Assembly: GCA_011109175.1 (NCBI GenBank)
Contig: RDEW01000022.1
Coordinates: 124,001-188,000 of the forward strand
Source of the DNA: Dicyema japonicum
Taxonomy: Eukaryota > Animalia > Dicyemida
Length of the DNA: 64,000 nucleotides
Direction: 5' to 3'
Shown: positions 1 through 64,000 of the stretch, one piece after another
Position numbering within the stretch: position 1 is the stretch's first letter
How the letters are laid out: every line of letters begins with the position of its first letter
The notes under the pieces: model-generated
The model's database searches: none
Seen by the model: only the letters and a program-made list of their open reading frames with translations
What the model was told of the DNA's origin: nothing
Made by a program: the position numbers and the translations under genes

Positions 1-3000
1 GTTTGATGCAAAAAAGTTGTAATTTAAATTCTTTCGAGTTTAATTTAAATGACTTAAGTTAGGCCCTGAATAATTCGATATACCTCCTAATTTAGCTCAA
101 AGCGAATCCCAAATTTCCAAATCATCTTGTCTATCATTTTTAACCACTTGTTGGTTTGATTTACTGATTATATCCCGATATACTGTAGCTGATCAATATA
201 AGAGGAAGAATGAAAATTTGGGACAAATTATACAATATTATATTTATATGCAAATATCACATCGTCCTGAGGGCAATGGGATAAATCTACTTTAATTGGA
301 CTTTACCACAAGAATGGAAAATGTATCAATAAAACACGAGAAAACGTAAATAACTTAGTCAGACTAAAACATCCAATTTAATATTATCGAGTTAGATATT
401 GTGATTAATTCGAGTACAACTTTCATTCTACTACGTTGACTATTAGTTTATGAGGCAATCTGTTGTATTTTTAACACAAGATTGGACGGTCAAATGAAAG
501 CTGTTCCGTTATATTAACTCAATAGAATTTTTTGATATCGGGGAGATCATTCAGACATATTAACACGTGCAGTATAAATTTCATATTAAATTTATCCATC
601 TTTATTATTGTATAATCTCCGACATCGATTTATGTACAAAATAACATTGGAGAATATACCAGTAGAGAAACATCTGTTGAACCTAGTTTGTGGTTAATTG
701 TAAGAAAAAGACGGAACGGTGGGTCACAGAAAGAAATGCATGTAGCGAAACACAATGTAAACCGTACATACACTGAGAAGAGACAGATAATTAAGTGCGG
801 AAACTGCTATGTAAAGAAAACCAGACAAAATTAATTTATGAAGTTTGAATTAGAATTTTGAATTTCTATTAATTTGAATAAATTAGTACATTTCGATTAA
901 TTTAAATAAATATGTCCATAGAGAAACAAATATGATATTTAACCGGATACTTTGAGAGAGTGACTTTGAAATAAAAATATATATATTCGTATAATCGGTA
1001 AAAGAATTTGTACAAAAATAGCGAACTGCTTCAACTTGTTCACAGTTTGAATGTTATAATAGCTCCTGAGATGAGGTTCGACATTCCTTTCCGTGGCAAT
1101 ATGTTGCAGTCAAGATTTTAGTTCCGGGAAAATTTCCGTAATACGTCGTTTACGTGGTTAGTTTTTTTCACACAACATTGAAAATTATAATCGAATAAAA
1201 AATATTATTTCAATTTATTCGAAAAGCTTAATTTTGTCACCTTGTATGTCTGCTGAAAATTGTAGTGGCAGATCTCTTGATTTCTGACTATTAATTTTTC
1301 TGTGATGAAAAAGTAATTTTACGAAAATCCACAGATAAAGATGGAACAACGAAAATACTATTATAGCTGAAATTTTCAAAGAGAATATAATTTTAAAAGT
1401 TAACCGTAATTTAACTTCTAATTTTTCTTATTTCTGTTGATTAAAGTTTTCCGAGTAACGTAGATCGAAAACACCAAACACTCCAAATTATATTATTGAA
1501 TAATCCTGTTAGCTATGATATGTTATATTTTCAAATATTTCTTCAGTTGAATATTTTTGACGACTCTTTAATGAGATCTTGCGGTTGTGTTTTTCTTTGT
1601 TTTCTTCGCGAATTACAGATGCGATAAGAAAAAATTAAGGATACAGGATCACGAGAATTCAATTTTATTTAAAAATCAATTGTAGAATTTAAAATTTAAA
1701 TGTTCAATTTGTGTGTTATTTATAAATTTTTAAAAAATATTAAATATAATAAAAAATTTAATCAAATGTATTGATTTTAATATTTCACATTTGATTACGA
1801 AATAATTGCATTTTATTAATGAGAAAGTTTTTAATTTGACTTTCTGGTTATAATCTCACACATATTAGGAGATCAGAAATTTTTACGTTGACGGAAAATA
1901 CTTGTTGATAATGTTATTACTGAAACAATAAATTATAATTAATATGTTGACATTTGTTTGAATTTTATGTTTACGAATAAAGTTAGTGAATATTCAAATA
2001 TTATTTATGGTGAATTCTGTATTGCAGTTAGTTTATATATTTGTGATTATTTAATTATTATGTAAAATAAATTGAGTAAAATTATCTAATATTTTGCATA
2101 ATTCTAATAATTTAATTCGCCTCGAAAAGATACAAATCCCTCAAAGGAGTTTGGGTTAAGTAGAGTCTTGAAATAACGGTGATCAGGGAGAGGGTTTACG
2201 CAATCCTGGCCTCTTAACTAAATGACCTTAGTTTTTCTTATTTTAAATAAAATTGAATAATAAAAAATTTTATAATTTATTTTAAATTTTCAAATTAACG
2301 TTTGCAATCTAATTTTCTAGTAATTTTTTGTCGATTGGAACAAGTAGCTTAGTGGACATATCCCAGTATTAGTTATTTGGTAAAAAGTTTCCTCCATTTC
2401 TTACTTTCTCTTGTTTTAGTGGCGACATGTAATCTGCATGTCTCAGATGACACCCAATGGTAGATTGAATGAAAAAAGGTTCATTTGTTCTTCAACTCTA
2501 CTGAAAAGTCCTCACAGCTGCAAGAAGTCGATGTGCTCATCATGAGATGGAAAAGGGATTGATGAGGAGGAGCTAGATCATTGAACGCATTTTCTTACGA
2601 ATGGTGAAATGAAATGTGTTCCCTCGTAGATTATTAACTTCTTCTCCATTCTACTGAAGGGCTACTACAAGTCAAGAACTCGACGTTTACTTCCATTTTT
2701 ATAGGTGTGCGTGACATTGGAAAGACTTTCTGCTTCAGCCACCTTGTCAACTGTACACATTCAATTAGCTGTTAACATTAATTAATTTACCCCCAGTCAC
2801 TTCGAGTGAGGGAAACCGCAATAACATCACAGACAAGAGCGGACGCTCCAGAGATCCATCAGATGTATTTGATGCTGTGCATAACTCGAAGGTAGGTCCG
2901 GAGAAGCAATGGCCCGTATTCTGGCGTCAAGAAAGCATGATGGGCAAAGTGAAAGAAGAATATGTTCAGTTAGGAACATAAATCCATTTGGCAAGCACAT

Positions 3001-3269
3001 AGAGGTTTGCGAAGAGGAAAAGAAATTCCCACTGTAGAGAAGCCTGGCCTCCGTCAATATTCGTTGGAAAACGTCCCAGAAGCTTGTTGGTACCAAGGCT
3101 AATGATGACATTTGCGGAAATCCAATCATAGATCATTTTTAGGGGTGACTGAGAGTGCTCAGCCCTGAAGGTTCAAAGAATACTATCTTTGTCAGGGAAC
3201 GTAGGAATAATTCTCCTATTGTTTGTAAAGGCACAAAGGTAGTCAACCGGGTGACTCAGCGTTATACAC

Positions 3270-3540
3270 TTGTCAAATAATTTGGGAGCTTGTATGGCTA
3301 GGATATTTCCTCTGAGAATAGGTGTGACCGGTTGAGAACGAGTTTAGGCTGAGAAAGAGGCGAAAAATCGATTTTGTCGTTGCAAATATCACACCAAGTA
3401 TTTTGGGAGTTTTAATCACAGGAAGTAGAGCGTGCTTAGAACAACGCTGGTTCCAATCTGACCTGACGACGGTAATGGTAAAATCCGTTAAGGACGACTT
3501 TTCGTTAGAAGGGCTAAGAGGGTTTTGGCCAACCAAGAAG
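3270..3540 (-). mobile_element. Degenerate non-LTR RT C-terminal remnant (I/Ingi-like)
   Basis: ORF 3273-3536 contains LPVIKTPKILGVIF, matching IPVTRSPTVLGVMYD and LPLQTRPTILGVTFD in the intact elements at 43.5 kb and 54.7 kb. Confidence 0.4.
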
Positions 3541-3599
3541 AGATTTTGACAAAATGTTCTTGCATGATGCAGATAACTGTTAGAAAATAATTATTTCAT

Positions 3600-4106
3600 T
3601 CCCGCCTACTTAATGATGAGGCGTTTCTCCCATGGACCGCTATGGAGACTAACTGGATAAGCCATTACTTTTTGCGGTTATCATGTATTCAGAAAGAAAC
3701 AATATGTCCGAGTTTCTTGAAGAAGACCAGGTACTTACTGTTTATCGCTCCGGTTGTCTCTGTAGCAATCATGAGAAAGGTATATTGGTCGAAGAGTCCT
3801 TTATGCTTCTTTTCTTTAGTTCTCCCTGCTTTCCCTGTGACGGAAAGTGTCTTACTACGCTCCCGATTATGTTGATGGGACAGGGTCGACACATGTAGTA
3901 TTCCAAATCATCAGTTCACCTTGCATAGACGGAAAGATTGCAACTCGTTCGATCACTTTCCGTCTCCCTTGTCTATGACAGTGGGTTTCAGTATGGAAGG
4001 GCGTCCAGCAGACTACATTGCGTGGTTCACAACAATATTCAACTGAGTAACCGCGAGAATATTCCCGCACTTCTGCATGTGGAGCCAATGTATCAGAAGT
4101 CTTCAA
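3600..4106 (-). mobile_element. CRE-clade non-LTR retrotransposon, 3' (restriction-like endonuclease) remnant
   Basis: Frameshifted pieces AIFPSMQGELMIWNTTCVDP, KHKGLFDQYTFLMIATETTGAIN and LVSIAVHGRNAS parallel the C-terminus of the CRE element at 38.6-39.1 kb (FPFANGRNLIWDATCVDT...YLFVPFAVETSG). Confidence 0.65.
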
Positions 4107-5580
4107 TCAACGCTCCGTTTCTTTCAGATCTACCAGCGATCAGACAGGCACCTCGTTGTTTATTCATATTTTTAAGTAGTCTCGAAAAATTTATCTTCAC
4201 ATATGATTTTATAGTAGTCTTCCTGTTTCATTTGGAATTCGGATGTTTTCAGCGCTTCTGGTAACAGGAAACTGAATACTCCGTTTCTTTGGTCGATGAC
4301 TCAAAATAAACATCCATTTCATAATTGACAGGGGTCGCATCATCTAGACCAGTGTTTCTCAACGAAAGGCAATTTTTGAATTATTATTATTTTATTTATG
4401 TTATATTTATAATTAAATTTATTTTTGAATTATTGTTATTTTATTTATGATATTATGTCGAGAGCCAAAACTATTACCAAGCCACAGACGTTACCTTTGA
4501 CAGCCGAAATCAATGTCAAAAAATAAAATAATCAATTATTTCAAAGCAAACATTAACTAATTATTGATAATTTCAAAGAAAACATCAACTTTCAACAAGG
4601 ATGAAAGCTGGACGAAAAAAGCTCGTAGAAATGATGTTTGGGAATACAGCACAAACGAAATTTTAAGTATTCCTGTGAATATGAGAAACACGTGATTGCT
4701 TTTAATTAATAGAAATATTAAATTTTATAGACTCGTATACTCTCAGTTTATTAAGGGTCATCGCTCAATAGTCAACAGTTAAATCCTAAGGGTTACTCTG
4801 TGTCGTAGAGCTACGTCACATTCGGACAATAATCTTGTTGATGTGTTGATGGTCAACATCATATATTATTATGGAATTTGTCTTCTATTGATGCATGAGT
4901 CCTTATTTCTTTGGAAAGAAGATTGCAGAGAAGAAGCATTATAATAGGAAGAGAATAAGCTTATTTCTTTTGAAGAGGAAGATTGCAGAAGTGACGAAAT
5001 GAAAAACAAAAGTTGGAATTGCCTTCGGATCTGCTCAAACTTTTTTATATATCGATTTGTATATTAAAAAGGCGGTAGCTTAGTAGACTGGCTGCTTTTA
5101 AGTGTTTTCGTTGCAATTTTAAATTTTTAATCGGCTGGATATTATGTTCTGGTCAAATGATCACTATTGCAGCCATCTGAGTTGAAGATAGTTTCAGATA
5201 TGAGGACCTGAGAAATAGACTTAGTGGGGATAGTTTCAGAGATGTTTAATCAATGCTTCAAACATTTTAGGTTAAATTTTTAACATTAAATCAAATTTAA
5301 AATTAAATTATTTAAATAATCCGTTGGATAATTGCACACTGTTGAGGTGGAGAAAAAAAAGTGGAGTTAAATAAATAAATAAGAAGTACGAGATGCTTGC
5401 AAACTAGATGGAGGCAGACGCTTGGATGCAATGCCCTCCTTATTCCATAGTATTGACGTTGGAAGGAATTGCGACAAAGTACCACAAGACTTATCTACAT
5501 AGGTAAGAGTAGATATGAAGATACAGGCCTACCTACAATCCAATGTTTTAAAGCGAACCACAGAGAGCCTGACACTGAGA

Positions 5581-5750
5581 GAAGCCCGAGATATCAAGTG
5601 AGTAAAGGGATCAAGAGATAAGAGGAAGCCGAAAGTATCAAGTGGGTAAAGGATCAAGAGTATAAGAGGAAGCCGGAGATACCAAGTTGGTAAAAGGATC
5701 AAGAGTATAAGAGGAAGCCGGAGATACCAAGTGGGTAAAGGGATCAAGAG
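5581..5750. repeat. Tandem repeat, ~45-bp unit, about 3.7 copies
   Basis: GGATCAAGAG recurs at 5608, 5651, 5696 and 5741. It lies directly 5' of the degenerate RTE copy. Confidence 0.85.
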
Positions 5751-5759
5751 CAATTTTGT

Positions 5760-7313
5760 GGTCCAGGTGGTGACGTCACTTTTTGAAATATGTCTTTTCA
5801 CGTTTGATTACCCATTTTCCATTCTTCTTCGGTACTTTCAAAACTCCAGGTTTGAAGTTCACTGTCAAAACATCAACTTGGACGTGATTTATAAAAACGA
5901 AAATTATCGCACATTCCACTCGAAATTGGATGATTATTATATAATTTGTTCGGGCTCTTATTGTCGACATTATAGTCTTGGATTTGCAGTCCACGGATAT
6001 CTTTATGACCCTGTGACACGTGTATTGGATGTCTTGGATTGTAATTAACTCATTATATCAAGTTCAGAACGAAACATAATTCTGTCATCTCTATCATCAA
6101 TGATATGCTCCGACCGCTGTCGGGTTGATGTCGACTCTGAAGAGATTGGTGTGTTTACTCACTGGGACATGACTCACTTTCTTCATCAATTCTGACATTC
6201 ATTGGTGGTGACTGGATTCCTAGAATTGGCAAAGTGAGGAACGAGGAGACCTGTATTAGATCACATGCTCAAAACCGCCGAAGTTACTCTGATGTTTCAT
6301 TACTCTATTTCTGCGAATCCTCAACTTATTTAACGAATACTGCCTTGATCATCCAACAAGACAAGAAAAAAACTATATGGTTGGTTCAAGAAGAAATAAA
6401 AGTGGGAACCTGATCAAAATACACAGCCAAACCGGTTATATTTTGTGTTGAAGTAACAGAAACCTTATAAGGAACTCGAGATTTTATGTTGGCCTCGGAA
6501 CGTCAAGTGACCACAAACTAGTGATGAGAGAGTACGGCGAAAACTCAGAGAGCGATAAAAAGATGGAATCTGATATTCCTAACAGCTATGGATCTGACGT
6601 TAAATTTCATAAACATCAAAACACCCCTGGATTGCGTATAAGTGTCTCGCAAACTCTTAAAGAACATCTAAACTGCAGGAGAACGGCTTCTAAACACTGA
6701 TGATGTAGAATGATATCATACTCCTAGAAGATAGTCATCTAGCAGTCGAATTGGGGAATTCTGCCTCTAACTTTTTTGAAACCACTCGGGGAGTTCCACA
6801 GTAGACTCTTTGTCCCCTTCTTACATCATTTACCTTGAGGCTTCGTTGAGAGACTTCAGATCGTCTATCGATGAGTTGATTTACTCGGATGATCTAGACG
6901 TTGAGTCTGGAGATGCTAAATTTCTCAATTACCTAAGCAATTATCTAGCATATATTCAAGAAATGGTTCCTGAAGATAAACATCGACAAAACGGAATTTA
7001 CATCCGACAAGACGTGACGAAGACATACTATGAAGATCAATAACGCAAAATTATATAAATTATGTAACACAGAACCAAATCGACGGAAATCCGGCGATCG
7101 AGATGGCGACGACTGTTAGGACGCATTTTGGACGTATCGGCAGATCGTGTGATGAGGAATATTTCTTGGAACCAAGAAGACTATTCCGAGGAATGGCCGG
7201 GAAACTCTAAATCTCCGCAAAATGAGGACTTAATAGGCGTCCGTAGAAAATTAAAAACGGCGAACGATCTTGATGAACTAAGAGAACTTGAGAAAAAAGG
7301 GGACCTTGGATGA
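5760..7313 (+). mobile_element. Heavily degenerate RTE-like LINE
   Basis: APE-like DDYYIICSGSYCRHYSLGFAVH (cf. AEYRIICQPSDSKHYGLGFAIH at 11.9 kb) and RT-like SPSYIIYLEASLRDF...LIYSDDLD (cf. SPVFFVTYLEAALRDF...FYADDFD at 31 kb). It carries the same 5' GGTGGTGACGT motif; many stops and deletions. Confidence 0.7.
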
Positions 7314-8531
7314 GAATTGTACAAACGGTGGCTGGCGCGGCACAAGGGAACCTTAATTGACTCTTTGTTCTCAGCGGTGCTTATAATATTAATTGAGTGA
7401 TTGTCTCTGTGGAACGTCTTTATTCATCAACAAGCTGGACTATTGACCGAAACTACTAAAGAAATTACTCAATACAGTTATGGAGTCAGTCCAGCCTCAA
7501 TTTGATGTGAAATAAGTATTCTATGCAGTCTTTCTCCAACGCTTATGTGTTAGTTTTTGCTTCATTGAGAAAATTCCTTTCCGAAAACTACCCTAAAGTT
7601 TAAATTTTGAATGAAGATCGGCTAGTATCACCATTTCTACTAACATCTTTTTTACATCATCTGAAACTTGTCTCAAATAACGAAGAGTTTATTGATAAAA
7701 TGGTGGATGAAAATTGCATAGAGAGTGATAAGGATAGTCTGGGGTTTAGGCTCGGGAGAGGAACTTCAGAGCTTCATTTCCAGATGGTCTGGAATGGGGT
7801 GGATTTTTGATTCCCAGTGAAATTGATCAATAAAGGGTGATTGGGTCGGGAAAGGAACAGATCAAATATTGTATTCCTACTTTAGCATAATTACTTATGA
7901 ATATTTCATAGAATTTGTATAATTTATTCCAAAACAACTAAATTTTCCCAAATAACCTCAAAACACTGCTTGGTTTCTTCATTCCTTTATTACTGTAAAA
8001 TCCAAGTCTAGAAAGAATCAAAATGATCATTTGATTTTCCTCATTACTTTGGATTATTCCTTGAGGGATTTCTACAACTGTGCTTATGGACTGATTTTTG
8101 TGCTTAAAGGACATTTCTTTTCTGGTTCTGTGATGTTTTTGGATGCATAAAATTGATCGTTAACCACCACCCTCTTTATCGGTAGATCCTGAGCTAATTA
8201 ATGAGTAAGTCATACGAAGTGTTAATATGATTTCTTATTGATTATTTTAAAATCTCTCAATTTCCTATATTTGTTGTTATTATATCATTCACAAGTTTTA
8301 AATAAGGAAATAATGAACCAAGTTGAATAACAGTTAGTTTAAATTAGTATGTTAACTAAAACCCATCCAAGTACGATTAATGTTATTCCATTGGACGAGC
8401 AGCGGACGAAGTACTAAATTTTCGGGCATGGGTGCTTACTATCAAATTAGAGTTAATTGTTTACTTGTTATGCTTTGATCTTGGAATAAAAATAATATAA
8501 ATTGATTAAATATAAAATTAAAATATTTTAC

Positions 8532-9330
8532 CTTCAGTTGTAGTGGGAGAAGTTGTTGTCGTCATTTCTATGAATAAACATAATATTCAAATGAATATAA
8601 TAAACGTGGAATTAAAATATTTTTCCTTTAGAAGTAATCATGGATGAAATTGAAGAAGAGATTTTACCTTTAGTGGTAGCCGTGGAAGTACTAGTATATC
8701 CTAATAAAATATATTATAATGAAGTACCCGCTATTGGTCCAATAGGTTCTTTATTCAATAGGTAGGAACTGCAATTATTTGCTTTCAAATTATTATAAAT
8801 AAAACCCTCTCCCTTAAATGATGTATTACTAGATCTTCTAAATAATTGCAATTTCATATAAAATATGTGGAGAGCATATTCAACCACTTCAAATTTAAAA
8901 TTGTAACAATAATAAAAATTTTCAAAGTCAAATCTTTCTCTTGTCCCCTCAGTGCCATCAAAACCTATTTTTTAAGTTACAAAATACCTGAATATTTAAT
9001 TCTAAATTCTTTCAGATAATTAATACTATCGCTTATTTCTATTTTAAATTGAACTTTTATATTTTTTTCCAGAAATATAATGTAGAAACTATCAGCATCA
9101 GTCACAAATTCAATGTTTGAATTGTTAAAATTAAAAACTTGACTCTACTATTATCATATTCACATACATCTCCATCTTTTGTAACCCTCAAGTTCATTAT
9201 CCGCTAAATAGTACGGTAAACTCGTATCATAAATTATCCTCCAAGTTGGAATTGGCTCACTTGATATTTTATTTACTCTATAATTGTTTTCATTTCCAAT
9301 CAAGCTAACAAACATCACAAGACCTACAAA
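8532..9330 (-). pseudogene. LAMP-like domain plus Thr-rich micro-exons (family member A; 5' part frameshifted or unresolved)
   Basis: Spliced through 23-, 24- and 27-nt GT-AG introns it reads ...FRIKYS|GFDG...FYYCYNFKFEVVEYALHIFYMKLQLFRRSSNTSFKGE|ANNCSSYLLNKEPIGPIA|GYTSTSTATTK|EMTTTTSPTTTE. Intron positions match the genes at 22 kb and 61-62 kb. Confidence 0.55.
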
Positions 9331-9499
9331 TTATTATATTTTAACGAACTCCAATCATAATAGTCATAAAGTAAGATGATAATTAGTATTCTTGATTAAT
9401 TTATTATAAAAATTATTAAAATAAAATTATTAAATTTAATTATAATTTAATAAAAATATACCAAGATGACAAAGCTGAATGGATCGCATAAGTTGTTGG

Positions 9500-12170
9500 A
9501 ACTGCCAAGTCGAGATTTGGAGTTCCTGTTATTTTTCTCAGCTGACCTCTGTGGAACGAGTCTAGTTTTTTCATATCCGCTGATGAGGTCGCCCAAGTTC
9601 CAGCGTTATATAAAAGTACGGGTTTTATGAATGAGTCGTATAGTAGGATTCTCATTTTCGTGTCGATGCCTTTTTGATTGAGCCATAGATTCTTCAGTTT
9701 ATATAACGCAGTATTGGCTAGAGTTTTCCTACGTAAAATATCTTCGCTATTTCCCATAAGTGAACCGAGTTTCTTTACTTGTCGCCACTTCTCTTCTATG
9801 ACGTTACTCATCCTTCTTATCTCTGTGAGTTCTGTTTTTCTCTGTTCACAGTAAGAAACCATTTCCCTAGTACATCTGGTGCTTTTTCTAATAGATTTTC
9901 CAGGACCTCTTTGTCTTCAGAAATTAGGTCTACATCGTCCGCGTAGATTACTTCTTTCGTCTTTCCTTGGTATGACGGTCTAAGTTCCCTCATAGCTGCT
10001 TCCAAATAAATTGTGAATAGTAGAGGAGAAAGAGAATCTCCTTGTGGAGTGCCCGTATTTGTTTCAAATTTTCTTGAATAGGTTTTTCGACTCTCACAAG
10101 GAGCTCAGTGTTAGAAAGTAGAATTCGGATCATCCTTAGACTCGATTCATCAAGAAATCCGCTCAGTACCCCCATTAATTTGTTCCTGTTAACCGTATCA
10201 AAAGCTCTTGATAGATCAATTCCCAAAATATTGGTGGCGTTACGGTATCTTTGATATGTTGCACACCTCCATCTGTGACTCCAGACCGCATCAGCTGTGG
10301 ATCTCCCTTCTCGAAAACCACTTTGACTATCTGGTAGGTATTTGTAAGCAGGTCTTTTATTCGTTCAAGCACAATGTTTGCCAAGACTTTGCGTAATGAA
10401 TTTAGTAGTATGATGGGTCGCAAATTTTTGATCGGTCCTCTGTTTTTGTTGGTTTTTGTATGGGGATTAGTAGTCCCGTACCCAGAAGTAGAGTTGAGTT
10501 AGTTGAAAACATTTCATTTAGTAGTGTAGCGATTTTTTCAAAAAGGAGGTCAGGGCCGTATTTCATAGTTCTGGGTTTATCGCATCCGGTCCGGTGCTTC
10601 TGTTATTCTTGAGTTTTCGGCAGGCCGTTTTGATTTCCTCGGCCGTGATTGGTATCTCAAGGGTTCTTGGCCTTCCATCAAACGGGTGGATTTCTATGGT
10701 TTTGATGTTGAAAAGCTTCTCAAAGTGAGCCGCGATGGCTTCAGTTTGTTCTTTGGTGTTTAGTATTAGCTTACCGTTCTCGTCTTTTATGGTTAGTCGG
10801 CTTTGGTTTGTTCGCCGCAGTAAACGGGCAGCGACGTACACCTGTGCGTTGTCTTTCACTTTGTTTACTTCTTCTATACAGGAAGCTATTTCTTCTATGA
10901 AAAGCTTCTTGTTCAGACCCTTTATTTTTCTTCTGACACGTTGTCTTTCGCCTTGAAGGGCTTTTATCGCATTAGTGTCAGAGGCATTTAATTTTCTCAT
11001 ATTTCTTTCTTTTAGACTTTTTGCAAGCTCAGGAACATCTGGATGAATAGCCTTCAGATGCATTTTACTATTCTCCCTTTTGCCAAGACATGCTTCAGCA
11101 GCTTCGTTGATGGTGTCCTTTGTTCGTTTCCAGGCATCTTCTAGTGTGATATTTACTAATACGTCCTGCAGATTAGTCTGAATGTATTGTTGATATCTCT
11201 CAGTAGTCTCCGGTTAGAAATCAGCCTTTCAGTCGCGTAGTCGCCTCTGATTTTCTCAAATTTGTGATTTTTTGCATTCTTGTATTTAATGGCATGTTTT
11301 TTCAGGGTGAAGGTCGCAATGACCATCTTGTGGTCGCTGACAGTCGTCGAGCCTTCATATGAACGTGCGTTTACTAGAAGGTGTTTGTCTTTAGCCCGGC
11401 ATATGACATAATCGATTTGGTTGTATATTGGGACCAGCTTTCCTTCTGAGTTCCTTCGCTTTACCATCCACGTAGTTTTGTGGCAGGCAGGATGCGTAAA
11501 TGCAGTATTGCATAGGAAAAGGTTGTCTGCCATACAAAAGTGACCAAGTATTGTCCCGGGTAAATTTCTTATACCACGTCCATGTTCTCCCAAGAAAACA
11601 TCATCCGGGTTATTCTTCATCCCGACTTTTGCAATCAAATCACCAGCATTGAGTATTAGTGATGACGACTCATATTCGTTGTACGTCCGTAACAGTGTTG
11701 AATAGAAGTCGTCTAGTTCTGTCGGATCTTTCGCTACTCTCCCGCAGTGTGGCGCATAAACACTTACAATTGTCAGAAAGCTCTTCGAAAGAGGTAAGTC
11801 GTTTAGCCGGATTTGTATAACACAGATCCTGTCATTCACACTCCATATACGGTGCACTGCACTTGTCAACTTTGAGTGGATGGCAAATCCAAGTCCATAA
11901 TGTTTTGAGTCGCTCGGCTGACATATAATTCGATATTCGGCAAAGTTTTCATCAAGGCTACAAGTAACTTTCGTCTCTTGTAGGCACCCAATAGATACGT
12001 CGTATCTCTCCAGGTCATCACAGAGAATCTTCCTCGACCAGGTCGTAGATAAGCCTCTAGCATTGAACGTAAGGACTTTTAGACGAGATGCATCCCTTTG
12101 TATCCATTGCCTTTTAGACATTTTTCTCAATTGTGATTCAATCAAGAAACGAGGCACGTCACCACCTCAT
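9500..12170 (-). mobile_element. RTE-clade LINE (APE endonuclease + reverse transcriptase), frameshifted
   Basis: APE motifs LKVLTFNARG, CLQETK, VSVYAPH, NQIDYVI, SDHKMV. RT motifs NRSTGPDAI, RPIILLNSLRK, DLSRAFDTVNR, YADDVD, KPVLLYNAGTW. Confidence 0.92.
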
Positions 12171-13169
12171 TAAAAAGAATTGTATCTTTTCATTATATTA
12201 ATCTTTGCTTTCATTAGTTTCGTCTCATTGACCATCGAGATGTCAACCTTGGAGGCCCCTGCGAGTAGTGCAGCTCATTATGCCTTTCCTCTAGGAATCG
12301 GCATTCCGAAATTTAGAGAAACATGAAAAGTAAGATCCCTTTGAAAAACTATTAAATAATTCTCAACTTTCTTAATAAAACTCAGTAATTAACACGACCT
12401 ATAAAAAGCGAATTTATAATTTTAATTTCTAAGATCTACTTTACAATTCTAAAATCATTTTTTTCTAAATTGAGTTAGCTTATCTTGCTGTGGAAAGCAT
12501 AGTTGACCAGACATTAGATCTACCATAAATAAGACAAGGTTCCAAGCAATGCTTTGTTTTGGGGTTGACGAGTGACACCGTCATCAGTGTTTCAACACAG
12601 CAGAACTGGATTGTTTTCTGGAACTCACACACAAAGAACAGAACACTTTCAATCAAGCCTTGGATTATTTATCATTACATTAGACATATTGTTCACACGT
12701 GGGGTCACGTAGTTCAGAAAAGTATTGAGCCATCAGATGTCACCTAGCAAACTGTTACTTGAGCAAGTGGACCCTTCTGAAAGATTAATTTCAGGCCTGG
12801 ATCCTGCATGCAATCACGCTTTCTTTGTTCAGAACTTCGGGTTTCCAATATCTCCCGAATCTGACACGTCGTCCATGTTCTCAAAGTAGGAAGACAAGGT
12901 TGTAATCAATCATAAGCTAAGTAGACATTTTGTGAAATTGAGGAACATCACCACTTCAACCCCTCGATCGATTAATCACTCTGTTAACCTTTTTGGAAAA
13001 TAAAGTCGCCGCGAAATTAGAAGTGAGATCGTAGCTGGAATAATTTATTTTCTCCCGTTCTATCCGAATGAAAGAAACCGGTGGTTAACAAGAACTCTAA
13101 AGCCAAAACGGACGCTCCCAGAGCTGGAATGATAGTCTCGCGACCTGATAACGGTTCCACAGCGTCTAA

Positions 13170-13480
13170 TAAATTTATTATTTATTTTAAAGCCCAAAGA
13201 CCACCAATAAAGTATTAATTCGCTAAATTAAGTGATTCCAGTTTCCAACATCTCTCAAACTCTCTTCGAATTCTCCGCCAGTTAACCAACAACGTTTCTA
13301 AGTGTCTTATTTCTGCAGAGGAATTCTATCGGAGTGCACTTTTTTAATGCCGTTCTGAATTCTTCCTCATGAACTACCTTCTCTCTGAATGGGTTTCCTA
13401 GCTCATTGAACATACGTAGGAAGCCCTGGCCATTTCTCACCGTTGCCTCCGAAAGAAACTGGGGATGGATATGAGTCTGA
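13170..13480 (-). mobile_element. 3' fragment of an Ingi/Vingi-like LINE
   Basis: GQGFLRMFNELGNPFR resembles GSGFLRVCEEDGNPLR of the 41-44 kb element. It ends in GAATCACTTAATTTAG... plus an AT-rich tail like the copies at 52.4 and 59.85 kb. Confidence 0.55.
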
Positions 13481-13635
13481 ATGCATATTCCTCATGATCT
13501 TCTGTCCTAGAGAGTTTATAAATTCGACCCTCGTAGAAAGAATACCGAAGCTCTGTTTAATAAATCATTCAATTAATTTCAAAAATTTAGAAAACTGTAA
13601 GAGATTAACAAAAACTAATGATGATCATATGAAAT

Positions 13636-14314
13636 TTATAAAATACTTCCTCTCTTCGAGCGAATATCTGAGCTACTAACAGAGGGAAAACGAGAGAACT
13701 CAGCCACACCTAACTCTAAGATCACCAACTCAACCTTGAATAGCGAACTTGTGATTTAAGCTTCAGCCAAGAAACAGCCTCGTCAGGAGAAGCACGAGAC
13801 TCAATGGAATTCTATTCCGGTGTTAATAAACAGCAAATCAGCTTTGTTCTTCTATATCTTCACCAAAAAAACACGCCATCAAATTTGCATTACAAACGAG
13901 ATGTTTGCTCGTTCATCCCCCTAGAATAATCATCTCAGTATTGATAGCCTTCATGGAAAGTAAGTTAATCTTTCGAACGTCTTTAATAATGTCAAGTTTG
14001 AGTCCAGGACGGCCAAAAGAGTGGACAAACAACATATCTCCAATAGAACCCTGAGTCAAAGCGGGACAAAAAACCGGGATATCGTTCTACAATATATTTA
14101 AGTCAAATTTCCTTGTTAGCCCAATAAATATGTAACTTTCGTTATTATTCTCTTTTCCTAGTCGCTGACCTAACTTGGAAGAAGTCCATTTGTATTCTGA
14201 GGAGTTATTACATATGTTTACATATTTTTGGTTAATAATAGGCATAATCCAAGTGTCGAATGCACAATAATTGTTATTCGGAATCAAAATGTAACCTTTT
14301 ACGTGCGAAATCAC
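13636..14314 (-). pseudogene. DHPS: Deoxyhypusine synthase, C-terminal half, disrupted (copy 1)
   Basis: Fragments [79 protein letters not shown] and SLVFPLLVAQIFA match the DHPS C-terminal half. Frameshifts and stops present; no N-terminal half. Confidence 0.88.
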
Positions 14315-14590
14315 AACTACCAGCTAGATTAACTCACACTCTCTCAATTTCTCCTCTTCTAGTGTGAAATCTCCTAAATACATTCTTCCAAGGCATTTGA
14401 TCAGATCCACCTCTATCCCCACCGGTCACTGAACAGTCAATCTGAGGAATAACAAAAATATAATATGGAACAATGTAGGATTTGTATAGGGAAATATCTT
14501 ATATTCTTGCATCACCATTATTTTGTGGAGATTTAAAGGTTGCCACCTGATTACTAAAACTAAGTAGAAAAAATAATTGATTTATATAAC

Positions 14591-15166
14591 CAAAAAAATT
14601 AATTAACGAGTAAATTAACTAATTAAGCGGATTTTAATCCAGATTGCTGGTAATTCCTCTTCTTCTCTTAGAAGAGTGTGCCATAAACTCCCTGTTACTC
14701 TCTCATCAGATTCAGTCCAGTGGCTGTCCTCACGGCATTCCAGTTCCACAAGTTGGAGGTAGCGAGGCCTACTCTTCACCGTATACCTTCATCCCATGCT
14801 TATGTTCAATGAGCATACTTTAGAGCGTTCTCTTCACACAACCGATTGGATGTAAGTCCTCGTTGATTCTTCAATAGATAATTTATCCATATGATTCTTG
14901 AAGCATCTTGAGACAACTCCATCCCTCGTCAAAACTACTGGAATAATCTTCACTTGGCATTCATAGAGTAGCCAAAGTTCATTTGCAAGCAAGTCATATT
15001 TGTGAGGTTTCTCTACTTCAACTTGCTTTAGTCGGCCTTGTGAGGTTGCCAGCTTCGATTCGGGTTATCTCCTTCTTTATTAGTCGTAAACAAAAATATC
15101 AGGTTTATTGAATTGGACTTTTGTTTCTTTGATAATCTACGTGTCAACTCTGATTTCGACATGTCA
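14591..15166 (-). mobile_element. R4/Dong-like (RLE-type) non-LTR retrotransposon, 3' fragment
   Basis: The minus frame reads TSQGRLKQVEVEKPHKYDLLANELWLLYECQVKIIPVVLTRDGVVSRCFKNHM...YIQSVV, typical of R4-type RLE C-termini. It is flanked by 45-bp direct repeats. Confidence 0.6.
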
Positions 15167-16224
15167 ACCTGATTACGAAAACTAAGTAGAAAAAATAATT
15201 GATTTATATAAATAGAAAATCAAAATAATAAATAAATTAATTTAATAATCGTTTATTTTACATAAAATTCTTAATTATAAAAATTAAAATAAATTGATTT
15301 TGATGCAGCTTATCAATATCATGTCGAAAAGTACAAGATTGGTACGTTTGGGACTGAAATCGTTGAATCCTAATGGAAAATTATGAAACACACAAACAGG
15401 GTTATGGAAGAGTATCACTGTGAATGTAAGAAATACTATGGTTGGCCAAGTTACTATCAGTTATGAATAACGATTTGAATTAACAATATTTTTTATGTAT
15501 ATAAGACCATAACATCATTCCCTTGCGATAATACCACATGAAAGAGTCGATTTGATTGATTTGAAAATATTAGAATTTTATCACAAATTGCTTTTAATGT
15601 CATTGATGTTTATAGCAATTTTTAAAAATTAAGCTTAAAAATAAAACTTCTGAAAAACATGTGCTATGACCATGGAGCTTAAAAAAATTTTAGTTTGACA
15701 AAGGATGTTTGATCACCTCAAGGAAGACCTTCTTCTTAATAGACTAAGAAGATATTATAAAGTGATGTATGAGACGATCAGGTACATAAATGTCTACTCT
15801 CGAGTCACATTTGGCCTAATGGAGAGAATGTGTGTCTCATTTTGATTGGTCTATATCCCAGTTCAGTCGATTTGTGTCCTATTTGATCGTCAGATACTAT
15901 AAACTAAATTGAACTTGTTTGAGTGATTAAGTCGATTAAAAATGATCATCTAATATTTGACGGGAATTAAATTTTCCTTTCCATCCAAGTTCTTGACCAC
16001 TTGGTGTGCCTCCGTTGGGGTCGCCATACAGGCTTACAAGACAATATTAACAGAATCGGACACTGACACCAAAGACAGTTATATAAAAGCTCAAATCTGA
16101 TTGAAACTTGTTATGAAGAGTAAATGAATTAGTAGTCAATCGTATAAATCTCCACGGGGGATTGTGGAATGTGAGAAGTGAACTGAGCTGTTAGTAGTTT
16201 ATGTTTTTGTATTCTTAGTTATGA

Positions 16225-17075
16225 GAACAGGAATCACCGAGAAAGAAAGACAAAAGTAAAGTCAACTAGTTAGGTGATCCTAGTTCCCGCAACCAAACGT
16301 GCCATCTTAAGCCTATGCTCTCCATTGTTCCCACTGTCGGACGGAAATGCCTTCTTTGATCCTTGCAGAGGAAGCCAATTGGGGAAGGAAATTTCTTAGC
16401 CAACCGATTATCTTTTGCGTGGAAAAGTGAGAGGCTTAGTGGGTGTCCATCTTCCTCGCAAATGTAAAGAAATCCGGAACCACATGTACGAGTTGTAGAT
16501 TCCGTCAGCAGGGGAGGTATTTTTGTTCCACATTGTGGTCCCAGCATACGTATTGTTTTTGGCAGTAAGTTTATTTTTTGGATAGTACCTCTGATAACGC
16601 GAATCACCACGCAGCAGAGGCATATTACACAGCTGCGCGATTGTCTGACGGTACATGGTTCCGATTGCTTTAATCACATTCGCTGGGTTTTCTGGATGAG
16701 GGCCCGCGTGACATTCAAATTCTGTAGTCTTTGATGAAGAATTGTTTGACATGGTAGGTAAAATTAACGAGCAGCCTGTCGTATGTCACCCAGGATTGAG
16801 GGGTTTCTGTGACAGGTATCGAGTATTCCGATGAAGATTTTTGTTCTTCTTTGGACTGCCAATCGGAGGTGAATAGAGTGCATGATGATTTGGAGCCGAT
16901 ACCGAGAGACGGTTAGCTATCAACCAATCGTGAAAACAATCTTCTGATGTCGAACTGCTTCTTGTTGCAATGATGATATCTCAGCATAAGAAAGCAGTAG
17001 GAAGTCCTTGTCAATGTCTGCTGGCAGGTCGTGGAGGAAAAGGTTGAATAGAGTGGGGACATATGAGTTAACATA
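16225..17075 (-). mobile_element. 5'-truncated Ingi/Vingi-like LINE
   Basis: LFNLFLHDLPADIDKDFLLLSYA and GSGFLYICEEDGHPLSLSLFHAKDNRLAKKFP are homologous to 43.2-44.0 kb. It shares the 3' terminus GGATCACCTAACT...TTTGTCTTTCT. Confidence 0.8.
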
Positions 17076-17285
17076 ATAATTCGTTCATCGTGAATTTTAT
17101 CAATTATGTTAAGTATACATGAATCAGATTTTATAGTTACCATTGACGGGGTGACATATTTTTCATGTGGGATCCCATCCACTGCAGTAGAATAGAGAGT
17201 AATACTTTTGAGCGAAGAAAGGTTCTAGGCTTCTCTTGAGTTAGTAAATACCAAAAAAATTAGAAAATAATAGGGGTAGTTACAA

Positions 17286-19367
17286 ATGATGATGCTTGAC
17301 TATGAGCTTAAGCCACTCGTGTACGCTAGCAACTTCCATGGTGCGATTAATGTGCTTACTGTTGATAAAACCGGAACTTATTGTGGTATTGGAGGTCGCA
17401 AAGGTGTAAAAGATATTCATTTCAGTACTTCAGTTTACAAGGTAGACTCTTGTTCAGGCAGTGTCTGTCTAATGCATAAAGTGTTACGACCTTTCACGGA
17501 AGGGGGGTCATTAAGAATATCACTGACATTAGTTGGAACACCAGAATGGTTGTTACAAGTTTACCACTTTAGTCAACGTATTGGCTTCGACGATTAAGGA
17601 AATGTGTTTTACTGGGACATTAACAGGACAGAAACCCGGTTACCTTGTACAGATTTTTTGGTTTATAACGACTAGTGGACAAAAAGACAAATAAGGATGG
17701 ACTAGTCACGCACATAACGTTTGATCCACTCAGCAAACACAATCTATTGATGGCATACCAAAAAGGAGCGGTTAAAATAATGGTTGAAGTATTTGTGACA
17801 TAAAAACAAACGAAACTAGAGATTTTTCCAAGCAGAGCCATCAATCTCTGATGTTAGATTCTCCAAACATTCGAGGTCATCCTTAATTGCCACTGCTCTA
17901 ATTGATGGATCAATCAAAATATGGGATTTAAGGAATTTTAAAAGACACGTGTGTGATTTTCATGCTCACACTGGCAGAATTAATAGCATAGATTGGCATC
18001 CTGACCACAATGTGATTGTTTCGGCAGGAAAGGGACAAAATAACATTTTTTGGACTTATCTCTTATTTTTAAGATTTGGGACCTTGACCACAGCGCCGAA
18101 AAAGTTAACAAGATCAATTCTGGGTCTGGGAATATTATTAAAGTAAAATGGAGACCTGGTTACAGGTAAGACCGTTTTTTTAATCATTGGACTCAGTTCA
18201 CTTTCCTATCTGGGACCTAATGAACCCATATTCTCCATATGCAGTGATTCATTCTGATATGGAAACCGAATTAAGTATGTTGTGGTAACAGCTTTCAGTG
18301 GACATTGCTTGGAGGGGTCGGTCTGGGGAAGAGTTATTCTCTGGTGGAATCAGTAACATGTTGATCAGATTTGTTCTACAAAAGCTCAAAGAATTTCACC
18401 ACCACAATATCGTATGATTTGCATAGACATTGGAATTGATGAAATAATGACTTGTACCAGCTACAGTCTTGAAACGACAACAGATCGAAAAAAACCTGAC
18501 AAGAAGAAACTTTCTCAGGGTAGGTCTAATGTTGAGACTAAGCTTATACTGACTGAGGTACCCGTGTATGATTGATCATAGTTGAAGTCCAATTATTGGT
18601 TTGTCAAAGTCAGCTGAACAACTAAAGTTCTACGGAAGTGACCCTTCTTATTTATGTCAACAACTACTCGCAACCTCAGAAAGGCATTCATTGTAAATAG
18701 ACTTAGATTACACAAATGAAGACTATTAATGAAACAGAGCCAGTGTACACCTACAGCATTCTGAATGTGGAGGATCAGCTTGCGGGTTCTTTTCGCCTTA
18801 TTTTTAGTCATTCACAACAATCTTCAGACTGATTCGAGGTTTGAGGCTCGTAGGGTATTATTGAATCCACAGTCGACACGATTGAAGTCTATGTGGAAAA
18901 GGTACTTCCCTGAATTATTCAAGGGGGACATTTAAATGGCATCCACAATGATTCTCACATTGGGGATGGACTGGTTTGGTGATTTTCTGAATGAGAAGAT
19001 GGTCCACAATTTGCTTATCATGAGATTTGTGATGAAATTCGAACTCTTTGTGGTCTCATCAAAGATCACCAAGTTCGGGGGATTCCCTGAGATTGGGGAA
19101 GAAACTCAGAATAACACAGCTTTTCGATTGAAGTGCATGAATTAGCCAGGCTGTGATGTCATGCTGCAAAATTCAACAAAATGCAACAAATGTCTTGATT
19201 ATTTGGTCATTTGCAGTTTATGGTGGCTTTTGTGTTTATTATATAATAATCCGGTTACTGGGTTGTCCACGTGGTGTCAAATATGTAAACACGGAGGACA
19301 TCTGGATCACATTACACAGTGGTTTGAAACTAACACGTACTGTCCTTCTGGATGTGGGCATGATTGA
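17286..19367 (+). pseudogene. WDR24: GATOR2 subunit WDR24-like gene with short introns, multiple frameshifts and an internal deletion
   Basis: WD40 pieces ITDISWN, GNVFYWDIN, VTHITFDPLSKHNLL, ISDVRFSKH...DGSIKIWDLR...FHAHTGRINSIDWHPD, VKWRPG, IWDLMNPYSPYA and DIAWRG appear in WDR24 order. The C-terminal RING reads GLSTWCQICKHGGHLDHITQWF...CPSGCGH. Several frame breaks cannot be fixed by GT-AG introns. Confidence 0.85.
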
Positions 19368-20829
19368 ACAAATTATTTATTTTCACGACAATTTCAGTAT
19401 TTTATTATTATTATCCACAGTTCTACCATATATGGCAATCGGTGATTCATTAGTTATATTAATTAAAAAAAACGTGTTTTTCTTTTGTGGTTGATTGTAT
19501 GTATTTTTTTATTACGGAAACAAATCCTGTTGGCCTTCCTACTGATTTGATGTAAGAAAATACACGATCCGAAGTAGGAAATTTGGCTTCAGGGCTGCAT
19601 GAACCACCTGGAGTTAGTGGTGGACCACAACGGCCTGTACCTGACCACCTACTACCTCTGAACAGTTATCGCTCTTGCTTGTCACAATGACAAGTGTCAG
19701 TGACGAGTGAAGTTATTGGCTGCTACAAAACAAGATTCGAGTGGATTCCTCGTGGTGGATGGCAATTGACTGCCGACACTTTTAATGTGAGGTTTTCGTC
19801 GAGAAAGATCATTTCAAATGTCAAGAAATTGCTTAAGGGAGGGATCCTAAAACAGTAGTGTTGAAGTTGGGAAGTTCCCCACAAAGGAAATTGTTCCTGA
19901 TGCCTTCACAAAAATTTCTGTATGTGGAAAGTGTGTGGAGTTGAAGATTCAAATCAGAATTGTTCGGATGATAGCACGGGACGCGAGGGCTCCGGCCCGG
20001 AAAATCCCTTTCAGGCTAGTCAGAACCGATTTGCTTACTCATTAAATGCATCCATTGCAAATTATATAGATTCCCAACGACCCAGGGATCTAACGGAGTA
20101 ACAGACATTATATACGTAGGAAATATGACGTTCTACGTGGAAGTTACAAACATCAAGTAAATGGAAGGAGAATACTTAAAAGAAAATATCCGCACTTAAA
20201 GAAAATATGTGTCTTTTGATGATTTTGAAGACTAAAAAGTAAGGAGGATAAAGAAAGAATGATGAATATACTTGCATCTTATGGATATAAGAAAACACGA
20301 AAGGGAGAATTTGCCATAGTAGTTGCAGCCATTACAGACAAAATTAGAGTACAGGACAAAGACTCACAGTTCATGAGTCAGGATGGCATTCAGGAATTAT
20401 GTGTTCGAATTAAACAAAAGGTGATTCTATAGATGCTCAGCATACTATTTGTCAATTGGGAAAAGATGAGTGTTTATTTTTTGGGAAACCGTGTGGGAGA
20501 AAGCTAAACTAGAGATCTTTCAACGTTGTCGAAAAATGTATAACTGGAGTGGAAGAGTCTCCAGTGGATATAACACGTGACTTTATCAAGAACATAATTG
20601 AATGTTCACCGAATTGGAAATCATTTGGTTGCGATGGTGTCTATTGTTTTTTTTCACAAGAAATTAGAGGCCTTTCACAATATTTTGTGTGATGAGCTAT
20701 TGAAAATTGTTAGTGGGGAATATTCACCGGACATGTAGTTTAACAAGATTTTTGATTTTAAGTGCGTGTTTTTATTAATAGTATAGATATGTAAATATTA
20801 TATAACGTTATAGCCACCGAGTTATCGGT

Positions 20830-20970
20830 CAACCAGGTCTTCTCTTCCCAGTAATATTGCTCAGCATAATGGTTCTTTCTAGAAAGTCAGAGCGGAACAT
20901 GCCAAAAGAACGCCAATCTGTGTTCTACAATTCTTCCTTCTTGCGAAATGTTTGTCTCGTTTAACCATAT
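20830..20970 (-). mobile_element. Small RTE-1/BovB-type 3' fragment
   Basis: Near-identical at the DNA level to 49735-49870. Confidence 0.7.
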
Positions 20971-21749
20971 GGAATGTAAATAACCTTCTTATGTAGAGAT
21001 TAACATCATTGTATTTAGAAACTGGTTATGTATTAATCAAAAATTCTCCTTTATAAGGAACCACCTATAGATTCTTAGTCACAATTCCTTGATAATTATT
21101 AAACGATCCACTGTCATTGGCTTCCATCAAACAAAGGAATATCATGTCTACGAAAAAATCCCCATAATGGCCTATTTAAATAGACCTATTGCTTGGAAAA
21201 GAAAAACACTTATTAATCCGACGGTAAAAATGGATATAACTTAATAAGAAGCAAAGTCAATCTCTTTCCGATATATCCGGGCTTATTAAATAAATTAGTT
21301 GTACATCACTTCAAAATAATAAGAAACATTGTGTCGTGCCAGGAGGAATCGTTACCTCACGGGTGACCTGTTTAACGTGAATTGACCTTTGCTGAAAAGT
21401 CTATCTTTCTGATTGGAACATACGACAGTCATATCCTACGTCATTAGATAGCACGTTTATCCGTGTTATTAAATAAAATAACTACATAAATTAATATCCG
21501 TGTTAATAAATAAAATAACTACATAAACCTCCAAATAAAAGAAGCATAAGGACGAATCACATATTTATTAAATTTCAAATTAAGTGACGTTATTTTAAAT
21601 CAGTTCATTCCATCTAATGATTTTACTTAATAAGCAGCCAAATATTTGGTTCTGCTTTGCTCGCTTGGTAAAATATAATGAAGCTTTCATTTCCTCTACG
21701 GATTCCCACTTTCGCATTCCAGTCCCCGGCAATAAACAATAAGTACACG

Positions 21750-21880
21750 TTATTGGTCCAATAGGTTCGGTATTCTATAGTTTAAAACTGCAATTATTTG
21801 CTTGAAAATATTATAAATTAGACTCTCAATTGTAACAATAAAAAATTTTCAAAGTCAAATCTTTCACTTAAACTACCAGT
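21750..21880 (-). pseudogene. Internally deleted fragment of a LAMP-like family gene (also copied at ~33370-33420)
   Basis: ANNCSFKL*NTEPIGPIT and DFENF...YCYN match member A (8.7-8.9 kb). It is followed by a LINE APE scrap (AGDWNAKVG). Confidence 0.45.
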
Positions 21881-22072
21881 ATTTTATGTTTCATTTCAAT
21901 TGCTATGAGATTGATAAATTTTTATTATATTAGAATTAAACTAAAAATTATTTGTTAATAAATATAAATTGTATCATCTTATTATATATATTCCATAACT
22001 GTGGTGTAAATCGACAATAATTATGGACAATATTGCTAAAGGTTTCCAAAATTAAGCAATTCAATAGGGATT

Positions 22073-23074
22073 ATGTTTTATTGTATTTTGATCGGCATTG
22101 CAAAGAATCTCATTGAAGTAATCAAATTACCAAATACACGGGTAACGACGTGGAGCATTAATAATATGGAGTATTCCATATTATTAAGCGGAAATATTAA
22201 TATAGATAATCAAAATGTACAAAAATATGATAATTTTAGGATAAAATTACGAATTTTGATAATTCAGATATTTCATTGAATATCTACCAATTAAATCAAA
22301 ACACTGACCGTATATCCATCATAATGGCAGTTAATAGGTTAAAAATTTACATTCGAATTACAAAAAGTAATAAGAATTATGAATTAGACAAAATGGATAT
22401 TCAAATTGATAGTACTTTGTAAAAATATGTTTAGGTAATGTGTATGCTAAATTGATTACTGATTATTTCAATAATGTATATCATTGCGGTGAACTTCAAA
22501 TTCAATTCGGTGAAGGTAGTATTCTTATAATGAACGAATTAACAATCCAAATATCCAACACAACGAAAATTAAAAATTTTTCTGGAAATGGTTATTTTTA
22601 TAATGAATTTTAGTTACTGAATGCAGATTTACTCAGCCTACTACAAGTAAACACTAATTAGTAATTTATGTCGTCTATTTAGTTATTTTTATTGCAATAT
22701 ATTTTATGCTATTATTTTAGTCGCTTCCACTACCACAACACCAATGGAGGCTACGACTCAAGGTACAATTTTTGTATTATGTGATCATCTAATATTTTTT
22801 GGATATATTTTTTATTTGATTATTTTAGTTCATTCGACTACCACAATACCAACAGAGTCTACGACCCAAGAAGCAATTTTTGTATTAATGGACCCAAATT
22901 TTTTTACACAAATATTTTATGTGACAATTCTATTTAAAACAACTACCACACCACTAACCGTGATTACGACTGAGGGTACAATTTTTATATTAATCAACCC
23001 ATACTATTTTGCACAAATATTTTATTTTCTAGTTAAAACAACAACCACAACACCAACGGAGACTACGATTGAGG
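22073..23074 (+). CDS. LAMP-like domain followed by Thr-rich 42-nt repeat exons (family member C); 3' end cut by a CRE fragment
   Basis: Introns 22217-22239, 22412-22434 and 22591-22613 (all 23 nt, GT-AG) and 22647-22720 give an open frame ending ...NNVYHCGELQIQFGEGSILIMNELTIQISNTTKIKNFSGN|VTECRFTQPTT|IASTTTTPMEATTQ.... No transmembrane exon or stop is found downstream. Confidence 0.7.
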
Positions 23075-23124
23075 GTACAATATTAATAATTATTAAAAAA
23101 TTAGACATTCTCACCTTTTTCTAA

Positions 23125-23330
23125 GGGAAATTGTCTGATTTGGGATGGGACGTGCAGAGACACCATTTCCACACGTCGCTGATAGATGCCAGACTAAGGC
23201 TGGTCATCATCACATGCTTCTTTTCATAGGTATCGCAATTTGCTACTCCCTTCATCGATGCTAGTCAAGTGATCTACCTTTACAGTGGTATTCTTAGTGT
23301 CCATTGGTCATGTCTTGAAAAAAACACATC
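23125..23330 (+). mobile_element. CRE-clade RLE fragment
   Basis: GNCLIWDGTCRDTIS matches GRNLIWDATCVDTYS of the 38.7-40.5 kb element. Confidence 0.55.
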
Positions 23331-26300
23331 TACAAAAATATGTGTGAATTCAATAACGCACACTAATTCGTGCTGTAGGATACACGTGCGTTATTTGTTT
23401 ATANATAAATAAATATCAGTGTGTATGAGCCTAAAATAAGCACTCTTTAGGATTGTCTTAAGAAACAAATTATTATGATTTCGATTCATTTGTTTTACCT
23501 TCTCTGAAATAAGCACATCCAAATTTGTTTAACCGTTAATGATTAGCATAGTTGACCAGACATTAGATCTACCATAGATAAGGCAATAAAATTTTGTGTT
23601 CTGAAAATTTCTTGACGTGTATAATGCAAGTTAACATTTTATGTGTTCTTAACCTCAAATGCTAATTTCCAATTTCACTATATCTTGTATTTGAGCTAAT
23701 CTCGCTTGCAATCCAGAGAATAGCCACAAAGTTAGGATGGAGTCAGTATGACCCTCAAATTGATTGTTACTTTAGTCCTTCAAAGCTTTAATACAAGTTC
23801 TTAGACAGACATGGAATGGGAAAACTCCTTATGTGGTAAAAATCTTTCTAATTTAAAGAGAAACTGTATATTTTTTAACTTAGAGTTTTCAAATTTTCGT
23901 GTGGTCTCTTCACTTTTCGACACATACGACATTTTATTAAAAATGTATTACAAAAAACTATTTTTATTAAATATACAATCTAACGTGGACCTACAATAAA
24001 AACCTACCAATATAAACGTACTTTTTAATTAAATTTTACAAATTATTTTTAAATTTTAAATAACTACAATTTCTTTTTTGTTTATGACAATATTAATTTT
24101 TGCAATTAATTTTAGTTTTAATAATAATTATTTTGGAATAAACTGAGCTCACCTAAGATTTTCAAAAAACATGCTCATCTGTAACGTAACGAGTATTTTT
24201 TCGATCAGCTAAGACCTTGTTTAACTTTCTTTTCATAGATCTACAGTAAAGCAAGAGCGTCACCAAGATCCATTTGTTCTCCCTAACATGAATCAATAAA
24301 AATTACTGATGGTGGTTTCTCAGAATTTCTTCCTCACATAATTTCTACAAGTAGCCTCATCGTCTCCACAGTCCTTTCTTTCCCAAATGTACGTGAATGC
24401 CGACCATTCGTCTTCTATGTTCTCAATGTACCAGTCATCTGGGAATCGACATCCATTCTGTCCAATAATTTCTGTCCAGCTTCAATAACCATGAATATAA
24501 CTTAATAGACTCATTCATTTAATCAGTCCGTCGTTTCAATGTCTGAATACTCGTTATTGTGAAGACAAATTCAGATTATCAGATCCAGTAGAATACTAGC
24601 TTACAAGAACAATCGAGACTAGAATTGGAAGGAAATCACTGAAGACAGTTTGAGCATGGAGAACTCATCGATGTCCCAGAGATATACCCAAATTGGTCCA
24701 AACAGTTTTTTAGTGCTTTTTATTGAACTTTGGTGTAGTCCACCAATACAAGTCCAAAAAGTAACGGTTGTTTCAACAGTATTCACCTTTGTTCGGTTCT
24801 TTCTAAGTATTCGATTAGGCCAAGTACAGATTTAAGAAATTAATCACACTTATCCACATCTGAATATTAGTCTCACACTTGGATGAAATCGAAATTCGAG
24901 TAAGATTCCACTCTGATATTTGAAACACTTCTGGAAATAATTAGCTAAAAAACCTAAGTGAACTCACTGGTTGTACTAATCAGGTCTTGCGTATCTTCCT
25001 AACATTTCATTACTACAGATGACGGAAGAGGTGAAAGCAAGTTACGATAAACAGACGGGTCTTCAGATTCCCTATTTTCCAGTGGCTTCATTAGCCGGTT
25101 CTTGTGCTATCGTTGATTTCTGACAATAAACACATTGCTGTCTCACAGCGACCGGCTAATTTTTTTAAATCTTAAAAGCAAACTCATTTAAACCTCAGAA
25201 TCGACTTTCTCAATATAGAAAGACACGTGGTAAATCTTTTTAGGTCAAGTTTATATTCCCTGAATCTTTTCGAGAATTCTGTCGAATGAATTGATAAAAG
25301 TCACAAGAATTTAAATTTTAACTTCATTTTACATCATAAACAACAGATATTAGTTCGTGACTCTAGAATGTTCAAATTGATGACTTACTCGTTCCATTAA
25401 AATAAAATAAACTCGAAAGAGTTAAATTGAGGCTGGACAGACTTATAACCATTTGCTGAGTAATTTCTTAGTACTTTCAGTGTACTAGTCAAGTTAGTTG
25501 ATGAAGAAAGACGTTACATAAAGACCATGTGCTCAAATTATTAATTAAATAAAATTTTAAATATGATTATTTTTTATAATTTAATTAATTTTTTTTATTT
25601 TAACCTAAAATGATTAAAACGTCTCTGACTTATGGAAGATCGGAAATCATCCTATTTTGAAATATACAACAATACATCGAGCCATGCAATTCTTATGTCT
25701 GTAGCATTTAGGGCTCATTCATTTCTTGGACAAGTGTTTTGTTGTGGAAAATTCAGTTTCCAATGCCTCTGGAATCCCTAATACGTTAGAACCGAGGAAC
25801 ATGTCGTTGTGACTACGAAGATCCATTTATTCGGCCAATACGTGCTTGTGTGGTGTGAGGAAGGAGCATTGGACAGTTGAGTTCACAAACAATTAAAAAG
25901 TTTGAGTCAATGTCCGAAGGCAACTCCAGCTTATGCTTTTCCCGATCTTCCACTGCCAAGAAAATAAGGACTCATGCATCAAGAGAAGACATATTCCACA
26001 ATAATATATGATTTTGACCATCAACACATGTCAAACAGATTATTGCCCGAAGGTGAAACACCTCTACGACATAGAGTAACTCTTGGAATTTAGTAGACCC
26101 TTTTAACGGTTAATATTAAGCGTTGACCATTAATAAATGAGAGAGTAGTACAAGTCCATAAAAGGTAATATTTATATTAGTTAAAAGCACTCAGATGTTT
26201 CTAATAAGCACACGAATAATAAGGTAATAGTTTGTTGTACTCCCAACCATCATTTCTACAAGTTACATTCGTCTAACTTTCCTTTTTGCGGAAATTTGTA

Positions 26301-27998
26301 ATTGAAGACAGAGTAAAGTAGATTAACTGAGGGTACGATTGACAAAGAAATTACTAGAAAAGTGTTAACCTCTTATCAAAATCGTTACGACCATTAATAT
26401 GCATTAAATATCAACGTTGACTAAACTAACGTTAAGGTTTGACTGGCCAATAACTAATATCAAATTATTCACTTAAAAACTGAATCAGACTTTTATAGAA
26501 ACATGCTCCAGCTGCTAGGGGACGGTGGACATTCTCGCAAAAGTAGCCATTCCAAAGGCTGTCTAAATCACCGTCGTTACGCGAGTCTCATTTTGCCCGT
26601 CAATCGTGTTTTAACTTTTTTAATGATTGCCTTTGCCAATGTCCCAACCATTGAAGAGACTCGACTGTGAAGTTCCTCAATTGAATTCGAATATCGAATA
26701 TAAATTTAATTTTATTGATTTTGTAATAATCATGCCCATTTAATATGTTTTTGCGATAATTGCTGGATATGAATAAACTATCGATGGTACCATTAATATT
26801 CACAATAGAAAGAGAAGAGAAGGAATGACCAAAATTTCGATTCCCCACAAAAGAAGATTTTCAAAAAACTAAAAAAAATATTAATTGTGGAAACCAAGGT
26901 CATCGTAATTCTTGGACATTACGCAAAACTATATAACAAATATTTTATGGATGACTCCAAAGAAGATATAGTTTGATTAATAAATTCAAATATTGACAAT
27001 GAATAAAACCTGTCTACTAATTTTATAATCTGTTAACAGCGTACTCCACCATTCATTGTCTTCTAGGCTATTAATGAGCATGTTTCTCATTGGAATAGCT
27101 AACAGATATTGATAAACGACTAAAACTGAAATTTTTTAATACAAAAATCCTTTATAAAAATTAACGAGATTATCATTCATAACATTCAAGATTAAATAAC
27201 TAGGTGTTAAGTCTATTGTTTCTCCTACATATCTAAGTTCTCCAAATTGGGTCAGTGGGTGTCGAACCCATCTTCAAAGTCCTGAATTTCTGATGTCTCC
27301 TGAGACCATTAAGACGAGGAAGGAGAGGTTGAGCAAACAAGGCTATCTCCATCTTGATGAGATGAAAACATTAAGCAAACAAGGCCTATGTCCAGATACG
27401 TGACGAGCTCAGTTTTTAGACCAAATGACGACTAGACTAACTGATCAAGATGAAGATGATGAAATTACTATATTTTTATGAATAGAATTCCAACGAGACA
27501 TTCGGAATAGTCATGAGGACTTGTGAGTGAGAGGTGGAAGAGGAAAAGATTCATTTGCCTGAAATTTCGTCGTTTGAATGTTATATAACCTCATACTCGG
27601 ACGAAATTGTGGAGATTTTCTTATCAAATGTTTAAACAATCTTAATAGTTTGTTCAACTGAATTTGTCGGGAAGTCAGCCAATCTGTGTCCACGATGTTA
27701 TCCACTCGGAAAGACGATAAATGATTATCTTTTGAGTCAACTCGAGGGCTGGTTTCCAGTTTATAGCAAAAGGTCCCTTTGGGACATTAGAAGATCAAAG
27801 AGGTCCTCCTCTTAAAGAAGAATGGGGATGGATGTGGAGTCTGAATGCATATTCCTCATGATCTTCTGTCCTAGAGAGTTTATACATTCGACCCTCGTAG
27901 AATGAATACCGATCTCTGTCTAATAAATCATTCAATTAATTTCAAAAATTTAGAAATCTGTAAGAAATTAACAAAAACTAATGATGATCATATGAAAT

Positions 27999-28698
27999 TT
28001 ATAAAATACTTCCTCTCTTGAGCGAATATCTGAGCTACTAACAGAGGGAAAACGAGAGAACTCAGCACACACCTAACCTCTAACATCACCATACTCAACC
28101 TTGAATAGCGAACTTGTGATTTAAGCTTCAGCCAAGAAACAGCCTCGTCAGGAGAAGCATGAGAATCAATGGAATTCTATTCCGGTGTTAATAAACAGCA
28201 AAATCAGCTTTGTTCTTCTATATCTTCACCAAAAAAACACGCCATCAAATTTGCATTACAAACGAGATGTTTGCTCGTTCATCCCCCTAGAATAATCATC
28301 GCAGTATTGATAGCCTTCATGGAAAGCAAGTTAATCTTTCGAACGTCTTTAATAATGTCAAGTTTGAGTCCAGGACGGCCAAAAGAGTGGACAAACAACA
28401 TATTTCCAATATAACCGTCAGTCAAAGCGGACAAATAACCGGGAAATCGTTCTACAATATATGTAAGTCAAATCCCCTTGTTAGTCCAATAAAATATGGA
28501 ACTTTCGTTATTAATCTCCTTTCTTAGTCGCTGACGTAACATGAAAAGAGTCCATTTGTATTCTGAGGGGTTATTACATATGTTTACATATTTCTGATGT
28601 TCCAGTAAGGTTTGGTTAATCATAGGCATAATCCAAGTATTGAATGTACAATAATTGTTATTCGGAATCAAAATGTAACCTTTTACGTGCGAAAACAC
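27999..28698 (-). pseudogene. DHPS: Deoxyhypusine synthase C-terminal half, disrupted (copy 2)
   Basis: ORF 28468-28698 (GYILIPNNNYCTFNTWIMPMINQTLLEHQ...KWT...RLRKEINNESSIFYW) and downstream sequence parallel copy 1. Confidence 0.85.
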
Positions 28699-28727
28699 AA
28701 CTACTAGCTAGATTAACTCAATTAATT

Positions 28728-29660
28728 AAAGTAAGATGGAGACCTGGTTACAGGTAAGACCGTTATTTAATAATTGGAATCAGTTCACTACCCTATCTGG
28801 GACCTAATGAACCCATATTCTCTATATGCAGTGATTCATTCTGATATGAAAACCGAAAAAGTATGTGATGGTAACAGCTTTCAGTGGATATTGCTTGGAG
28901 AAGTCGGTCTGGGAAAGTGTTATTCACTGGTGGACTCAGTATCGTGTTGATCAGATTTGTTCAACAAAAAGCTCAAAGAATTTCACCATCACAATATAGC
29001 AGTAATTGCATCGACATTGGAATTGATAAATTGATGACTTGCACTAGCTACAGTCTTGAAACGACACAAATCGAAAAAAAACCTGACAAGAAGAAACTTT
29101 CTTGGGAATGTCTAAAGTGGAGACTAAGCTAATACAGACTGAGGTACCCCTGTTGATTGATCATAGTTGGAGTCCAATTATTGGTTTGTCAAAGTCTGCA
29201 GAACAACTAAAGTTATACTGAAGTGACCCCTCTTATTTATGTCAACACAACGTAAACGTTGGCAAAAAACTCGGTCGTAATGAAAACGAAGCTTCTTGGT
29301 TGATTTTGAAGAAAGTCATAAATTCACTTAATCTCCGTAATTTCTATATATAGCCTCTAGTACAGATGGAATTCAGCGAATCGTTAATTTACGGTTGTCT
29401 CTGGTAATAATCTTAGAGAAGTGTATAAAATATCAGGAAATATACCAGAGGGGACAGATAACCGACCCCAAACTATTCACTACTCGCAAACACAGAAAGG
29501 TATTCATTGTAAATATACTTAGATTGCACACAGGGAGACTATCAATGAAACAGAGCTAGTGTACACCTACAGTATTCTGAATGAGGAGGATCAGCTTGCG
29601 GGTTGTTTTCGCTTTATTTTCAGTCATTCACAACAATCTTCAGACTGATTCAAGGTTTGT
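28728..29660 (+). pseudogene. WDR24: WDR24 middle fragment (copy 2)
   Basis: Matches 18140-18845 and additionally retains LCQHNVNVGKKLGRNENEASWLILKKV (29237-29330), the WDR24 C-HN-A/V...LGR...W..L motif missing from copy 1. Confidence 0.8.
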
Positions 29661-30269
29661 CAAGAATTTGCTTAATGGAGGGATCCCTAAGAACAGTAGT
29701 GTTGAAGTTGTGAAGTTCCCACAAACTAAATTGTTCCTGATACTCCCACAAAAATTTATGTATGTAGAAAGTGTGTAGAGTTGAAGATCCAAATCAGAAT
29801 TGTTCGGATGATTGCACAGGACAGGATGCTGCGGCCTGAAAATCACTTTTAGACTAGTCAGAACTGATGTGCTAACTCATTGAATGCATCCATTGCAAAT
29901 TATTTGGCTGCCCAACGACCCAGGGATCTTAACAAAGTAACAGACATTATATACGTTGGAAATATGACTTTCTATGTGAAAGTTACAAACATCAAGTAAA
30001 TGGAAGAAGAATACTGATAAGAAAATAGCCGCACATAAAAAAAATTTGTGTCTCCTAATGATTTTGAAGACTAAAAAAGTAAGGAGGATAAAGAAAGAAT
30101 TATGAATATACTTGCATCTTATGGATTTATGAAAACACCAAAGGAAAAATTTGCCATATTAGTAGCAGCCATACAGACAAAATTAGAGTACTGGAAAAAG
30201 ACTCACAATTCATGAGTCGAGAATAGCATTCAGGAATTGTGTTCGAATTAAACATTCGTCCTACATTGG

Positions 30270-33100
30270 TCAGGTCCTTGTGTAGAACCTATGGCAAAGT
30301 TATGCGAGGTCTTCCACGGAACGAGGTATTCACTTCTGGGCAGAAATAGTTATTCATTGCTATTTTAGCAGGCTTCAATTGGCTCATTCGAAGGATGTGA
30401 CCAAACAGACGTCATCTTGATTCTAGGATATCCAGACTCAATGGTCTTGTATTACATACTTTGTATAGATTCTTGTTTGTAATTTTTTTCGGCCAGTTGA
30501 TGCCAAGCAACAGTCGGAGTTGCTTACGATGGAAGGCATCTAGTTTGTCCATTACCGCTTCTGAGACACCCCAGGTTGCAGCGTTGTACATTAGGACTGG
30601 TTTCACGAAGGCATTATATAGTCTCACACGTAATTGTGTGCTAATTTGTTTACGATGATTCCAGACTACTCCCATTTTTCTAAAGGCCGCGACGGCCAAC
30701 ATTTTTTTGTTAGTAATATCCTCAGCGTCTCCGAGCAACGACCCCAATTTTTTACAGTATCTCCATTTTTCATCAGTTCGGGTTAGTTCACGGCGTATGG
30801 TAGTTGTCTCCGTCTTTTTCGTATTGATTTTGATGAACCATTTTTCTAAAACATCTGGCATCCTTGTCCGTATATAGTTTAATGTTTTCTCGTCGCTGGA
30901 TATATAGTCGAAATCATCTGCATAAAACACTTCAGTTTGAGGTAGATCGCCAATTAATAGTCTGAAGTCTCTGAGTGCCGCCTCCAGATATGTCACAAAA
31001 AATACCGGTGACAAGGAATCTCCGTGCGGTACCCGAACGTTGTCTCGAATAGGACAGACTCCAAATTTCCAAAACGTACACTTAGCTGCGTTGTTCCAAG
31101 TAATAGACGAATCATTCTGACACCGTCCTCGTCAACCAACTTCTCCAAGATATCCAAAAGTCTCCCTCTGTTTATAGAGTCAAAGGCTTTGGACATGTCC
31201 ATGCCAAGGATGCCAATAGCCCCCTTGTACTTTTGATGTGTTGCACAAAGCCATCGATGTCCCCAGACCACATCAGCTGTAGATCTCCTTGACCTGAATC
31301 CGCTTTGACCGTGAGAGAGAAAGTTCTCGATGTCAGATCCAATCCTGTTCAGCACTATAAGTGATAGTGTCTTGCGTAGAGTCGTCAATAGTACGATGGG
31401 TCTTAAATTCGTTAAGGGGCCTTTAGCTTTGCCCGGTTTTTGTAGTGCAATTAGTGTGCCATTACCCAAATCCAGTGGTGAGTTGTATTTGAATGTTTTG
31501 TTGTATATCTCAGTTAATAGTTCAGAGATCTCGGTCGGTGCATATTTGAGAAGTTCAGCATTTATGTTGTCAGGACCAGCAGCTCTATTGTTGTTCAGTT
31601 TGTCCAGGGCTTTTTTTGTTTCCAGAATCGTTATCGGAAGATTTAGTTCTCGTGCTTCACCATCGAATTGTTTGATTATTTCCCCGTGGTTTTGATTGAA
31701 GGCCTGCTGATAATGGCTGGATATGGTCGATAGAATTTCATATTTGTTTAACATAGTCTTTCCAAACTGGTCATGTATTGTGATTTTTGATAACTGCGTG
31801 TCTCTATGTAGTAGGTGAATAGCCTTGAACATCTGCGCTCCGTTTTTGAGTCTTTCTACTTCTTTAGCCATTCCAGCAAATTTATTTTCCTTTATTTCCC
31901 TCGTTCTTTTCTTTATTTTATACAGAGTTTGGTTCCGCATGGCTCTTAGAGTGTGTTCCTTTGCCTGGTCCTGGCAGGTTTCGACCTGTAAACGTAGGTT
32001 CCTCTGCAATTTGGATAGTTCTTTAAGTTTGTGGTCATAGTATCCGTTAAAATGGTTCGGTTTTACTCCGACTGTTGAATGGGCCGCGCACTTTATTGCA
32101 TCGATGGTGTCTTGCCAGAGCTCCCCAGGCATTTTTTCTTTATTCCACTGTCTGATCTTTTCTCTCAATGTATTTTGATAGCTTTCCCGAGTCGGTCCTA
32201 CCATGCAGAGTTGCTCTACTGCGAACCTCCCCTCAGATATCCTCATGCCAGCCGCTTTGGAAACCCCAAAATATCGTTCGAAAAGGAAACGTGCCACAAC
32301 TAATCTGTGATCACTATCTACTAGTGTCCCACTGTAGCTCCGAGAATCTGTTAGCATTGCCTTGTAGGCTTGTTTGCAGATAATGTAATCTATTTGGTTA
32401 TATATAGGCTTGATAGTCCCAGATTTGTCCTTTCGGTAGCAGCTCCATGTCGTCTTATGTCTTGATGAGTACCTGAAAGCAGTTTTGTATAGAAATAGTT
32501 TGAATGTATTGCAAAATTCGATTCTCCTGAATGGTTCATGATCCTTCTTTTATGGCTTCCCATGAATTCTTCGTGACTACTCACACATCCTGCCTTTGCG
32601 TTCCAATCTCCGGCGATGTATGTCATGAACGATGTTTCCAAAGATGCATATAGTTGCGACAGGGAGGAATAGAAGTCGTCTAGTTCGTCTCCATTGATTG
32701 ATACTCTCACCGAAGTTGGTGCATATACATTAATAATGGAGATTATGGAATTGTTCCTTTCACCGTATTTTAATTGTAAAACACATATTCTATCGCTCAC
32801 CTCCACGTCTTGTGGATTCGATTGTTCAGTTCTTTTTGTATTGCAAATCCCATGCCGTAGTGTGGGCAATTCGAAGGGTGCAGAATCAGGCGGAAATCAT
32901 TGTTGATTTCATCTAGTCCGCCTTTTACTTTCGTTTCCTGTAAGCACGCCACGGTTACCTTGTACTATCCAAGATCCACATAAATTTCTTCTTTTAATAT
33001 CCGACTTTATTCCTCTTACATTGGACGAGCTAATAGTGAAAGATCCCGAAGAAAAGCACGAAAAAGACATGTGTGCAATAGAGCCACGTCACCAGCTCAA
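30270..33100 (-). mobile_element. RTE-clade LINE, near full length with frameshifts
   Basis: APE motifs ACLQETKVK, INVYAPT, AGDWNAK, SDHRLV. RT motifs NNRAAGPDNI, RPIVLLTTLRK, QSGFRSRRST, DMSKAFDSINR, FYADDFD, KPVLMYNAATW. Confidence 0.92.
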
Positions 33101-33579
33101 CCTACAAAGATGGCCAATATCAGTGTTATTAAATAAAATAACTACATAAACCTCCAAATAATAAGAAGCATAAGGACGAATCATATATTTATTAAATTTC
33201 AAATCAAGTGACGTTATTTTAAATCAGTGCATTCCATCTAATGATTTTACTTGATAAGCAGCCAAATATTTGGTACTGTTTTGCTCGCTTGGTAAAATAT
33301 AATGAAGCTTTCATTTCTTCTACGGATTCCCACTTTCGCATTCCAGTCCCCGGCAAAAAACCATAAGTACACGTTATTGGTCCAAAAGGTTCGGTATTCA
33401 ATAGTTTAAAACTGCAAAAAATTTTTATTATATTAGAATTAAAATTAAAAATTATTTGTTAATAAATATAAATTGTATCATCTTATATATATATATATTC
33501 CATAACTGTGGTGTAAATCGACAATAATAATGTACAAAATTGCTAAAGGTTTACAAAATTAAACAATTCAATAGGGATT

Positions 33580-33964
33580 ATGTTTTATTGTGTTTTTGTC
33601 GGCTTTGCAAAGAATCTCATTGAAGTAATCAAATTATCAAATACACGGGTAACGACGTGGAGCATTAATAATATTAAGTATTCCATATTATTAAGTGGAA
33701 ATATTAATATAGATAATCAAAATGTACAAATATATAATAATTTTAGGATAAAATTACGAATTTTGATAATTCAGATATTTCATTGAATATCAACCAATTA
33801 AATCAAAACACTGACCGTTTATCCATCCTAATGGCAGTTAATAGGTTAAAAATTTACATTCGAATTACAAAAAGTAACATGAATTATGAATTAGACAAAA
33901 TGGATATTCAAATTGATAGTACTTTGTAAAAATATGTTTATGTAATGTGTATGCTAAATTGATT
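33580..33964 (+). pseudogene. 5' part of LAMP-like gene C, duplicated and truncated
   Basis: Near copy of 22073-22460. The second intron acceptor is mutated (TTAG to TTAT) and the copy is cut off by a DHPS fragment. Confidence 0.7.
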
Positions 33965-33967
33965 AGA

Positions 33968-34105
33968 CTAACAAGGGGATTTGACTTACATATATTGTAG
34001 AACGATTTCCCGGTTATTTGTCCCGCTTTGACTGACGGTTATATTGGAAATATGTTGTTTCTTCACTTTTTTGGACGTCCTGGACTAAAGCTTGACATTA
34101 TTGAA
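33968..34105 (+). pseudogene. DHPS: Deoxyhypusine synthase fragment (copy 3, inverted)
   Basis: [28 protein letters not shown], on the opposite strand to copies 1 and 2. Confidence 0.8.
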
Positions 34106-35114
34106 AGAAAAAGGTGAGAATGGCTAATTGTTGTTTGCCGTTAAGAATATGAATTAACATCGAGTAAGTCAAATACTTTTTTTAAACATAAGCTTTAATA
34201 ATAATTACACTAAAATAAATGTTACAGTACTTGACCTCTTTTTTCTTTTTTTAAATTTATTAAGCTAATTAAAGACAAAAATTAACAGTTAGAAATTACT
34301 GGATTATCTCACAATCGAGAACGCATTTCACCTGAAACTTTGAAAAGAAATGTGCTAATCAGAGAGCTCCTTTCTCTTCTATAATTTTTAATTAGACAGT
34401 TCCTTAGTGATTACGAATTTTTTTCAGATTTAGAAAACTTGCGGTGTTCCCAAGCAAGATAAGCTAACTCAATTTAGAAAACAATAATTTTAGAATTTTA
34501 AAGTAGTTCGCATTTTTATATGTCGTGTTAATTACTGAGTATTACTAAGAAAGTTTGAGAGTTATTTAATAATTTTTCAAAGGGATTTTCTTTTCAAGTT
34601 TCTATAAATATCGGAATGAGTGGATACAATTATGATATGGAATATCAGAAGCGACCACATTCTACACGGATTGGTTATTAGCATGAGGTCAAATATTATG
34701 GAAAATGTTTTCATGAAGTTCAATATATCTCGTGTGGATTAGGTGCACTATCGATGCTTCGTATTTCTTTCACGACTCCAATAAATATCTATGTTTATTA
34801 TAGAAGTTTCTGTCGTAAGACAAAAGAATTTAAATTTTGAGTATTTTATTGTGAGTTCTCGTTGTGTATATATTAATAAAATGATGATTTTTAAAGATCC
34901 AGTCATCATCAGAGTATAATTTAATATTTAATAAATAATGGTTGTAAATGAAATCCGAAAATTAATTCGCCAACTAAAACCCCATGTTAATTTTAATTAA
35001 ATTAGTATCATATGTCCCGTTAAACGAGCATTCCCAATGATGTTGCAAATCGATGATTTTCAGACGATGTCATGCGTGCAAGATTATTCATCGGAAATTG
35101 TGTAGCGGTCAAGT

Positions 35115-35775
35115 CTTCAAATATAAATAATTAATATGATTTTAGGAATAGGTTAAACAATATCAATATTGTACCCTGAGTCGTACTCTCCGTTGATGTT
35201 GTGGTAGTTGTTTTAACTAGAATAGTAACATAATATATATATGCAAAAAATATTAGTTGATTAAAAAAAATAAAAATAAAGTTGATTACATAATACAAAA
35301 ATTGTACTTTGAGTGGTAGCTTCCGTTGGTGTTGTGGTAGTGGAAGCGACTAAAATAATAGCATAAAATATATTGTAATAAAAATAACTAAATAAGCGTC
35401 ATAAATTACTAATTAGTGTTTACTTGTAGTAGGCTGAGTAAATCTGCATTCAGTAACTAAAATTCATAATAAAAATAACCATCTCCAGAAAAATTTTTAA
35501 TTTTCGTTGTGTTGGATATTTGGATTGTTAATTCGTTCATTATAAGAATACTACCTTCACCGAATTGAATTTGAAGTTCACCGCAATAATATACATTATT
35601 GAAATAATCAGTAATCAATTTAGCATACACATTACCTAAACATATTTTTTACAAAGTACTATCAATTTGAATATCCATTTTGTCTAATTCATAATTCTTA
35701 TTACTTTTTGTAACTCGAATGTAAATTTTTAACCTATTAACTGCCATTATGATGGATATACGGTCAGTGTTTTGA
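35115..35775 (-). CDS. Inverted paralog of LAMP-like/mucin gene C (member D); 5' end lost at N 35776
   Basis: Reverse complement of ~22293-23075. Exons 35424-35456 (33 nt), 35308-35349 and 35175-35216 (42 nt each) have intact GT-AG sites. Degenerate second-domain-like sequence continues below 35115. Confidence 0.7.
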
Positions 35776-35776
35776 N

Positions 35777-37214
35777 AACAGTCATTTTACCTTCAATCGT
35801 CGACGGATTTGTAGAAGCTAGGGAAATTAACAGTCATTATACCTTCAATCGTCGACGGATTTGTAGAAGCTAGGGAAATGAACAGTCATTTTACCTTCAA
35901 TCGTCGACGGATTTGTAGAAGCTAGGGAAATGAACAGTCATTTTACCTTCAATCGTCGACGGATTTGTAGAAGCTAGGGAAATGAACAGTCATTTTACCT
36001 TCAATCGTCGACGGATTTGTAGAAGCTAGGGAAATGAACAGTCATTTTACCTTCAATCGTCGACGGATTTGTAGAAGCTAGGGAAATTAACAGTCATTAT
36101 ACCTGATGTTGTTGACTGAGTAGTAGAAGCTAGAGAAATGAAAAGTCATTATACCATCAGTAGATGAAGTGATAAAAGCTGACGTTAATAAAAAGTCATT
36201 TTACCTTCAATCGTCGACGGATTTGTAGAAGCTAGGGAAATGAACAGTCATTATACCTGATGTTGTTGACTGAGTAGTAGAAGCTAGGAAAATGAACAGT
36301 CATTATACATGATGTTGTTGACTGAGTAGTAGAAGCTAGGGAAATGAAAAGTAATTATACGTGATGTTGTTGACTGAGTAGTAGAAGCTAGGAAAATGAA
36401 CAGTCATTTTACCTGATGTTGTCGACTGAATAGTGGAATCTAGGGAAATGAAAAGTCATTATACCATCAGTAGATGAAGTGATAAAAGCTGACGTTAATA
36501 AAAAGTCATTTTACCTGCAATCGTCGACGGTTTAGTAGAAGCTAGGGAAATGAACAGTTTTTATACCTGCTGTCGTCGACTGAGTAGTAGTATTATCTTG
36601 GAAAATGACTAATCATCATACATTCAGGCAATGGATAAGTAAATTCTAAAGTTAATGAAAAATCATTATACTTCTTAGTGTCGTCTGAAGATATGAAGCT
36701 ATGGAATTTAACAGTTTTTTATACCTTCTTTCGTCGACGGAGTAGTAGAAGCTTTGAATATGACTAGTCATTATACCTTTAGTCAATGAACTGATAGAGG
36801 CTATCGTTAATGAACAGTCACTATACCTTCAGCCAATGGAGTGGTAGTAGCTGACGTTAATGAAAAGTCATAATACCTGTAGTTGTCGACGGAGTAGTAG
36901 AAGCTAGGATAATGACTAGTCATTATACTCTTAGTCAATGAACTGGTATAGGCTATCGTTAATGAACAGTCATTATACCTTCAATCAATGGAGTGGTAGC
37001 AGCTGACGTTAATGAAAAGTCATAATACCTGTTGTTGTCGACGGAGTAGTAGAAGCTAGGGATGGGACTAGTCATCATACCTGCTGTTGTCGACTGAGTA
37101 GTAGAATCTAGGGAAGTGACTAGTCATCATACCTGTTGTCGTCGACGGAGTAGTAGAATCTAGAGAATTGACTAGTCATTATACCTTCAATAAATGAAGT
37201 AGTATCTTCATTTT
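35777..37214. repeat. Minisatellite with 50-55-bp units (dominant 52 bp)
   Basis: The unit AACAGTCATTTTACCTTCAATCGTCGACGGATTTGTAGAAGCTAGGGAAATG repeats almost perfectly from 35777 to ~36100 and diverges toward 37214. Confidence 0.97.
35791..37214 (-). CDS. Mucin-like Ser/Thr/Pro-rich segment encoded by 28 symmetric micro-exons (partial gene)
   Basis: Every unit parses as GT...AG intron (25-26 nt) plus exon of 24, 27 or 30 nt, all phase 1-1. The spliced 741 nt are stop-free: ENEDTTSFIE-DSTTPSTTT-DSTTQSTTA-ASTTPSTTT...-(ASTNPSTIE)x6. Start and stop codons were not identified. Confidence 0.82.
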
Positions 37215-38599
37215 CTATTAATTAAAATTTACATTAATACCTTTTCCTTAACTTAATCCAATCTCTATTAATCAAAATTTACAATTTACTGGAAAATATT
37301 TCGAAGAATATCAAAAGACTGACTAATATCATTCAACATTTCCGTCTGTGTTCGATTATAAATATTCATCAAAGAATTTGACCTTATTTATTGTGAGTCG
37401 AATGAATTCCATACACATAAAGGGATATTAGCTTATATCTCGATTAATTTCTTCTCTTACTAATCTCACTTCACGTAATGGAAACGTTCTTTTTTATCTC
37501 TGATGATATCAATAAAAATTCTTTGTCTAAAAATAAATAACAATAAAAACTAACTTCACAATCATATTTGTTCACAAAAGAGACTCCTGACAAACACCAC
37601 AGATTTCAACATTACCCTATAAGACGTCCGAATTATACTTGGAAAAACTCGTTACTTTTATAGAGGATATCCCTGGGGACTTGGAATTAAATTTTTATTT
37701 TATTACATCAAATATATATGAACGAAGTTTAATTAACTTTGGAATTTCATATATACACAGATTGACTTTCCCTATTTTTTTGTTAGGTTTGTAATGTACA
37801 TCAACTGGATAACTCTCTGGGTACTCTTTGAATTATTTTAACTCAAGCCAATTTTTAATTTGAAACTTTTTTTATATGATATTTTGACTATTAACCACAT
37901 TTTTGAAATATCTTAATAATGTCAAGGATCATATATATTATGAATGTGCTATCTATGGATTTGATCTTTTATAGACATATGAATTCGTGATCCGCTTTCA
38001 ATTGGCACAAAAAATAAGTAACTAAAACCAATTAATTGTTTTTTAAACTCAAACGATTGAATAATCAATCAGTATAATTTATCTTATTTGTTATTCCCAA
38101 TTGCTCATCAGTGACAGCTCACAGTCGCCTTCGATTACTTGGATCCACTTATCCCTATGGTGACGGCATTGAACGCTAATTTGGGACTATGAATGCCCCA
38201 GGCTGACTGGTGGAACTTAATAAAACCTATTATGGGTAATTCTGGATTTATTCAAAACTATGAGAAACCTCGAAAGTATTCAGTAGGGCGAATTTTGTCA
38301 TTATCTCAAAAATTCATATGTTCTTTAAATTTGTTTGAAACTTGCACAAAAAATTTAATAACATTCACAAGTTCGTGTTAGTTAACAATTTTTTTAAAAA
38401 AATATTGCTTCAGATTTTTTTCCATCTACTAACTCGATAGATCATGATTGCATCCAACAAGACAACTCAAATGTACTTCTTTATAAATCAATAGTTAAGT
38501 CAAAAAATCAAAATTAGATTTTCGGTCAATAATGTAAAATAATTTATTGATTTTCTTATTGATTTTTTTGAGTTTTTGAATTAGATAATAACTTGTCAT

Positions 38600-40545
38600 C
38601 GAGATACGTTCTCGGAACCAACCAGTCTCTCGCGGATCCTTGGTCACAACTTGAATCATGGAGCCGATCTTACGAACCAACTCATCTGCTTGGGGCCAAG
38701 GATTCCTGACGTTTCCACTGCGAATGGAACAAAAAGATACTCCTCCGAAATTCTCTGGTACTCTTTCGTTCCTCCTGCTTTGAAGCATGTCCTGGGTCTG
38801 AAGCAGAAGTAACCAAATTAGACGGGGAATAAGTATCAACACACGTCGCGTCCCAGATCAGGTTTCGTCCGTTAGCGAATGGAAAAGTCGTCATCCCATC
38901 AGGGTGTTTTCTATCGTTTCGGGAAAGACCAGCAGGTTCTAACAGGCAATTGTGTCCAGCAGAGGCAAGGGAATTCTTTAATGTCATGTTAAGACAGGAG
39001 TGCCTGGGGAAACGACCCGCACTCATCTTGCATGACAAGGGATGATAACCAAAAGGATCGATCCAACGTCCACAGCGGCATTTTCTTTCGGCACACAATT
39101 TAAGACCAAGACGAAGCGAGGTAGCTATCCTCACAGCTTCATCATCCAACAGGTTTCAATTTCGGCAGATGGATAAGCGTTCATCCAGGCCCCCGTCGAG
39201 TGACAACTAGCTGTTTTGAGGCAGGCAAGCCTTCTTACATCTTCCGTCTTTTCAAGGGACTCTTTCTTCTTTTCGAAGACACAAAACAAATAGGACTTTT
39301 GCTTATCACAATTGGCCGGAGCATTCAGGTACAAATTCATCCATTCATCCCAGGCTCCCGACGGCGTCAGCGGTACGTTTAGTCTGGAAGTAGAGTGAAG
39401 GACCGTATCCACTAAACGCCTTGACGAGCCGAACGAAGAAATAGGCGCCCAAAGCAACGTCCGAAGGAAGAGAAAGACCCAAACCACCGCAGGCTACAGG
39501 GAGTGAGGCCTGTAACCATCCGAAATCATCAAAACGAACATTAAGAATGGACCCCATCGTCGACCGATATCCATATCAATTAACGATAGAAGGTCTTTTT
39601 CGGCGTAGCATGGGGATCCCCGTAGAATAAAAAGGAGTCTTGGGAGAATGAGACAATTCTTCAGCATAAAAAAGGCGACATGACGGTCCAAAAAACTCAT
39701 CCTGTCGGCATACTGACGTAAATTAGTCCTCTTGCCTTCCAATAACTCCCTCACCCGGTTTACCAAAATCCCACACCCAAGGAAGTCGAGAGAATCAATA
39801 TGAGTCTCCCTAACCCCTGGGATGATTTCGCAGAGTTTTCTATGAAAAAGGTAGAATGAATCGGAACTCAAATTCAGATTAATTGCTTCGCACTTTTCAT
39901 TGTTAAATTCCAGACCGATTTTTCCACACAAACTTCTGATCGACGCAACTTTGGAGAGAATATCATCGGGACTTCCACCGAGAATACAATCGTCCAGATA
40001 CCAGACGTTCAGTGGAGTGCAACGGTCCTGGGCAATATGGTCGATAGACAAGGAAAATAGAAGAGGACCGAGTGGGTCCCCCTGTTGAACTCCGGATCCG
40101 GACGAAATAATTCCACTGCCAAAAGCAAGAGGGATGGATCCGAATACGCGAGATATACAAAGGGATAAATCTGAGGAATCCTCCTTCTACAAGTATCAAG
40201 GACGGTGTCCCTTCTGACTGAATTGAAGCATTCCGGAGGTCCAATTTGAATAAAACTCTGTCCTCAACATTAAATTCAGCTGATTGTGACGCAAATTCTC
40301 TCACTGCGTGGATCCCAGCTTCACAGCCGCCATTGATTCCGACACCAAGCTGCGAAGGACAAAATTCGGCTGAAATTCGGGAGATAACAAAACGACAAGC
40401 CATTTTTGCGGATAAACGTCGAAATACGTTTCCAATTGCAATGGGGCAAATACCACCATCTTTCTCTCCAAGGCCCGTTAGATTCGCCGAAAAGAGGAGA
40501 TTCCGACCAAAATCGGAAACGTCATGGCCATTCAGATGCCTTAAA
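38600..40545 (-). mobile_element. CRE-clade non-LTR retrotransposon (RT + Zn-knuckle + restriction-like endonuclease), 5'-truncated and frameshifted
   Basis: PIAIGNVFRRLSAKMAC, QLGVGINGGCEAGIHAVR, QQGDPLGPLLFSL, WYLDD, GGLGL, CRCG...HPLSC...RH..LN, HPDG...LIWDATCVDT. Confidence 0.88.
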
Positions 40546-41039
40546 TTTAATTATAATTAATTGATTTAATTTATAAAATGATAATAAAAAAAAAAAACTT
40601 GTCATCAACTGTCATGTCTCGTTCAATCAATAAGGTCATTGAAAAGATTAGACTGTTATTAGCAAATATCTTGGTGAATTTTATATCAACTCACGAATTT
40701 TCTATCAAAAGCTTTTTATGATTATTTTGTCTAAGAAACATTTCAAACTAAAAGTTCATTTTTATCACTATTTCAAAGGTTTTACTGTAAAAATATCTGT
40801 TTTTTTCATTCCATCTACTCACTCTGGGATCAATAGGTCACTAATCCTTATTTGAATATGATTTCTTTGCATTAGTGGAACATTAAAGTTTAAAAACTTA
40901 TTTGATTTATTGGATATCGTTTTCGAGTTAGGGGACAACTCACCTGTAGGCAAGTATCTTTACAGTACAAGACGTAGCTAACATATTCAAAATGTATCAT
41001 AATTTTGATACTGACATATTGAATTTTGAATGTTAGCGT

Positions 41040-41099
41040 GGTGTCATGTGGCTCATCAGAAATGGTGTCACCCATTCCAAAATGGAACGAAAAGAGCCA
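41040..41099 (+). ncRNA. Candidate HDV-like ribozyme fold at the element 5' end
   Basis: GGTGTC-ATG-TGGCTC-ATC-AGAAAT-GGT-GTCACC-CA-TTCC-AAAAT-GGAA-CGAAAA-GAGCCA follows the P1/J1-2/P2/P3/P4/J4-2/P2 order. P1 has a mismatch and P1.1 is not evident. Confidence 0.35.
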
Positions 41100-41173
41100 A
41101 CAGCTTCTCCCCACCGTCCGGTGGTCCTCACATCTCCTGTGTCTTCGACCCTGTCTGGTGTCCCCATTTATCC

Positions 41174-41220
41174 AGACTTTTGATTCTTCTATGTGGGACG
41201 TCGAAACCAATCCTGGTCCA
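41174..41220 (+). other. 2A-like (StopGo) peptide RLLILLC(G)DVETNPGP, broken by a 1-nt deletion
   Basis: AGA CTT TTG ATT CTT CTA TGT GG GAC GTC GAA ACC AAT CCT GGT CCA lies directly ahead of the APE domain. Confidence 0.8.
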
Positions 41221-44200
41221 TGGAGAAGTTTTACAATTATACAACTGAATACGAATGGGATCAGGAAGAAAATCTTGAACTCCGGGCACTCCTCCGCGAA
41301 AATGAGGCTGATCTCGCTTTTATACAGGAGTCCAAGCTATCTCCCTCCATTCCAACACTCTCTTTTCCCGGATACACAGTGATCCGTAAAGATTGTCAGG
41401 GAGGACGCGGAGGAGGACTACTTACTATTATAAAGAACGATGTTCCTTTTATGGATACAACTCAACGAACCTCAGAGCTTCTTGACTCCGACAAGACTTT
41501 GGAGCAGATTACTGTCAAATCGAGTTATTCCCGTCCTTTTGGATACATTTGGCTAATTTAGATATTCCTCCACAAGGATCCTGTACGTCATCTTACACCC
41601 CTGATTTATCACGCATTTCAACATTGAAAAATCTACTGTTATGTGGGGATCTTAATGCACGACATCCATTTTGGCTCATTTTCCCAATCCTCTGATAACC
41701 GATGATAACTCATTGCAAATTATCTTCATGACCTGATTATACTGAACAACCCTAACTCACATACGAGGACCCCATTAAGGATGACTGAAAGCTGCACATC
41801 CCCGACTTACACTATGCTCACCTTCTCTGGCTGGACTCATTTCCTGGAACGTCTTTTACGGCTTCTCCAGTGACCATAATTCAATCCTTCTAAAACTGAG
41901 AGGTCTTCGACGATACAGGAGACGGCCGACGGAATCAAAAAGATTCAAGGATTATACGATGGTTGACTGGTCTGGTTTCAGTAACTTGTGGATAAATTCT
42001 TGGCCCGAAGATTATCTTCCCCAATACGCTCTATTGATGAGGCCGCAGATATTATCAGCGCTGCCATTCGGAAAGCTGACCATATTTTTATTCCTATATC
42101 GTCATACAAGAAGTTTATTCCTACCCTCAGCTCTTATACAATAAGTCTTATAAAACAAAGAGACCGGCTGAAGAGATGCCATCTGTTGGACATGAAGTCT
42201 TTGACAGCCTCAACAAGGATCTCAGAGCATAAGAAAGGATCTGTCAGAGCATAAAAAAACAAGGACAAGAGATGGCAGCATCTAGTTAACCACCTCGAAT
42301 AAAAGGATCTGTCAGAGCATAAAAGAACACAAGGACAAGAGATTGCAGCATCTAGTTAACCACCTCGACAGGAAAAGTACATCCCGACATTTCTGGAAAA
42401 CTCTTAAACAAGTCAAGTCGGAACTGGATGATGCAGACGGAACCGGAAAGTCTTCTCCTGAACACTTATACCACCTACATCCTAACACCCTTATGAAACA
42501 TTACGCTGGAATTAGCTTCAAACCATTCTCGAAACACCTGGACATTAAGGTGCGTGCCCATAAACCGAAGAAGGAACCTTACCACGAACTATTCACAGAT
42601 GACCAAGTCTTGGATGTGATCACCAGATTAAAGAGCTCACGGGCGTGCGGGCCTGACAAAGTATCTTCTATTCACCTAAAACACCTAAGCCACTACGCAA
42701 TTGGCTACCTCACGCATATATACAACCTGTCCATTAACTATAATATTACTTCTCAAGATTTGGAAGAATTCTATTATCAGACCGATATTGAAGGCTGGAA
42801 AATCAGAGACAGAACCTGCATCCTACAGGCCTATTTCCGTTACCAGCACACTATCAAAAATTATGGAGAAACTTGTATTATCAGTCATTATTCCGTATCT
42901 TCCGCGTCCTATATTTCAACATGGTTTCCTCCGCGGTAGGTCCATCGCTACATACTTGGCAACTTTATCGCAGTTCATTGCCGACGGTTTTAACACCCAT
43001 CCTCCGCCTCACAAACGCACAATCTTGGTTTCTATTGACATCAACAAAGCCTTTGACACTGTTTCGAGGAAAATCTGGTTGGAACAATATTTTCTACTAA
43101 TATTCGTCCGAATGTGAAATTATGGCTGGCCAACTTTTTGTCTGGAAGACGTGGAAGAGTAGTCAGTGGTGATCTCAGATCTAGATCACGATTACTACCG
43201 AACGGGGTACCCCAGGGGTCTCCACTTTCACCAATTCTATTCAACCTATTCCTACACGACCTACCTAATGATGGAGACGAAGATTCCCTGCTATTATCCT
43301 ACGCAGACGATGTAGTCATTGCAATACGGAACCGCTTGACGCAAGTCGCATCCCTTAAAACTCAGACAAAATTGAACACTCTCCACGATTGGATTGTTGG
43401 CAATCGACTAACGATTTCTTCAACCAAGTCTATCTGTTCCACATTCACGTCGGACCGTCGTTCCAAGGATGAACCGAGTATTTTTATTGGTCCCGCTCGG
43501 ATTCCAGTGACAAGGTCCCCCACTGTCCTTGGAGTCATGTACGACAGCCTTCTCAAATTCAACTCCCACGCAACAGACATGATCACCAGGGGCCTCAAGA
43601 AAGTTAACGTTATACGCGCCCTTGTTCAGAGGACCACTAGGAACATGGACTTTTCCGTTTCTACCATTTACCAACAAACAATCGCGCCTGCCATTGAGTA
43701 TGCTTCCGTTGCATGGAGATTCGGGCTATCGGAGTCTATGGTCCAAAGAATCAACTCGATATACCGGAAAACAATCAGTATGCTTTCCCCACGTAATGGA
43801 TCAACAGTCGACCCACTACTCATGGAAGCTAAGATCCGTAGTCGTGGCTCCGGATTTCTTCGCGTCTGTGAGGAAGATGGAAATCCGCTTCGCCTGATCC
43901 TTTCCATGGCAAGAGAAAACCGATTGGATAAGAAATTCCCTCTCCGATCGGATTCCTCTGCAAGACCGAGAGAAGGCTCTTCCGGAAAGTAGCGGGGACG
44001 ATGGAAGATCACAGACGTCGAATGGCACAATTGATTGCGAGGACTGAGATCACCTAACTGTTTGACTCTTTTGTCTTTCTTTCTCGGTGTTCCCGGGGTT
44101 ATTAAATAAATAAATATTTTAAAATCAATAAAGTCAATTTTTTATGTAAAAATTTCTGATTTGTAAAATCAAAAAATAGCCCTAGTTATCAGTCTACCTT

Positions 44201-44510
44201 GCAATCTAAGGTTTAGTGACGCTGACGGGGGTTAAATAATAATAGCCCTTTCATACACGGATTTTGTTTTTTACTAATAAACGTCTTATTTTAAGAAAAA
44301 GAGTTGAACTTTGCACGAACTTTATTTAAAAAAAAGAGTTGAACTTTGCATGTAAATTATTTTTAACTTCTTTTAGTTGCCTGCGAGTCCCTTCAGTTCC
44401 GCAGGTATCACTGATGACTACGCCGATTGAAGTACGTCACGTTCAATTAAACGTTTAACTAACTTACATTAGCATTATTGATCCAGAACAACTGATTTTA
44501 AAGAAAAAGA

Positions 44511-44871
44511 ATGTCCCATCTAACTAAGGGATCTCATACAAGAGGGAGATCAAAACCGACGGGGACAGGAATCTTGGAGATATCAAATGATGTTGGAACT
44601 GAAAGTCAAGAGACAGGTGGATCACATGACGTCATAGGAAGAAAGTCAGAATTGGTTGCTGATGGTATGGTTAGTGTAATAAATGCTAGAAAAATATCCA
44701 AAATCTTTTTTGTTCTCTCTCACATCAGTAAAACGACAAATTCCAGATATCTTACTGACTAGTGGTGTAGCTGTGGGTTCGATTCCCACACTTTTATTTA
44801 TTTGGTCGAGAGATTCCTTACAGCTATTTTTTTCGTCTGTCCTAGAGACACCATCGGACCCACCTAATTAA
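44511..44871 (+). CDS. Possible small two-exon hypothetical protein
   Basis: A 25-nt GTATGG...GCTAG intron joins ORFs 44511-44762 and 44683-44871 in frame. No recognisable homology. Confidence 0.25.
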
Positions 44872-45799
44872 GGGAACGTCTAATTCTAGGAGACAACATA
44901 ATATCACCAAATTTTATTTAATTTTATAATTAATAAAATTAATTTAGCTTTAAATTAGAAAGCAATTGACCTGAGTATATAACATCAAAATCAATACTTT
45001 GTAACTAAGCAAGTAATATGGATTTGCAATTAAAAGAGCCAAAAAACATTGATGAATTCACAATTTATGTATTAAGTGGTATTATCTAGTTAAACTACAG
45101 TCTCAATTCTATTCAGGAGACTTTCGGGTCAATGTCCAACTCAGTTCTATCAATAAATATCATTTTTAAATTTATTTATTATTTAAAATAATTTCCTTAA
45201 TTTTTACTTGACGGGTTTAACAGAAAAGTTGAGGAAGTGGAAAGAAACATTGGGGGATTGGTTTCCCATGCTGGGATGGTTTATCGCAGATAACTCACTA
45301 AATTTCGCTTACTGATTTGATAAATTAAAATAAACTAGTTATCCTAATATTTATACTCCATATACGCTGAGAAAGCTTGATTTGAATTTAATCTGCGTTT
45401 ACGTAAGTGTAGCGGTCTATTTTTCTCATTTCGTGACAATTCAGAATTTCGAACTTAGTTCAAGACTCGCTCAAAAAATTAGGGCAGCACTATTTGTTAT
45501 ATGCCGATGAAGCGGAAAGAAACATTGGGGTCTTATTATTTTGGCTAGCAATTTGGGAATATTGATGCCAAGATCATGTCACGTGCTATGGTATTGATAA
45601 GATAGTAATTTTAGGAACATAGTTCTTCAAGAACTTCGAGTTTATGATTTCTCTAGATTCCATGCTCATGGAGGATTAGGTTTTTTTGAACCTTTGAATC
45701 CTCTATTTTCGTATTTTCAAAAAGTAGAGGTTGTACTGTATTTATTGCCACAACACTAATAAATATCGAGAAAAGCATTATTGGAATAAAAAACTATCG

Positions 45800-46524
45800 T
45801 AAAAAGCTCTATCTTGGAAACTTCATAAATTTTCCTTTATAGTCGTATTCGTTTAAATCCCAAACTACAATAAACACGAATAGACCCTGACATGTTTTTT
45901 TCATCCTTAATAACGTTTCCCAGTTGTAGCCGTAATTGTATCCATGGATAGTCGAAAGGCCTCAAAGGAGTTTTTAGGAGGTTCAAGTAACGCTCTTTGA
46001 GTACAAAATCGTAATTACAGGGTGCTGAAAAATCCCAGCATGTCTAGACAGCCATTTCCTATGCATTCAAAGTTATTTGTGTAAGCATATCCGTTTTTGT
46101 CGAACTTGATGACTGCAAAGCCGTGGTAGTCGGCTCCTAGAATGATCGTTTCCTAAATATATGGAACACACATTACTGTATATCTTACCCGATTCATTAT
46201 GTAATCTTGGACATACTTGCTTATATCTGATAATAATAACTGAATATTGTGCTTCCTGTAATCCTCTCTAAGTTATTTCTCGTAACAAGTACTCAACGTA
46301 ATCTTGGACAAAGCGACATATGTTTTCAAATTCGTGTATTGACCTTGCAAGCCCCAGTGCGATAGTTTCGGTGATTTGTGCTATCATGAAACTGTTGTTT
46401 GGACCGACTGAAATAATTAAACCACTACGGCAGGAATCGAATCTGAAGCAATCATTACCCCAGTTTTTTATCGAAAGGCGAACATTTTGTGTGATAGAAA
46501 GATACGTGAATATTGGGATTTCAT
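45800..46524 (-). pseudogene. Highly divergent proteasome-subunit-like (Ntn-fold) gene, with in-frame stops
   Basis: AFR*KTGVMIASDS, IAQITETIALG, LSDISKYVQDY and ETIILGADYHGFAVIKFDKNG...FECIGNG follow the order of proteasome subunit motifs. Short GT-AG introns are present; splicing is unresolved. Confidence 0.33.
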
Positions 46525-46689
46525 AGAGTAAAATTATGTAATATATTTATATGTAATATATTATTTAATAATAAATTAATTTGATTTTAAAATATTAACA
46601 ATTTAAAATAAAAATATAATAATTAAATTTCTCAAATAAATTATTTAATAAAAAATAAGACTATTTTTAACAAAAACAACAAGTCAGAC

Positions 46690-47150
46690 ATCAACTACCA
46701 AGAGAGACAATTTGTGCATCATTTGCGTTATTTGGGTGTCCCTTTTGGATGTAGAGGAGATTATGTTGAAGGTGCCAAAATGAAGAAAAAAGCTTAACAT
46801 TCACTTCTGTGTTTACGAAAACTCGATTTGAAAAAAGGAGACGTTTATCTTTATTTTTAAAATATTATTCTGCCCTCTCTCATCTACGGATGTGAAGGAT
46901 GGTATTTTCCTCAAAAAAACATAATAACCAGCCTTCTTGATAAGACTAGGAGGATGGCGAACAAGCTGGCTCTTGGTAATAAACTTGAAGAAGCACTGAC
47001 CGTTGACCAAGTCATTAAGGATCGTAGCATTAGAACGGATAAGGTATTTCTTTTATGGAAGAAAGTCAAAGACACGTACTTTCAGACGAGGCTTTGAAGG
47101 TAGAAGGGGGAAAACTACGAAAAAATCCAGCCCTCGTGGCAAGAATTTTA
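46690..47150 (+). mobile_element. Degenerate LINE RT C-terminal remnant
   Basis: LRYLGVPF and IILPSLIYGCEGW, with stops and frameshifts. Confidence 0.5.
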
Positions 47151-49689
47151 ATGTAATGTAATTTAGAGTAATTACAGCTCACTTTCCTTCAAATTTCGTC
47201 GTTCGAATGCTTGAAGACTGTAATTTTGATATAAGGGGGATATTCCCTTTTGTCATATGGTGGGTAATATGGATTTTTCTGAAAAAAACGTAATTACCCC
47301 CATTTCCTTGCAATATAAATAAACAATGAATTTAAACATTAGCGTTAGCGTAATGACTTCGATGAATCATTACCATGGCGACTTTTTTTTACTTTATAAA
47401 TCAGAAATTTTAATTTTTTGACTTTATGATAAATTTATCTACAAAAATTTTTTTAATATAAAAACTAATCAAAATCTTTTTTAAAATACGGAATATTTTA
47501 ATTCAAAACGTTTTCGTGTTTATAATTTCTCTCTTTAGATAGTAATTTTACCAATAAGGAAAAACTTCTCTCAGCAGGTAATGTGGAAGGACATTTTTTC
47601 AGATAGTAGAGAAATATGTTGTATTTTTATTTTTTGTGCTAGAAAGCATTCGCTTCCAGATGCCTCCTGATTCTACATACATCGTCCTAGTAGTGCAATT
47701 CCTGAATGTGTTCAACAGCGTATTCTATTGTGAAAAAAGGTTTCTTCTGGCTTTTTTTATTGATTCACATATACAGTAATATTGGCATAACATTGCTGGT
47801 AAATTTGTACAATTATCTGACAATTATTTCGAGTTAGCCTGAGAAGACAATGAGCAGCATGATCTGAAAAAATTTTCTTGAGCTTCTACTCAAGGAAGAG
47901 TCTTCAGTGAATCTGACATTGTGATCTTACCCACAAATTAAAAAAAACGGCCGTCTGTTGATTCTGGCCTCGCTAAGTGGCCATCTAAAATTCTCCCGGT
48001 GTTTTAATCGCGAGATCCGACGCACTTCCTGTACGCCCGTGTTACACGTAGAAGTTTAAGAAGCGGCATTTGAAGTCTCGTTCTCCCTACAAGATCTCAG
48101 AATTGACGAAGATCAACTTTACGTGATAAACTACAGCCAAAACGACATCTATAGTCTTTATACTGACCAAAATTCGGGGATCTGTGACTAACACGTGGGT
48201 TTAAAAGACTATTTGGGGCAGCCGAAATAGTTCTTTGTGAACTATTCAGTAGCTCCAAATAGTGGCTTTTAATGGAGTTTGAGAAAGATTATCCCTAACC
48301 CTAACCCATCCTTATCTGTTTTTCTTTATCAGAATAAATCAATTATTTTTGTTAAAAAACCTTTAATCCCCAGCTAGTCTTGTGGCTAGGATGTTATACA
48401 TGTAACAAGGTTCTTTCATATGCTCTGTCCCTTTCTCGCTTATTCAATCAGCGTGGTGTCATGCGATCCATCTATTTTGGAAGACACTCAGTGATAAAGA
48501 ATAGTATTTTCTTTCCCTTACACAACTGGATCATATTTTGGAGGGGTCACCTGTGGTTTACATGGACTTCTAAAAGTGGTTTTTTGGTTTTATCAAAGCT
48601 GCTTATATGTTTTAATTATTGCATCAATGAAGTTATCCTTATAAAAAATATAGAGTGTAAGTTAACTAAAAAACGACTTCCTATGATGTAGGAATTTTCT
48701 ACGGGTCGGGGGGAGAAGCTTTTTTCTACATGTTCCGCAGAATTACATGTGGATTGTGATGCATGGTTTAATGTGGGTAAAGTAAACACATAAATTATGA
48801 CACGTGGGTTGGGTAACAGTAAATTAAAATGTCCTAAAATTATTTCAAATTTGCCAACAAATTGTGAAAAAATAAAAAATATTGAATAACCAGAATTCTC
48901 TTAGACTTTGATAACAGTCCATTACCGTATACAAAAATTTTGGATTTAGGTGAACCTTTCTCGCTGTTTTCTTTCATTAAAGTCAGATTATAGGGTTTAT
49001 CATAATTATATCGATAATTGTATAATTAATTACTATGATGATCATAGAGTTGGAGATAGAATTCCCCTTGGGGTCCAATAAACTTTCCATGTAGACACGG
49101 CATCTTTCATTAGAAACGTGAACTTCTTGCTTTACCCACGATTTCTGATAATTTATGTTACTGATAGTTAGTTTAGTAACTCAGGCCTCACTAACCTGTA
49201 GGAGACCTATTAAGTAGGACGCAGGAAATACCTGTCACTCACATAGATCGGTAATCTTGGCATTGTAGACGAACAGTGTACTAATTCAAATAAATGATCT
49301 GTTGTCAACTCAAAAAGGTTGCAGAAGGAACGTAGGACATCTTGTGCAGCATCCATTTTACATACGTACGTTTGTACAGGGGGTGATGGCCACATCTTAA
49401 AAGAGCCAGGGATACCAGGATGTCGATTGGAGGAAGGGGTAGGCGTATGTAACTAAGATAATTAAATTGATAACCAAATTAAAGAAATTTTTTTATTTTA
49501 GTAATCATTGAATATCTAACTCCGGAGACTCCTAATATCTGTGCAACATTTAAAACCATCTCACTATTCCCAACTTCAGTAGGTTATGTAGTCCAATTAA
49601 GTCACGTCCGACCCTTGGAGATCTCATGAACGAGTTTCCTCCACTCTTCCCGATCCGTTGCAATTTGGAGTAGCCTTGATATAGGCATT

Positions 49690-50090
49690 CCCGTGACGTC
49701 TTCCACCATGAATAGTCACCGAGTCCTCGGTCGGCCAGGTCTTCTCTTTCCAGTAATATTGCTCAGCATAATGGTTCTTTCCAGGGAATCAGAGCGGACA
49801 ACATGGCCAAAGAACGCCAATCTGTGTTTTACAATTCTTCCTTCTAGCGAAATGTCCGTCTCTACCCGTTTGAGTACATCGATGTTTGTTATTTTGGAAG
49901 TCCAAAGGATTCTTAATAACCTTTTCCAGCACCACAGTTCAAAAGCATCAATTTTTCGTCTATCCGCATTTTTCAGTATCCATGATTCTGCGCCGAATAG
50001 AAAAACCGGGAACACGATTACATTAACCAGTATGCATTCTGTCTTTAAGCAGATATCTTTGCTTTTCAAAATTCTATTCATTCTCTGGAC
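49690..50090 (-). mobile_element. RTE-1/BovB-type LINE 3' fragment
   Basis: IVFPVFLFGAESWIL...RRKIDAFELWCWKRLLRILWT...RLAFFGHVVR...LERTIM...GKRRPGRPRTR. Confidence 0.85.
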
Positions 50091-50569
50091 CTAACTTCAG
50101 TAGGTAGACTCTCACAATGGCGGATATTGAAAAGGAAACTAATCCAACAAAAGGAACTGGATAAAACCTCTTTCAAGTATATCAAGAATTATTTTAAAAA
50201 TATCAGAAAATATGAGGTAATCCTACAAATCGAAAGGATCTATCAGAAGGTCGAACATCTCATATATTCGCTATTAATCGGTGCAACAAAATCAATTCGA
50301 AAAGGGAAACAGTTTGCAGAATCGCAGATTAACTTTAGCCACGTGGGAGTCAACCATAAAGATAGTGAATAGTACGGATTGATCATTGTGAGACGATTCA
50401 GTTCAATTGGATCCACAAATAAGGTTCATGCTTCAAATTACCTCTTGTACTCTATTCGCCACGTCAGTTCCAACATTTCCTTGGTTTGAGCACTATTTCG
50501 AGTAACAATAATTTTTGTTTTTAAATTTATCTTTTTCAAAATAAATTTAAATTAATTGATGTGTGGCAA

Positions 50570-51578
50570 ATGGTCGAAGAATTATTTAGTAGACTAAATG
50601 GACTTTTTTCAGTTTATAAGAGTTCCCATCATTCACCAAGAGAATTATCAATTCTTCTTAAGCACTACTTACAGAAAAGTATACACACGTGTTATTATTT
50701 AGATTTGTCACAAATTTACAGCTCCTCTTTAACTTCTCAGCCAAACCACGTGGATGATAAAATCGGTTTTATGTGCTTTTTAAAGTCAGTTTGCCACAAT
50801 AAATTCCATTCCGATGATTTCACCTTTATTAACATCTCTCTTTTAGAAAAGCACATGTCTTGCGTTAACGGTACTTTAATTTATCAGATTTACAGTTATT
50901 GGAATTGGGCCACGTGGTCTGAAATTAGGGAGAGATTTGCGAAGATACAATCCGCTAAAAGTAACGATGGTGGTGAAAGTGCAAGGTTTTTCAAGTCACA
51001 GGGCAATTGGGGATCGTCAGCAGCGATTTTTCCGTTCGCGGAAGAATATTGGACAGAAGGTCATATGCCCACGTGACCCTGAATAAGATCACGAGGATTC
51101 TGAACAGAGTTGAGTCTGGGTACAAAAAACTTCAGTTCGAGTTAGTACACGTGCGTAGTTGACAGTTACTCGGGAGTATCAATGGACAGTCACGAGGCAT
51201 ATGATTTGGCCGTGGGAGGGCAGATTAGGCCGAAGATGACTTCTTCCGAGAAGGTTCCGTTGATTTACTTCATAAAGTGCATATCCCTGAGGAGACCGTT
51301 CTTTATACTGGGTAGTGGGGGTAATTTACTGAGAAATACACATCACTAACGAATCGGAAGGATTCCTGAGGGAGCTGATTCATGAAATTGGGGTTGAGAT
51401 GCGGTCGGGGGCTGTCTGCAAGCGGATTAGGTGTATTAGGTTTGGGACCTTCCAACTGGAGGAGTCGTTAGTGCAATCTCAGTGGAATGTCCATAATTTC
51501 ATTGATCATGTCGACTTGTTCAAGAATCTTAATTTTGAGAACTTTTCACAGCACTTGTTGCCTCTGAATAAATTGTGA
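50570..51578 (+). CDS. TRUB2: TruB-family pseudouridine synthase 2 (mitochondrial type), intact, five micro-introns
   Basis: Introns 50679-50702 (24 nt, in-frame so less certain), 50871-50895 (25), 50961-50985 (25), 51141-51165 (25) and 51312-51333 (22). Protein: LFSRLNGLFSVYK...VIGIG...VTGQLG...GRILDRRSYAHVT...HEAYDLAVGGQIRP...LRELIHEIG...AVCKRIR...QWNV, colinear with animal TRUB2. Confidence 0.9.
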
Positions 51579-52084
51579 CTTATGATTCTGTGCTGGTTGG
51601 TAGTTGCTCTCTTGGTGGATCACCTATACGCGTTCCACATATAAGTTTATTTAGAAACTACAGAATGGGAAAACGCATTCAGTCGTTCCAATTGTGGAAA
51701 CCTTTCAAATGCAATGGGAGAAAACAAATGATATTTTAGTGGTGTTCTTTCAGGGGACGTATTACATGATGCCACTTTAGTAGAACAAGAGAAGATAAAA
51801 AGCTGAGAAAAGAGAAACCTTTGACCAAGTAGAAAGTGGAAGGTGAACAATGACAAGTACATTCAGTGATCAAGAATCCATAGGAGGAGAAGTGGGAAGT
51901 AAAAATTCAGTAAGGTTGTAAATTCTCCTAGGAATGCTACATTTGGAAAAACAAACAGAATGATCATTTAAAGCGTCAATTTTGAGGTTTTCTTTGTTTA
52001 AAAGCTTAATATAAAATATGCAAAAATTATTTTTATAATATTTAATTAATATAATATTTATTAAAAACAAGAAAGCTATGCCTT

Positions 52085-52480
52085 TACGTCATGGGGAATC
52101 AGTCTGTCCTGGACGAACAAACAAAGAATCCGGGACATTCAGGCCTTAACAGCCACTACTACTAGTAATCTCGGGAAACTAGAAAAACTAACACCCTCAT
52201 CGCTTGAAGACCTTATCCGACAAAATGGAAAGGGATTTGCTGCCCTGTGTAAGCAGTGCAACTCTCAACAATACAAAGTCACGACGTGTCTTATGAGAAG
52301 GGAATACATCACCCCTCTCCAATTCTATTCCCAAAACCACCCCACCCACAGAGAAGTTGTGTTGGATCCCAGAAGGCGCACGAGGAGAAAATGAGAAATC
52401 TGATTGAGGCCTTCGAGATCACTTATTTAATTTAGTAATTAAATTGACTATTGTGTTTTTGGGTTAATAATAATAATTGA
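52085..52480 (+). mobile_element. 3' fragment of a Vingi-like LINE subfamily
   Basis: Reverse-complement paralog of 59815-60200, ending GAGATCACTTA...GGGTTAATAATAATAAT. Confidence 0.75.
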
Positions 52481-52519
52481 TAAAGAAATCTGTCATTTTC
52501 ATGTTATTTTGTTCTTTTA

Positions 52520-52755
52520 CGGGAACCCCCAAGAGGTGGAGAGAAGTTGATGGCTTTTTTCGTTTTTTTCCAGAATGGATGATACCTTATCGGGTGAGCC
52601 ATAAGACACCAAGTTAAGCACATGTTTTTCAAACTCGTATCAAATTCATGGAGACGCACAGGTTTCGGATGGCACGTTTGGTAGCGAGAACTGGGATCAC
52701 CTAACTAGTCGACATTACTTTTGTCTTTCTCGGTGATCCCGGGGTTAATAAATAG
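52520..52755. mobile_element. ~235-bp mini-element: inverted 5' terminus joined to the 3' terminus of the Vingi-like family
   Basis: 52530-52615 is the reverse complement of 41035-41120. 52660-52755 matches the 3' end (GATGGCACGTTTGG...GGATCACCTAACTAG...CCCGGGGTTAATAAATA). Confidence 0.6.
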
Positions 52756-53947
52756 ATTTTGTTCTTTAGTGAATGCACAATATCTGCTTTAAATATTTAA
52801 AAACATTTTCAGGAGATTATTGTTTGACTACATTAATGTGCATTGTGAAAACATGTTCCATATTTCATACTCAAAATATCTCGCTGTTATCTTCTTCAGA
52901 GCATTATAAAAATCTCTCAATTTCCATATTCCAATTAAATAATGATTTATTGGGCTGTTTTCGTTATCATGTTTTCTAGTGTTTATTTTCGAAGGCCTTT
53001 TCAAAGCAATTTCGTATTTCTGATTTATTTATTCCCAGGCCACAAGTAAACAAGTTGCATTATCTAAGTCTTTATTGGAATGCCCATTTGCAATTTTGCA
53101 GACAATAAGTTTTAACGTTGACTGGGAAATTTTTGCACATCAGAGAACGAAAAACTACATAAACTTCTGTATTTAATTGGTACCCATCTACCCTATTTGG
53201 CGTAGAGCAACCTTTAATAAGATACCCTTTTAGTCGACGATGCCAACTTCCTTTTCCAGTCGACTTCCATCAGAGATGCCATTCTTCTTACAAATAAATG
53301 CATATTTATGCAGATCTGATTGTATTTCCTTACATATTCTATTTTTTATCATTTTGATTTAACTTCCTGGTCATACACCTTTAAATTTTTTAAGATAAAT
53401 TTAAAAATTGTCACACTAATTTCGCCCATTTGGGGTTTATTACTAAAGAAAATTTCCCCCAAATTGATGTTTTGTCCAAAAAGAGGTTTTCTTCACAGTT
53501 TAAGTTTTTCCAAAACGAGGTCGGACTGTACTACAATCGAAAGTGGTTGTGTCTTTTAAAGGGTCGAACTAACAACATTGACGATTGACTAAATCTGCTC
53601 GTTAGTACACCTTTAGGAGAGACTGTGCACCTTTTAGGGCTTCGAACAGACCATAGCTTCGACCCTCTTCTGGCATCTTATGGCAAAATCGTCGATACGA
53701 AAAAATCTATTCTTCCAGTTCAGTCAGAAACCAGAAAATCCACTAAGTTTGTCCGTGTCCTGACCACATAGTTTATACGAGGCTGAGTTATGATATACTT
53801 GTTGCATTAGTAAATTAGTTTGTTGGATAATATATGCGAGTAAACCTCCTAGCAGTTGCTTTAATCTCCGTAAATCATTAGGGAACAAGAAAGGTATACC
53901 CTAGGATAAAGAGGAAATAGTCTGCAACATCGTTTGCTCCTCAAAAG

Positions 53948-54195
53948 CAACGAGAGAGTCTATATCCGCAGTGTCAAGGATTCATTTTTACTCTCAAAAA
54001 TATCGAATAGTATATTATTTATTTATTTAATAACCCCGAAAAGGGAACACCAAGAAAGAAGGAGTAAACCAACGAGAGAGTCTATATCCGCAGTGTCAAG
54101 GATTCATTTTTACTCTCAAAAATATCGAATAGTATATTATTTATTTATTTAATAACCCCGAAAAGGGAACACCAAGAAAGAAGGAGTAAACCAAC
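53948..54195. repeat. 122-bp tandem duplication covering a LINE 3' end plus flank
   Basis: CAACGAGAGAGTCTATATCCGCAG occurs at 53948 and 54070. Confidence 0.85.
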
Positions 54196-56610
54196 TAATT
54201 AAGTGATCCCGGTACGCCTCAACAGGATCGAGAGGTTTTTCCTGTGTTCCTCCAGAGTACCCACGGCTTTCCTGAATAGACGACGATCATCTTTCATTAG
54301 AGTTTGAAGAGGAGTGGGTTTTTTCCCCAAATTTCGTGTATTTGAGGCCTTTAGCCTTGAATGGAAGAAACGACTTGTTTCTTGGCCACACAGACAGATG
54401 AAGCCGGAGCCATTATTTTTGATTGCGGCGTGGTCAAGCATTGGAGGGAAAAGATCGGGGGGTAGATTCGTTTGACGTGCTAGTTTTCCAATTAGGGTAT
54501 TGATCTTGAGTGAATTTGATATCGAAGCTCCATAGGCCCATGAGGCACAGGCGTACTCAATCGTCGGTTTTAGGAGTTGATTGAACACGACGAGGGCGCA
54601 TTCCTGTGAAGGTTTGGACTTCAAGAGCGGTTTGATAATATTAAGTTTCCTGAGACCCTTTGTCATAACGTTCTTCACATGTTGAGAAAATGTCATCAAA
54701 GGGTCAAATGTCACTCCCAGGATAGTTGGACGAGTCTGTAGTGGTAAGGAGTCTCCAAAAATGTTCAAATCAAGTGTATGTTTTTCTTTTCTGTCCGTGG
54801 TGAAAATTGTATATGTTGATTTGTCCCTGGATACGGAGAGACGATTCATCTTCAACCAGGCTCCCAGGTCGTCAATATGTGACTGGAGCTCTGATTTTGC
54901 TGTACCCACGTATTTGTTCCTGCTAGCGATGATTAGGTCGTCAGCATAAGTGAGAAGCATTGAATCTGGTCCTCCAGGGCAGGGTAAATCGTTGAGGAAC
55001 AAGTTGAATAATGCCGGAGAGAGGGGCGATCCTTGAGGGACGCCATTTGGTAGGAGACGGGACCTCGATCTTGCCTGGCCTATACAGACACGTCCTCTTC
55101 TTCCGGAGAGAAAATTGGCTATCCATCTTTTCAAATCCGTCTGAATGGTGGTGCCAAAAACCTCCTTCGTGAGTAATGTTCTCGAGACAGAATCGAACGC
55201 CTTTTGGATATCCAGGGAAACCACTATTGTCCGTAGATGGCGTTTCGGTACGTTGAACCCTTCTGATATAAATTGAGACAGTGAAGTCAAATGTGTCGTA
55301 GTTGAACGCTCACATTTGAAACCATGTTGTAAGTGGCAGTCGGGCAAATGGGGTTTAATTTTCCAGAGTACGAGTTCTCCATTAAGCGCGATAATGCGCA
55401 CGTTAATGAAATTGGACAGTAGGAAGAAGGTAAGGTTTTCGGTTTTCATGGTTTAAGGATTGGTATTATAAGTGAGTTTTTCCATTTGCATGGGATGACG
55501 TTCATGTTCGAAGATAAATTAAAAATTGACGTAATCGAATTGATTGCAACATTATCAAGGTGTTTTAGCAAAATTCCCGGAATATCGTCAGGATACACGT
55601 ATAAGATCTTTTCATCGATCTTATAGCCTGTGTGACCTCGACATGCGTATATAAATTGATCCACGAAGTTGGTTTAGGCATTAAATTCCTAAGGTGACAA
55701 GAATGTGATTTCGAGAAGTCCTTGTGACTTATGGATGCGTAGTATTTCATTAGATTGTTAGCTTGAACAGTATTTTGAGCAGAAAAAGATTCTGATTCAT
55801 CTGATAAGTTTAGCTTGATTCGACGAATAGTTTTCCATAAAAGACTCGTAGATTTCATATGTCCAATAGATGATAATAGCCACTTCCACGCCTTATCTTT
55901 CTTTTCTCTGATGAACTTTGTAATTCTCTGATTTAAGCATTTTATATTTTCCAAATCAGAAGAGGTTTGCAGATGATTCATCTTCAGTGAGTTTTTTTGT
56001 TTGACAATTCTCAGAGTCCAGAGAAGGCTAGTGGGATTTGTAAACTGCACGTGGTTCAAACAACTTTTCAGCAGGAAGGAATACATGGTTTAGATGGTCC
56101 ACTGCTTTGTCGATGGAGCAAAATGAAGTGGGATCACAATAGAAATTTGTTCCGCGGTCTTGTGTAGAATTAAATAATCCACTTGCGAGCTCACATCGTG
56201 AAAGGATAAAACGTTTTTAATAATGGTGAGTAAGCCGCAACCACGTACAATGCTGTCTTTTCTGATAGAGATGTATCCAGGAAAAATTGGGGTTGTACTG
56301 TTTGTAGAAAGTTTTGACTCCTGGATAAGGCAGATATCAGTCTTGTGCTTGGCTAATAAACATCATAACTCTAGAATCTTTGTTTTTATTCCGCTAGCAT
56401 TGAGTTGCATAATAACATGGGGTTTTGGTTCAGGCTTTTGTTCAATATCTCCAGAAAGCAATGGAATTCAGGGGAACAAACAACATCTCTAGTTTCCAGT
56501 TGAGGTATACGATCCAGGCATAAGGAGTCTGGATGGGAAAGAGCAAATGGTTTTTTTTGGTGTATTATTACACTGAGGGCCACCACAAAGGTGAACCACA
56601 TGACGCCACG
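54130..56610 (-). mobile_element. Second full-length Ingi/Vingi-like LINE with frameshifts and deletions
   Basis: Degenerate 2A (LLSGDIEQKPEP), QLNASGIK...LIQESKL, QHGF, DIQKAFD, GVPQGSPLSPALFNLF, YADD. Its 5' end CGTGGCGTCATGTGGTTCA matches 41037. Confidence 0.86.
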
Positions 56611-56719
56611 AGAATAAAAATTTTTTTTAAACTGCCTATATTATTTAAAAAATTTTAAGAATAGAATATTATTTATTAACTATGGAGGAGAGCGCCTGCT
56701 GACATCACGGAGTAAGCTT

Positions 56720-56910
56720 AAGCATCTCCGCTTAAAGAAACAGCAAGCAGCATACAGAGCCCCGGTATTTCTCAACACAGGAACATAGTAGGTGTCTCTT
56801 AGCCACGTTATTCATCCCTCTGCCATTGAAAGTAAGGATGTGTAGGTTATTGGATTGTTCTAAATGTTTTAGACATAAAAGCAAAATAGAGGTACGTCAC
56901 CACCTCAACC
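56720..56910 (-). mobile_element. 5' fragment of an RTE LINE
   Basis: TGAGGTGGTGACGT is followed by LHILTFNGRGMNNVAKRHLLCSCVEKY, paralogous to the start of the 12.1-kb element. Confidence 0.6.
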
Positions 56911-57129
56911 AATAAGTTTTTGAAATTTGACAATTCTTAATGTACCCTTTCTCTCCTACCTCGTCTACAAAATTTAAAGAATTAATTATTTCGGGGTACA
57001 TATCATTAAATCCATTGCTTTAGTCAATTCTGTTGTTTCTATTTCAATTTTTTATTAAAGAATAAATTCGATGTTTAAAAATCCTCTTCTACAAAGTTTC
57101 ACCGTATATAGTATGGTTATGATATATTT

Positions 57130-58430
57130 ACGTCTAAATGAACAGGTCCCCGAAATGTCGCAATGAACAACTACTTCGGAAATACGAGAGCTGGATTCCG
57201 TCAACGCCGATTATATTGAATGAAGACCTATCGGGGGTTGGTATTAGACTAACTCTGGGGTACGACCTAAAAGAACTACACGCAAGAGAAGATCATAGTC
57301 GAGGCTGACGGAGAGGATGATTCTGAATGCGGTACAGGGAAACTTTAGTGTCCAATCCGTCTTTCCTCCTAAGGTTGGTCTTGGAATTCTGAGTTTATCT
57401 CCAAAATTGAGAAAGTTTCTTCTCATACTTTGAGAAGGATTCTAGAATAATTAGACTTTGACCCAAATGGATGGTCTAGATTTTTGATCATTTAAAGGAA
57501 ATATTGCTGGCGTTTTAATGAAGCATTATTGGTGTTTCGTTTAATGTTTTCCATAATAACAAGATAAAAGAGAGTCACAATAAAACTCTAACAGATCATA
57601 GATAACATAACATGATTTATTTGCAAAACCCCAACTAACTAAACAAGGTAAGAGCCATTAACTAAAAAGGAAAGCCAAGATTTGGGGTCGTCTATATCGG
57701 GGCACTCTCATGAGACACCGTATGTCTCTTCTCCGTAAAAAGCCCCAATTACAATGCGAGTTTCCACAAGCAATGTAATAAATCACCGATTCTTCTCGTT
57801 TTTCTATTGTATTCGTCATCAATTTCAGATGCTAAATCCAATCCATGTGCTTCAATTTAGTTTCATTTATAATTAGAACTTCCATCTGGATCGTGCTGGC
57901 TATAGCAACCAGCACTGAGGCCCGTTTCCGAAGAGAACGGGCATTAACCAGGGTTATCCTGACTACTTCTGGTTTTTTCGGTGGCTGCCCTCTCTTCTTA
58001 AGAGCACCACTCTCTTCTCTGTGTTGAAGCTTCTACTGTTTCTTTTTTAGAAGGTTTCTTATTATTTGTCGTATTCCAGCCAGTCTGCCCATACATTCTA
58101 AACTCTGACTTTAATTTCTTATTCGTTCCAGTTTTGGAAACTTCACTTTCTCCATTATGGGCATTTTCTCGTTTTAGAAAAATTTTCCATTCGATTCTTT
58201 CCTTTTTTGGTCAATTTTGTTTTTCTTCGCAATGTTAGCTTCAACAGCCTTGGAGCATCTTCCATAATTTAGTTTCGTTTATAATTAGAACTTCCATCTG
58301 GATCGTGCTGGCTATAGCAACCAGCACTGAGGCCCGTTTCCAAAGAGAACGGGCATTAATCAGGGTTATCCTGACTACTTCTGGTTTTTTTTTCGGTCGC
58401 TGGCCTCTCTTCTCTGTATTGAAGCTTCTA
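57130..58430 (-). mobile_element. Degenerate APE-type LINE remnant with an internal ~170-bp duplication
   Basis: RITLVNARSLRKR...LIINETKL is an APE N-terminus. 57853-58030 is repeated at 58266-58430. Confidence 0.55.
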
Positions 58431-58472
58431 TAGATCAGGTCGGTGATCAGTCTTCTTAAATTTGAAGTTTAC

Positions 58473-58677
58473 TAAAACATGCTAAATTTTACCAATGCAT
58501 TATCATCCAAAGGGCAAACTTAATTTATGTTTTTCTTAATTTCTTTAAGAACGAGATGATGTGGTCCATTTATACTAAACCATGCTAAATTTTACCAATG
58601 CGTTATCATCCAAAGGGCAAACTTAATTTATGTTTTTCTTAATTTCTTTAAGAACGAGATGATGTGGTCCATTTATA
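58473..58677. repeat. 103-bp tandem duplication
   Basis: CATGCTAAATTTTACCAATG occurs at 58478 and 58581. Confidence 0.85.
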
Positions 58678-59008
58678 AAATAATAATTTCCGGAAGAAAA
58701 AAAGACCAAACTAAACGATACTAGTGAATCACTCGTCACTGCGTGCTCACTCGTCACTGCGTGATAGATCAAAGGAAGACGACAGGGCAAGGGAGAGAGC
58801 CCTATTGAAATTCATTAGGATCACATAAATTTTGAAAATCCATACAGAGTAGGGACAAAATGAACAGGTCTCTAGTTAAAAAAATATATCTGGCTGTGAG
58901 CCAACAGAAATGACACGTCTCAGCCGTCTCAGAAAATCAATGCGTAAATATTTTAAGTAATAAAGACGATTAACCCATTTAACCAAAAAGAAATCATAAT
59001 TAGCTTAA

Positions 59009-59305
59009 CTAAAGGAATGGTTCGGTAAAGAGTGATTCATTACGGGATTTCATTTTGATGTAAATATTAGCAATTACGCCAGTAAGTATTATAAATAGTA
59101 CCAATGACAACACTAGTCCGAAGATTCCAATTATTTGATGTTTCGTCAGTTTTTTTATGGATTCATTTTCAGACGATATTAGTTCTTCAAAACTTATTTT
59201 ATCTAAAATTCAAACAAGTTTACTCACCATCTGCAATATTATGATGTTTAATCGTGGTTTTGTTTTTAATTTCAGTAGATGATTGTGTTTCAAAGCATCC
59301 TTCAT
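59009..59305 (-). pseudogene. 3' two exons (stalk, transmembrane helix, tail) of a LAMP-like paralog; 5' part lost
   Basis: DEGCFETQSSTE...|DKISFEELISSE...KLTKHQIIGIFGLVLSLVLFIILTGVIANIYIKMK...* with a 25-nt intron at 59203-59227. The last exon is 194 nt, as in 61141-61334. Upstream splice sites are mutated. Confidence 0.75.
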
Positions 59306-59809
59306 ATAAAATTCAGTCAGATTTATTATCCTCATTTTCCAATATGGAAATCACCTCGCGTCCCCATTTTTAGAAATGTCGGATACAAGGAAGTATTGGA
59401 TACACCAATTTCTGTGTTCGAATCTTATCTGGCCAAAATTGGTGGACCTTAGATATGTGTGCCTTGTGAAGGAATAAGAGTTAGTTATTGTTTTTCAAAT
59501 GTTCTTAATAGAAATGATAATATCTGAATCAAGATACTAGGTATCTTGATGTCCAAATATTTTGCCTACGTACTAAAGAAATGAATTCATATTCTCACTA
59601 AAAAAAGTGGTCTGGGATCACAGGGTACATTATTTTTCTCGTTTGCCCAAGTGATTCATTTTATTTAACCATAATAATTAGTCAATAATGGTTCCACTGA
59701 TTAATTAGAATTTTTTATTTTAAAAAATTATTCATTTAAGGATTTGTTAAGTTAATTCAATATTTGGGAGACTACGCAGAGAGGATCCGGAAATTTATGG
59801 AGGCTGGTA

Positions 59810-61000
59810 TTATTATTATTATTAACCCAAGAATACCAATAGTTAATTTATTACTAAATTAAGTGATCTCGAAGGATTCAATCAGAATTCTCATTTTCTC
59901 CTCGTGCGCCTGAGATCCAACACAACTCTGTAGGTGGAGTGTTTTCAGGAATAGGTATTGGAAAGGGGTGATGTATTCCCTTCTCACAAGACACGTCGTG
60001 AATGTGTATTGTTGAGAGTTGCTTGCTTGCACAGGGTAGCAAATTAGTTTCCATTTTGTAGGATAAAGTCTTCAAGTGATGAGGGTATTAGTTTTTCTGG
60101 TTTCCAGAGATCACTAATAGTAGTGGTTTTTAAGGCCTGAATGTCCCTGTTTCTTTGTTTGTTCGTCCAGGACAGATTAATTCTCCATGACGTACAGGCA
60201 TGGCTGACAGATGGCTCAATGAATTGTTTGTACAACAATTTCAAAGCAGGGAAAGGGGTTTTAATGCCACCGAAAATAGTTTTGATTATCCCTAGCTTTC
60301 TTGAGCAGCTTCCAGAGACGGCGTCGACGTGAGATGATAAGGACATGTGTGTGTCGAAGGTAATCCCGAAGATATTCAGTTTCTTCGTGAAAGGTATTTT
60401 CGTCTGGTTGATAAATATTTCCACTGTCATTTGTTCAAGTCGTTTTCTGAGGTAAATAAAGACAAAGAAGATTTTTCAGTAGATATATCTAGCCGGTTAT
60501 AATTTAGCCAAATTTAATCTTGTGAAGGTATTCTTGTAGTCTTTCTAATGCCTTTGGGATATCTTGATCGCGGGATCCGATTAATAAGTAATCACCATAT
60601 GATAAGATGAAATCGTCTTTATTATAAGAGTTGTGGTAAATCGAACATGTATAAGTTAAATAAGGCGGGTGATAAAGGGGAACCTTGTGGACACCATTGG
60701 GTAATAATATTGAAATTGGTCCAATTCATGTATATCCGGGCCCTTCTTCCATTTATGAAGTTAGTAAACCAATGTTTTTTTTGGTGTAATCGGGGAGAAC
60801 AAACAACTTCCGGGTTAGGATTTTTCTTAAGACAGAGTCGAAGGCCTTTTATAAATCAATCGACAAACGACTGTTTTAATTTGTGTTAAAGCCTTCAATG
60901 ATAAATTAATTGACAAAAGTTAGGTTGGTAGACTGCTGCATATTATCAAAGCGACTCCAATCCACTTGAGGAGGCTTTTTTTGAAAGCATCTTAGCATTT
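59810..61000 (-). mobile_element. 5'-truncated Vingi-like LINE
   Basis: PQGSPLSPALFNLYM, IPFTKKLNIFGITFDTHMSLSSHV, LYKQFIEPSVSHACTSW, and a (TAA)n tail. Confidence 0.8.
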
Positions 61001-61140
61001 TTTCGAAAACAGTAGGGATTTTTGGTATACTTTCGTTATATTTGACAAAATAAAAAATTTTGTAAAATTTTAGAATATAGACTGTAATTCAAATAATTAT
61101 AAAAATTTGAATAAATTGAAGAAGATTTGACAAATTAATA

Positions 61141-62442
61141 TTAGTTAGTTACAAAGGTTAATGGAATGCTTTCTTGTATTTCAGTATGTGATTTCGGTTT
61201 GATATAAATAACGAAAATGATACATGTGACTATTACTGCGACAACTCCACACACGATTCCAACTTTTTGAAGTTTCGTCAATTTTTTTAAGGCTTTACTT
61301 TCAGACAAAAGTAGTTTTTCAGTACTTATTTTATCTAAAATTTAGTCGGTTTACAGTATTACGATGGTTAATAGTGGTTTTTTTGTCTTTAATTTCAGTC
61401 GATATTGGTTCTTCAAAGCATCCTTCATCTAAAATTCAGTCGGATTTATTAACCATCTCCAATAAATTCAAAAATTAAATCATTGCGGAAAAATTGTAAT
61501 TTGAGAGATGAAATTTTGATAGTCACATTATTATAGTTTTGTGAGATGATTCCACAATGATAAAATCTTCCCATTTTAATTTGTTTAAATTGTTTTTCAA
61601 GTGAAACACATTTAATTCTTCTATACCCAACACAAACAGAAAAATTATGAATATGATATTTATTCTTATATTGTTTATTAGCCATAAATGTTATAGTAGT
61701 ATGATCACTAGTCAATATATATTTATATTCACTATAATAATTTGTTAAAATATTATAATCATAATCACTGAAATGCTCATCTGTTATCTAAGAATCAATG
61801 TTCATGTGTACAATTGTGTTATTGTCAATATATGATATTTTGATAATTCCACTTATTACTCCTTGGATTCTATTTTTGTTAAATAAAAACCAAATCGGCG
61901 TATTTGGGTCATTATTTGGGTTACAGTCATTAGCTAAATAAATCTTTATTAGAACCTTTTCCAGTAAAATAATCAAAATAATCATCATTGTGATATTGCA
62001 ACTTGTTCGAATAAATTGTAACAGATAAATAATTCGTAAAAATAATATGAGTAAAACCGCATCTGTAGTATTCCCCATATTTAGTTTGTGGTATCTTTGT
62101 GATATTTGTGTAATGTTTACCACCTTAATTATAACAATAAACGTACCATAAACAATTTCTGTTATTAAGTCAATAGTATAAAACTCATTGTAAAAGTGAG
62201 GAATTAGTTTAAAATTTATATTATCACGAGATAACCTATAGTCTCCACGAGTTTTCCAGTGATCTATATGTTGATCGTTTTTTAACTTCCATAAACTATT
62301 TTCCTAAAGTTAATGAAATATATACTATAGATGGATTCTCATAAATTATATATGAATCAATTAATAAATATTTCTCATAGCATATTATTTTGACGATTTT
62401 GCTTAACAGAATAAATATGATAAAATGAATAGTTCTGTTCAT
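61141..62442 (-). CDS. 385-aa type-I membrane glycoprotein with signal peptide, two LAMP-like domains, TM helix and short tail
   Basis: Six GT-AG introns (62304-62325, 62124-62146, 61934-61955, 61788-61811, 61429-61453, 61335-61362; 22-28 nt) give 1158 nt from ATG to TAA without stops. Signal MNRTIHFIIFILLSKIVKIIC; domains YYRCG...NKLQ...FTGK|ANDC and FYHCG...NNVTIKISSLKLQFF...FIGD|DEGC; TM VGIVCGVVAVIVTCIIFVIYI. The gene model is solid; the LAMP call is motif-based. Confidence 0.82.
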
Positions 62443-64000
62443 TTAATCTAAATTTTATTAGGTCAAAGTTTATTATATTTTAATTTTTGACATTATTTTT
62501 TATTTAATTATTTTAAATATTAATAATAATAGATATTTTATTACGATTTTTAAATAAATACAGTAAAGTCTCTCGAATCCTGCTATTTTGGGCTGAAGTC
62601 TGTTGGCCATATTCTAAAAATGCACCCAAGCACGTCAGCAGATGTTATCACGAAGGAGTACTTTGCAGCATCTGGGAAAAGATTCCTTATACATCCAATT
62701 ACGACACTTCTTAATCCTATGTTCCAATTGAAGTGGATTTGCTGAGGTTCAAGATGCCGAAGTAAACTCTACAGTATGTTTCAGAAACTAAATATAGAGT
62801 ATAACTGAGCATTCCTGCGATAAACTAGTCAGGTAAGAGAGCATCGCATTCACACAGTTAAGTTTCCACAGACCACTCGTAAAAACATTGTTCACGTGGT
62901 GATAGAACGATAGAACCAGGACAAATGTCACTCAAGATTCTCGAGTGAGTTTTTAAGGATATCATTTCGTCTAAATTTAACACAAACTCTTCTTTTGGTC
63001 CACTATCCGCAGAAAAATAGAATAGGAAAACTTTCGGGGAACAAAAAAATCTTTCTCTTGAGGAATTATAACTTGGTCGTGAAGTAAGTCATTTTCATAA
63101 GTCAATAGTACTAAATTTATTTTATCATAAGTTAAGGAGTCCCAGGAGGAGAAGATCTCTCAAGAACATTATCGTGAGATATAGTGATTGTCTTACACAA
63201 ACTCGTTTTCTCTGTCCTGTATATAAGTTGGTAAATCTTAGCTTCATTTTGGGTTAAGTCGAGCGTCACATAATTTCTTAGTAACAATTTTTCATGACAC
63301 CGAATGTAAATCAAACAAGAACAATCACTGGAATTCCCTTATATGCGGATGTGGGTGTATGTGATACTCGGGCTCCCATTTAATAGTTAAAGGAATAAGC
63401 AAGAAAAAAATAGCTTACAATAACTGTAAGCACTATAATAAAATAGTATTTTTAGACTGAAAACAAGCGCTTGTTCAGAACTCATGAAGTAGCAATAGTG
63501 CACTATAACATGATTCTATTATACATAATATCCTCATTTTCCAATATGGAAGTCACCTCGCGTCCCCATTTTTAGAGATGTCGGATAAAAAAAGATGTAA
63601 GTTTTGCATTCATCATCCGAAAATTGTAAAAAAAATGTTAAACGACTTTTTGTCTTTACAGTATGTTTTTTCGACTTAAATAAGGTTTTTCGATTTTTTT
63701 TCGACAAAATATTAACTTTTTATTCAGAGTTCGGATTACTTGTCTTGGAAACTTGTGATCCAGAAAATTCTTGAGTTCCGAGATAACTTTAGCGACGAAA
63801 ATAAAGGATTGAGGTAATGATGCACTGCAGGAATGTTTTAATCTCAATATCTACAAAAATAATCAACTTTAAAAATTTGATATACGAAGTATCGGATACT
63901 CTAAATTTTAGATTCGGCTCTCGGCTGTTACAAATTTTGAAGGAACGTCGACAAGTCTACATTGAGGAGGAACAAGGGAGTTAATAGTTAATTTCAAAAC

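Follow-up and report, generated by a model that had tools for sequence, protein, structure and literature searches.

A very large family of predicted type I membrane glycoproteins with putative, highly diverged LAMP-type domains in the dicyemid Dicyema japonicum

Introduction

In other animals LAMPs (lysosome-associated membrane glycoproteins) have a housekeeping function in the lysosomal membrane and are low in copy number, with one to five genes. LAMP-1 and LAMP-2 have type I topology: a Pro-rich hinge of ~30 aa connects two luminal domains that are homologous to each other, a single helix crosses the membrane, and the short cytosolic tail carries the GYxxΦ lysosomal signal. Their C-terminal Cys pair is spaced by ~37 residues, the last Cys lying just before the membrane-proximal segment. 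Ac45 (ATP6AP1) is a single-copy V-ATPase subunit. Schistosome micro-exon genes (MEGs), which encode exported proteins in a parasite, draw their coding sequence from runs of very short symmetric exons. The LAMP domain is a beta-prism (Wilke et al. 2012), and in CD68 (macrosialin) and DC-LAMP (LAMP-3) a single such domain adjoins the membrane, with a Ser/Thr/Pro-rich, mucin-like region N-terminal to it (Wilke et al. 2012).

Dicyemid peripheral cells take up nutrients by endocytosis. The genome of Dicyema japonicum, a parasite of the octopus kidney, has been reported with only 5,012 genes, and LAMPs are mentioned nowhere in the genome paper or the supplements consulted. The gene family described here is missing from the published D. 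japonicum gene descriptions consulted, and its copies are unannotated; in that annotation, any sequence occurring more than 30 times was masked prior to evidence mapping, which may have hidden the family.

Results and Discussion

The window, meaning the whole stretch analysed, comprises 64,000 nucleotides of contig RDEW01000022.1. At least seven related loci had been proposed in its first-pass annotation, and the seven listed there were all found, from 8.4 to 62.4 kb, one being intact (61 kb) and six broken. They split into a two-domain type (61 and 59 kb) and a one-domain stalk type (8.7, 21.8, 22, 33.5 and 35 kb), all five window loci of the latter being broken. The features of the two-domain type are:

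61141-62442, minus strand: intact two-domain gene, read directly from the sequence, with seven exons, all open, and introns all GT..AG
62443-62560, minus strand: conserved upstream segment of 118 nt common to paralogs, with the similarity boundary at an identical position in many copies
62147-62303, minus strand: exon 2, hypervariable centre of domain 1, from pairwise identity and dN
61454-61787, minus strand: exon 5 (111 codons), bulk of domain 2, hypervariable among paralogs in the first half and conserved in the second
59012-59312, minus strand: 3' relic of a two-domain paralog, from tblastn and ORFs, holding only the xxxC exon and the transmembrane/tail exon

The 61-kb gene runs on the minus strand through exons 62442-62326, 62303-62147, 62123-61956, 61933-61812, 61787-61454, 61428-61363 and 61334-61141, separated by introns of 22, 23, 22, 24, 25 and 28 nt, and its CDS of 1158 nt (385 codons) agrees with the 385-aa spliced product read earlier. 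This product consists of a signal peptide, domain 1, the hinge NPNNDPNTP, domain 2, a ~45-aa spacer, a transmembrane segment and a tail of 20 aa whose last residues are ESIPLTFVTN. Judged by eye, it fits type I topology, with a hydrophobic N-terminal leader, one hydrophobic stretch (exon 7) and a short tail. The conserved half of exon 5 carries …YHCG…LKLQFF…FIGD. Paralogs align across 62560-60932, and the duplicated unit is the gene with 118 nt upstream and ~120-210 nt downstream; comparison of paralogs found neither terminal repeats nor common mobile-element ends on it. Mean pairwise identity is 0.81 in the 118-nt segment versus 0.59 farther upstream, and the segment is the probable core promoter and 5' UTR. 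The 59-kb relic matches exons 6 and 7 of the 61-kb gene by tblastn (E 6e-7 and 2e-10, respectively) and bears an alternative tail, …SLFTEPFL; tblastn with exons 1-5 gave no match, the domain exons being absent upstream.

The stalk type is represented by the following features:

22073-23076, plus strand: 3'-truncated stalk-type gene, from reading of the sequence
21745-21880, minus strand: decayed fragment of an 8.7-kb-like copy, from direct sequence comparison
33163-33995, plus strand: direct duplicate (95-96%) of 21539-22400, from repeat families D4 and D5 and a tblastn identity of 86-93%
35020-35774, minus strand: inverted duplicate (96%) of the 3' half of the 22-kb gene, from repeat I1 and the sequence
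8386-9367, minus strand: stalk-type copy, probably a pseudogene, from the sequence, ORF frames and comparison with the DNA of paralog L043

On the plus strand, the 22-kb gene has a start codon, three domain exons (22073-22216, 22240-22411 and 22435-22590) and the 33-nt xxxC exon (22614-22646, VTEC), followed by Thr-rich exons of 42 nt at 22721-22762 and 22829-22870 (donor mutated) and two more near 22937-22976 and 23035-23076. Transposon-like sequence takes over from ~23.12 kb, and no homolog of the anchor exon was found near 23 kb. In the 21.8-kb fragment the YxC…FxGx exon is mostly deleted and the ANNC…EPIGPI exon is kept; the 33.5-kb duplicate contains a fragment of this kind and, from a 22-kb-like gene, the first two exons and the beginning of the third, where it breaks off. 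Three of the window loci are parts of one recent duplication of 95-96% identity. The 35-kb copy retains, on the minus strand, an exon 2 remnant (35774-35660), exon 3 (35635-35480), the xxxC exon (35456-35424), two Thr exons of 42 nt each (35349-35308, 35216-35175) and, at 35114-35020, a terminal exon that matches paralogs L039 and L040 (E 4e-13), its hydrophobic end shortened relative to theirs by a 1-nt deletion. A single N stands at 35776, at the upper junction of this copy. The near-complete 8.7-kb copy comprises a putative start at 9367, domain exons with FKGE|ANNC, Thr exons of 33 nt (~8701-8669) and 36 nt (~8567-8532) and a terminal exon (8445-8386) that matches L043 (E 2.5e-5) and has a premature stop ahead of the hydrophobic tail; the first coding region of this copy appears to be frameshifted near 9165-9200.

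A motif with a common intron phase had been claimed for the more complete of these genes, and it was observed in the 61-kb gene (both domains), the 22-kb gene and the 8.7-kb copy: YxC…LQ…FxGx|xxxC, with a phase-1 intron at the bar, reads FTGK|ANDC and FIGD|DEGC, FSGN|VTEC and FKGE|ANNC, respectively. The YxC…xxxC Cys pair is kept in both domains and both subfamilies, at a distance of 37 residues in domain 2 of the 61-kb gene, and would form a disulfide, the second conserved disulfide of LAMPs, which links the C-terminal end of the domain to the front sheet. The symmetric Thr-rich stalk exons were likewise recovered in the 22-, 35- and 8.7-kb copies (33, 36 and 42 nt, all phase 1-1); they fall under a definition of micro-exons as symmetric exons of ~36 nt or less, and their symmetry means that whole exons could be added, lost or skipped with the frame intact. 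Similarity between the two subfamilies is not detected by tblastn. Profile comparison (hhalign) joins stalk and two-domain types (probability 95.8%, E 8.3e-9), domains 1 and 2 of the two-domain type (97.2%, E 4.6e-11) and a further genomic locus, L060 (96.2%, E 2e-9); going by these profiles, all of them are one real family.

Whether the domains are LAMP-like was assessed with Pfam PF01299 (gathering cut-off, 27.2 bits), run exon by exon, which lowers the scores. The window exons gave no match at E<=10, and the best paralog exon reached 20 bits, below the cut-off, with E-values of 6.5e-4 and 1.8e-4. PF01299 is the most recurrent Pfam match, still below threshold (4/28 members, best E 1.8e-4), and its six best candidates in the genome are all family members, in a single register, none above the cut-off; the unrelated Oxysterol_BP attains similar E-values in the same subfamily. 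Family profiles found no LAMP among PDB sequences or among 1.84 billion proteins, and the Ac45 luminal domain (PF05827) has no match in the D. japonicum genome. An AlphaFold model of exon 5 (pLDDT 79, pTM 0.71), covering one exon only and lacking the domain's opening strands and its final one, placed LAMP-3 first in Foldseek at a probability of 0.97, the values for LAMP-2 and LAMP-1 being 0.92 and 0.80, respectively. A fold search independent of Foldseek, over 48,161 chains, ranked LAMP-3 first, LAMP-2 second, Ac45 third and ninth, and LAMP-1 sixth and tenth. LAMPs head the rankings with the exon-5 model, but with the poor L060 model (pLDDT 65) they rank only 12-36, below bacterial barrels. 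The HMM and structural alignments agree in register, residue 1 of the exon corresponding to domain position ~37-39.

L060 has a second Cys pair, spaced by ~37 residues, whose first Cys aligns beside Cys274 of DC-LAMP. The first LAMP disulfide (Cys274-Cys311 in DC-LAMP) is absent in canonical form from the window copies: domain 2 of the 61-kb type has a Cys at the second position of the pair and a non-canonical Cys 9 residues later, both Cys are missing in the sister and stalk subfamilies, and elsewhere in the genome a pair with such a spacing occurs only in L060. The LAMP-like assignment made at first pass is sustained by the fold rankings, headed by LAMP-fold chains, and by the recurrence of the Pfam Lamp domain, yet falls below every curated threshold; it is the best available reading, and the family members probably descend from lysosomal LAMP proteins.

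Set against LAMP-1/2, the 61-kb gene shares the pair of homologous domains with a Pro-rich hinge, the type I topology with one transmembrane helix and a short tail, the C-terminal Cys spacing with the last Cys ahead of the membrane-proximal segment, and, in the exon-5 model, a predicted fold ranking closest to solved LAMP domains. The family differs in having no match above the Pfam cut-off, a canonical first disulfide that is missing or moved, only ~4-5 N-glycosylation sequons, a linker (NPNNDPNTP) far shorter than the LAMP hinge, a ~45-aa spacer ahead of the transmembrane helix and a 20-aa tail in which E-x-I-P-L-x replaces GYxxΦ. The stalk type resembles CD68 and DC-LAMP in its single domain and mucin-like region; here, however, the domain is distal, the Thr-rich exons follow it (22-, 35- and 8.7-kb genes), the stalk adjoins the membrane, and the end is hydrophobic and tail-less rather than a transmembrane helix with a tail. 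Unlike in MEGs, to which the family has no sequence relationship, micro-exons (33-42 nt, phase 1-1) build only the Thr-rich stalk, on a folded domain.

As the first-pass annotation had noted, both window tails (ESIPLTFVTN and SLFTEPFL) lack GYxxΦ. Paralog tails read EYIPIF, ESIPML, ENIPLVF and GSIPLI, and L060 alone ends …GTYIKI (GxYxxΦ). The family-wide motif is E-x-I-P-L/M-Φ, with Y-x-P-Φ in a sister subfamily; E-x-I-P-L/M-Φ resembles a dileucine sorting signal, and both forms look like adaptor-binding endocytic or lysosomal signals. Loss of GYxxΦ was thus insufficient ground for assigning the whole family to the cell surface, since the tails bear these sorting-like motifs; only the stalk subfamily suits a surface-coat architecture. 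The C-terminus reads …TTSSANHRFATLLGVIALTVLMILI in paralogs L039 and L040 and …SSETRPFEVSFLMLAWMLVVILI in L043, and this tail-less hydrophobic end of intact stalk-type paralogs elsewhere resembles a GPI-anchor signal. The window stalk copies are truncated before or within this stretch.

The family had been described as local, which did not hold: at least 184 exon-level matches are spread across D. japonicum contigs, and a genome-wide count gave ~150-160 loci dispersed over many contigs of the 67.5-Mb assembly. The domain-2 exon of the 61-kb type as query gave 103 exon matches and that of the sister type 88. Its description as lineage-specific was upheld, as the profile search returned no relative among 1.84 billion proteins. 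Birth-and-death evolution was also borne out, with ~10-13 of 30 sampled copies looking intact and six of the seven window loci broken, and so was fast evolution. Family dN/dS is ~1-1.3, and both exon 2 and the 5' half of exon 5 diverge more among copies than introns and UTRs (dN 0.24-0.27 versus 0.134). In exon 2, mean pairwise identity is 0.80, below that of introns (0.84-0.92), and dN is 0.237 versus a non-coding distance of 0.134; in exon 5, pooled dN/dS is 1.21 in the first half and 0.95 in the second, with identities of 0.78 versus 0.88. The signal-peptide exon has a dN/dS of 0.50, and 6 stop codons were observed on terminal branches in exon 5 versus 21.5 expected, which speaks for copies being maintained as coding sequence. 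Copies are mosaic toward the 3' end: two tail exons alternate there, and the breakpoint is a common one. A dN/dS near 1 together with ~60% broken copies also fits widespread loss of function.

Overall, the explanation that we find reasonably probable is a very large D. japonicum family of type I membrane glycoproteins with highly diverged LAMP-type beta-prism domains, in two-domain and stalk forms, duplicating and decaying, with a coat or ligand-binding role. The two-domain form would keep the LAMP-1/2 layout with GYxxΦ swapped for E-x-I-P-L/M-Φ (Y-x-P-Φ in the sister subfamily), a motif that may bind clathrin adaptors, in which case these proteins would shuttle between endo-lysosomes and the apical membrane. 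The stalk form would be a derived subfamily that kept one domain and raised it on an O-glycosylatable stalk of symmetric phase-1 Thr-rich micro-exons, which with the GPI-like end of intact paralogs elsewhere would be the layout of a surface-coat protein. The family may grow as a gene unit of 1.6 kb is duplicated, at the DNA level, to dispersed sites, most copies decaying, while the expected back-sheet segment of each domain would vary far more than the conserved framework. The products may supply a glycoprotein coat or ligand-binding repertoire on the endocytic surface and in the endo-lysosomal system of peripheral cells, whose food is taken from host urine by endocytosis.

Part of the evidence can be read otherwise. 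Sub-threshold sequence scores throughout, profiles that recover no LAMP from PDB sequences or 1.84 billion proteins, and an L060 model without LAMPs at the top would also be expected of orphan, lineage-specific beta-sandwich membrane proteins, not derived from LAMPs, whose layout and fold ranking reflect convergence or a generic beta architecture. We regard this as unlikely, as LAMP-fold proteins fill six of the top ten places among 48,161 chains, Foldseek gives LAMP-3 a probability of 0.97, the Pfam and structural registers concur, the two Cys stand 37 residues apart and the last one, as in LAMPs, falls just outside the domain, and the L060 C-terminus is GxYxxΦ. Even less probable is a dead repeat family, in which one ancestral gene was passively amplified, e.g., on a mobile element, and its copies drift neutrally, the open frames being recent survivors. 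Such drift would account for dN/dS ~1 in most exons, the many fragments and stop-bearing copies, the six broken window loci and the transposon sequence adjoining several copies, but not for the deficit of terminal-branch stops (6 versus 21.5), the preserved splice sites and tiny introns, the constrained signal-peptide exon (0.50), rate differences from exon to exon, which are contrary to uniform drift, or a gene-sized unit without terminal repeats or common mobile-element ends.

It is also rather improbable that the family is a variant surface coat directed against the host, with hypervariable segments as antigenic or ligand-binding cassettes under diversifying selection and gene conversion, and few copies expressed at once. 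The dN of exon 2 and of the 5' half of exon 5 (0.24-0.27 against 0.134 in non-coding sequence), the mosaic 3' ends with their two tail exons and common breakpoint, the mucin-like stalk with a GPI-like end and the large pseudogene reservoir would suit it. Nevertheless, dS is raised too in the variable segments, a pattern for which old or exchanged lineages account no less well than positive selection; moreover, the two-domain tails resemble endocytic signals, and cephalopods have no antibody-type immunity to drive classical antigenic variation. A related and speculative extension of the LAMP-type reading, to which we give a similarly small chance, is a diversified repertoire, built on the LAMP fold, that serves recognition or forms a coat where parasite and host meet, with hypervariable back-sheet cassettes exchanged among ~150 copies and pseudogenes, stalk length set by micro-exons and members differing by cell or life stage.

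Conclusions

With ~150 loci against 5,012 reported genes, the family would rank among the parasite's largest, in contrast to the low-copy LAMPs of other animals. A mucin stalk that is assembled from micro-exons, carries a LAMP-type domain and has a tail-less anchor would be an architecture not known to have been described for LAMPs, and the exchange of back-sheet cassettes, if true, would provide a new scaffold, other than the immunoglobulin one, on which an animal builds a variable surface repertoire. As dicyemids feed solely by endocytosis through their outer cells in octopus urine, variable endocytic or surface glycoproteins would bear on both their feeding and their persistence on host tissue.

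Seven loci of one family

All seven loci that the first-pass annotation had recognised in the window proved real when their sequence features were considered locus by locus, a single one of them being intact and six broken, and neither a motif scan nor tblastn added any further family member within the 64 kb. The intact one is a two-domain gene, and its six broken relatives include a distinct stalk architecture. The intact gene, read from the sequence at 61 kb on the minus strand, has a CDS of 1158 nt (385 codons) in seven exons, separated by introns of 22, 23, 22, 24, 25 and 28 nt that are GT..AG in every case:

62442-62326, minus strand, exon 1
62303-62147, minus strand, exon 2
62123-61956, minus strand, exon 3
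61933-61812, minus strand, exon 4
61787-61454, minus strand, exon 5 (most of domain 2)
61428-61363, minus strand, exon 6
61334-61141, minus strand, exon 7

Its product starts with a hydrophobic leader and a first domain ending in …YYRCG…KLQ…FTGK|ANDC (the bar marks a phase-1 intron), followed by a short Pro-rich linker, a second domain ending in …YHCG…KLQ…FIGD|DEGC, a spacer of about 45 residues, one transmembrane stretch and a 20-residue tail. At 59 kb, a paralog has been reduced to its last two exons, with a tail that differs from that of the 61-kb gene. Alternative last exons, with tails …ESIPLxFVTN or …SLFTEPFL, were observed among paralogs (window position 61239; loci L009-L036 elsewhere in the genome), and similarity breaks at the identical point in all paralogs carrying either one, a pattern suggesting that copies have exchanged their 3' ends in a mosaic fashion.

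The remaining five loci are of the one-domain, stalk type, three of them being laid out as follows (the two copies from a repeat search):

Start 22073, plus strand, 22-kb gene: three domain exons, FSGN|VTEC on a 33-nt exon, then 42-nt Thr-rich exons
33.16-33.99 kb, direct copy of 21.5-22.4 kb, 95-96% identity
35.02-35.77 kb, inverted copy of the 3' half of the 22-kb gene, 96% identity

The 22-kb gene runs at its 3' end into transposon-like sequence, and neither sequence reading nor tblastn found an anchor exon for it. The last exon of the 35-kb copy lacks 1 nt that paralogs L039 and L040 have, and this deletion cuts it short. The 8.7-kb copy reads FKGE|ANNC and has Thr exons 33 and 36 nt long; its first coding region carries an apparent frameshift, and a premature stop interrupts its last exon. 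The 21.8-kb locus is a remnant left by deletion.

Several further features accompany these copies. An array with a 52-nt period (35791-37214), whose minus strand reads 27-nt Ser/Thr/Pro-rich exons (…STNPSTIEG) alternating with 25-nt introns, abuts the 35-kb copy, with a single N at 35776 between the two; this junction may therefore be an assembly join. A 157-codon open frame (22651-23121, plus strand) spans several stalk introns with lengths that are multiples of three; as one of them has lost its GT donor, the frame may take in intron sequence as coding. Retrotransposon-like open frames (9443-9916, minus; 23125-23400, plus; 38498-39155, minus) flank or interrupt family copies; one piece resembles reverse transcriptase, and a segment …NLIWDATC.DTYSPSNL… recurs among them.

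The 61-kb and stalk types were not linked by tblastn. In profile comparisons, an alignment of 28 domain-2 exons matched both the stalk-type exons (95.8%, E 8.3e-9) and the domain-1 exons (97.2%, E 4.6e-11). Moreover, the phase-1 intron ahead of the xxxC of the family motif is common to all types, and domain 1 and the stalk type have in common another phase-1 intron, located about 18-22 residues before YxC.

Size and dispersal of the family

The D. japonicum assembly (67.5 Mb, 377 contigs, approximately 35% GC) gave 103 matches to the 61-kb domain-2 exon, 88 to the sister type, a related two-domain subfamily first found via Pfam, and 10 to the stalk exon, five of the latter on C135, the contig whose positions 124001-188000 form the window. 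With overlaps and split hits removed, the genome-wide count proposed in the first-pass annotation amounts to about 150-160 loci, dispersed over many contigs, so that the family is not the local one described there. Approximately 60 of these loci have an open, near-full-length domain-2 exon, and all seven exons are open in about 10-13 of the 30 best loci. Overall, the family is real, very large and mostly decaying, and to this extent the suggested birth-and-death evolution is upheld.

Two more copies lie 10 and 21 kb past the window end (C135:198608-198928 and C135:209591-209926), one being 88% identical to the 61-kb gene, with stops, and the other belonging to the sister subfamily. In another paralog, L029 (G000:C317:277049-280306), an internal stretch of about 33 codons in the domain-2 exon is duplicated in frame. 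The published assembly has an N50 of 1,000.2 kb and a mean intron of 38 bp (PMC6736024), and in its annotation sequences repeated more than 30 times were masked ahead of evidence mapping. LAMP is not mentioned in the accessible portions of that paper, its supplements and the stage-expression paper, and a literature search found no paper combining dicyemids with LAMP.

Probable relationship to LAMP

The family probably derives from LAMP. Every search and fold was performed on single exons or natural open frames. The AlphaFold model of exon 5 (pLDDT 79, pTM 0.71) retrieved LAMP-3 as the top Foldseek match (probability 0.97), together with LAMP-2 (0.92) and LAMP-1 (0.80). Residues 1-105 of the model align on DC-LAMP 260-369, and in the Pfam alignment exon residue 13 falls on position 49 of the Lamp model PF01299, in the same register, which is consistent with the first strands being encoded by the preceding exon. 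The genome yielded six PF01299 candidates, all of them in the family and in one register, and PF01299 recurs there more often than any other Pfam entry, in 4 of 28 members (best E 1.8e-4).

Nevertheless, while the fold check on exon 5 favors the proposed likeness, no evidence for it exceeds any curated threshold. Pfam returned only noise, and no Lamp hit, on ten window exon translations, and the unrelated Oxysterol_BP family reaches similar E-values in the same subfamily as the PF01299 hits. No LAMP was retrieved by two family profiles in PDB sequences, or by the 28-exon profile among 1.84 billion proteins, where the sole hit, a bacterial BIG2-repeat protein, was spurious and matched through its repeats. 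Look-alikes in the ESM Atlas were limited to AT-rich Bacillota Rep proteins with a low recognition score and were rejected, and the Ac45 family (PF05827) had no hit in the genome.

Among the LAMP relatives across the genome, locus L060 (G000:C1:1087596-1090886, minus strand), a homologue of the family (96.2%, E 2.3e-9), looks the most canonical when judged by eye and alignment. Two Cys pairs occur in it, the first Cys aligning beside Cys274 of DC-LAMP, together with a transmembrane segment of LAMP-like appearance and the C-terminus …GTYIKI. It is not recognised by Pfam, and AlphaFold gave a poor model (pLDDT 65). Within the locus lie an N and a 3' end repeated in tandem, which may reflect an assembly artefact. 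Altogether, we regard descent from LAMP as fairly likely.

Sequence evolution

The dN/dS analysis, also proposed earlier, gave pairwise values for exon 5 with medians of 1.05 for the 61-kb type and 1.27 for the sister type. Rates vary along the gene, the signal-peptide exon having a dN/dS of 0.50.

Divergence among paralogs by segment
Exon 2: mean pairwise identity 0.80; dN 0.237
Exon 5, first half: mean pairwise identity 0.78; dN 0.271
Introns: mean pairwise identity 0.84-0.92
3' UTR: mean pairwise identity 0.87
Non-coding, pooled: distance 0.134

Positive selection could produce this pattern, but as dS is raised too in the variable segments, exchange between old lineages accounts for it equally well. 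Mapped by the structural register, the variable half of exon 5 would correspond to the back sheet. On terminal branches, six stops were observed in exon 5 against 21.5 expected, in a sample biased to good copies, a deficit which argues that many copies are kept as coding now or were until recently. The duplicated unit comprises the gene flanked by 118 nt on its upstream side and about 120-210 nt on its downstream side; as no mobile-element ends or shared termini were found on this gene with short flanks, a mobile-element carrier was rejected.

Tails, anchors and possible roles

The GYxxΦ signal is indeed absent from both window tails, as first reported. Across 50 tail exons, the C-terminus bears a conserved motif, e.g., ESIPL(T/S/I)FVTN, ENIPLVF, ESIPML, ENIPMI, GSIPLI and YSIPLI, and, in the sister type, EYIPIF, EYLPVF and VYVPIL. 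These motifs fit the [DE]xxx[LM][LIV] and YxxΦ patterns, which we take to be adaptor-binding sorting signals, and the window tail ESIPLT is a weakened form of this putative sorting motif. Intact stalk-type paralogs end in a hydrophobic stretch of 15-16 residues with small residues before it and no cytosolic residues, an end that resembles a GPI-anchor signal. The outer cells of dicyemids feed by endocytosis, from host urine. Judged from these sorting-like tails versus GPI-like ends, the cell-surface role first suggested would suit one of the two types: the stalk type resembles a surface-coat protein, whereas the two-domain type looks endocytic.

What the first reader, a model, noticed from the sequence alone, without database searches (positions are those of the whole stretch)
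35791..37214. A minisatellite that is really a 28-micro-exon / micro-intron gene segment (about 27-nt exon + 25-nt intron per unit)
Seen: on the minus strand every 50-55-bp unit is GT...AG (25-26 nt) plus an exon of exactly 24, 27 or 30 nt. GT, AG and 3n exon length are kept in all 28 units, including the most diverged, and the spliced frame (247 codons) is stop-free and Ser/Thr/Pro-rich. No ORF is called here unspliced. Known: schistosome micro-exon genes use symmetric tiny exons to vary secreted proteins, but with ordinary-length introns. Inference: tandem amplification of an intron+exon cassette builds a mucin stalk in which any exon subset can be skipped in frame, giving a combinatorial surface-antigen or length-variation system at very high splicing density.
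Basis: partly seen in the sequence, partly recalled or inferred. Interest (0 to 1): 0.92.

Follow-up and report, generated by a model that had tools for sequence, protein, structure and literature searches.

The report
Minisatellite that reads as micro-exon mucin gene
A 1.4-kb tandem repeat in what is probably the octopus-kidney parasite Dicyema japonicum reads best as part of a multi-copy gene for a secreted, sugar-carrying protein, with each 8-10-residue repeat on its own 24-30-base exon behind a 25-26-base intron, but no RNA data could be reached to prove it is spliced, and this copy is broken and incompletely assembled.

Summary
On the minus strand, 35791-37214 parses into 28 units of GTA..AG (25-26 nt) plus a 24-, 27- or 30-nt piece. 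Only one frame is open: 246 codons, 54% Ser+Thr.

Evidence that the grammar is maintained:
- No such parse exists on the plus strand.
- Randomly re-placing the observed 70 substitution and 4 indel events keeps a full parse in 1 of 1500 trials.

New here: the grammar continues upstream through two more tiny introns to an in-frame ATG with a signal-peptide-like start (37332). Read depth shows the 5' flank and first units are a family of roughly 15-50 copies. This copy has an in-frame TAA in its second exon, and its 3' end is lost in a scaffold gap.

Weaknesses:
- No RNA evidence; the runs I reached behave as DNA.
- No codon-position bias.
- The open frame alone is not significant.

The 25-nt "micro-introns" are simply the normal introns of this genome. 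The closest known design is schistosome SmPoMuc: a 27-bp exon in a tandem genomic repeat, but with a 1-kb unit. Combinatorial exon skipping is untested and mechanistically disfavoured.

The scan had already noted at least nine similar arrays on other pieces of this genome. One of them is reported as transcribed and spliced.

The parts
37355..37364 (-). TATA-like TATTTATAAT, 23-32 nt upstream of the proposed ATG (possible core promoter; inference only)
   Evidence: Read directly from the sequence. Not tested.
37290..37332 (-). Proposed exon 1 (43 nt): ATG, then MILVSLLIFFEIFS, ending in phase 1. An in-frame TGA lies directly upstream of the ATG.
   Evidence: mean Kyte-Doolittle 3.3 over residues 2-10, in frame with the array's only open frame. 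One search lists base variants here only in codon 11, and none of the indels it lists lies here.
37265..37289 (-). Intron 1, 25 nt, GTAAAT..AATAG
   Evidence: Same length class and GTA..AG ends as the array introns.
37241..37264 (-). Exon 2 (24 nt). This copy has an in-frame TAA at 37250-37248.
   Evidence: In one search most laid contig depth differs from the window at 37249, which gives a sense codon there. Contigs with a loose end at 37252 show a subfamily whose exon 2 would be 27 nt long and is followed by GTA.
37215..37240 (-). Intron 2, 26 nt, GTATTA..AATAG
   Evidence: Related contigs differ at 37218 and 37219 but keep the terminal AG.
35791..37214 (-). 28 micro-exons (24/27/30 nt, all phase 1-1) alternating with 27 introns of 25-26 nt. 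Encodes 246 codons of an S/T/P/A-rich repeat (DSTTPSTTT, ASTNPSTIE and similar). Units 20-28 are nearly identical, which indicates recent amplification.
   Evidence: Full coordinate table. TRF, alignment, statistics.
35777..35790 (-). First 14 nt of a 29th intron, cut by the gap
35776..35776 (.). Single N marking a true scaffold join. The rest of the array and the 3' end of the gene are not assembled.
   Evidence: N. In one search, contigs ending at 35775 run on into sequence matching what precedes the paralogous copy at 22296, not into the array.
37333..38100 (-). Upstream flank that is multi-copy in the genome, about 15-50 times single-copy depth. It is either the shared promoter or 5' region of a gene family, or part of a mobile element.
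   Evidence: summed depth 11,600-38,300 in run X1, against about 750 for the single-copy array core. Many variants and small indels. No second copy in the window.
38498..40550 (-). Context: degenerate non-LTR retrotransposon reverse-transcriptase remnant directly upstream on the same strand
   Evidence: QQGDPLGPLLF and YLDD motifs, with frameshifts. No Pfam or PDB hit for its pieces. No relative in the window.

Best explanation
The array is the repeat region of one member of a multi-copy, lineage-specific gene family for a secreted mucin-like (Ser/Thr/Pro-rich, presumably O-glycosylated) protein. The host genome is a tiny-intron animal, probably Dicyema japonicum.

Proposed structure (inferred):
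- A 43-nt first exon gives the start codon and a signal-peptide-like N-terminus.
- At least 29 further micro-exons of 24-30 nt follow, all in phase 1. Each encodes one 8-10-residue repeat.
- The exons are separated by ordinary introns of this genome (25-26 nt, GTA..AG), presumably removed one by one.

Proposed origin (inferred from the sequence pattern): repeated tandem duplication or unequal crossing-over of an exon+intron cassette. It acted on single units and on blocks of 3 and 6 units, and the last nine units are nearly identical. Repeat number, and so stalk length, can therefore change without breaking the frame.

This particular copy has an in-frame stop in exon 2 and is cut by an assembly gap, so it may be a dead or dying member.

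Shown: the anatomy, the maintenance of splice dinucleotides, and the multi-copy state. Inferred: transcription, splicing, secretion and glycosylation.
For: - All 29 donors are GTA and all 28 acceptors AG. Lengths are 25-26 nt. This matches the published D. japonicum signals: 5' GTa, 3' AG, introns 20-27 nt (PMC13644364).
- Of 25 aligned intron columns only 7 are invariant, and 5 of those are G1 T2 A3 and the final A G.
- Re-placing the 70 substitution events at random keeps a full parse in 5 of 1500 trials, and with the 4 indel events in 1 of 1500.
- The exon indels are -3 and +3 nt. The intron indels are +1 nt.
- A valid parse exists on one strand and in one phase only.
- That frame is 54% S+T and 70% S+T+P+A.
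- Two further GTA..TAG introns (25 and 26 nt) link the frame to an ATG followed by MILVSLLIFFEIFS, with a stop just upstream.
- Related copies in the reads keep the AG of intron 2 despite two adjacent changes. They carry a sense codon where this copy has TAA. In one subfamily exon 2 is 27 rather than 24 nt and is followed by GTA.
- The flank and first units sit at 15-50 times single-copy depth.
- The window and its reads fit D. japonicum: 35.8% GC and LINE-rich against the published 36.7% GC and 49% repeats with many LINEs, and the runs date from 2019.
- Earlier scan notes list at least nine arrays with the same grammar on other pieces of this genome, one reported as transcribed and spliced. 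These are leads, not checked here.
Against: - No RNA evidence. The four runs that hold the locus are colinear with the genome across the 'introns' and show no 25-nt skips.
- Substitution events fall 14/14/14 on the three codon positions, and the synonymous share equals the chance expectation.
- The open frame by itself would survive random mutation placement in 33% of trials.
- This copy has a TAA in exon 2.
- No stop codon, poly(A) signal or C-terminal domain can be seen, because the array ends in a gap.
- The multi-copy flank lies directly 3' of a retrotransposon remnant on the same strand, so a mobile-element origin of the flank is not excluded.
- The statistical test assumes uniform mutation placement and treats each column state as one event.
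Confidence: 0.62

Rival explanations
1. Non-coding minisatellite tied to a dispersed repeat or mobile element, for example the 3' part of the neighbouring non-LTR element or another multi-copy element. On this reading the GT..AG periodicity, 3n remainder and open frame are inherited from one founder unit and kept by recent amplification and homogenisation, not by selection for splicing.
For: - The flank is multi-copy.
- It sits directly downstream of a reverse-transcriptase remnant on the same strand.
- There is no codon-position bias, and the open frame alone is not significant.
- Units 20-28 are nearly identical.
- Another LINE in the window is followed by a tandem repeat (53944-54195).
- No RNA evidence.
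Against: - 23 distinct units carry 70 substitution events, none of them in GT or AG (p about 0.003-0.004 for substitutions alone).
- Indels respect 3n in the exon part only.
- There is an in-frame ATG plus hydrophobic start, linked through two more introns of the same type.
- Paralogs keep these features.
- The only open frame is mucin-like.
- The retrotransposon remnant is degenerate and has no relative in the window, and about 1.2 kb separates its ORF end from the ATG.
Confidence: 0.23
2. One reading: a working combinatorial system in which subsets of the symmetric micro-exons are skipped to produce many surface-antigen or length variants from one gene.
For: All exons are 3n and phase 1-1. 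None of the 378 possible forward exon-exon joins creates a stop at the junction codon. Schistosome micro-exon genes and SmPoMuc do generate variants by splicing (PMC2576457).
Against: - No RNA data at all.
- Skipping one exon would require removing a 77-nt piece in a genome whose introns cluster at 20-27 nt (PMC13644364). My own inference from general knowledge of intron-definition splicing is that errors there are mostly retention, not skipping.
- Length variation is more simply explained by gain and loss of cassettes in DNA. The higher-order repeats and the near-identical terminal units show this is happening.
- This copy has a premature stop.
Confidence: 0.08
3. Assembly artefact or chance pattern with no biological unit behind it.
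For: The array abuts a scaffold gap, and its terminal units are collapsed. Depth suggests about 38 unit-equivalents of the terminal unit type against about 7-9 assembled here.
Against: Independent contigs from four runs reproduce the diverged core exactly. Shuffles give no matches to the intron consensus, against 16 observed. A parse survives in 1 of 1500 randomisations.
Confidence: 0.02

Closest known systems
Schistosoma mansoni polymorphic mucins (SmPoMuc)
   Same: Each mucin repeat of 9 residues sits on its own 27-bp exon. The exon plus flanking intron is repeated in tandem (up to about 20 times). The repeats evolve in concert. The genes form a multi-copy family that includes pseudogenes, in a parasite (PMC2576457).
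   Different: The SmPoMuc genomic unit is about 1 kb and is bounded by microsatellites. Here the whole unit is 50-55 bp, so the gene segment looks like a minisatellite. No sequence similarity was found. The conserved C-terminal exons of SmPoMuc cannot be looked for, because the 3' end is in a gap. SmPoMuc expression and splicing are shown; here they are not.
Schistosome micro-exon genes (MEGs)
   Same: Most of the coding sequence lies in very short symmetric (3n) exons behind a signal-peptide exon, and the products are secreted parasite proteins.
   Different: MEG exons are not tandem copies of one cassette, and their introns are of ordinary length. Variation by exon skipping is documented for MEGs and untested here. 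No homology.
Ultra-short spliceosomal introns of Dicyema japonicum and myxobolid myxozoans
   Same: Length 20-27 nt, 5' signal reduced to GTa, 3' signal reduced to AG (PMC13644364). The array pieces are 25-26 nt, with GTA in 29 of 29 and AG in 28 of 28.
   Different: That paper describes introns in ordinary genes; D. japonicum's mean exon is 198 bp (PMC6736024). Runs of about 30 exons of 27 nt are not described there.
Classical genes built by amplifying an exon+intron cassette (fibrillar collagen 54-bp exons, Chironomus Balbiani ring 3, spider flagelliform silk).
   Same: A repetitive structural or secreted protein whose repeats each sit on their own exon. The units spread by tandem duplication, and in the silk gene the introns are homogenised along with the exons.
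   Different: Units there are hundreds to thousands of bases. Here intron and exon are each about 25 nt, giving roughly one splice junction per 27 nt of mRNA.
Other micro-exon arrays noted by this scan in the same genome (s1-343637, s1-319448, s1-293790, s1-328728, s1-348378, s1-363138, s1-371694, s1-346259)
   Same: Tandem units of one 22-26-nt intron plus one 24/27-nt exon, with a Ser/Thr-rich frame. Several are reported with signal peptides, several as broken multi-copy genes, and one as transcribed and spliced.
   Different: Different unit sequences and periods (49, 52, 102 nt). I could not read their sequences, so kinship with this array is unknown.

Membership tests
Spliceosomal ultra-short introns of D. 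japonicum type | Starts GTA, ends AG | tested here: met
   GTA in 29 of 29 and AG in 28 of 28. These positions are invariant while 18 of the other 20 columns vary.
Spliceosomal ultra-short introns of D. japonicum type | Length within the genome's 20-27-nt class | tested here: met
   All are 25 or 26 nt. Class as given in PMC13644364.
Spliceosomal ultra-short introns of D. japonicum type | Actually removed from RNA | not testable with these tools
   The only runs found behave as DNA.
Mucin-like (PTS-domain) secreted protein | Tandem repeats rich in Ser/Thr/Pro | tested here: met
   S+T 54%, S+T+P+A 70% over 249 residues.
Mucin-like (PTS-domain) secreted protein | N-terminal signal peptide | tested here: inconclusive
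   In-frame ATG followed by ILVSLLIFF (mean hydropathy 3.3). No signal-peptide predictor was available. This copy has a stop 19 codons after the ATG.
Mucin-like (PTS-domain) secreted protein | O-glycosylation | not testable with these tools
   Needs biochemistry.
SmPoMuc-type mucin gene | One 27-bp exon per 9-residue repeat, repeated in tandem together with its intron | tested here: met
   19 of 28 exons are 27 nt, the rest 24 or 30 nt. Definition from PMC2576457.
SmPoMuc-type mucin gene | About 1-kb genomic repeat bounded by microsatellites, and sequence kinship with Schistosoma genes | tested here: not met
   The unit is 50-55 bp. The protein search with the spliced N-terminus was blank, though that blank is uninformative, since the database also lacks this organism's own ORFs. 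This is an analogue, not a member.
Schistosome micro-exon genes | Coding sequence mostly in symmetric exons of 36 nt or less | tested here: met
   All 29 exons after exon 1 are 24-30 nt and 3n.
Schistosome micro-exon genes | Protein variants made by exon skipping | not testable with these tools
   No RNA. Skipping would stay in frame for all 378 forward joins.
Non-coding minisatellite | Tandem 10-100-bp unit with no constraint other than homogenisation | tested here: inconclusive
   The tandem 52-bp unit is met. For constraint the evidence is mixed: GT/AG were never hit by 70 events and a full parse was kept in 1 of 1500 trials, but there is no codon-position bias.

The most novel reading that the evidence does not exclude
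Dicyemids carry a large hidden family of 'spliced minisatellites'. These would be secreted or surface mucin genes in which every 8-10-residue repeat is a separate 24-30-nt exon between 25-nt introns. Cassette gain and loss in DNA, plus in-frame exon choice in RNA, would together produce a highly variable glycoprotein coat at the parasite-host interface. Because repeats were masked before annotation, this would be a whole class of genes missing from the published gene set.
Probability: 0.1. Interest if true: 0.85.

Novelty: new variant of a known kind. Interest (0 to 1): 0.55.

Why it matters
If spliced, the mRNA would have about one splice junction per 27 nt over at least 29 consecutive exons, and half of the primary transcript would be removed in 25-nt pieces. 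That would be the densest exon-intron packing I know of in an animal.

It would be a natural test case for three questions:
- How does a spliceosome handle adjacent tiny introns separated by exons shorter than its own footprint?
- How are exon-junction marks placed on such an mRNA?
- How do tandem repeats evolve while they must remain spliceable?

It also has a practical side. The published D. japonicum annotation masked sequences repeated more than 30 times before mapping transcripts (PMC6736024). A family like this would therefore be missed, and the count of 5,012 genes would omit what may be the parasite's main surface or secreted glycoproteins.

If it is not spliced, it is an ordinary minisatellite and of little interest.

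Tried and rejected
- **RNA evidence.** Two run searches found only four runs of one sample plus one tiny run. When laid on 34900-38100 they are colinear with the genome and show no 25-nt skips, so they are DNA. My first search used a 4-kb stretch, which may have hidden a small RNA, and no calls were left to repeat it with the gene alone.
- **Paralogous loci.** Exact-product look-ups for two window ORFs were blank. A protein search with an unspliced array ORF was blank. A search with the spliced N-terminus, with X at the stop, was also blank. The collections evidently lack this organism, so these blanks mean nothing.
- **Codon-level selection.** There is no third-position excess and no synonymous excess in any frame. 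The idea that the open frame alone proves coding is rejected, because it survives 33% of randomisations.
- **Hammerhead ribozyme.** A CTGATGAG motif in the flank (38104-38111, minus strand) recalled the SmPoMuc ribozyme. Rfam found nothing at gathering score or at E up to 1.
- **Downstream Thr-rich exons (35373-35148) as the 3' end of this gene.** Rejected. That block is an inverted copy of 22296-23100, and reads show it continues into other sequence at the gap.
- **Frame starting at the ATG inside the first array exon (37211).** Rejected, because it hits TGA in the fifth exon.
- **Bona fide introns from the WDR24-like gene at 17.3-19.4 kb.** I tried to derive them as an in-window control. I could infer only two plausible ones (35 and 39 nt). 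One junction had no clean GT..AG, so I did not use this as evidence.
- **Pfam and PDB on the ORFs upstream (38498-40403).** No hits. The reverse-transcriptase motifs were seen by eye.

Full report
**What is there**

Tandem Repeats Finder reports a 52-nt period with 27.4 copies at 35777-37191, with 152- and 310-nt higher-order periods. Reading the minus strand, I parsed the stretch mechanically:
- There are 28 consecutive units.
- Each has a piece that starts GTA and ends AG, 25 nt in 19 units and 26 nt in 9.
- Each then has a piece of 24 nt (7 units), 27 nt (19 units) or 30 nt (2 units).
- A 29th GTA piece is cut by the single N at 35776.

Joining the 24-30-nt pieces gives 741 nt. One frame is open throughout. 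The other two are closed, with 4 stops in one and many in the other. The open frame reads DSTTPSTTT, ASTTQSTTS, ASTNPSTIE and similar repeats. It is 54% Ser+Thr and 70% Ser+Thr+Pro+Ala. Unspliced, the array holds only ORFs of 33-44 aa.

The DNA is real. Contigs of four public runs, all from one sample, reproduce the diverged core 36487-37100 without a mismatch.

**Which genome**

The window is 35.8% G+C. It holds at least five non-LTR retrotransposon remnants. The runs that hold it date from 2019.

Dicyema japonicum was published in 2019 with 36.7% G+C, 49% repeats and many LINE copies (PMC6736024). It is the only animal outside the myxozoans with introns of 20-27 nt, a 5' signal reduced to GTa and a 3' signal reduced to AG (PMC13644364). 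Earlier notes of this scan reached the same guess.

I could not prove the identity. It fits, though, and it changes the reading of the finding: the 25-26-nt GTA..AG pieces are not exotic micro-introns. They are what an ordinary intron looks like in this genome.

**Is the grammar more than chance?**

- **Strand and frame.** I searched both strands exhaustively for any chain of GT..AG pieces (20-32 nt), 3n exons (15-45 nt) and an open frame. One exists on the minus strand in one phase only, and none on the plus strand.
- **Independent units.** The 28 units comprise 23 distinct sequences.
- **Mutation events.** Against the 52-nt consensus, units 2-28 (the 27 array units aligned) carry 70 substitution events, counted as column states shared by fixed sets of units. 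They also carry four indel events.
- **Randomisation.** Re-placing these events at random positions, on the same sets of units, keeps a full parse in 1 of 1500 trials. With substitutions alone it is 5 of 1500, and with indels alone 256 of 1500.
- **Source of the signal.** It comes mainly from the splice dinucleotides never being hit. Of 25 aligned intron columns only seven are invariant, and five of these are G1, T2, A3 and the terminal A and G.
- **Indels.** The two indels in the exon part are -3 and +3 nt. The two in the intron part are +1 nt.
- **Low multiple-testing burden.** The consensus unit offers only one GT..AG pairing of usable length.

**What does not support coding**

- The 42 exon substitution events fall 14/14/14 on the three codon positions.
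- The synonymous share equals the chance expectation in every frame.
- The open frame by itself survives 33% of randomisations.
- Exon columns carry somewhat more events per site than intron columns (1.56 against 1.12), but the difference is small.

This is what one expects of a low-complexity mucin stalk where only composition matters. It is equally what one expects of non-coding DNA. The case therefore rests on the splice signals, the indel pattern and the gene context, not on codon statistics.

**Gene context, 5' side**

The order is:
- intron 37240-37215 (26 nt, GTATTA..AATAG)
- exon 37264-37241 (24 nt)
- intron 37289-37265 (25 nt, GTAAAT..AATAG)
- exon 37332-37290 (43 nt)

The 43-nt exon begins with an ATG in the array's open frame, has a TGA directly upstream, and encodes MILVSLLIFFEIFS. 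Mean hydropathy is 3.3 over residues 2-10, which looks like a signal peptide. A TATA-like TATTTATAAT lies 23-32 nt upstream of the ATG; any promoter role is inference only.

In this copy the 24-nt exon carries an in-frame TAA (37250-37248). As assembled, the reading frame is therefore broken 19 codons after the start.

**A multi-copy family**

In run X1 the single-copy core of the array has a contig depth of about 750. The known two-to-three-copy block below the gap has 1,360-2,370. The flank 37254-38100 and the first array units have 11,600-41,000, which is about 15-50 copies at 90% identity or more.

The laid contigs of these relatives are informative:
- One set differs from the window at 37214, 37218, 37219 and 37249. 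It keeps the AG of intron 2 although two of the changes lie right beside it, and it has a sense codon where the window has TAA. That variant makes up most of the depth at the site.
- Another set departs from the window at 37252. It reads on so that exon 2 would be 27 nt instead of 24, again followed by GTA.
- None of the indels that one search lists lies in 37185-37332, while eight are listed in the 650 nt of flank upstream. That table is truncated, with 13 further indels not shown.

Depth also suggests about 38 unit-equivalents of the terminal unit type genome-wide, against about 7-9 assembled here.

**Gene context, 3' side**

The N at 35776 is a real scaffold join. Contigs ending at 35775 continue into sequence that matches what precedes the paralogous copy at 22296, not into the array. 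The block 35775-35148 (minus) is an inverted copy of 22296-23100 (96-99% identical in its first 500 nt). It belongs to a different Thr-rich exon+intron repeat gene. The end of the array, the stop codon and any C-terminal domain or anchor are therefore unknown.

**The main rival**

Directly upstream on the same strand lies a degenerate reverse-transcriptase remnant (40550-38498; QQGDPLGPLLF and YLDD motifs with frameshifts). It has no relative elsewhere in the window. The multi-copy flank could be its 3' part or another mobile element, and the array a satellite carried along.

Arguing against this:
- the untouched splice dinucleotides across 23 distinct units
- the 3n indels in the exon part
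- the in-frame signal-like start
- the behaviour of the paralogs

I cannot exclude it without the whole genome or RNA, and I give it about 0.23.

**RNA**

Both run searches returned only four runs of one sample plus one tiny run. When laid on the locus they are colinear with the genome across the putative introns and show no 25-nt skips, so they are DNA.

The protein and gene-position collections do not hold this organism. The blank search with the spliced N-terminus therefore says nothing. I could not check that.

**How it most likely works**

Shown:
- the unit anatomy
- the maintenance of GT/AG
- the tandem and higher-order duplication
- the multi-copy state

Inferred:
- The family encodes secreted, O-glycosylated stalk proteins.
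- Each repeat is one exon, and the introns are removed individually as ordinary introns of this genome.
- Repeat number changes by unequal crossing-over of exon+intron cassettes, which cannot break the frame because all exons are 3n and phase 1-1.

However, skipping would need removal of 77-nt pieces in a genome tuned to 20-27 nt, and there is no evidence for it. I rate it at about 0.08-0.1.

**Comparison with what is known**

The nearest design is SmPoMuc of Schistosoma mansoni. It has a 27-bp exon per 9-residue mucin repeat, repeated in tandem with its intron up to about 20 times, homogenised by concerted evolution, in a multi-gene family with pseudogenes (PMC2576457). Its unit is 1 kb. Here it is 52 bp, so the gene segment falls in the size class of a minisatellite.

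Schistosome micro-exon genes share the symmetric tiny exons but not the tandem cassette. Collagen 54-bp exons, Balbiani ring 3 and flagelliform silk (recalled from memory, not checked) share the cassette principle at much larger scale.

My literature searches found no description of such arrays in dicyemids. The published annotation masked repeats before mapping transcripts, which would hide them.

**Verdict**

I file it as a new variant of a known kind. It is probably a real, or recently dead, member of a micro-exon mucin gene family that this scan has already met at least nine times in the same genome. It remains unproven for lack of RNA.

Noticed in passing
window 22687-23100 (+) and 35373-35148 (-): A second kind of exon+intron cassette repeat. 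Exons of about 42 nt encode Thr-rich peptides (VASTTTTPMEATTQ and similar) and are separated by 63-66-nt GTACAA..TAG pieces, giving a period of 105-108 nt. The two inverted copies hold 4 and 2 cassettes. Because the period is a multiple of 3, the unspliced frame is also open (22651-23121, 157 codons), and the 'intron' parts would then read as hydrophobic stretches. Whether these pieces are introns is therefore open.
   Followed up: partly
window 21539-22425 vs 33163-33932 (direct, 95-96%); 22296-22790 vs 35775-35280 (inverted, 96-99%); 13551-14336 vs 27914-28720; 18262-18843 vs 28848-29659: Several recent segmental duplications of 0.5-0.9 kb within the window. Both single-N scaffold joins (23404 and 35776) lie next to Thr-rich repeat genes.
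   Followed up: partly
window about 17280-19364 (+): A real host gene: a WDR24-like (GATOR2) WD40 protein with a C-terminal zinc-finger-like end. Its best PDB match is WDR24 at E 7e-19. I could infer introns of about 35 and 39 nt. One expected junction near 18030-18075 has no clean GT..AG.
   Followed up: partly
window 9443-12166 (-), 30415-32896 (-), 41023-43989 (+), 54202-56362 (-), 38498-40550 (-): Five non-LTR retrotransposon remnants with endonuclease and reverse-transcriptase domains. Most have frameshifts. The one at 38498-40550 escapes Pfam but shows reverse-transcriptase motifs by eye.
   Followed up: partly
window 53944-54195: A 122-nt unit repeated 2.1 times at 99% identity, directly 3' of the reverse-transcriptase ORF 54199-55449 (-). 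Retrotransposons of this genome can therefore end in tandem repeats. This bears on the rival explanation.
   Followed up: no
window 5581-5750: A 45-nt tandem repeat (3.8 copies, 88%) whose unit contains GTAAAG and lies in open frames on both strands. It was not examined for exon+intron grammar.
   Followed up: no
window 38104-38111 (-): A CTGATGAG motif in a G+C-richer patch of the multi-copy flank recalled a hammerhead core. Rfam found nothing, even at E up to 1.
   Followed up: yes
window 37988-38005: Related copies in the reads lack these 18 nt (contigs jump from 37987 to about 38006). The flank family therefore has indel variants extending beyond 38100, the edge of what I laid.
   Followed up: no
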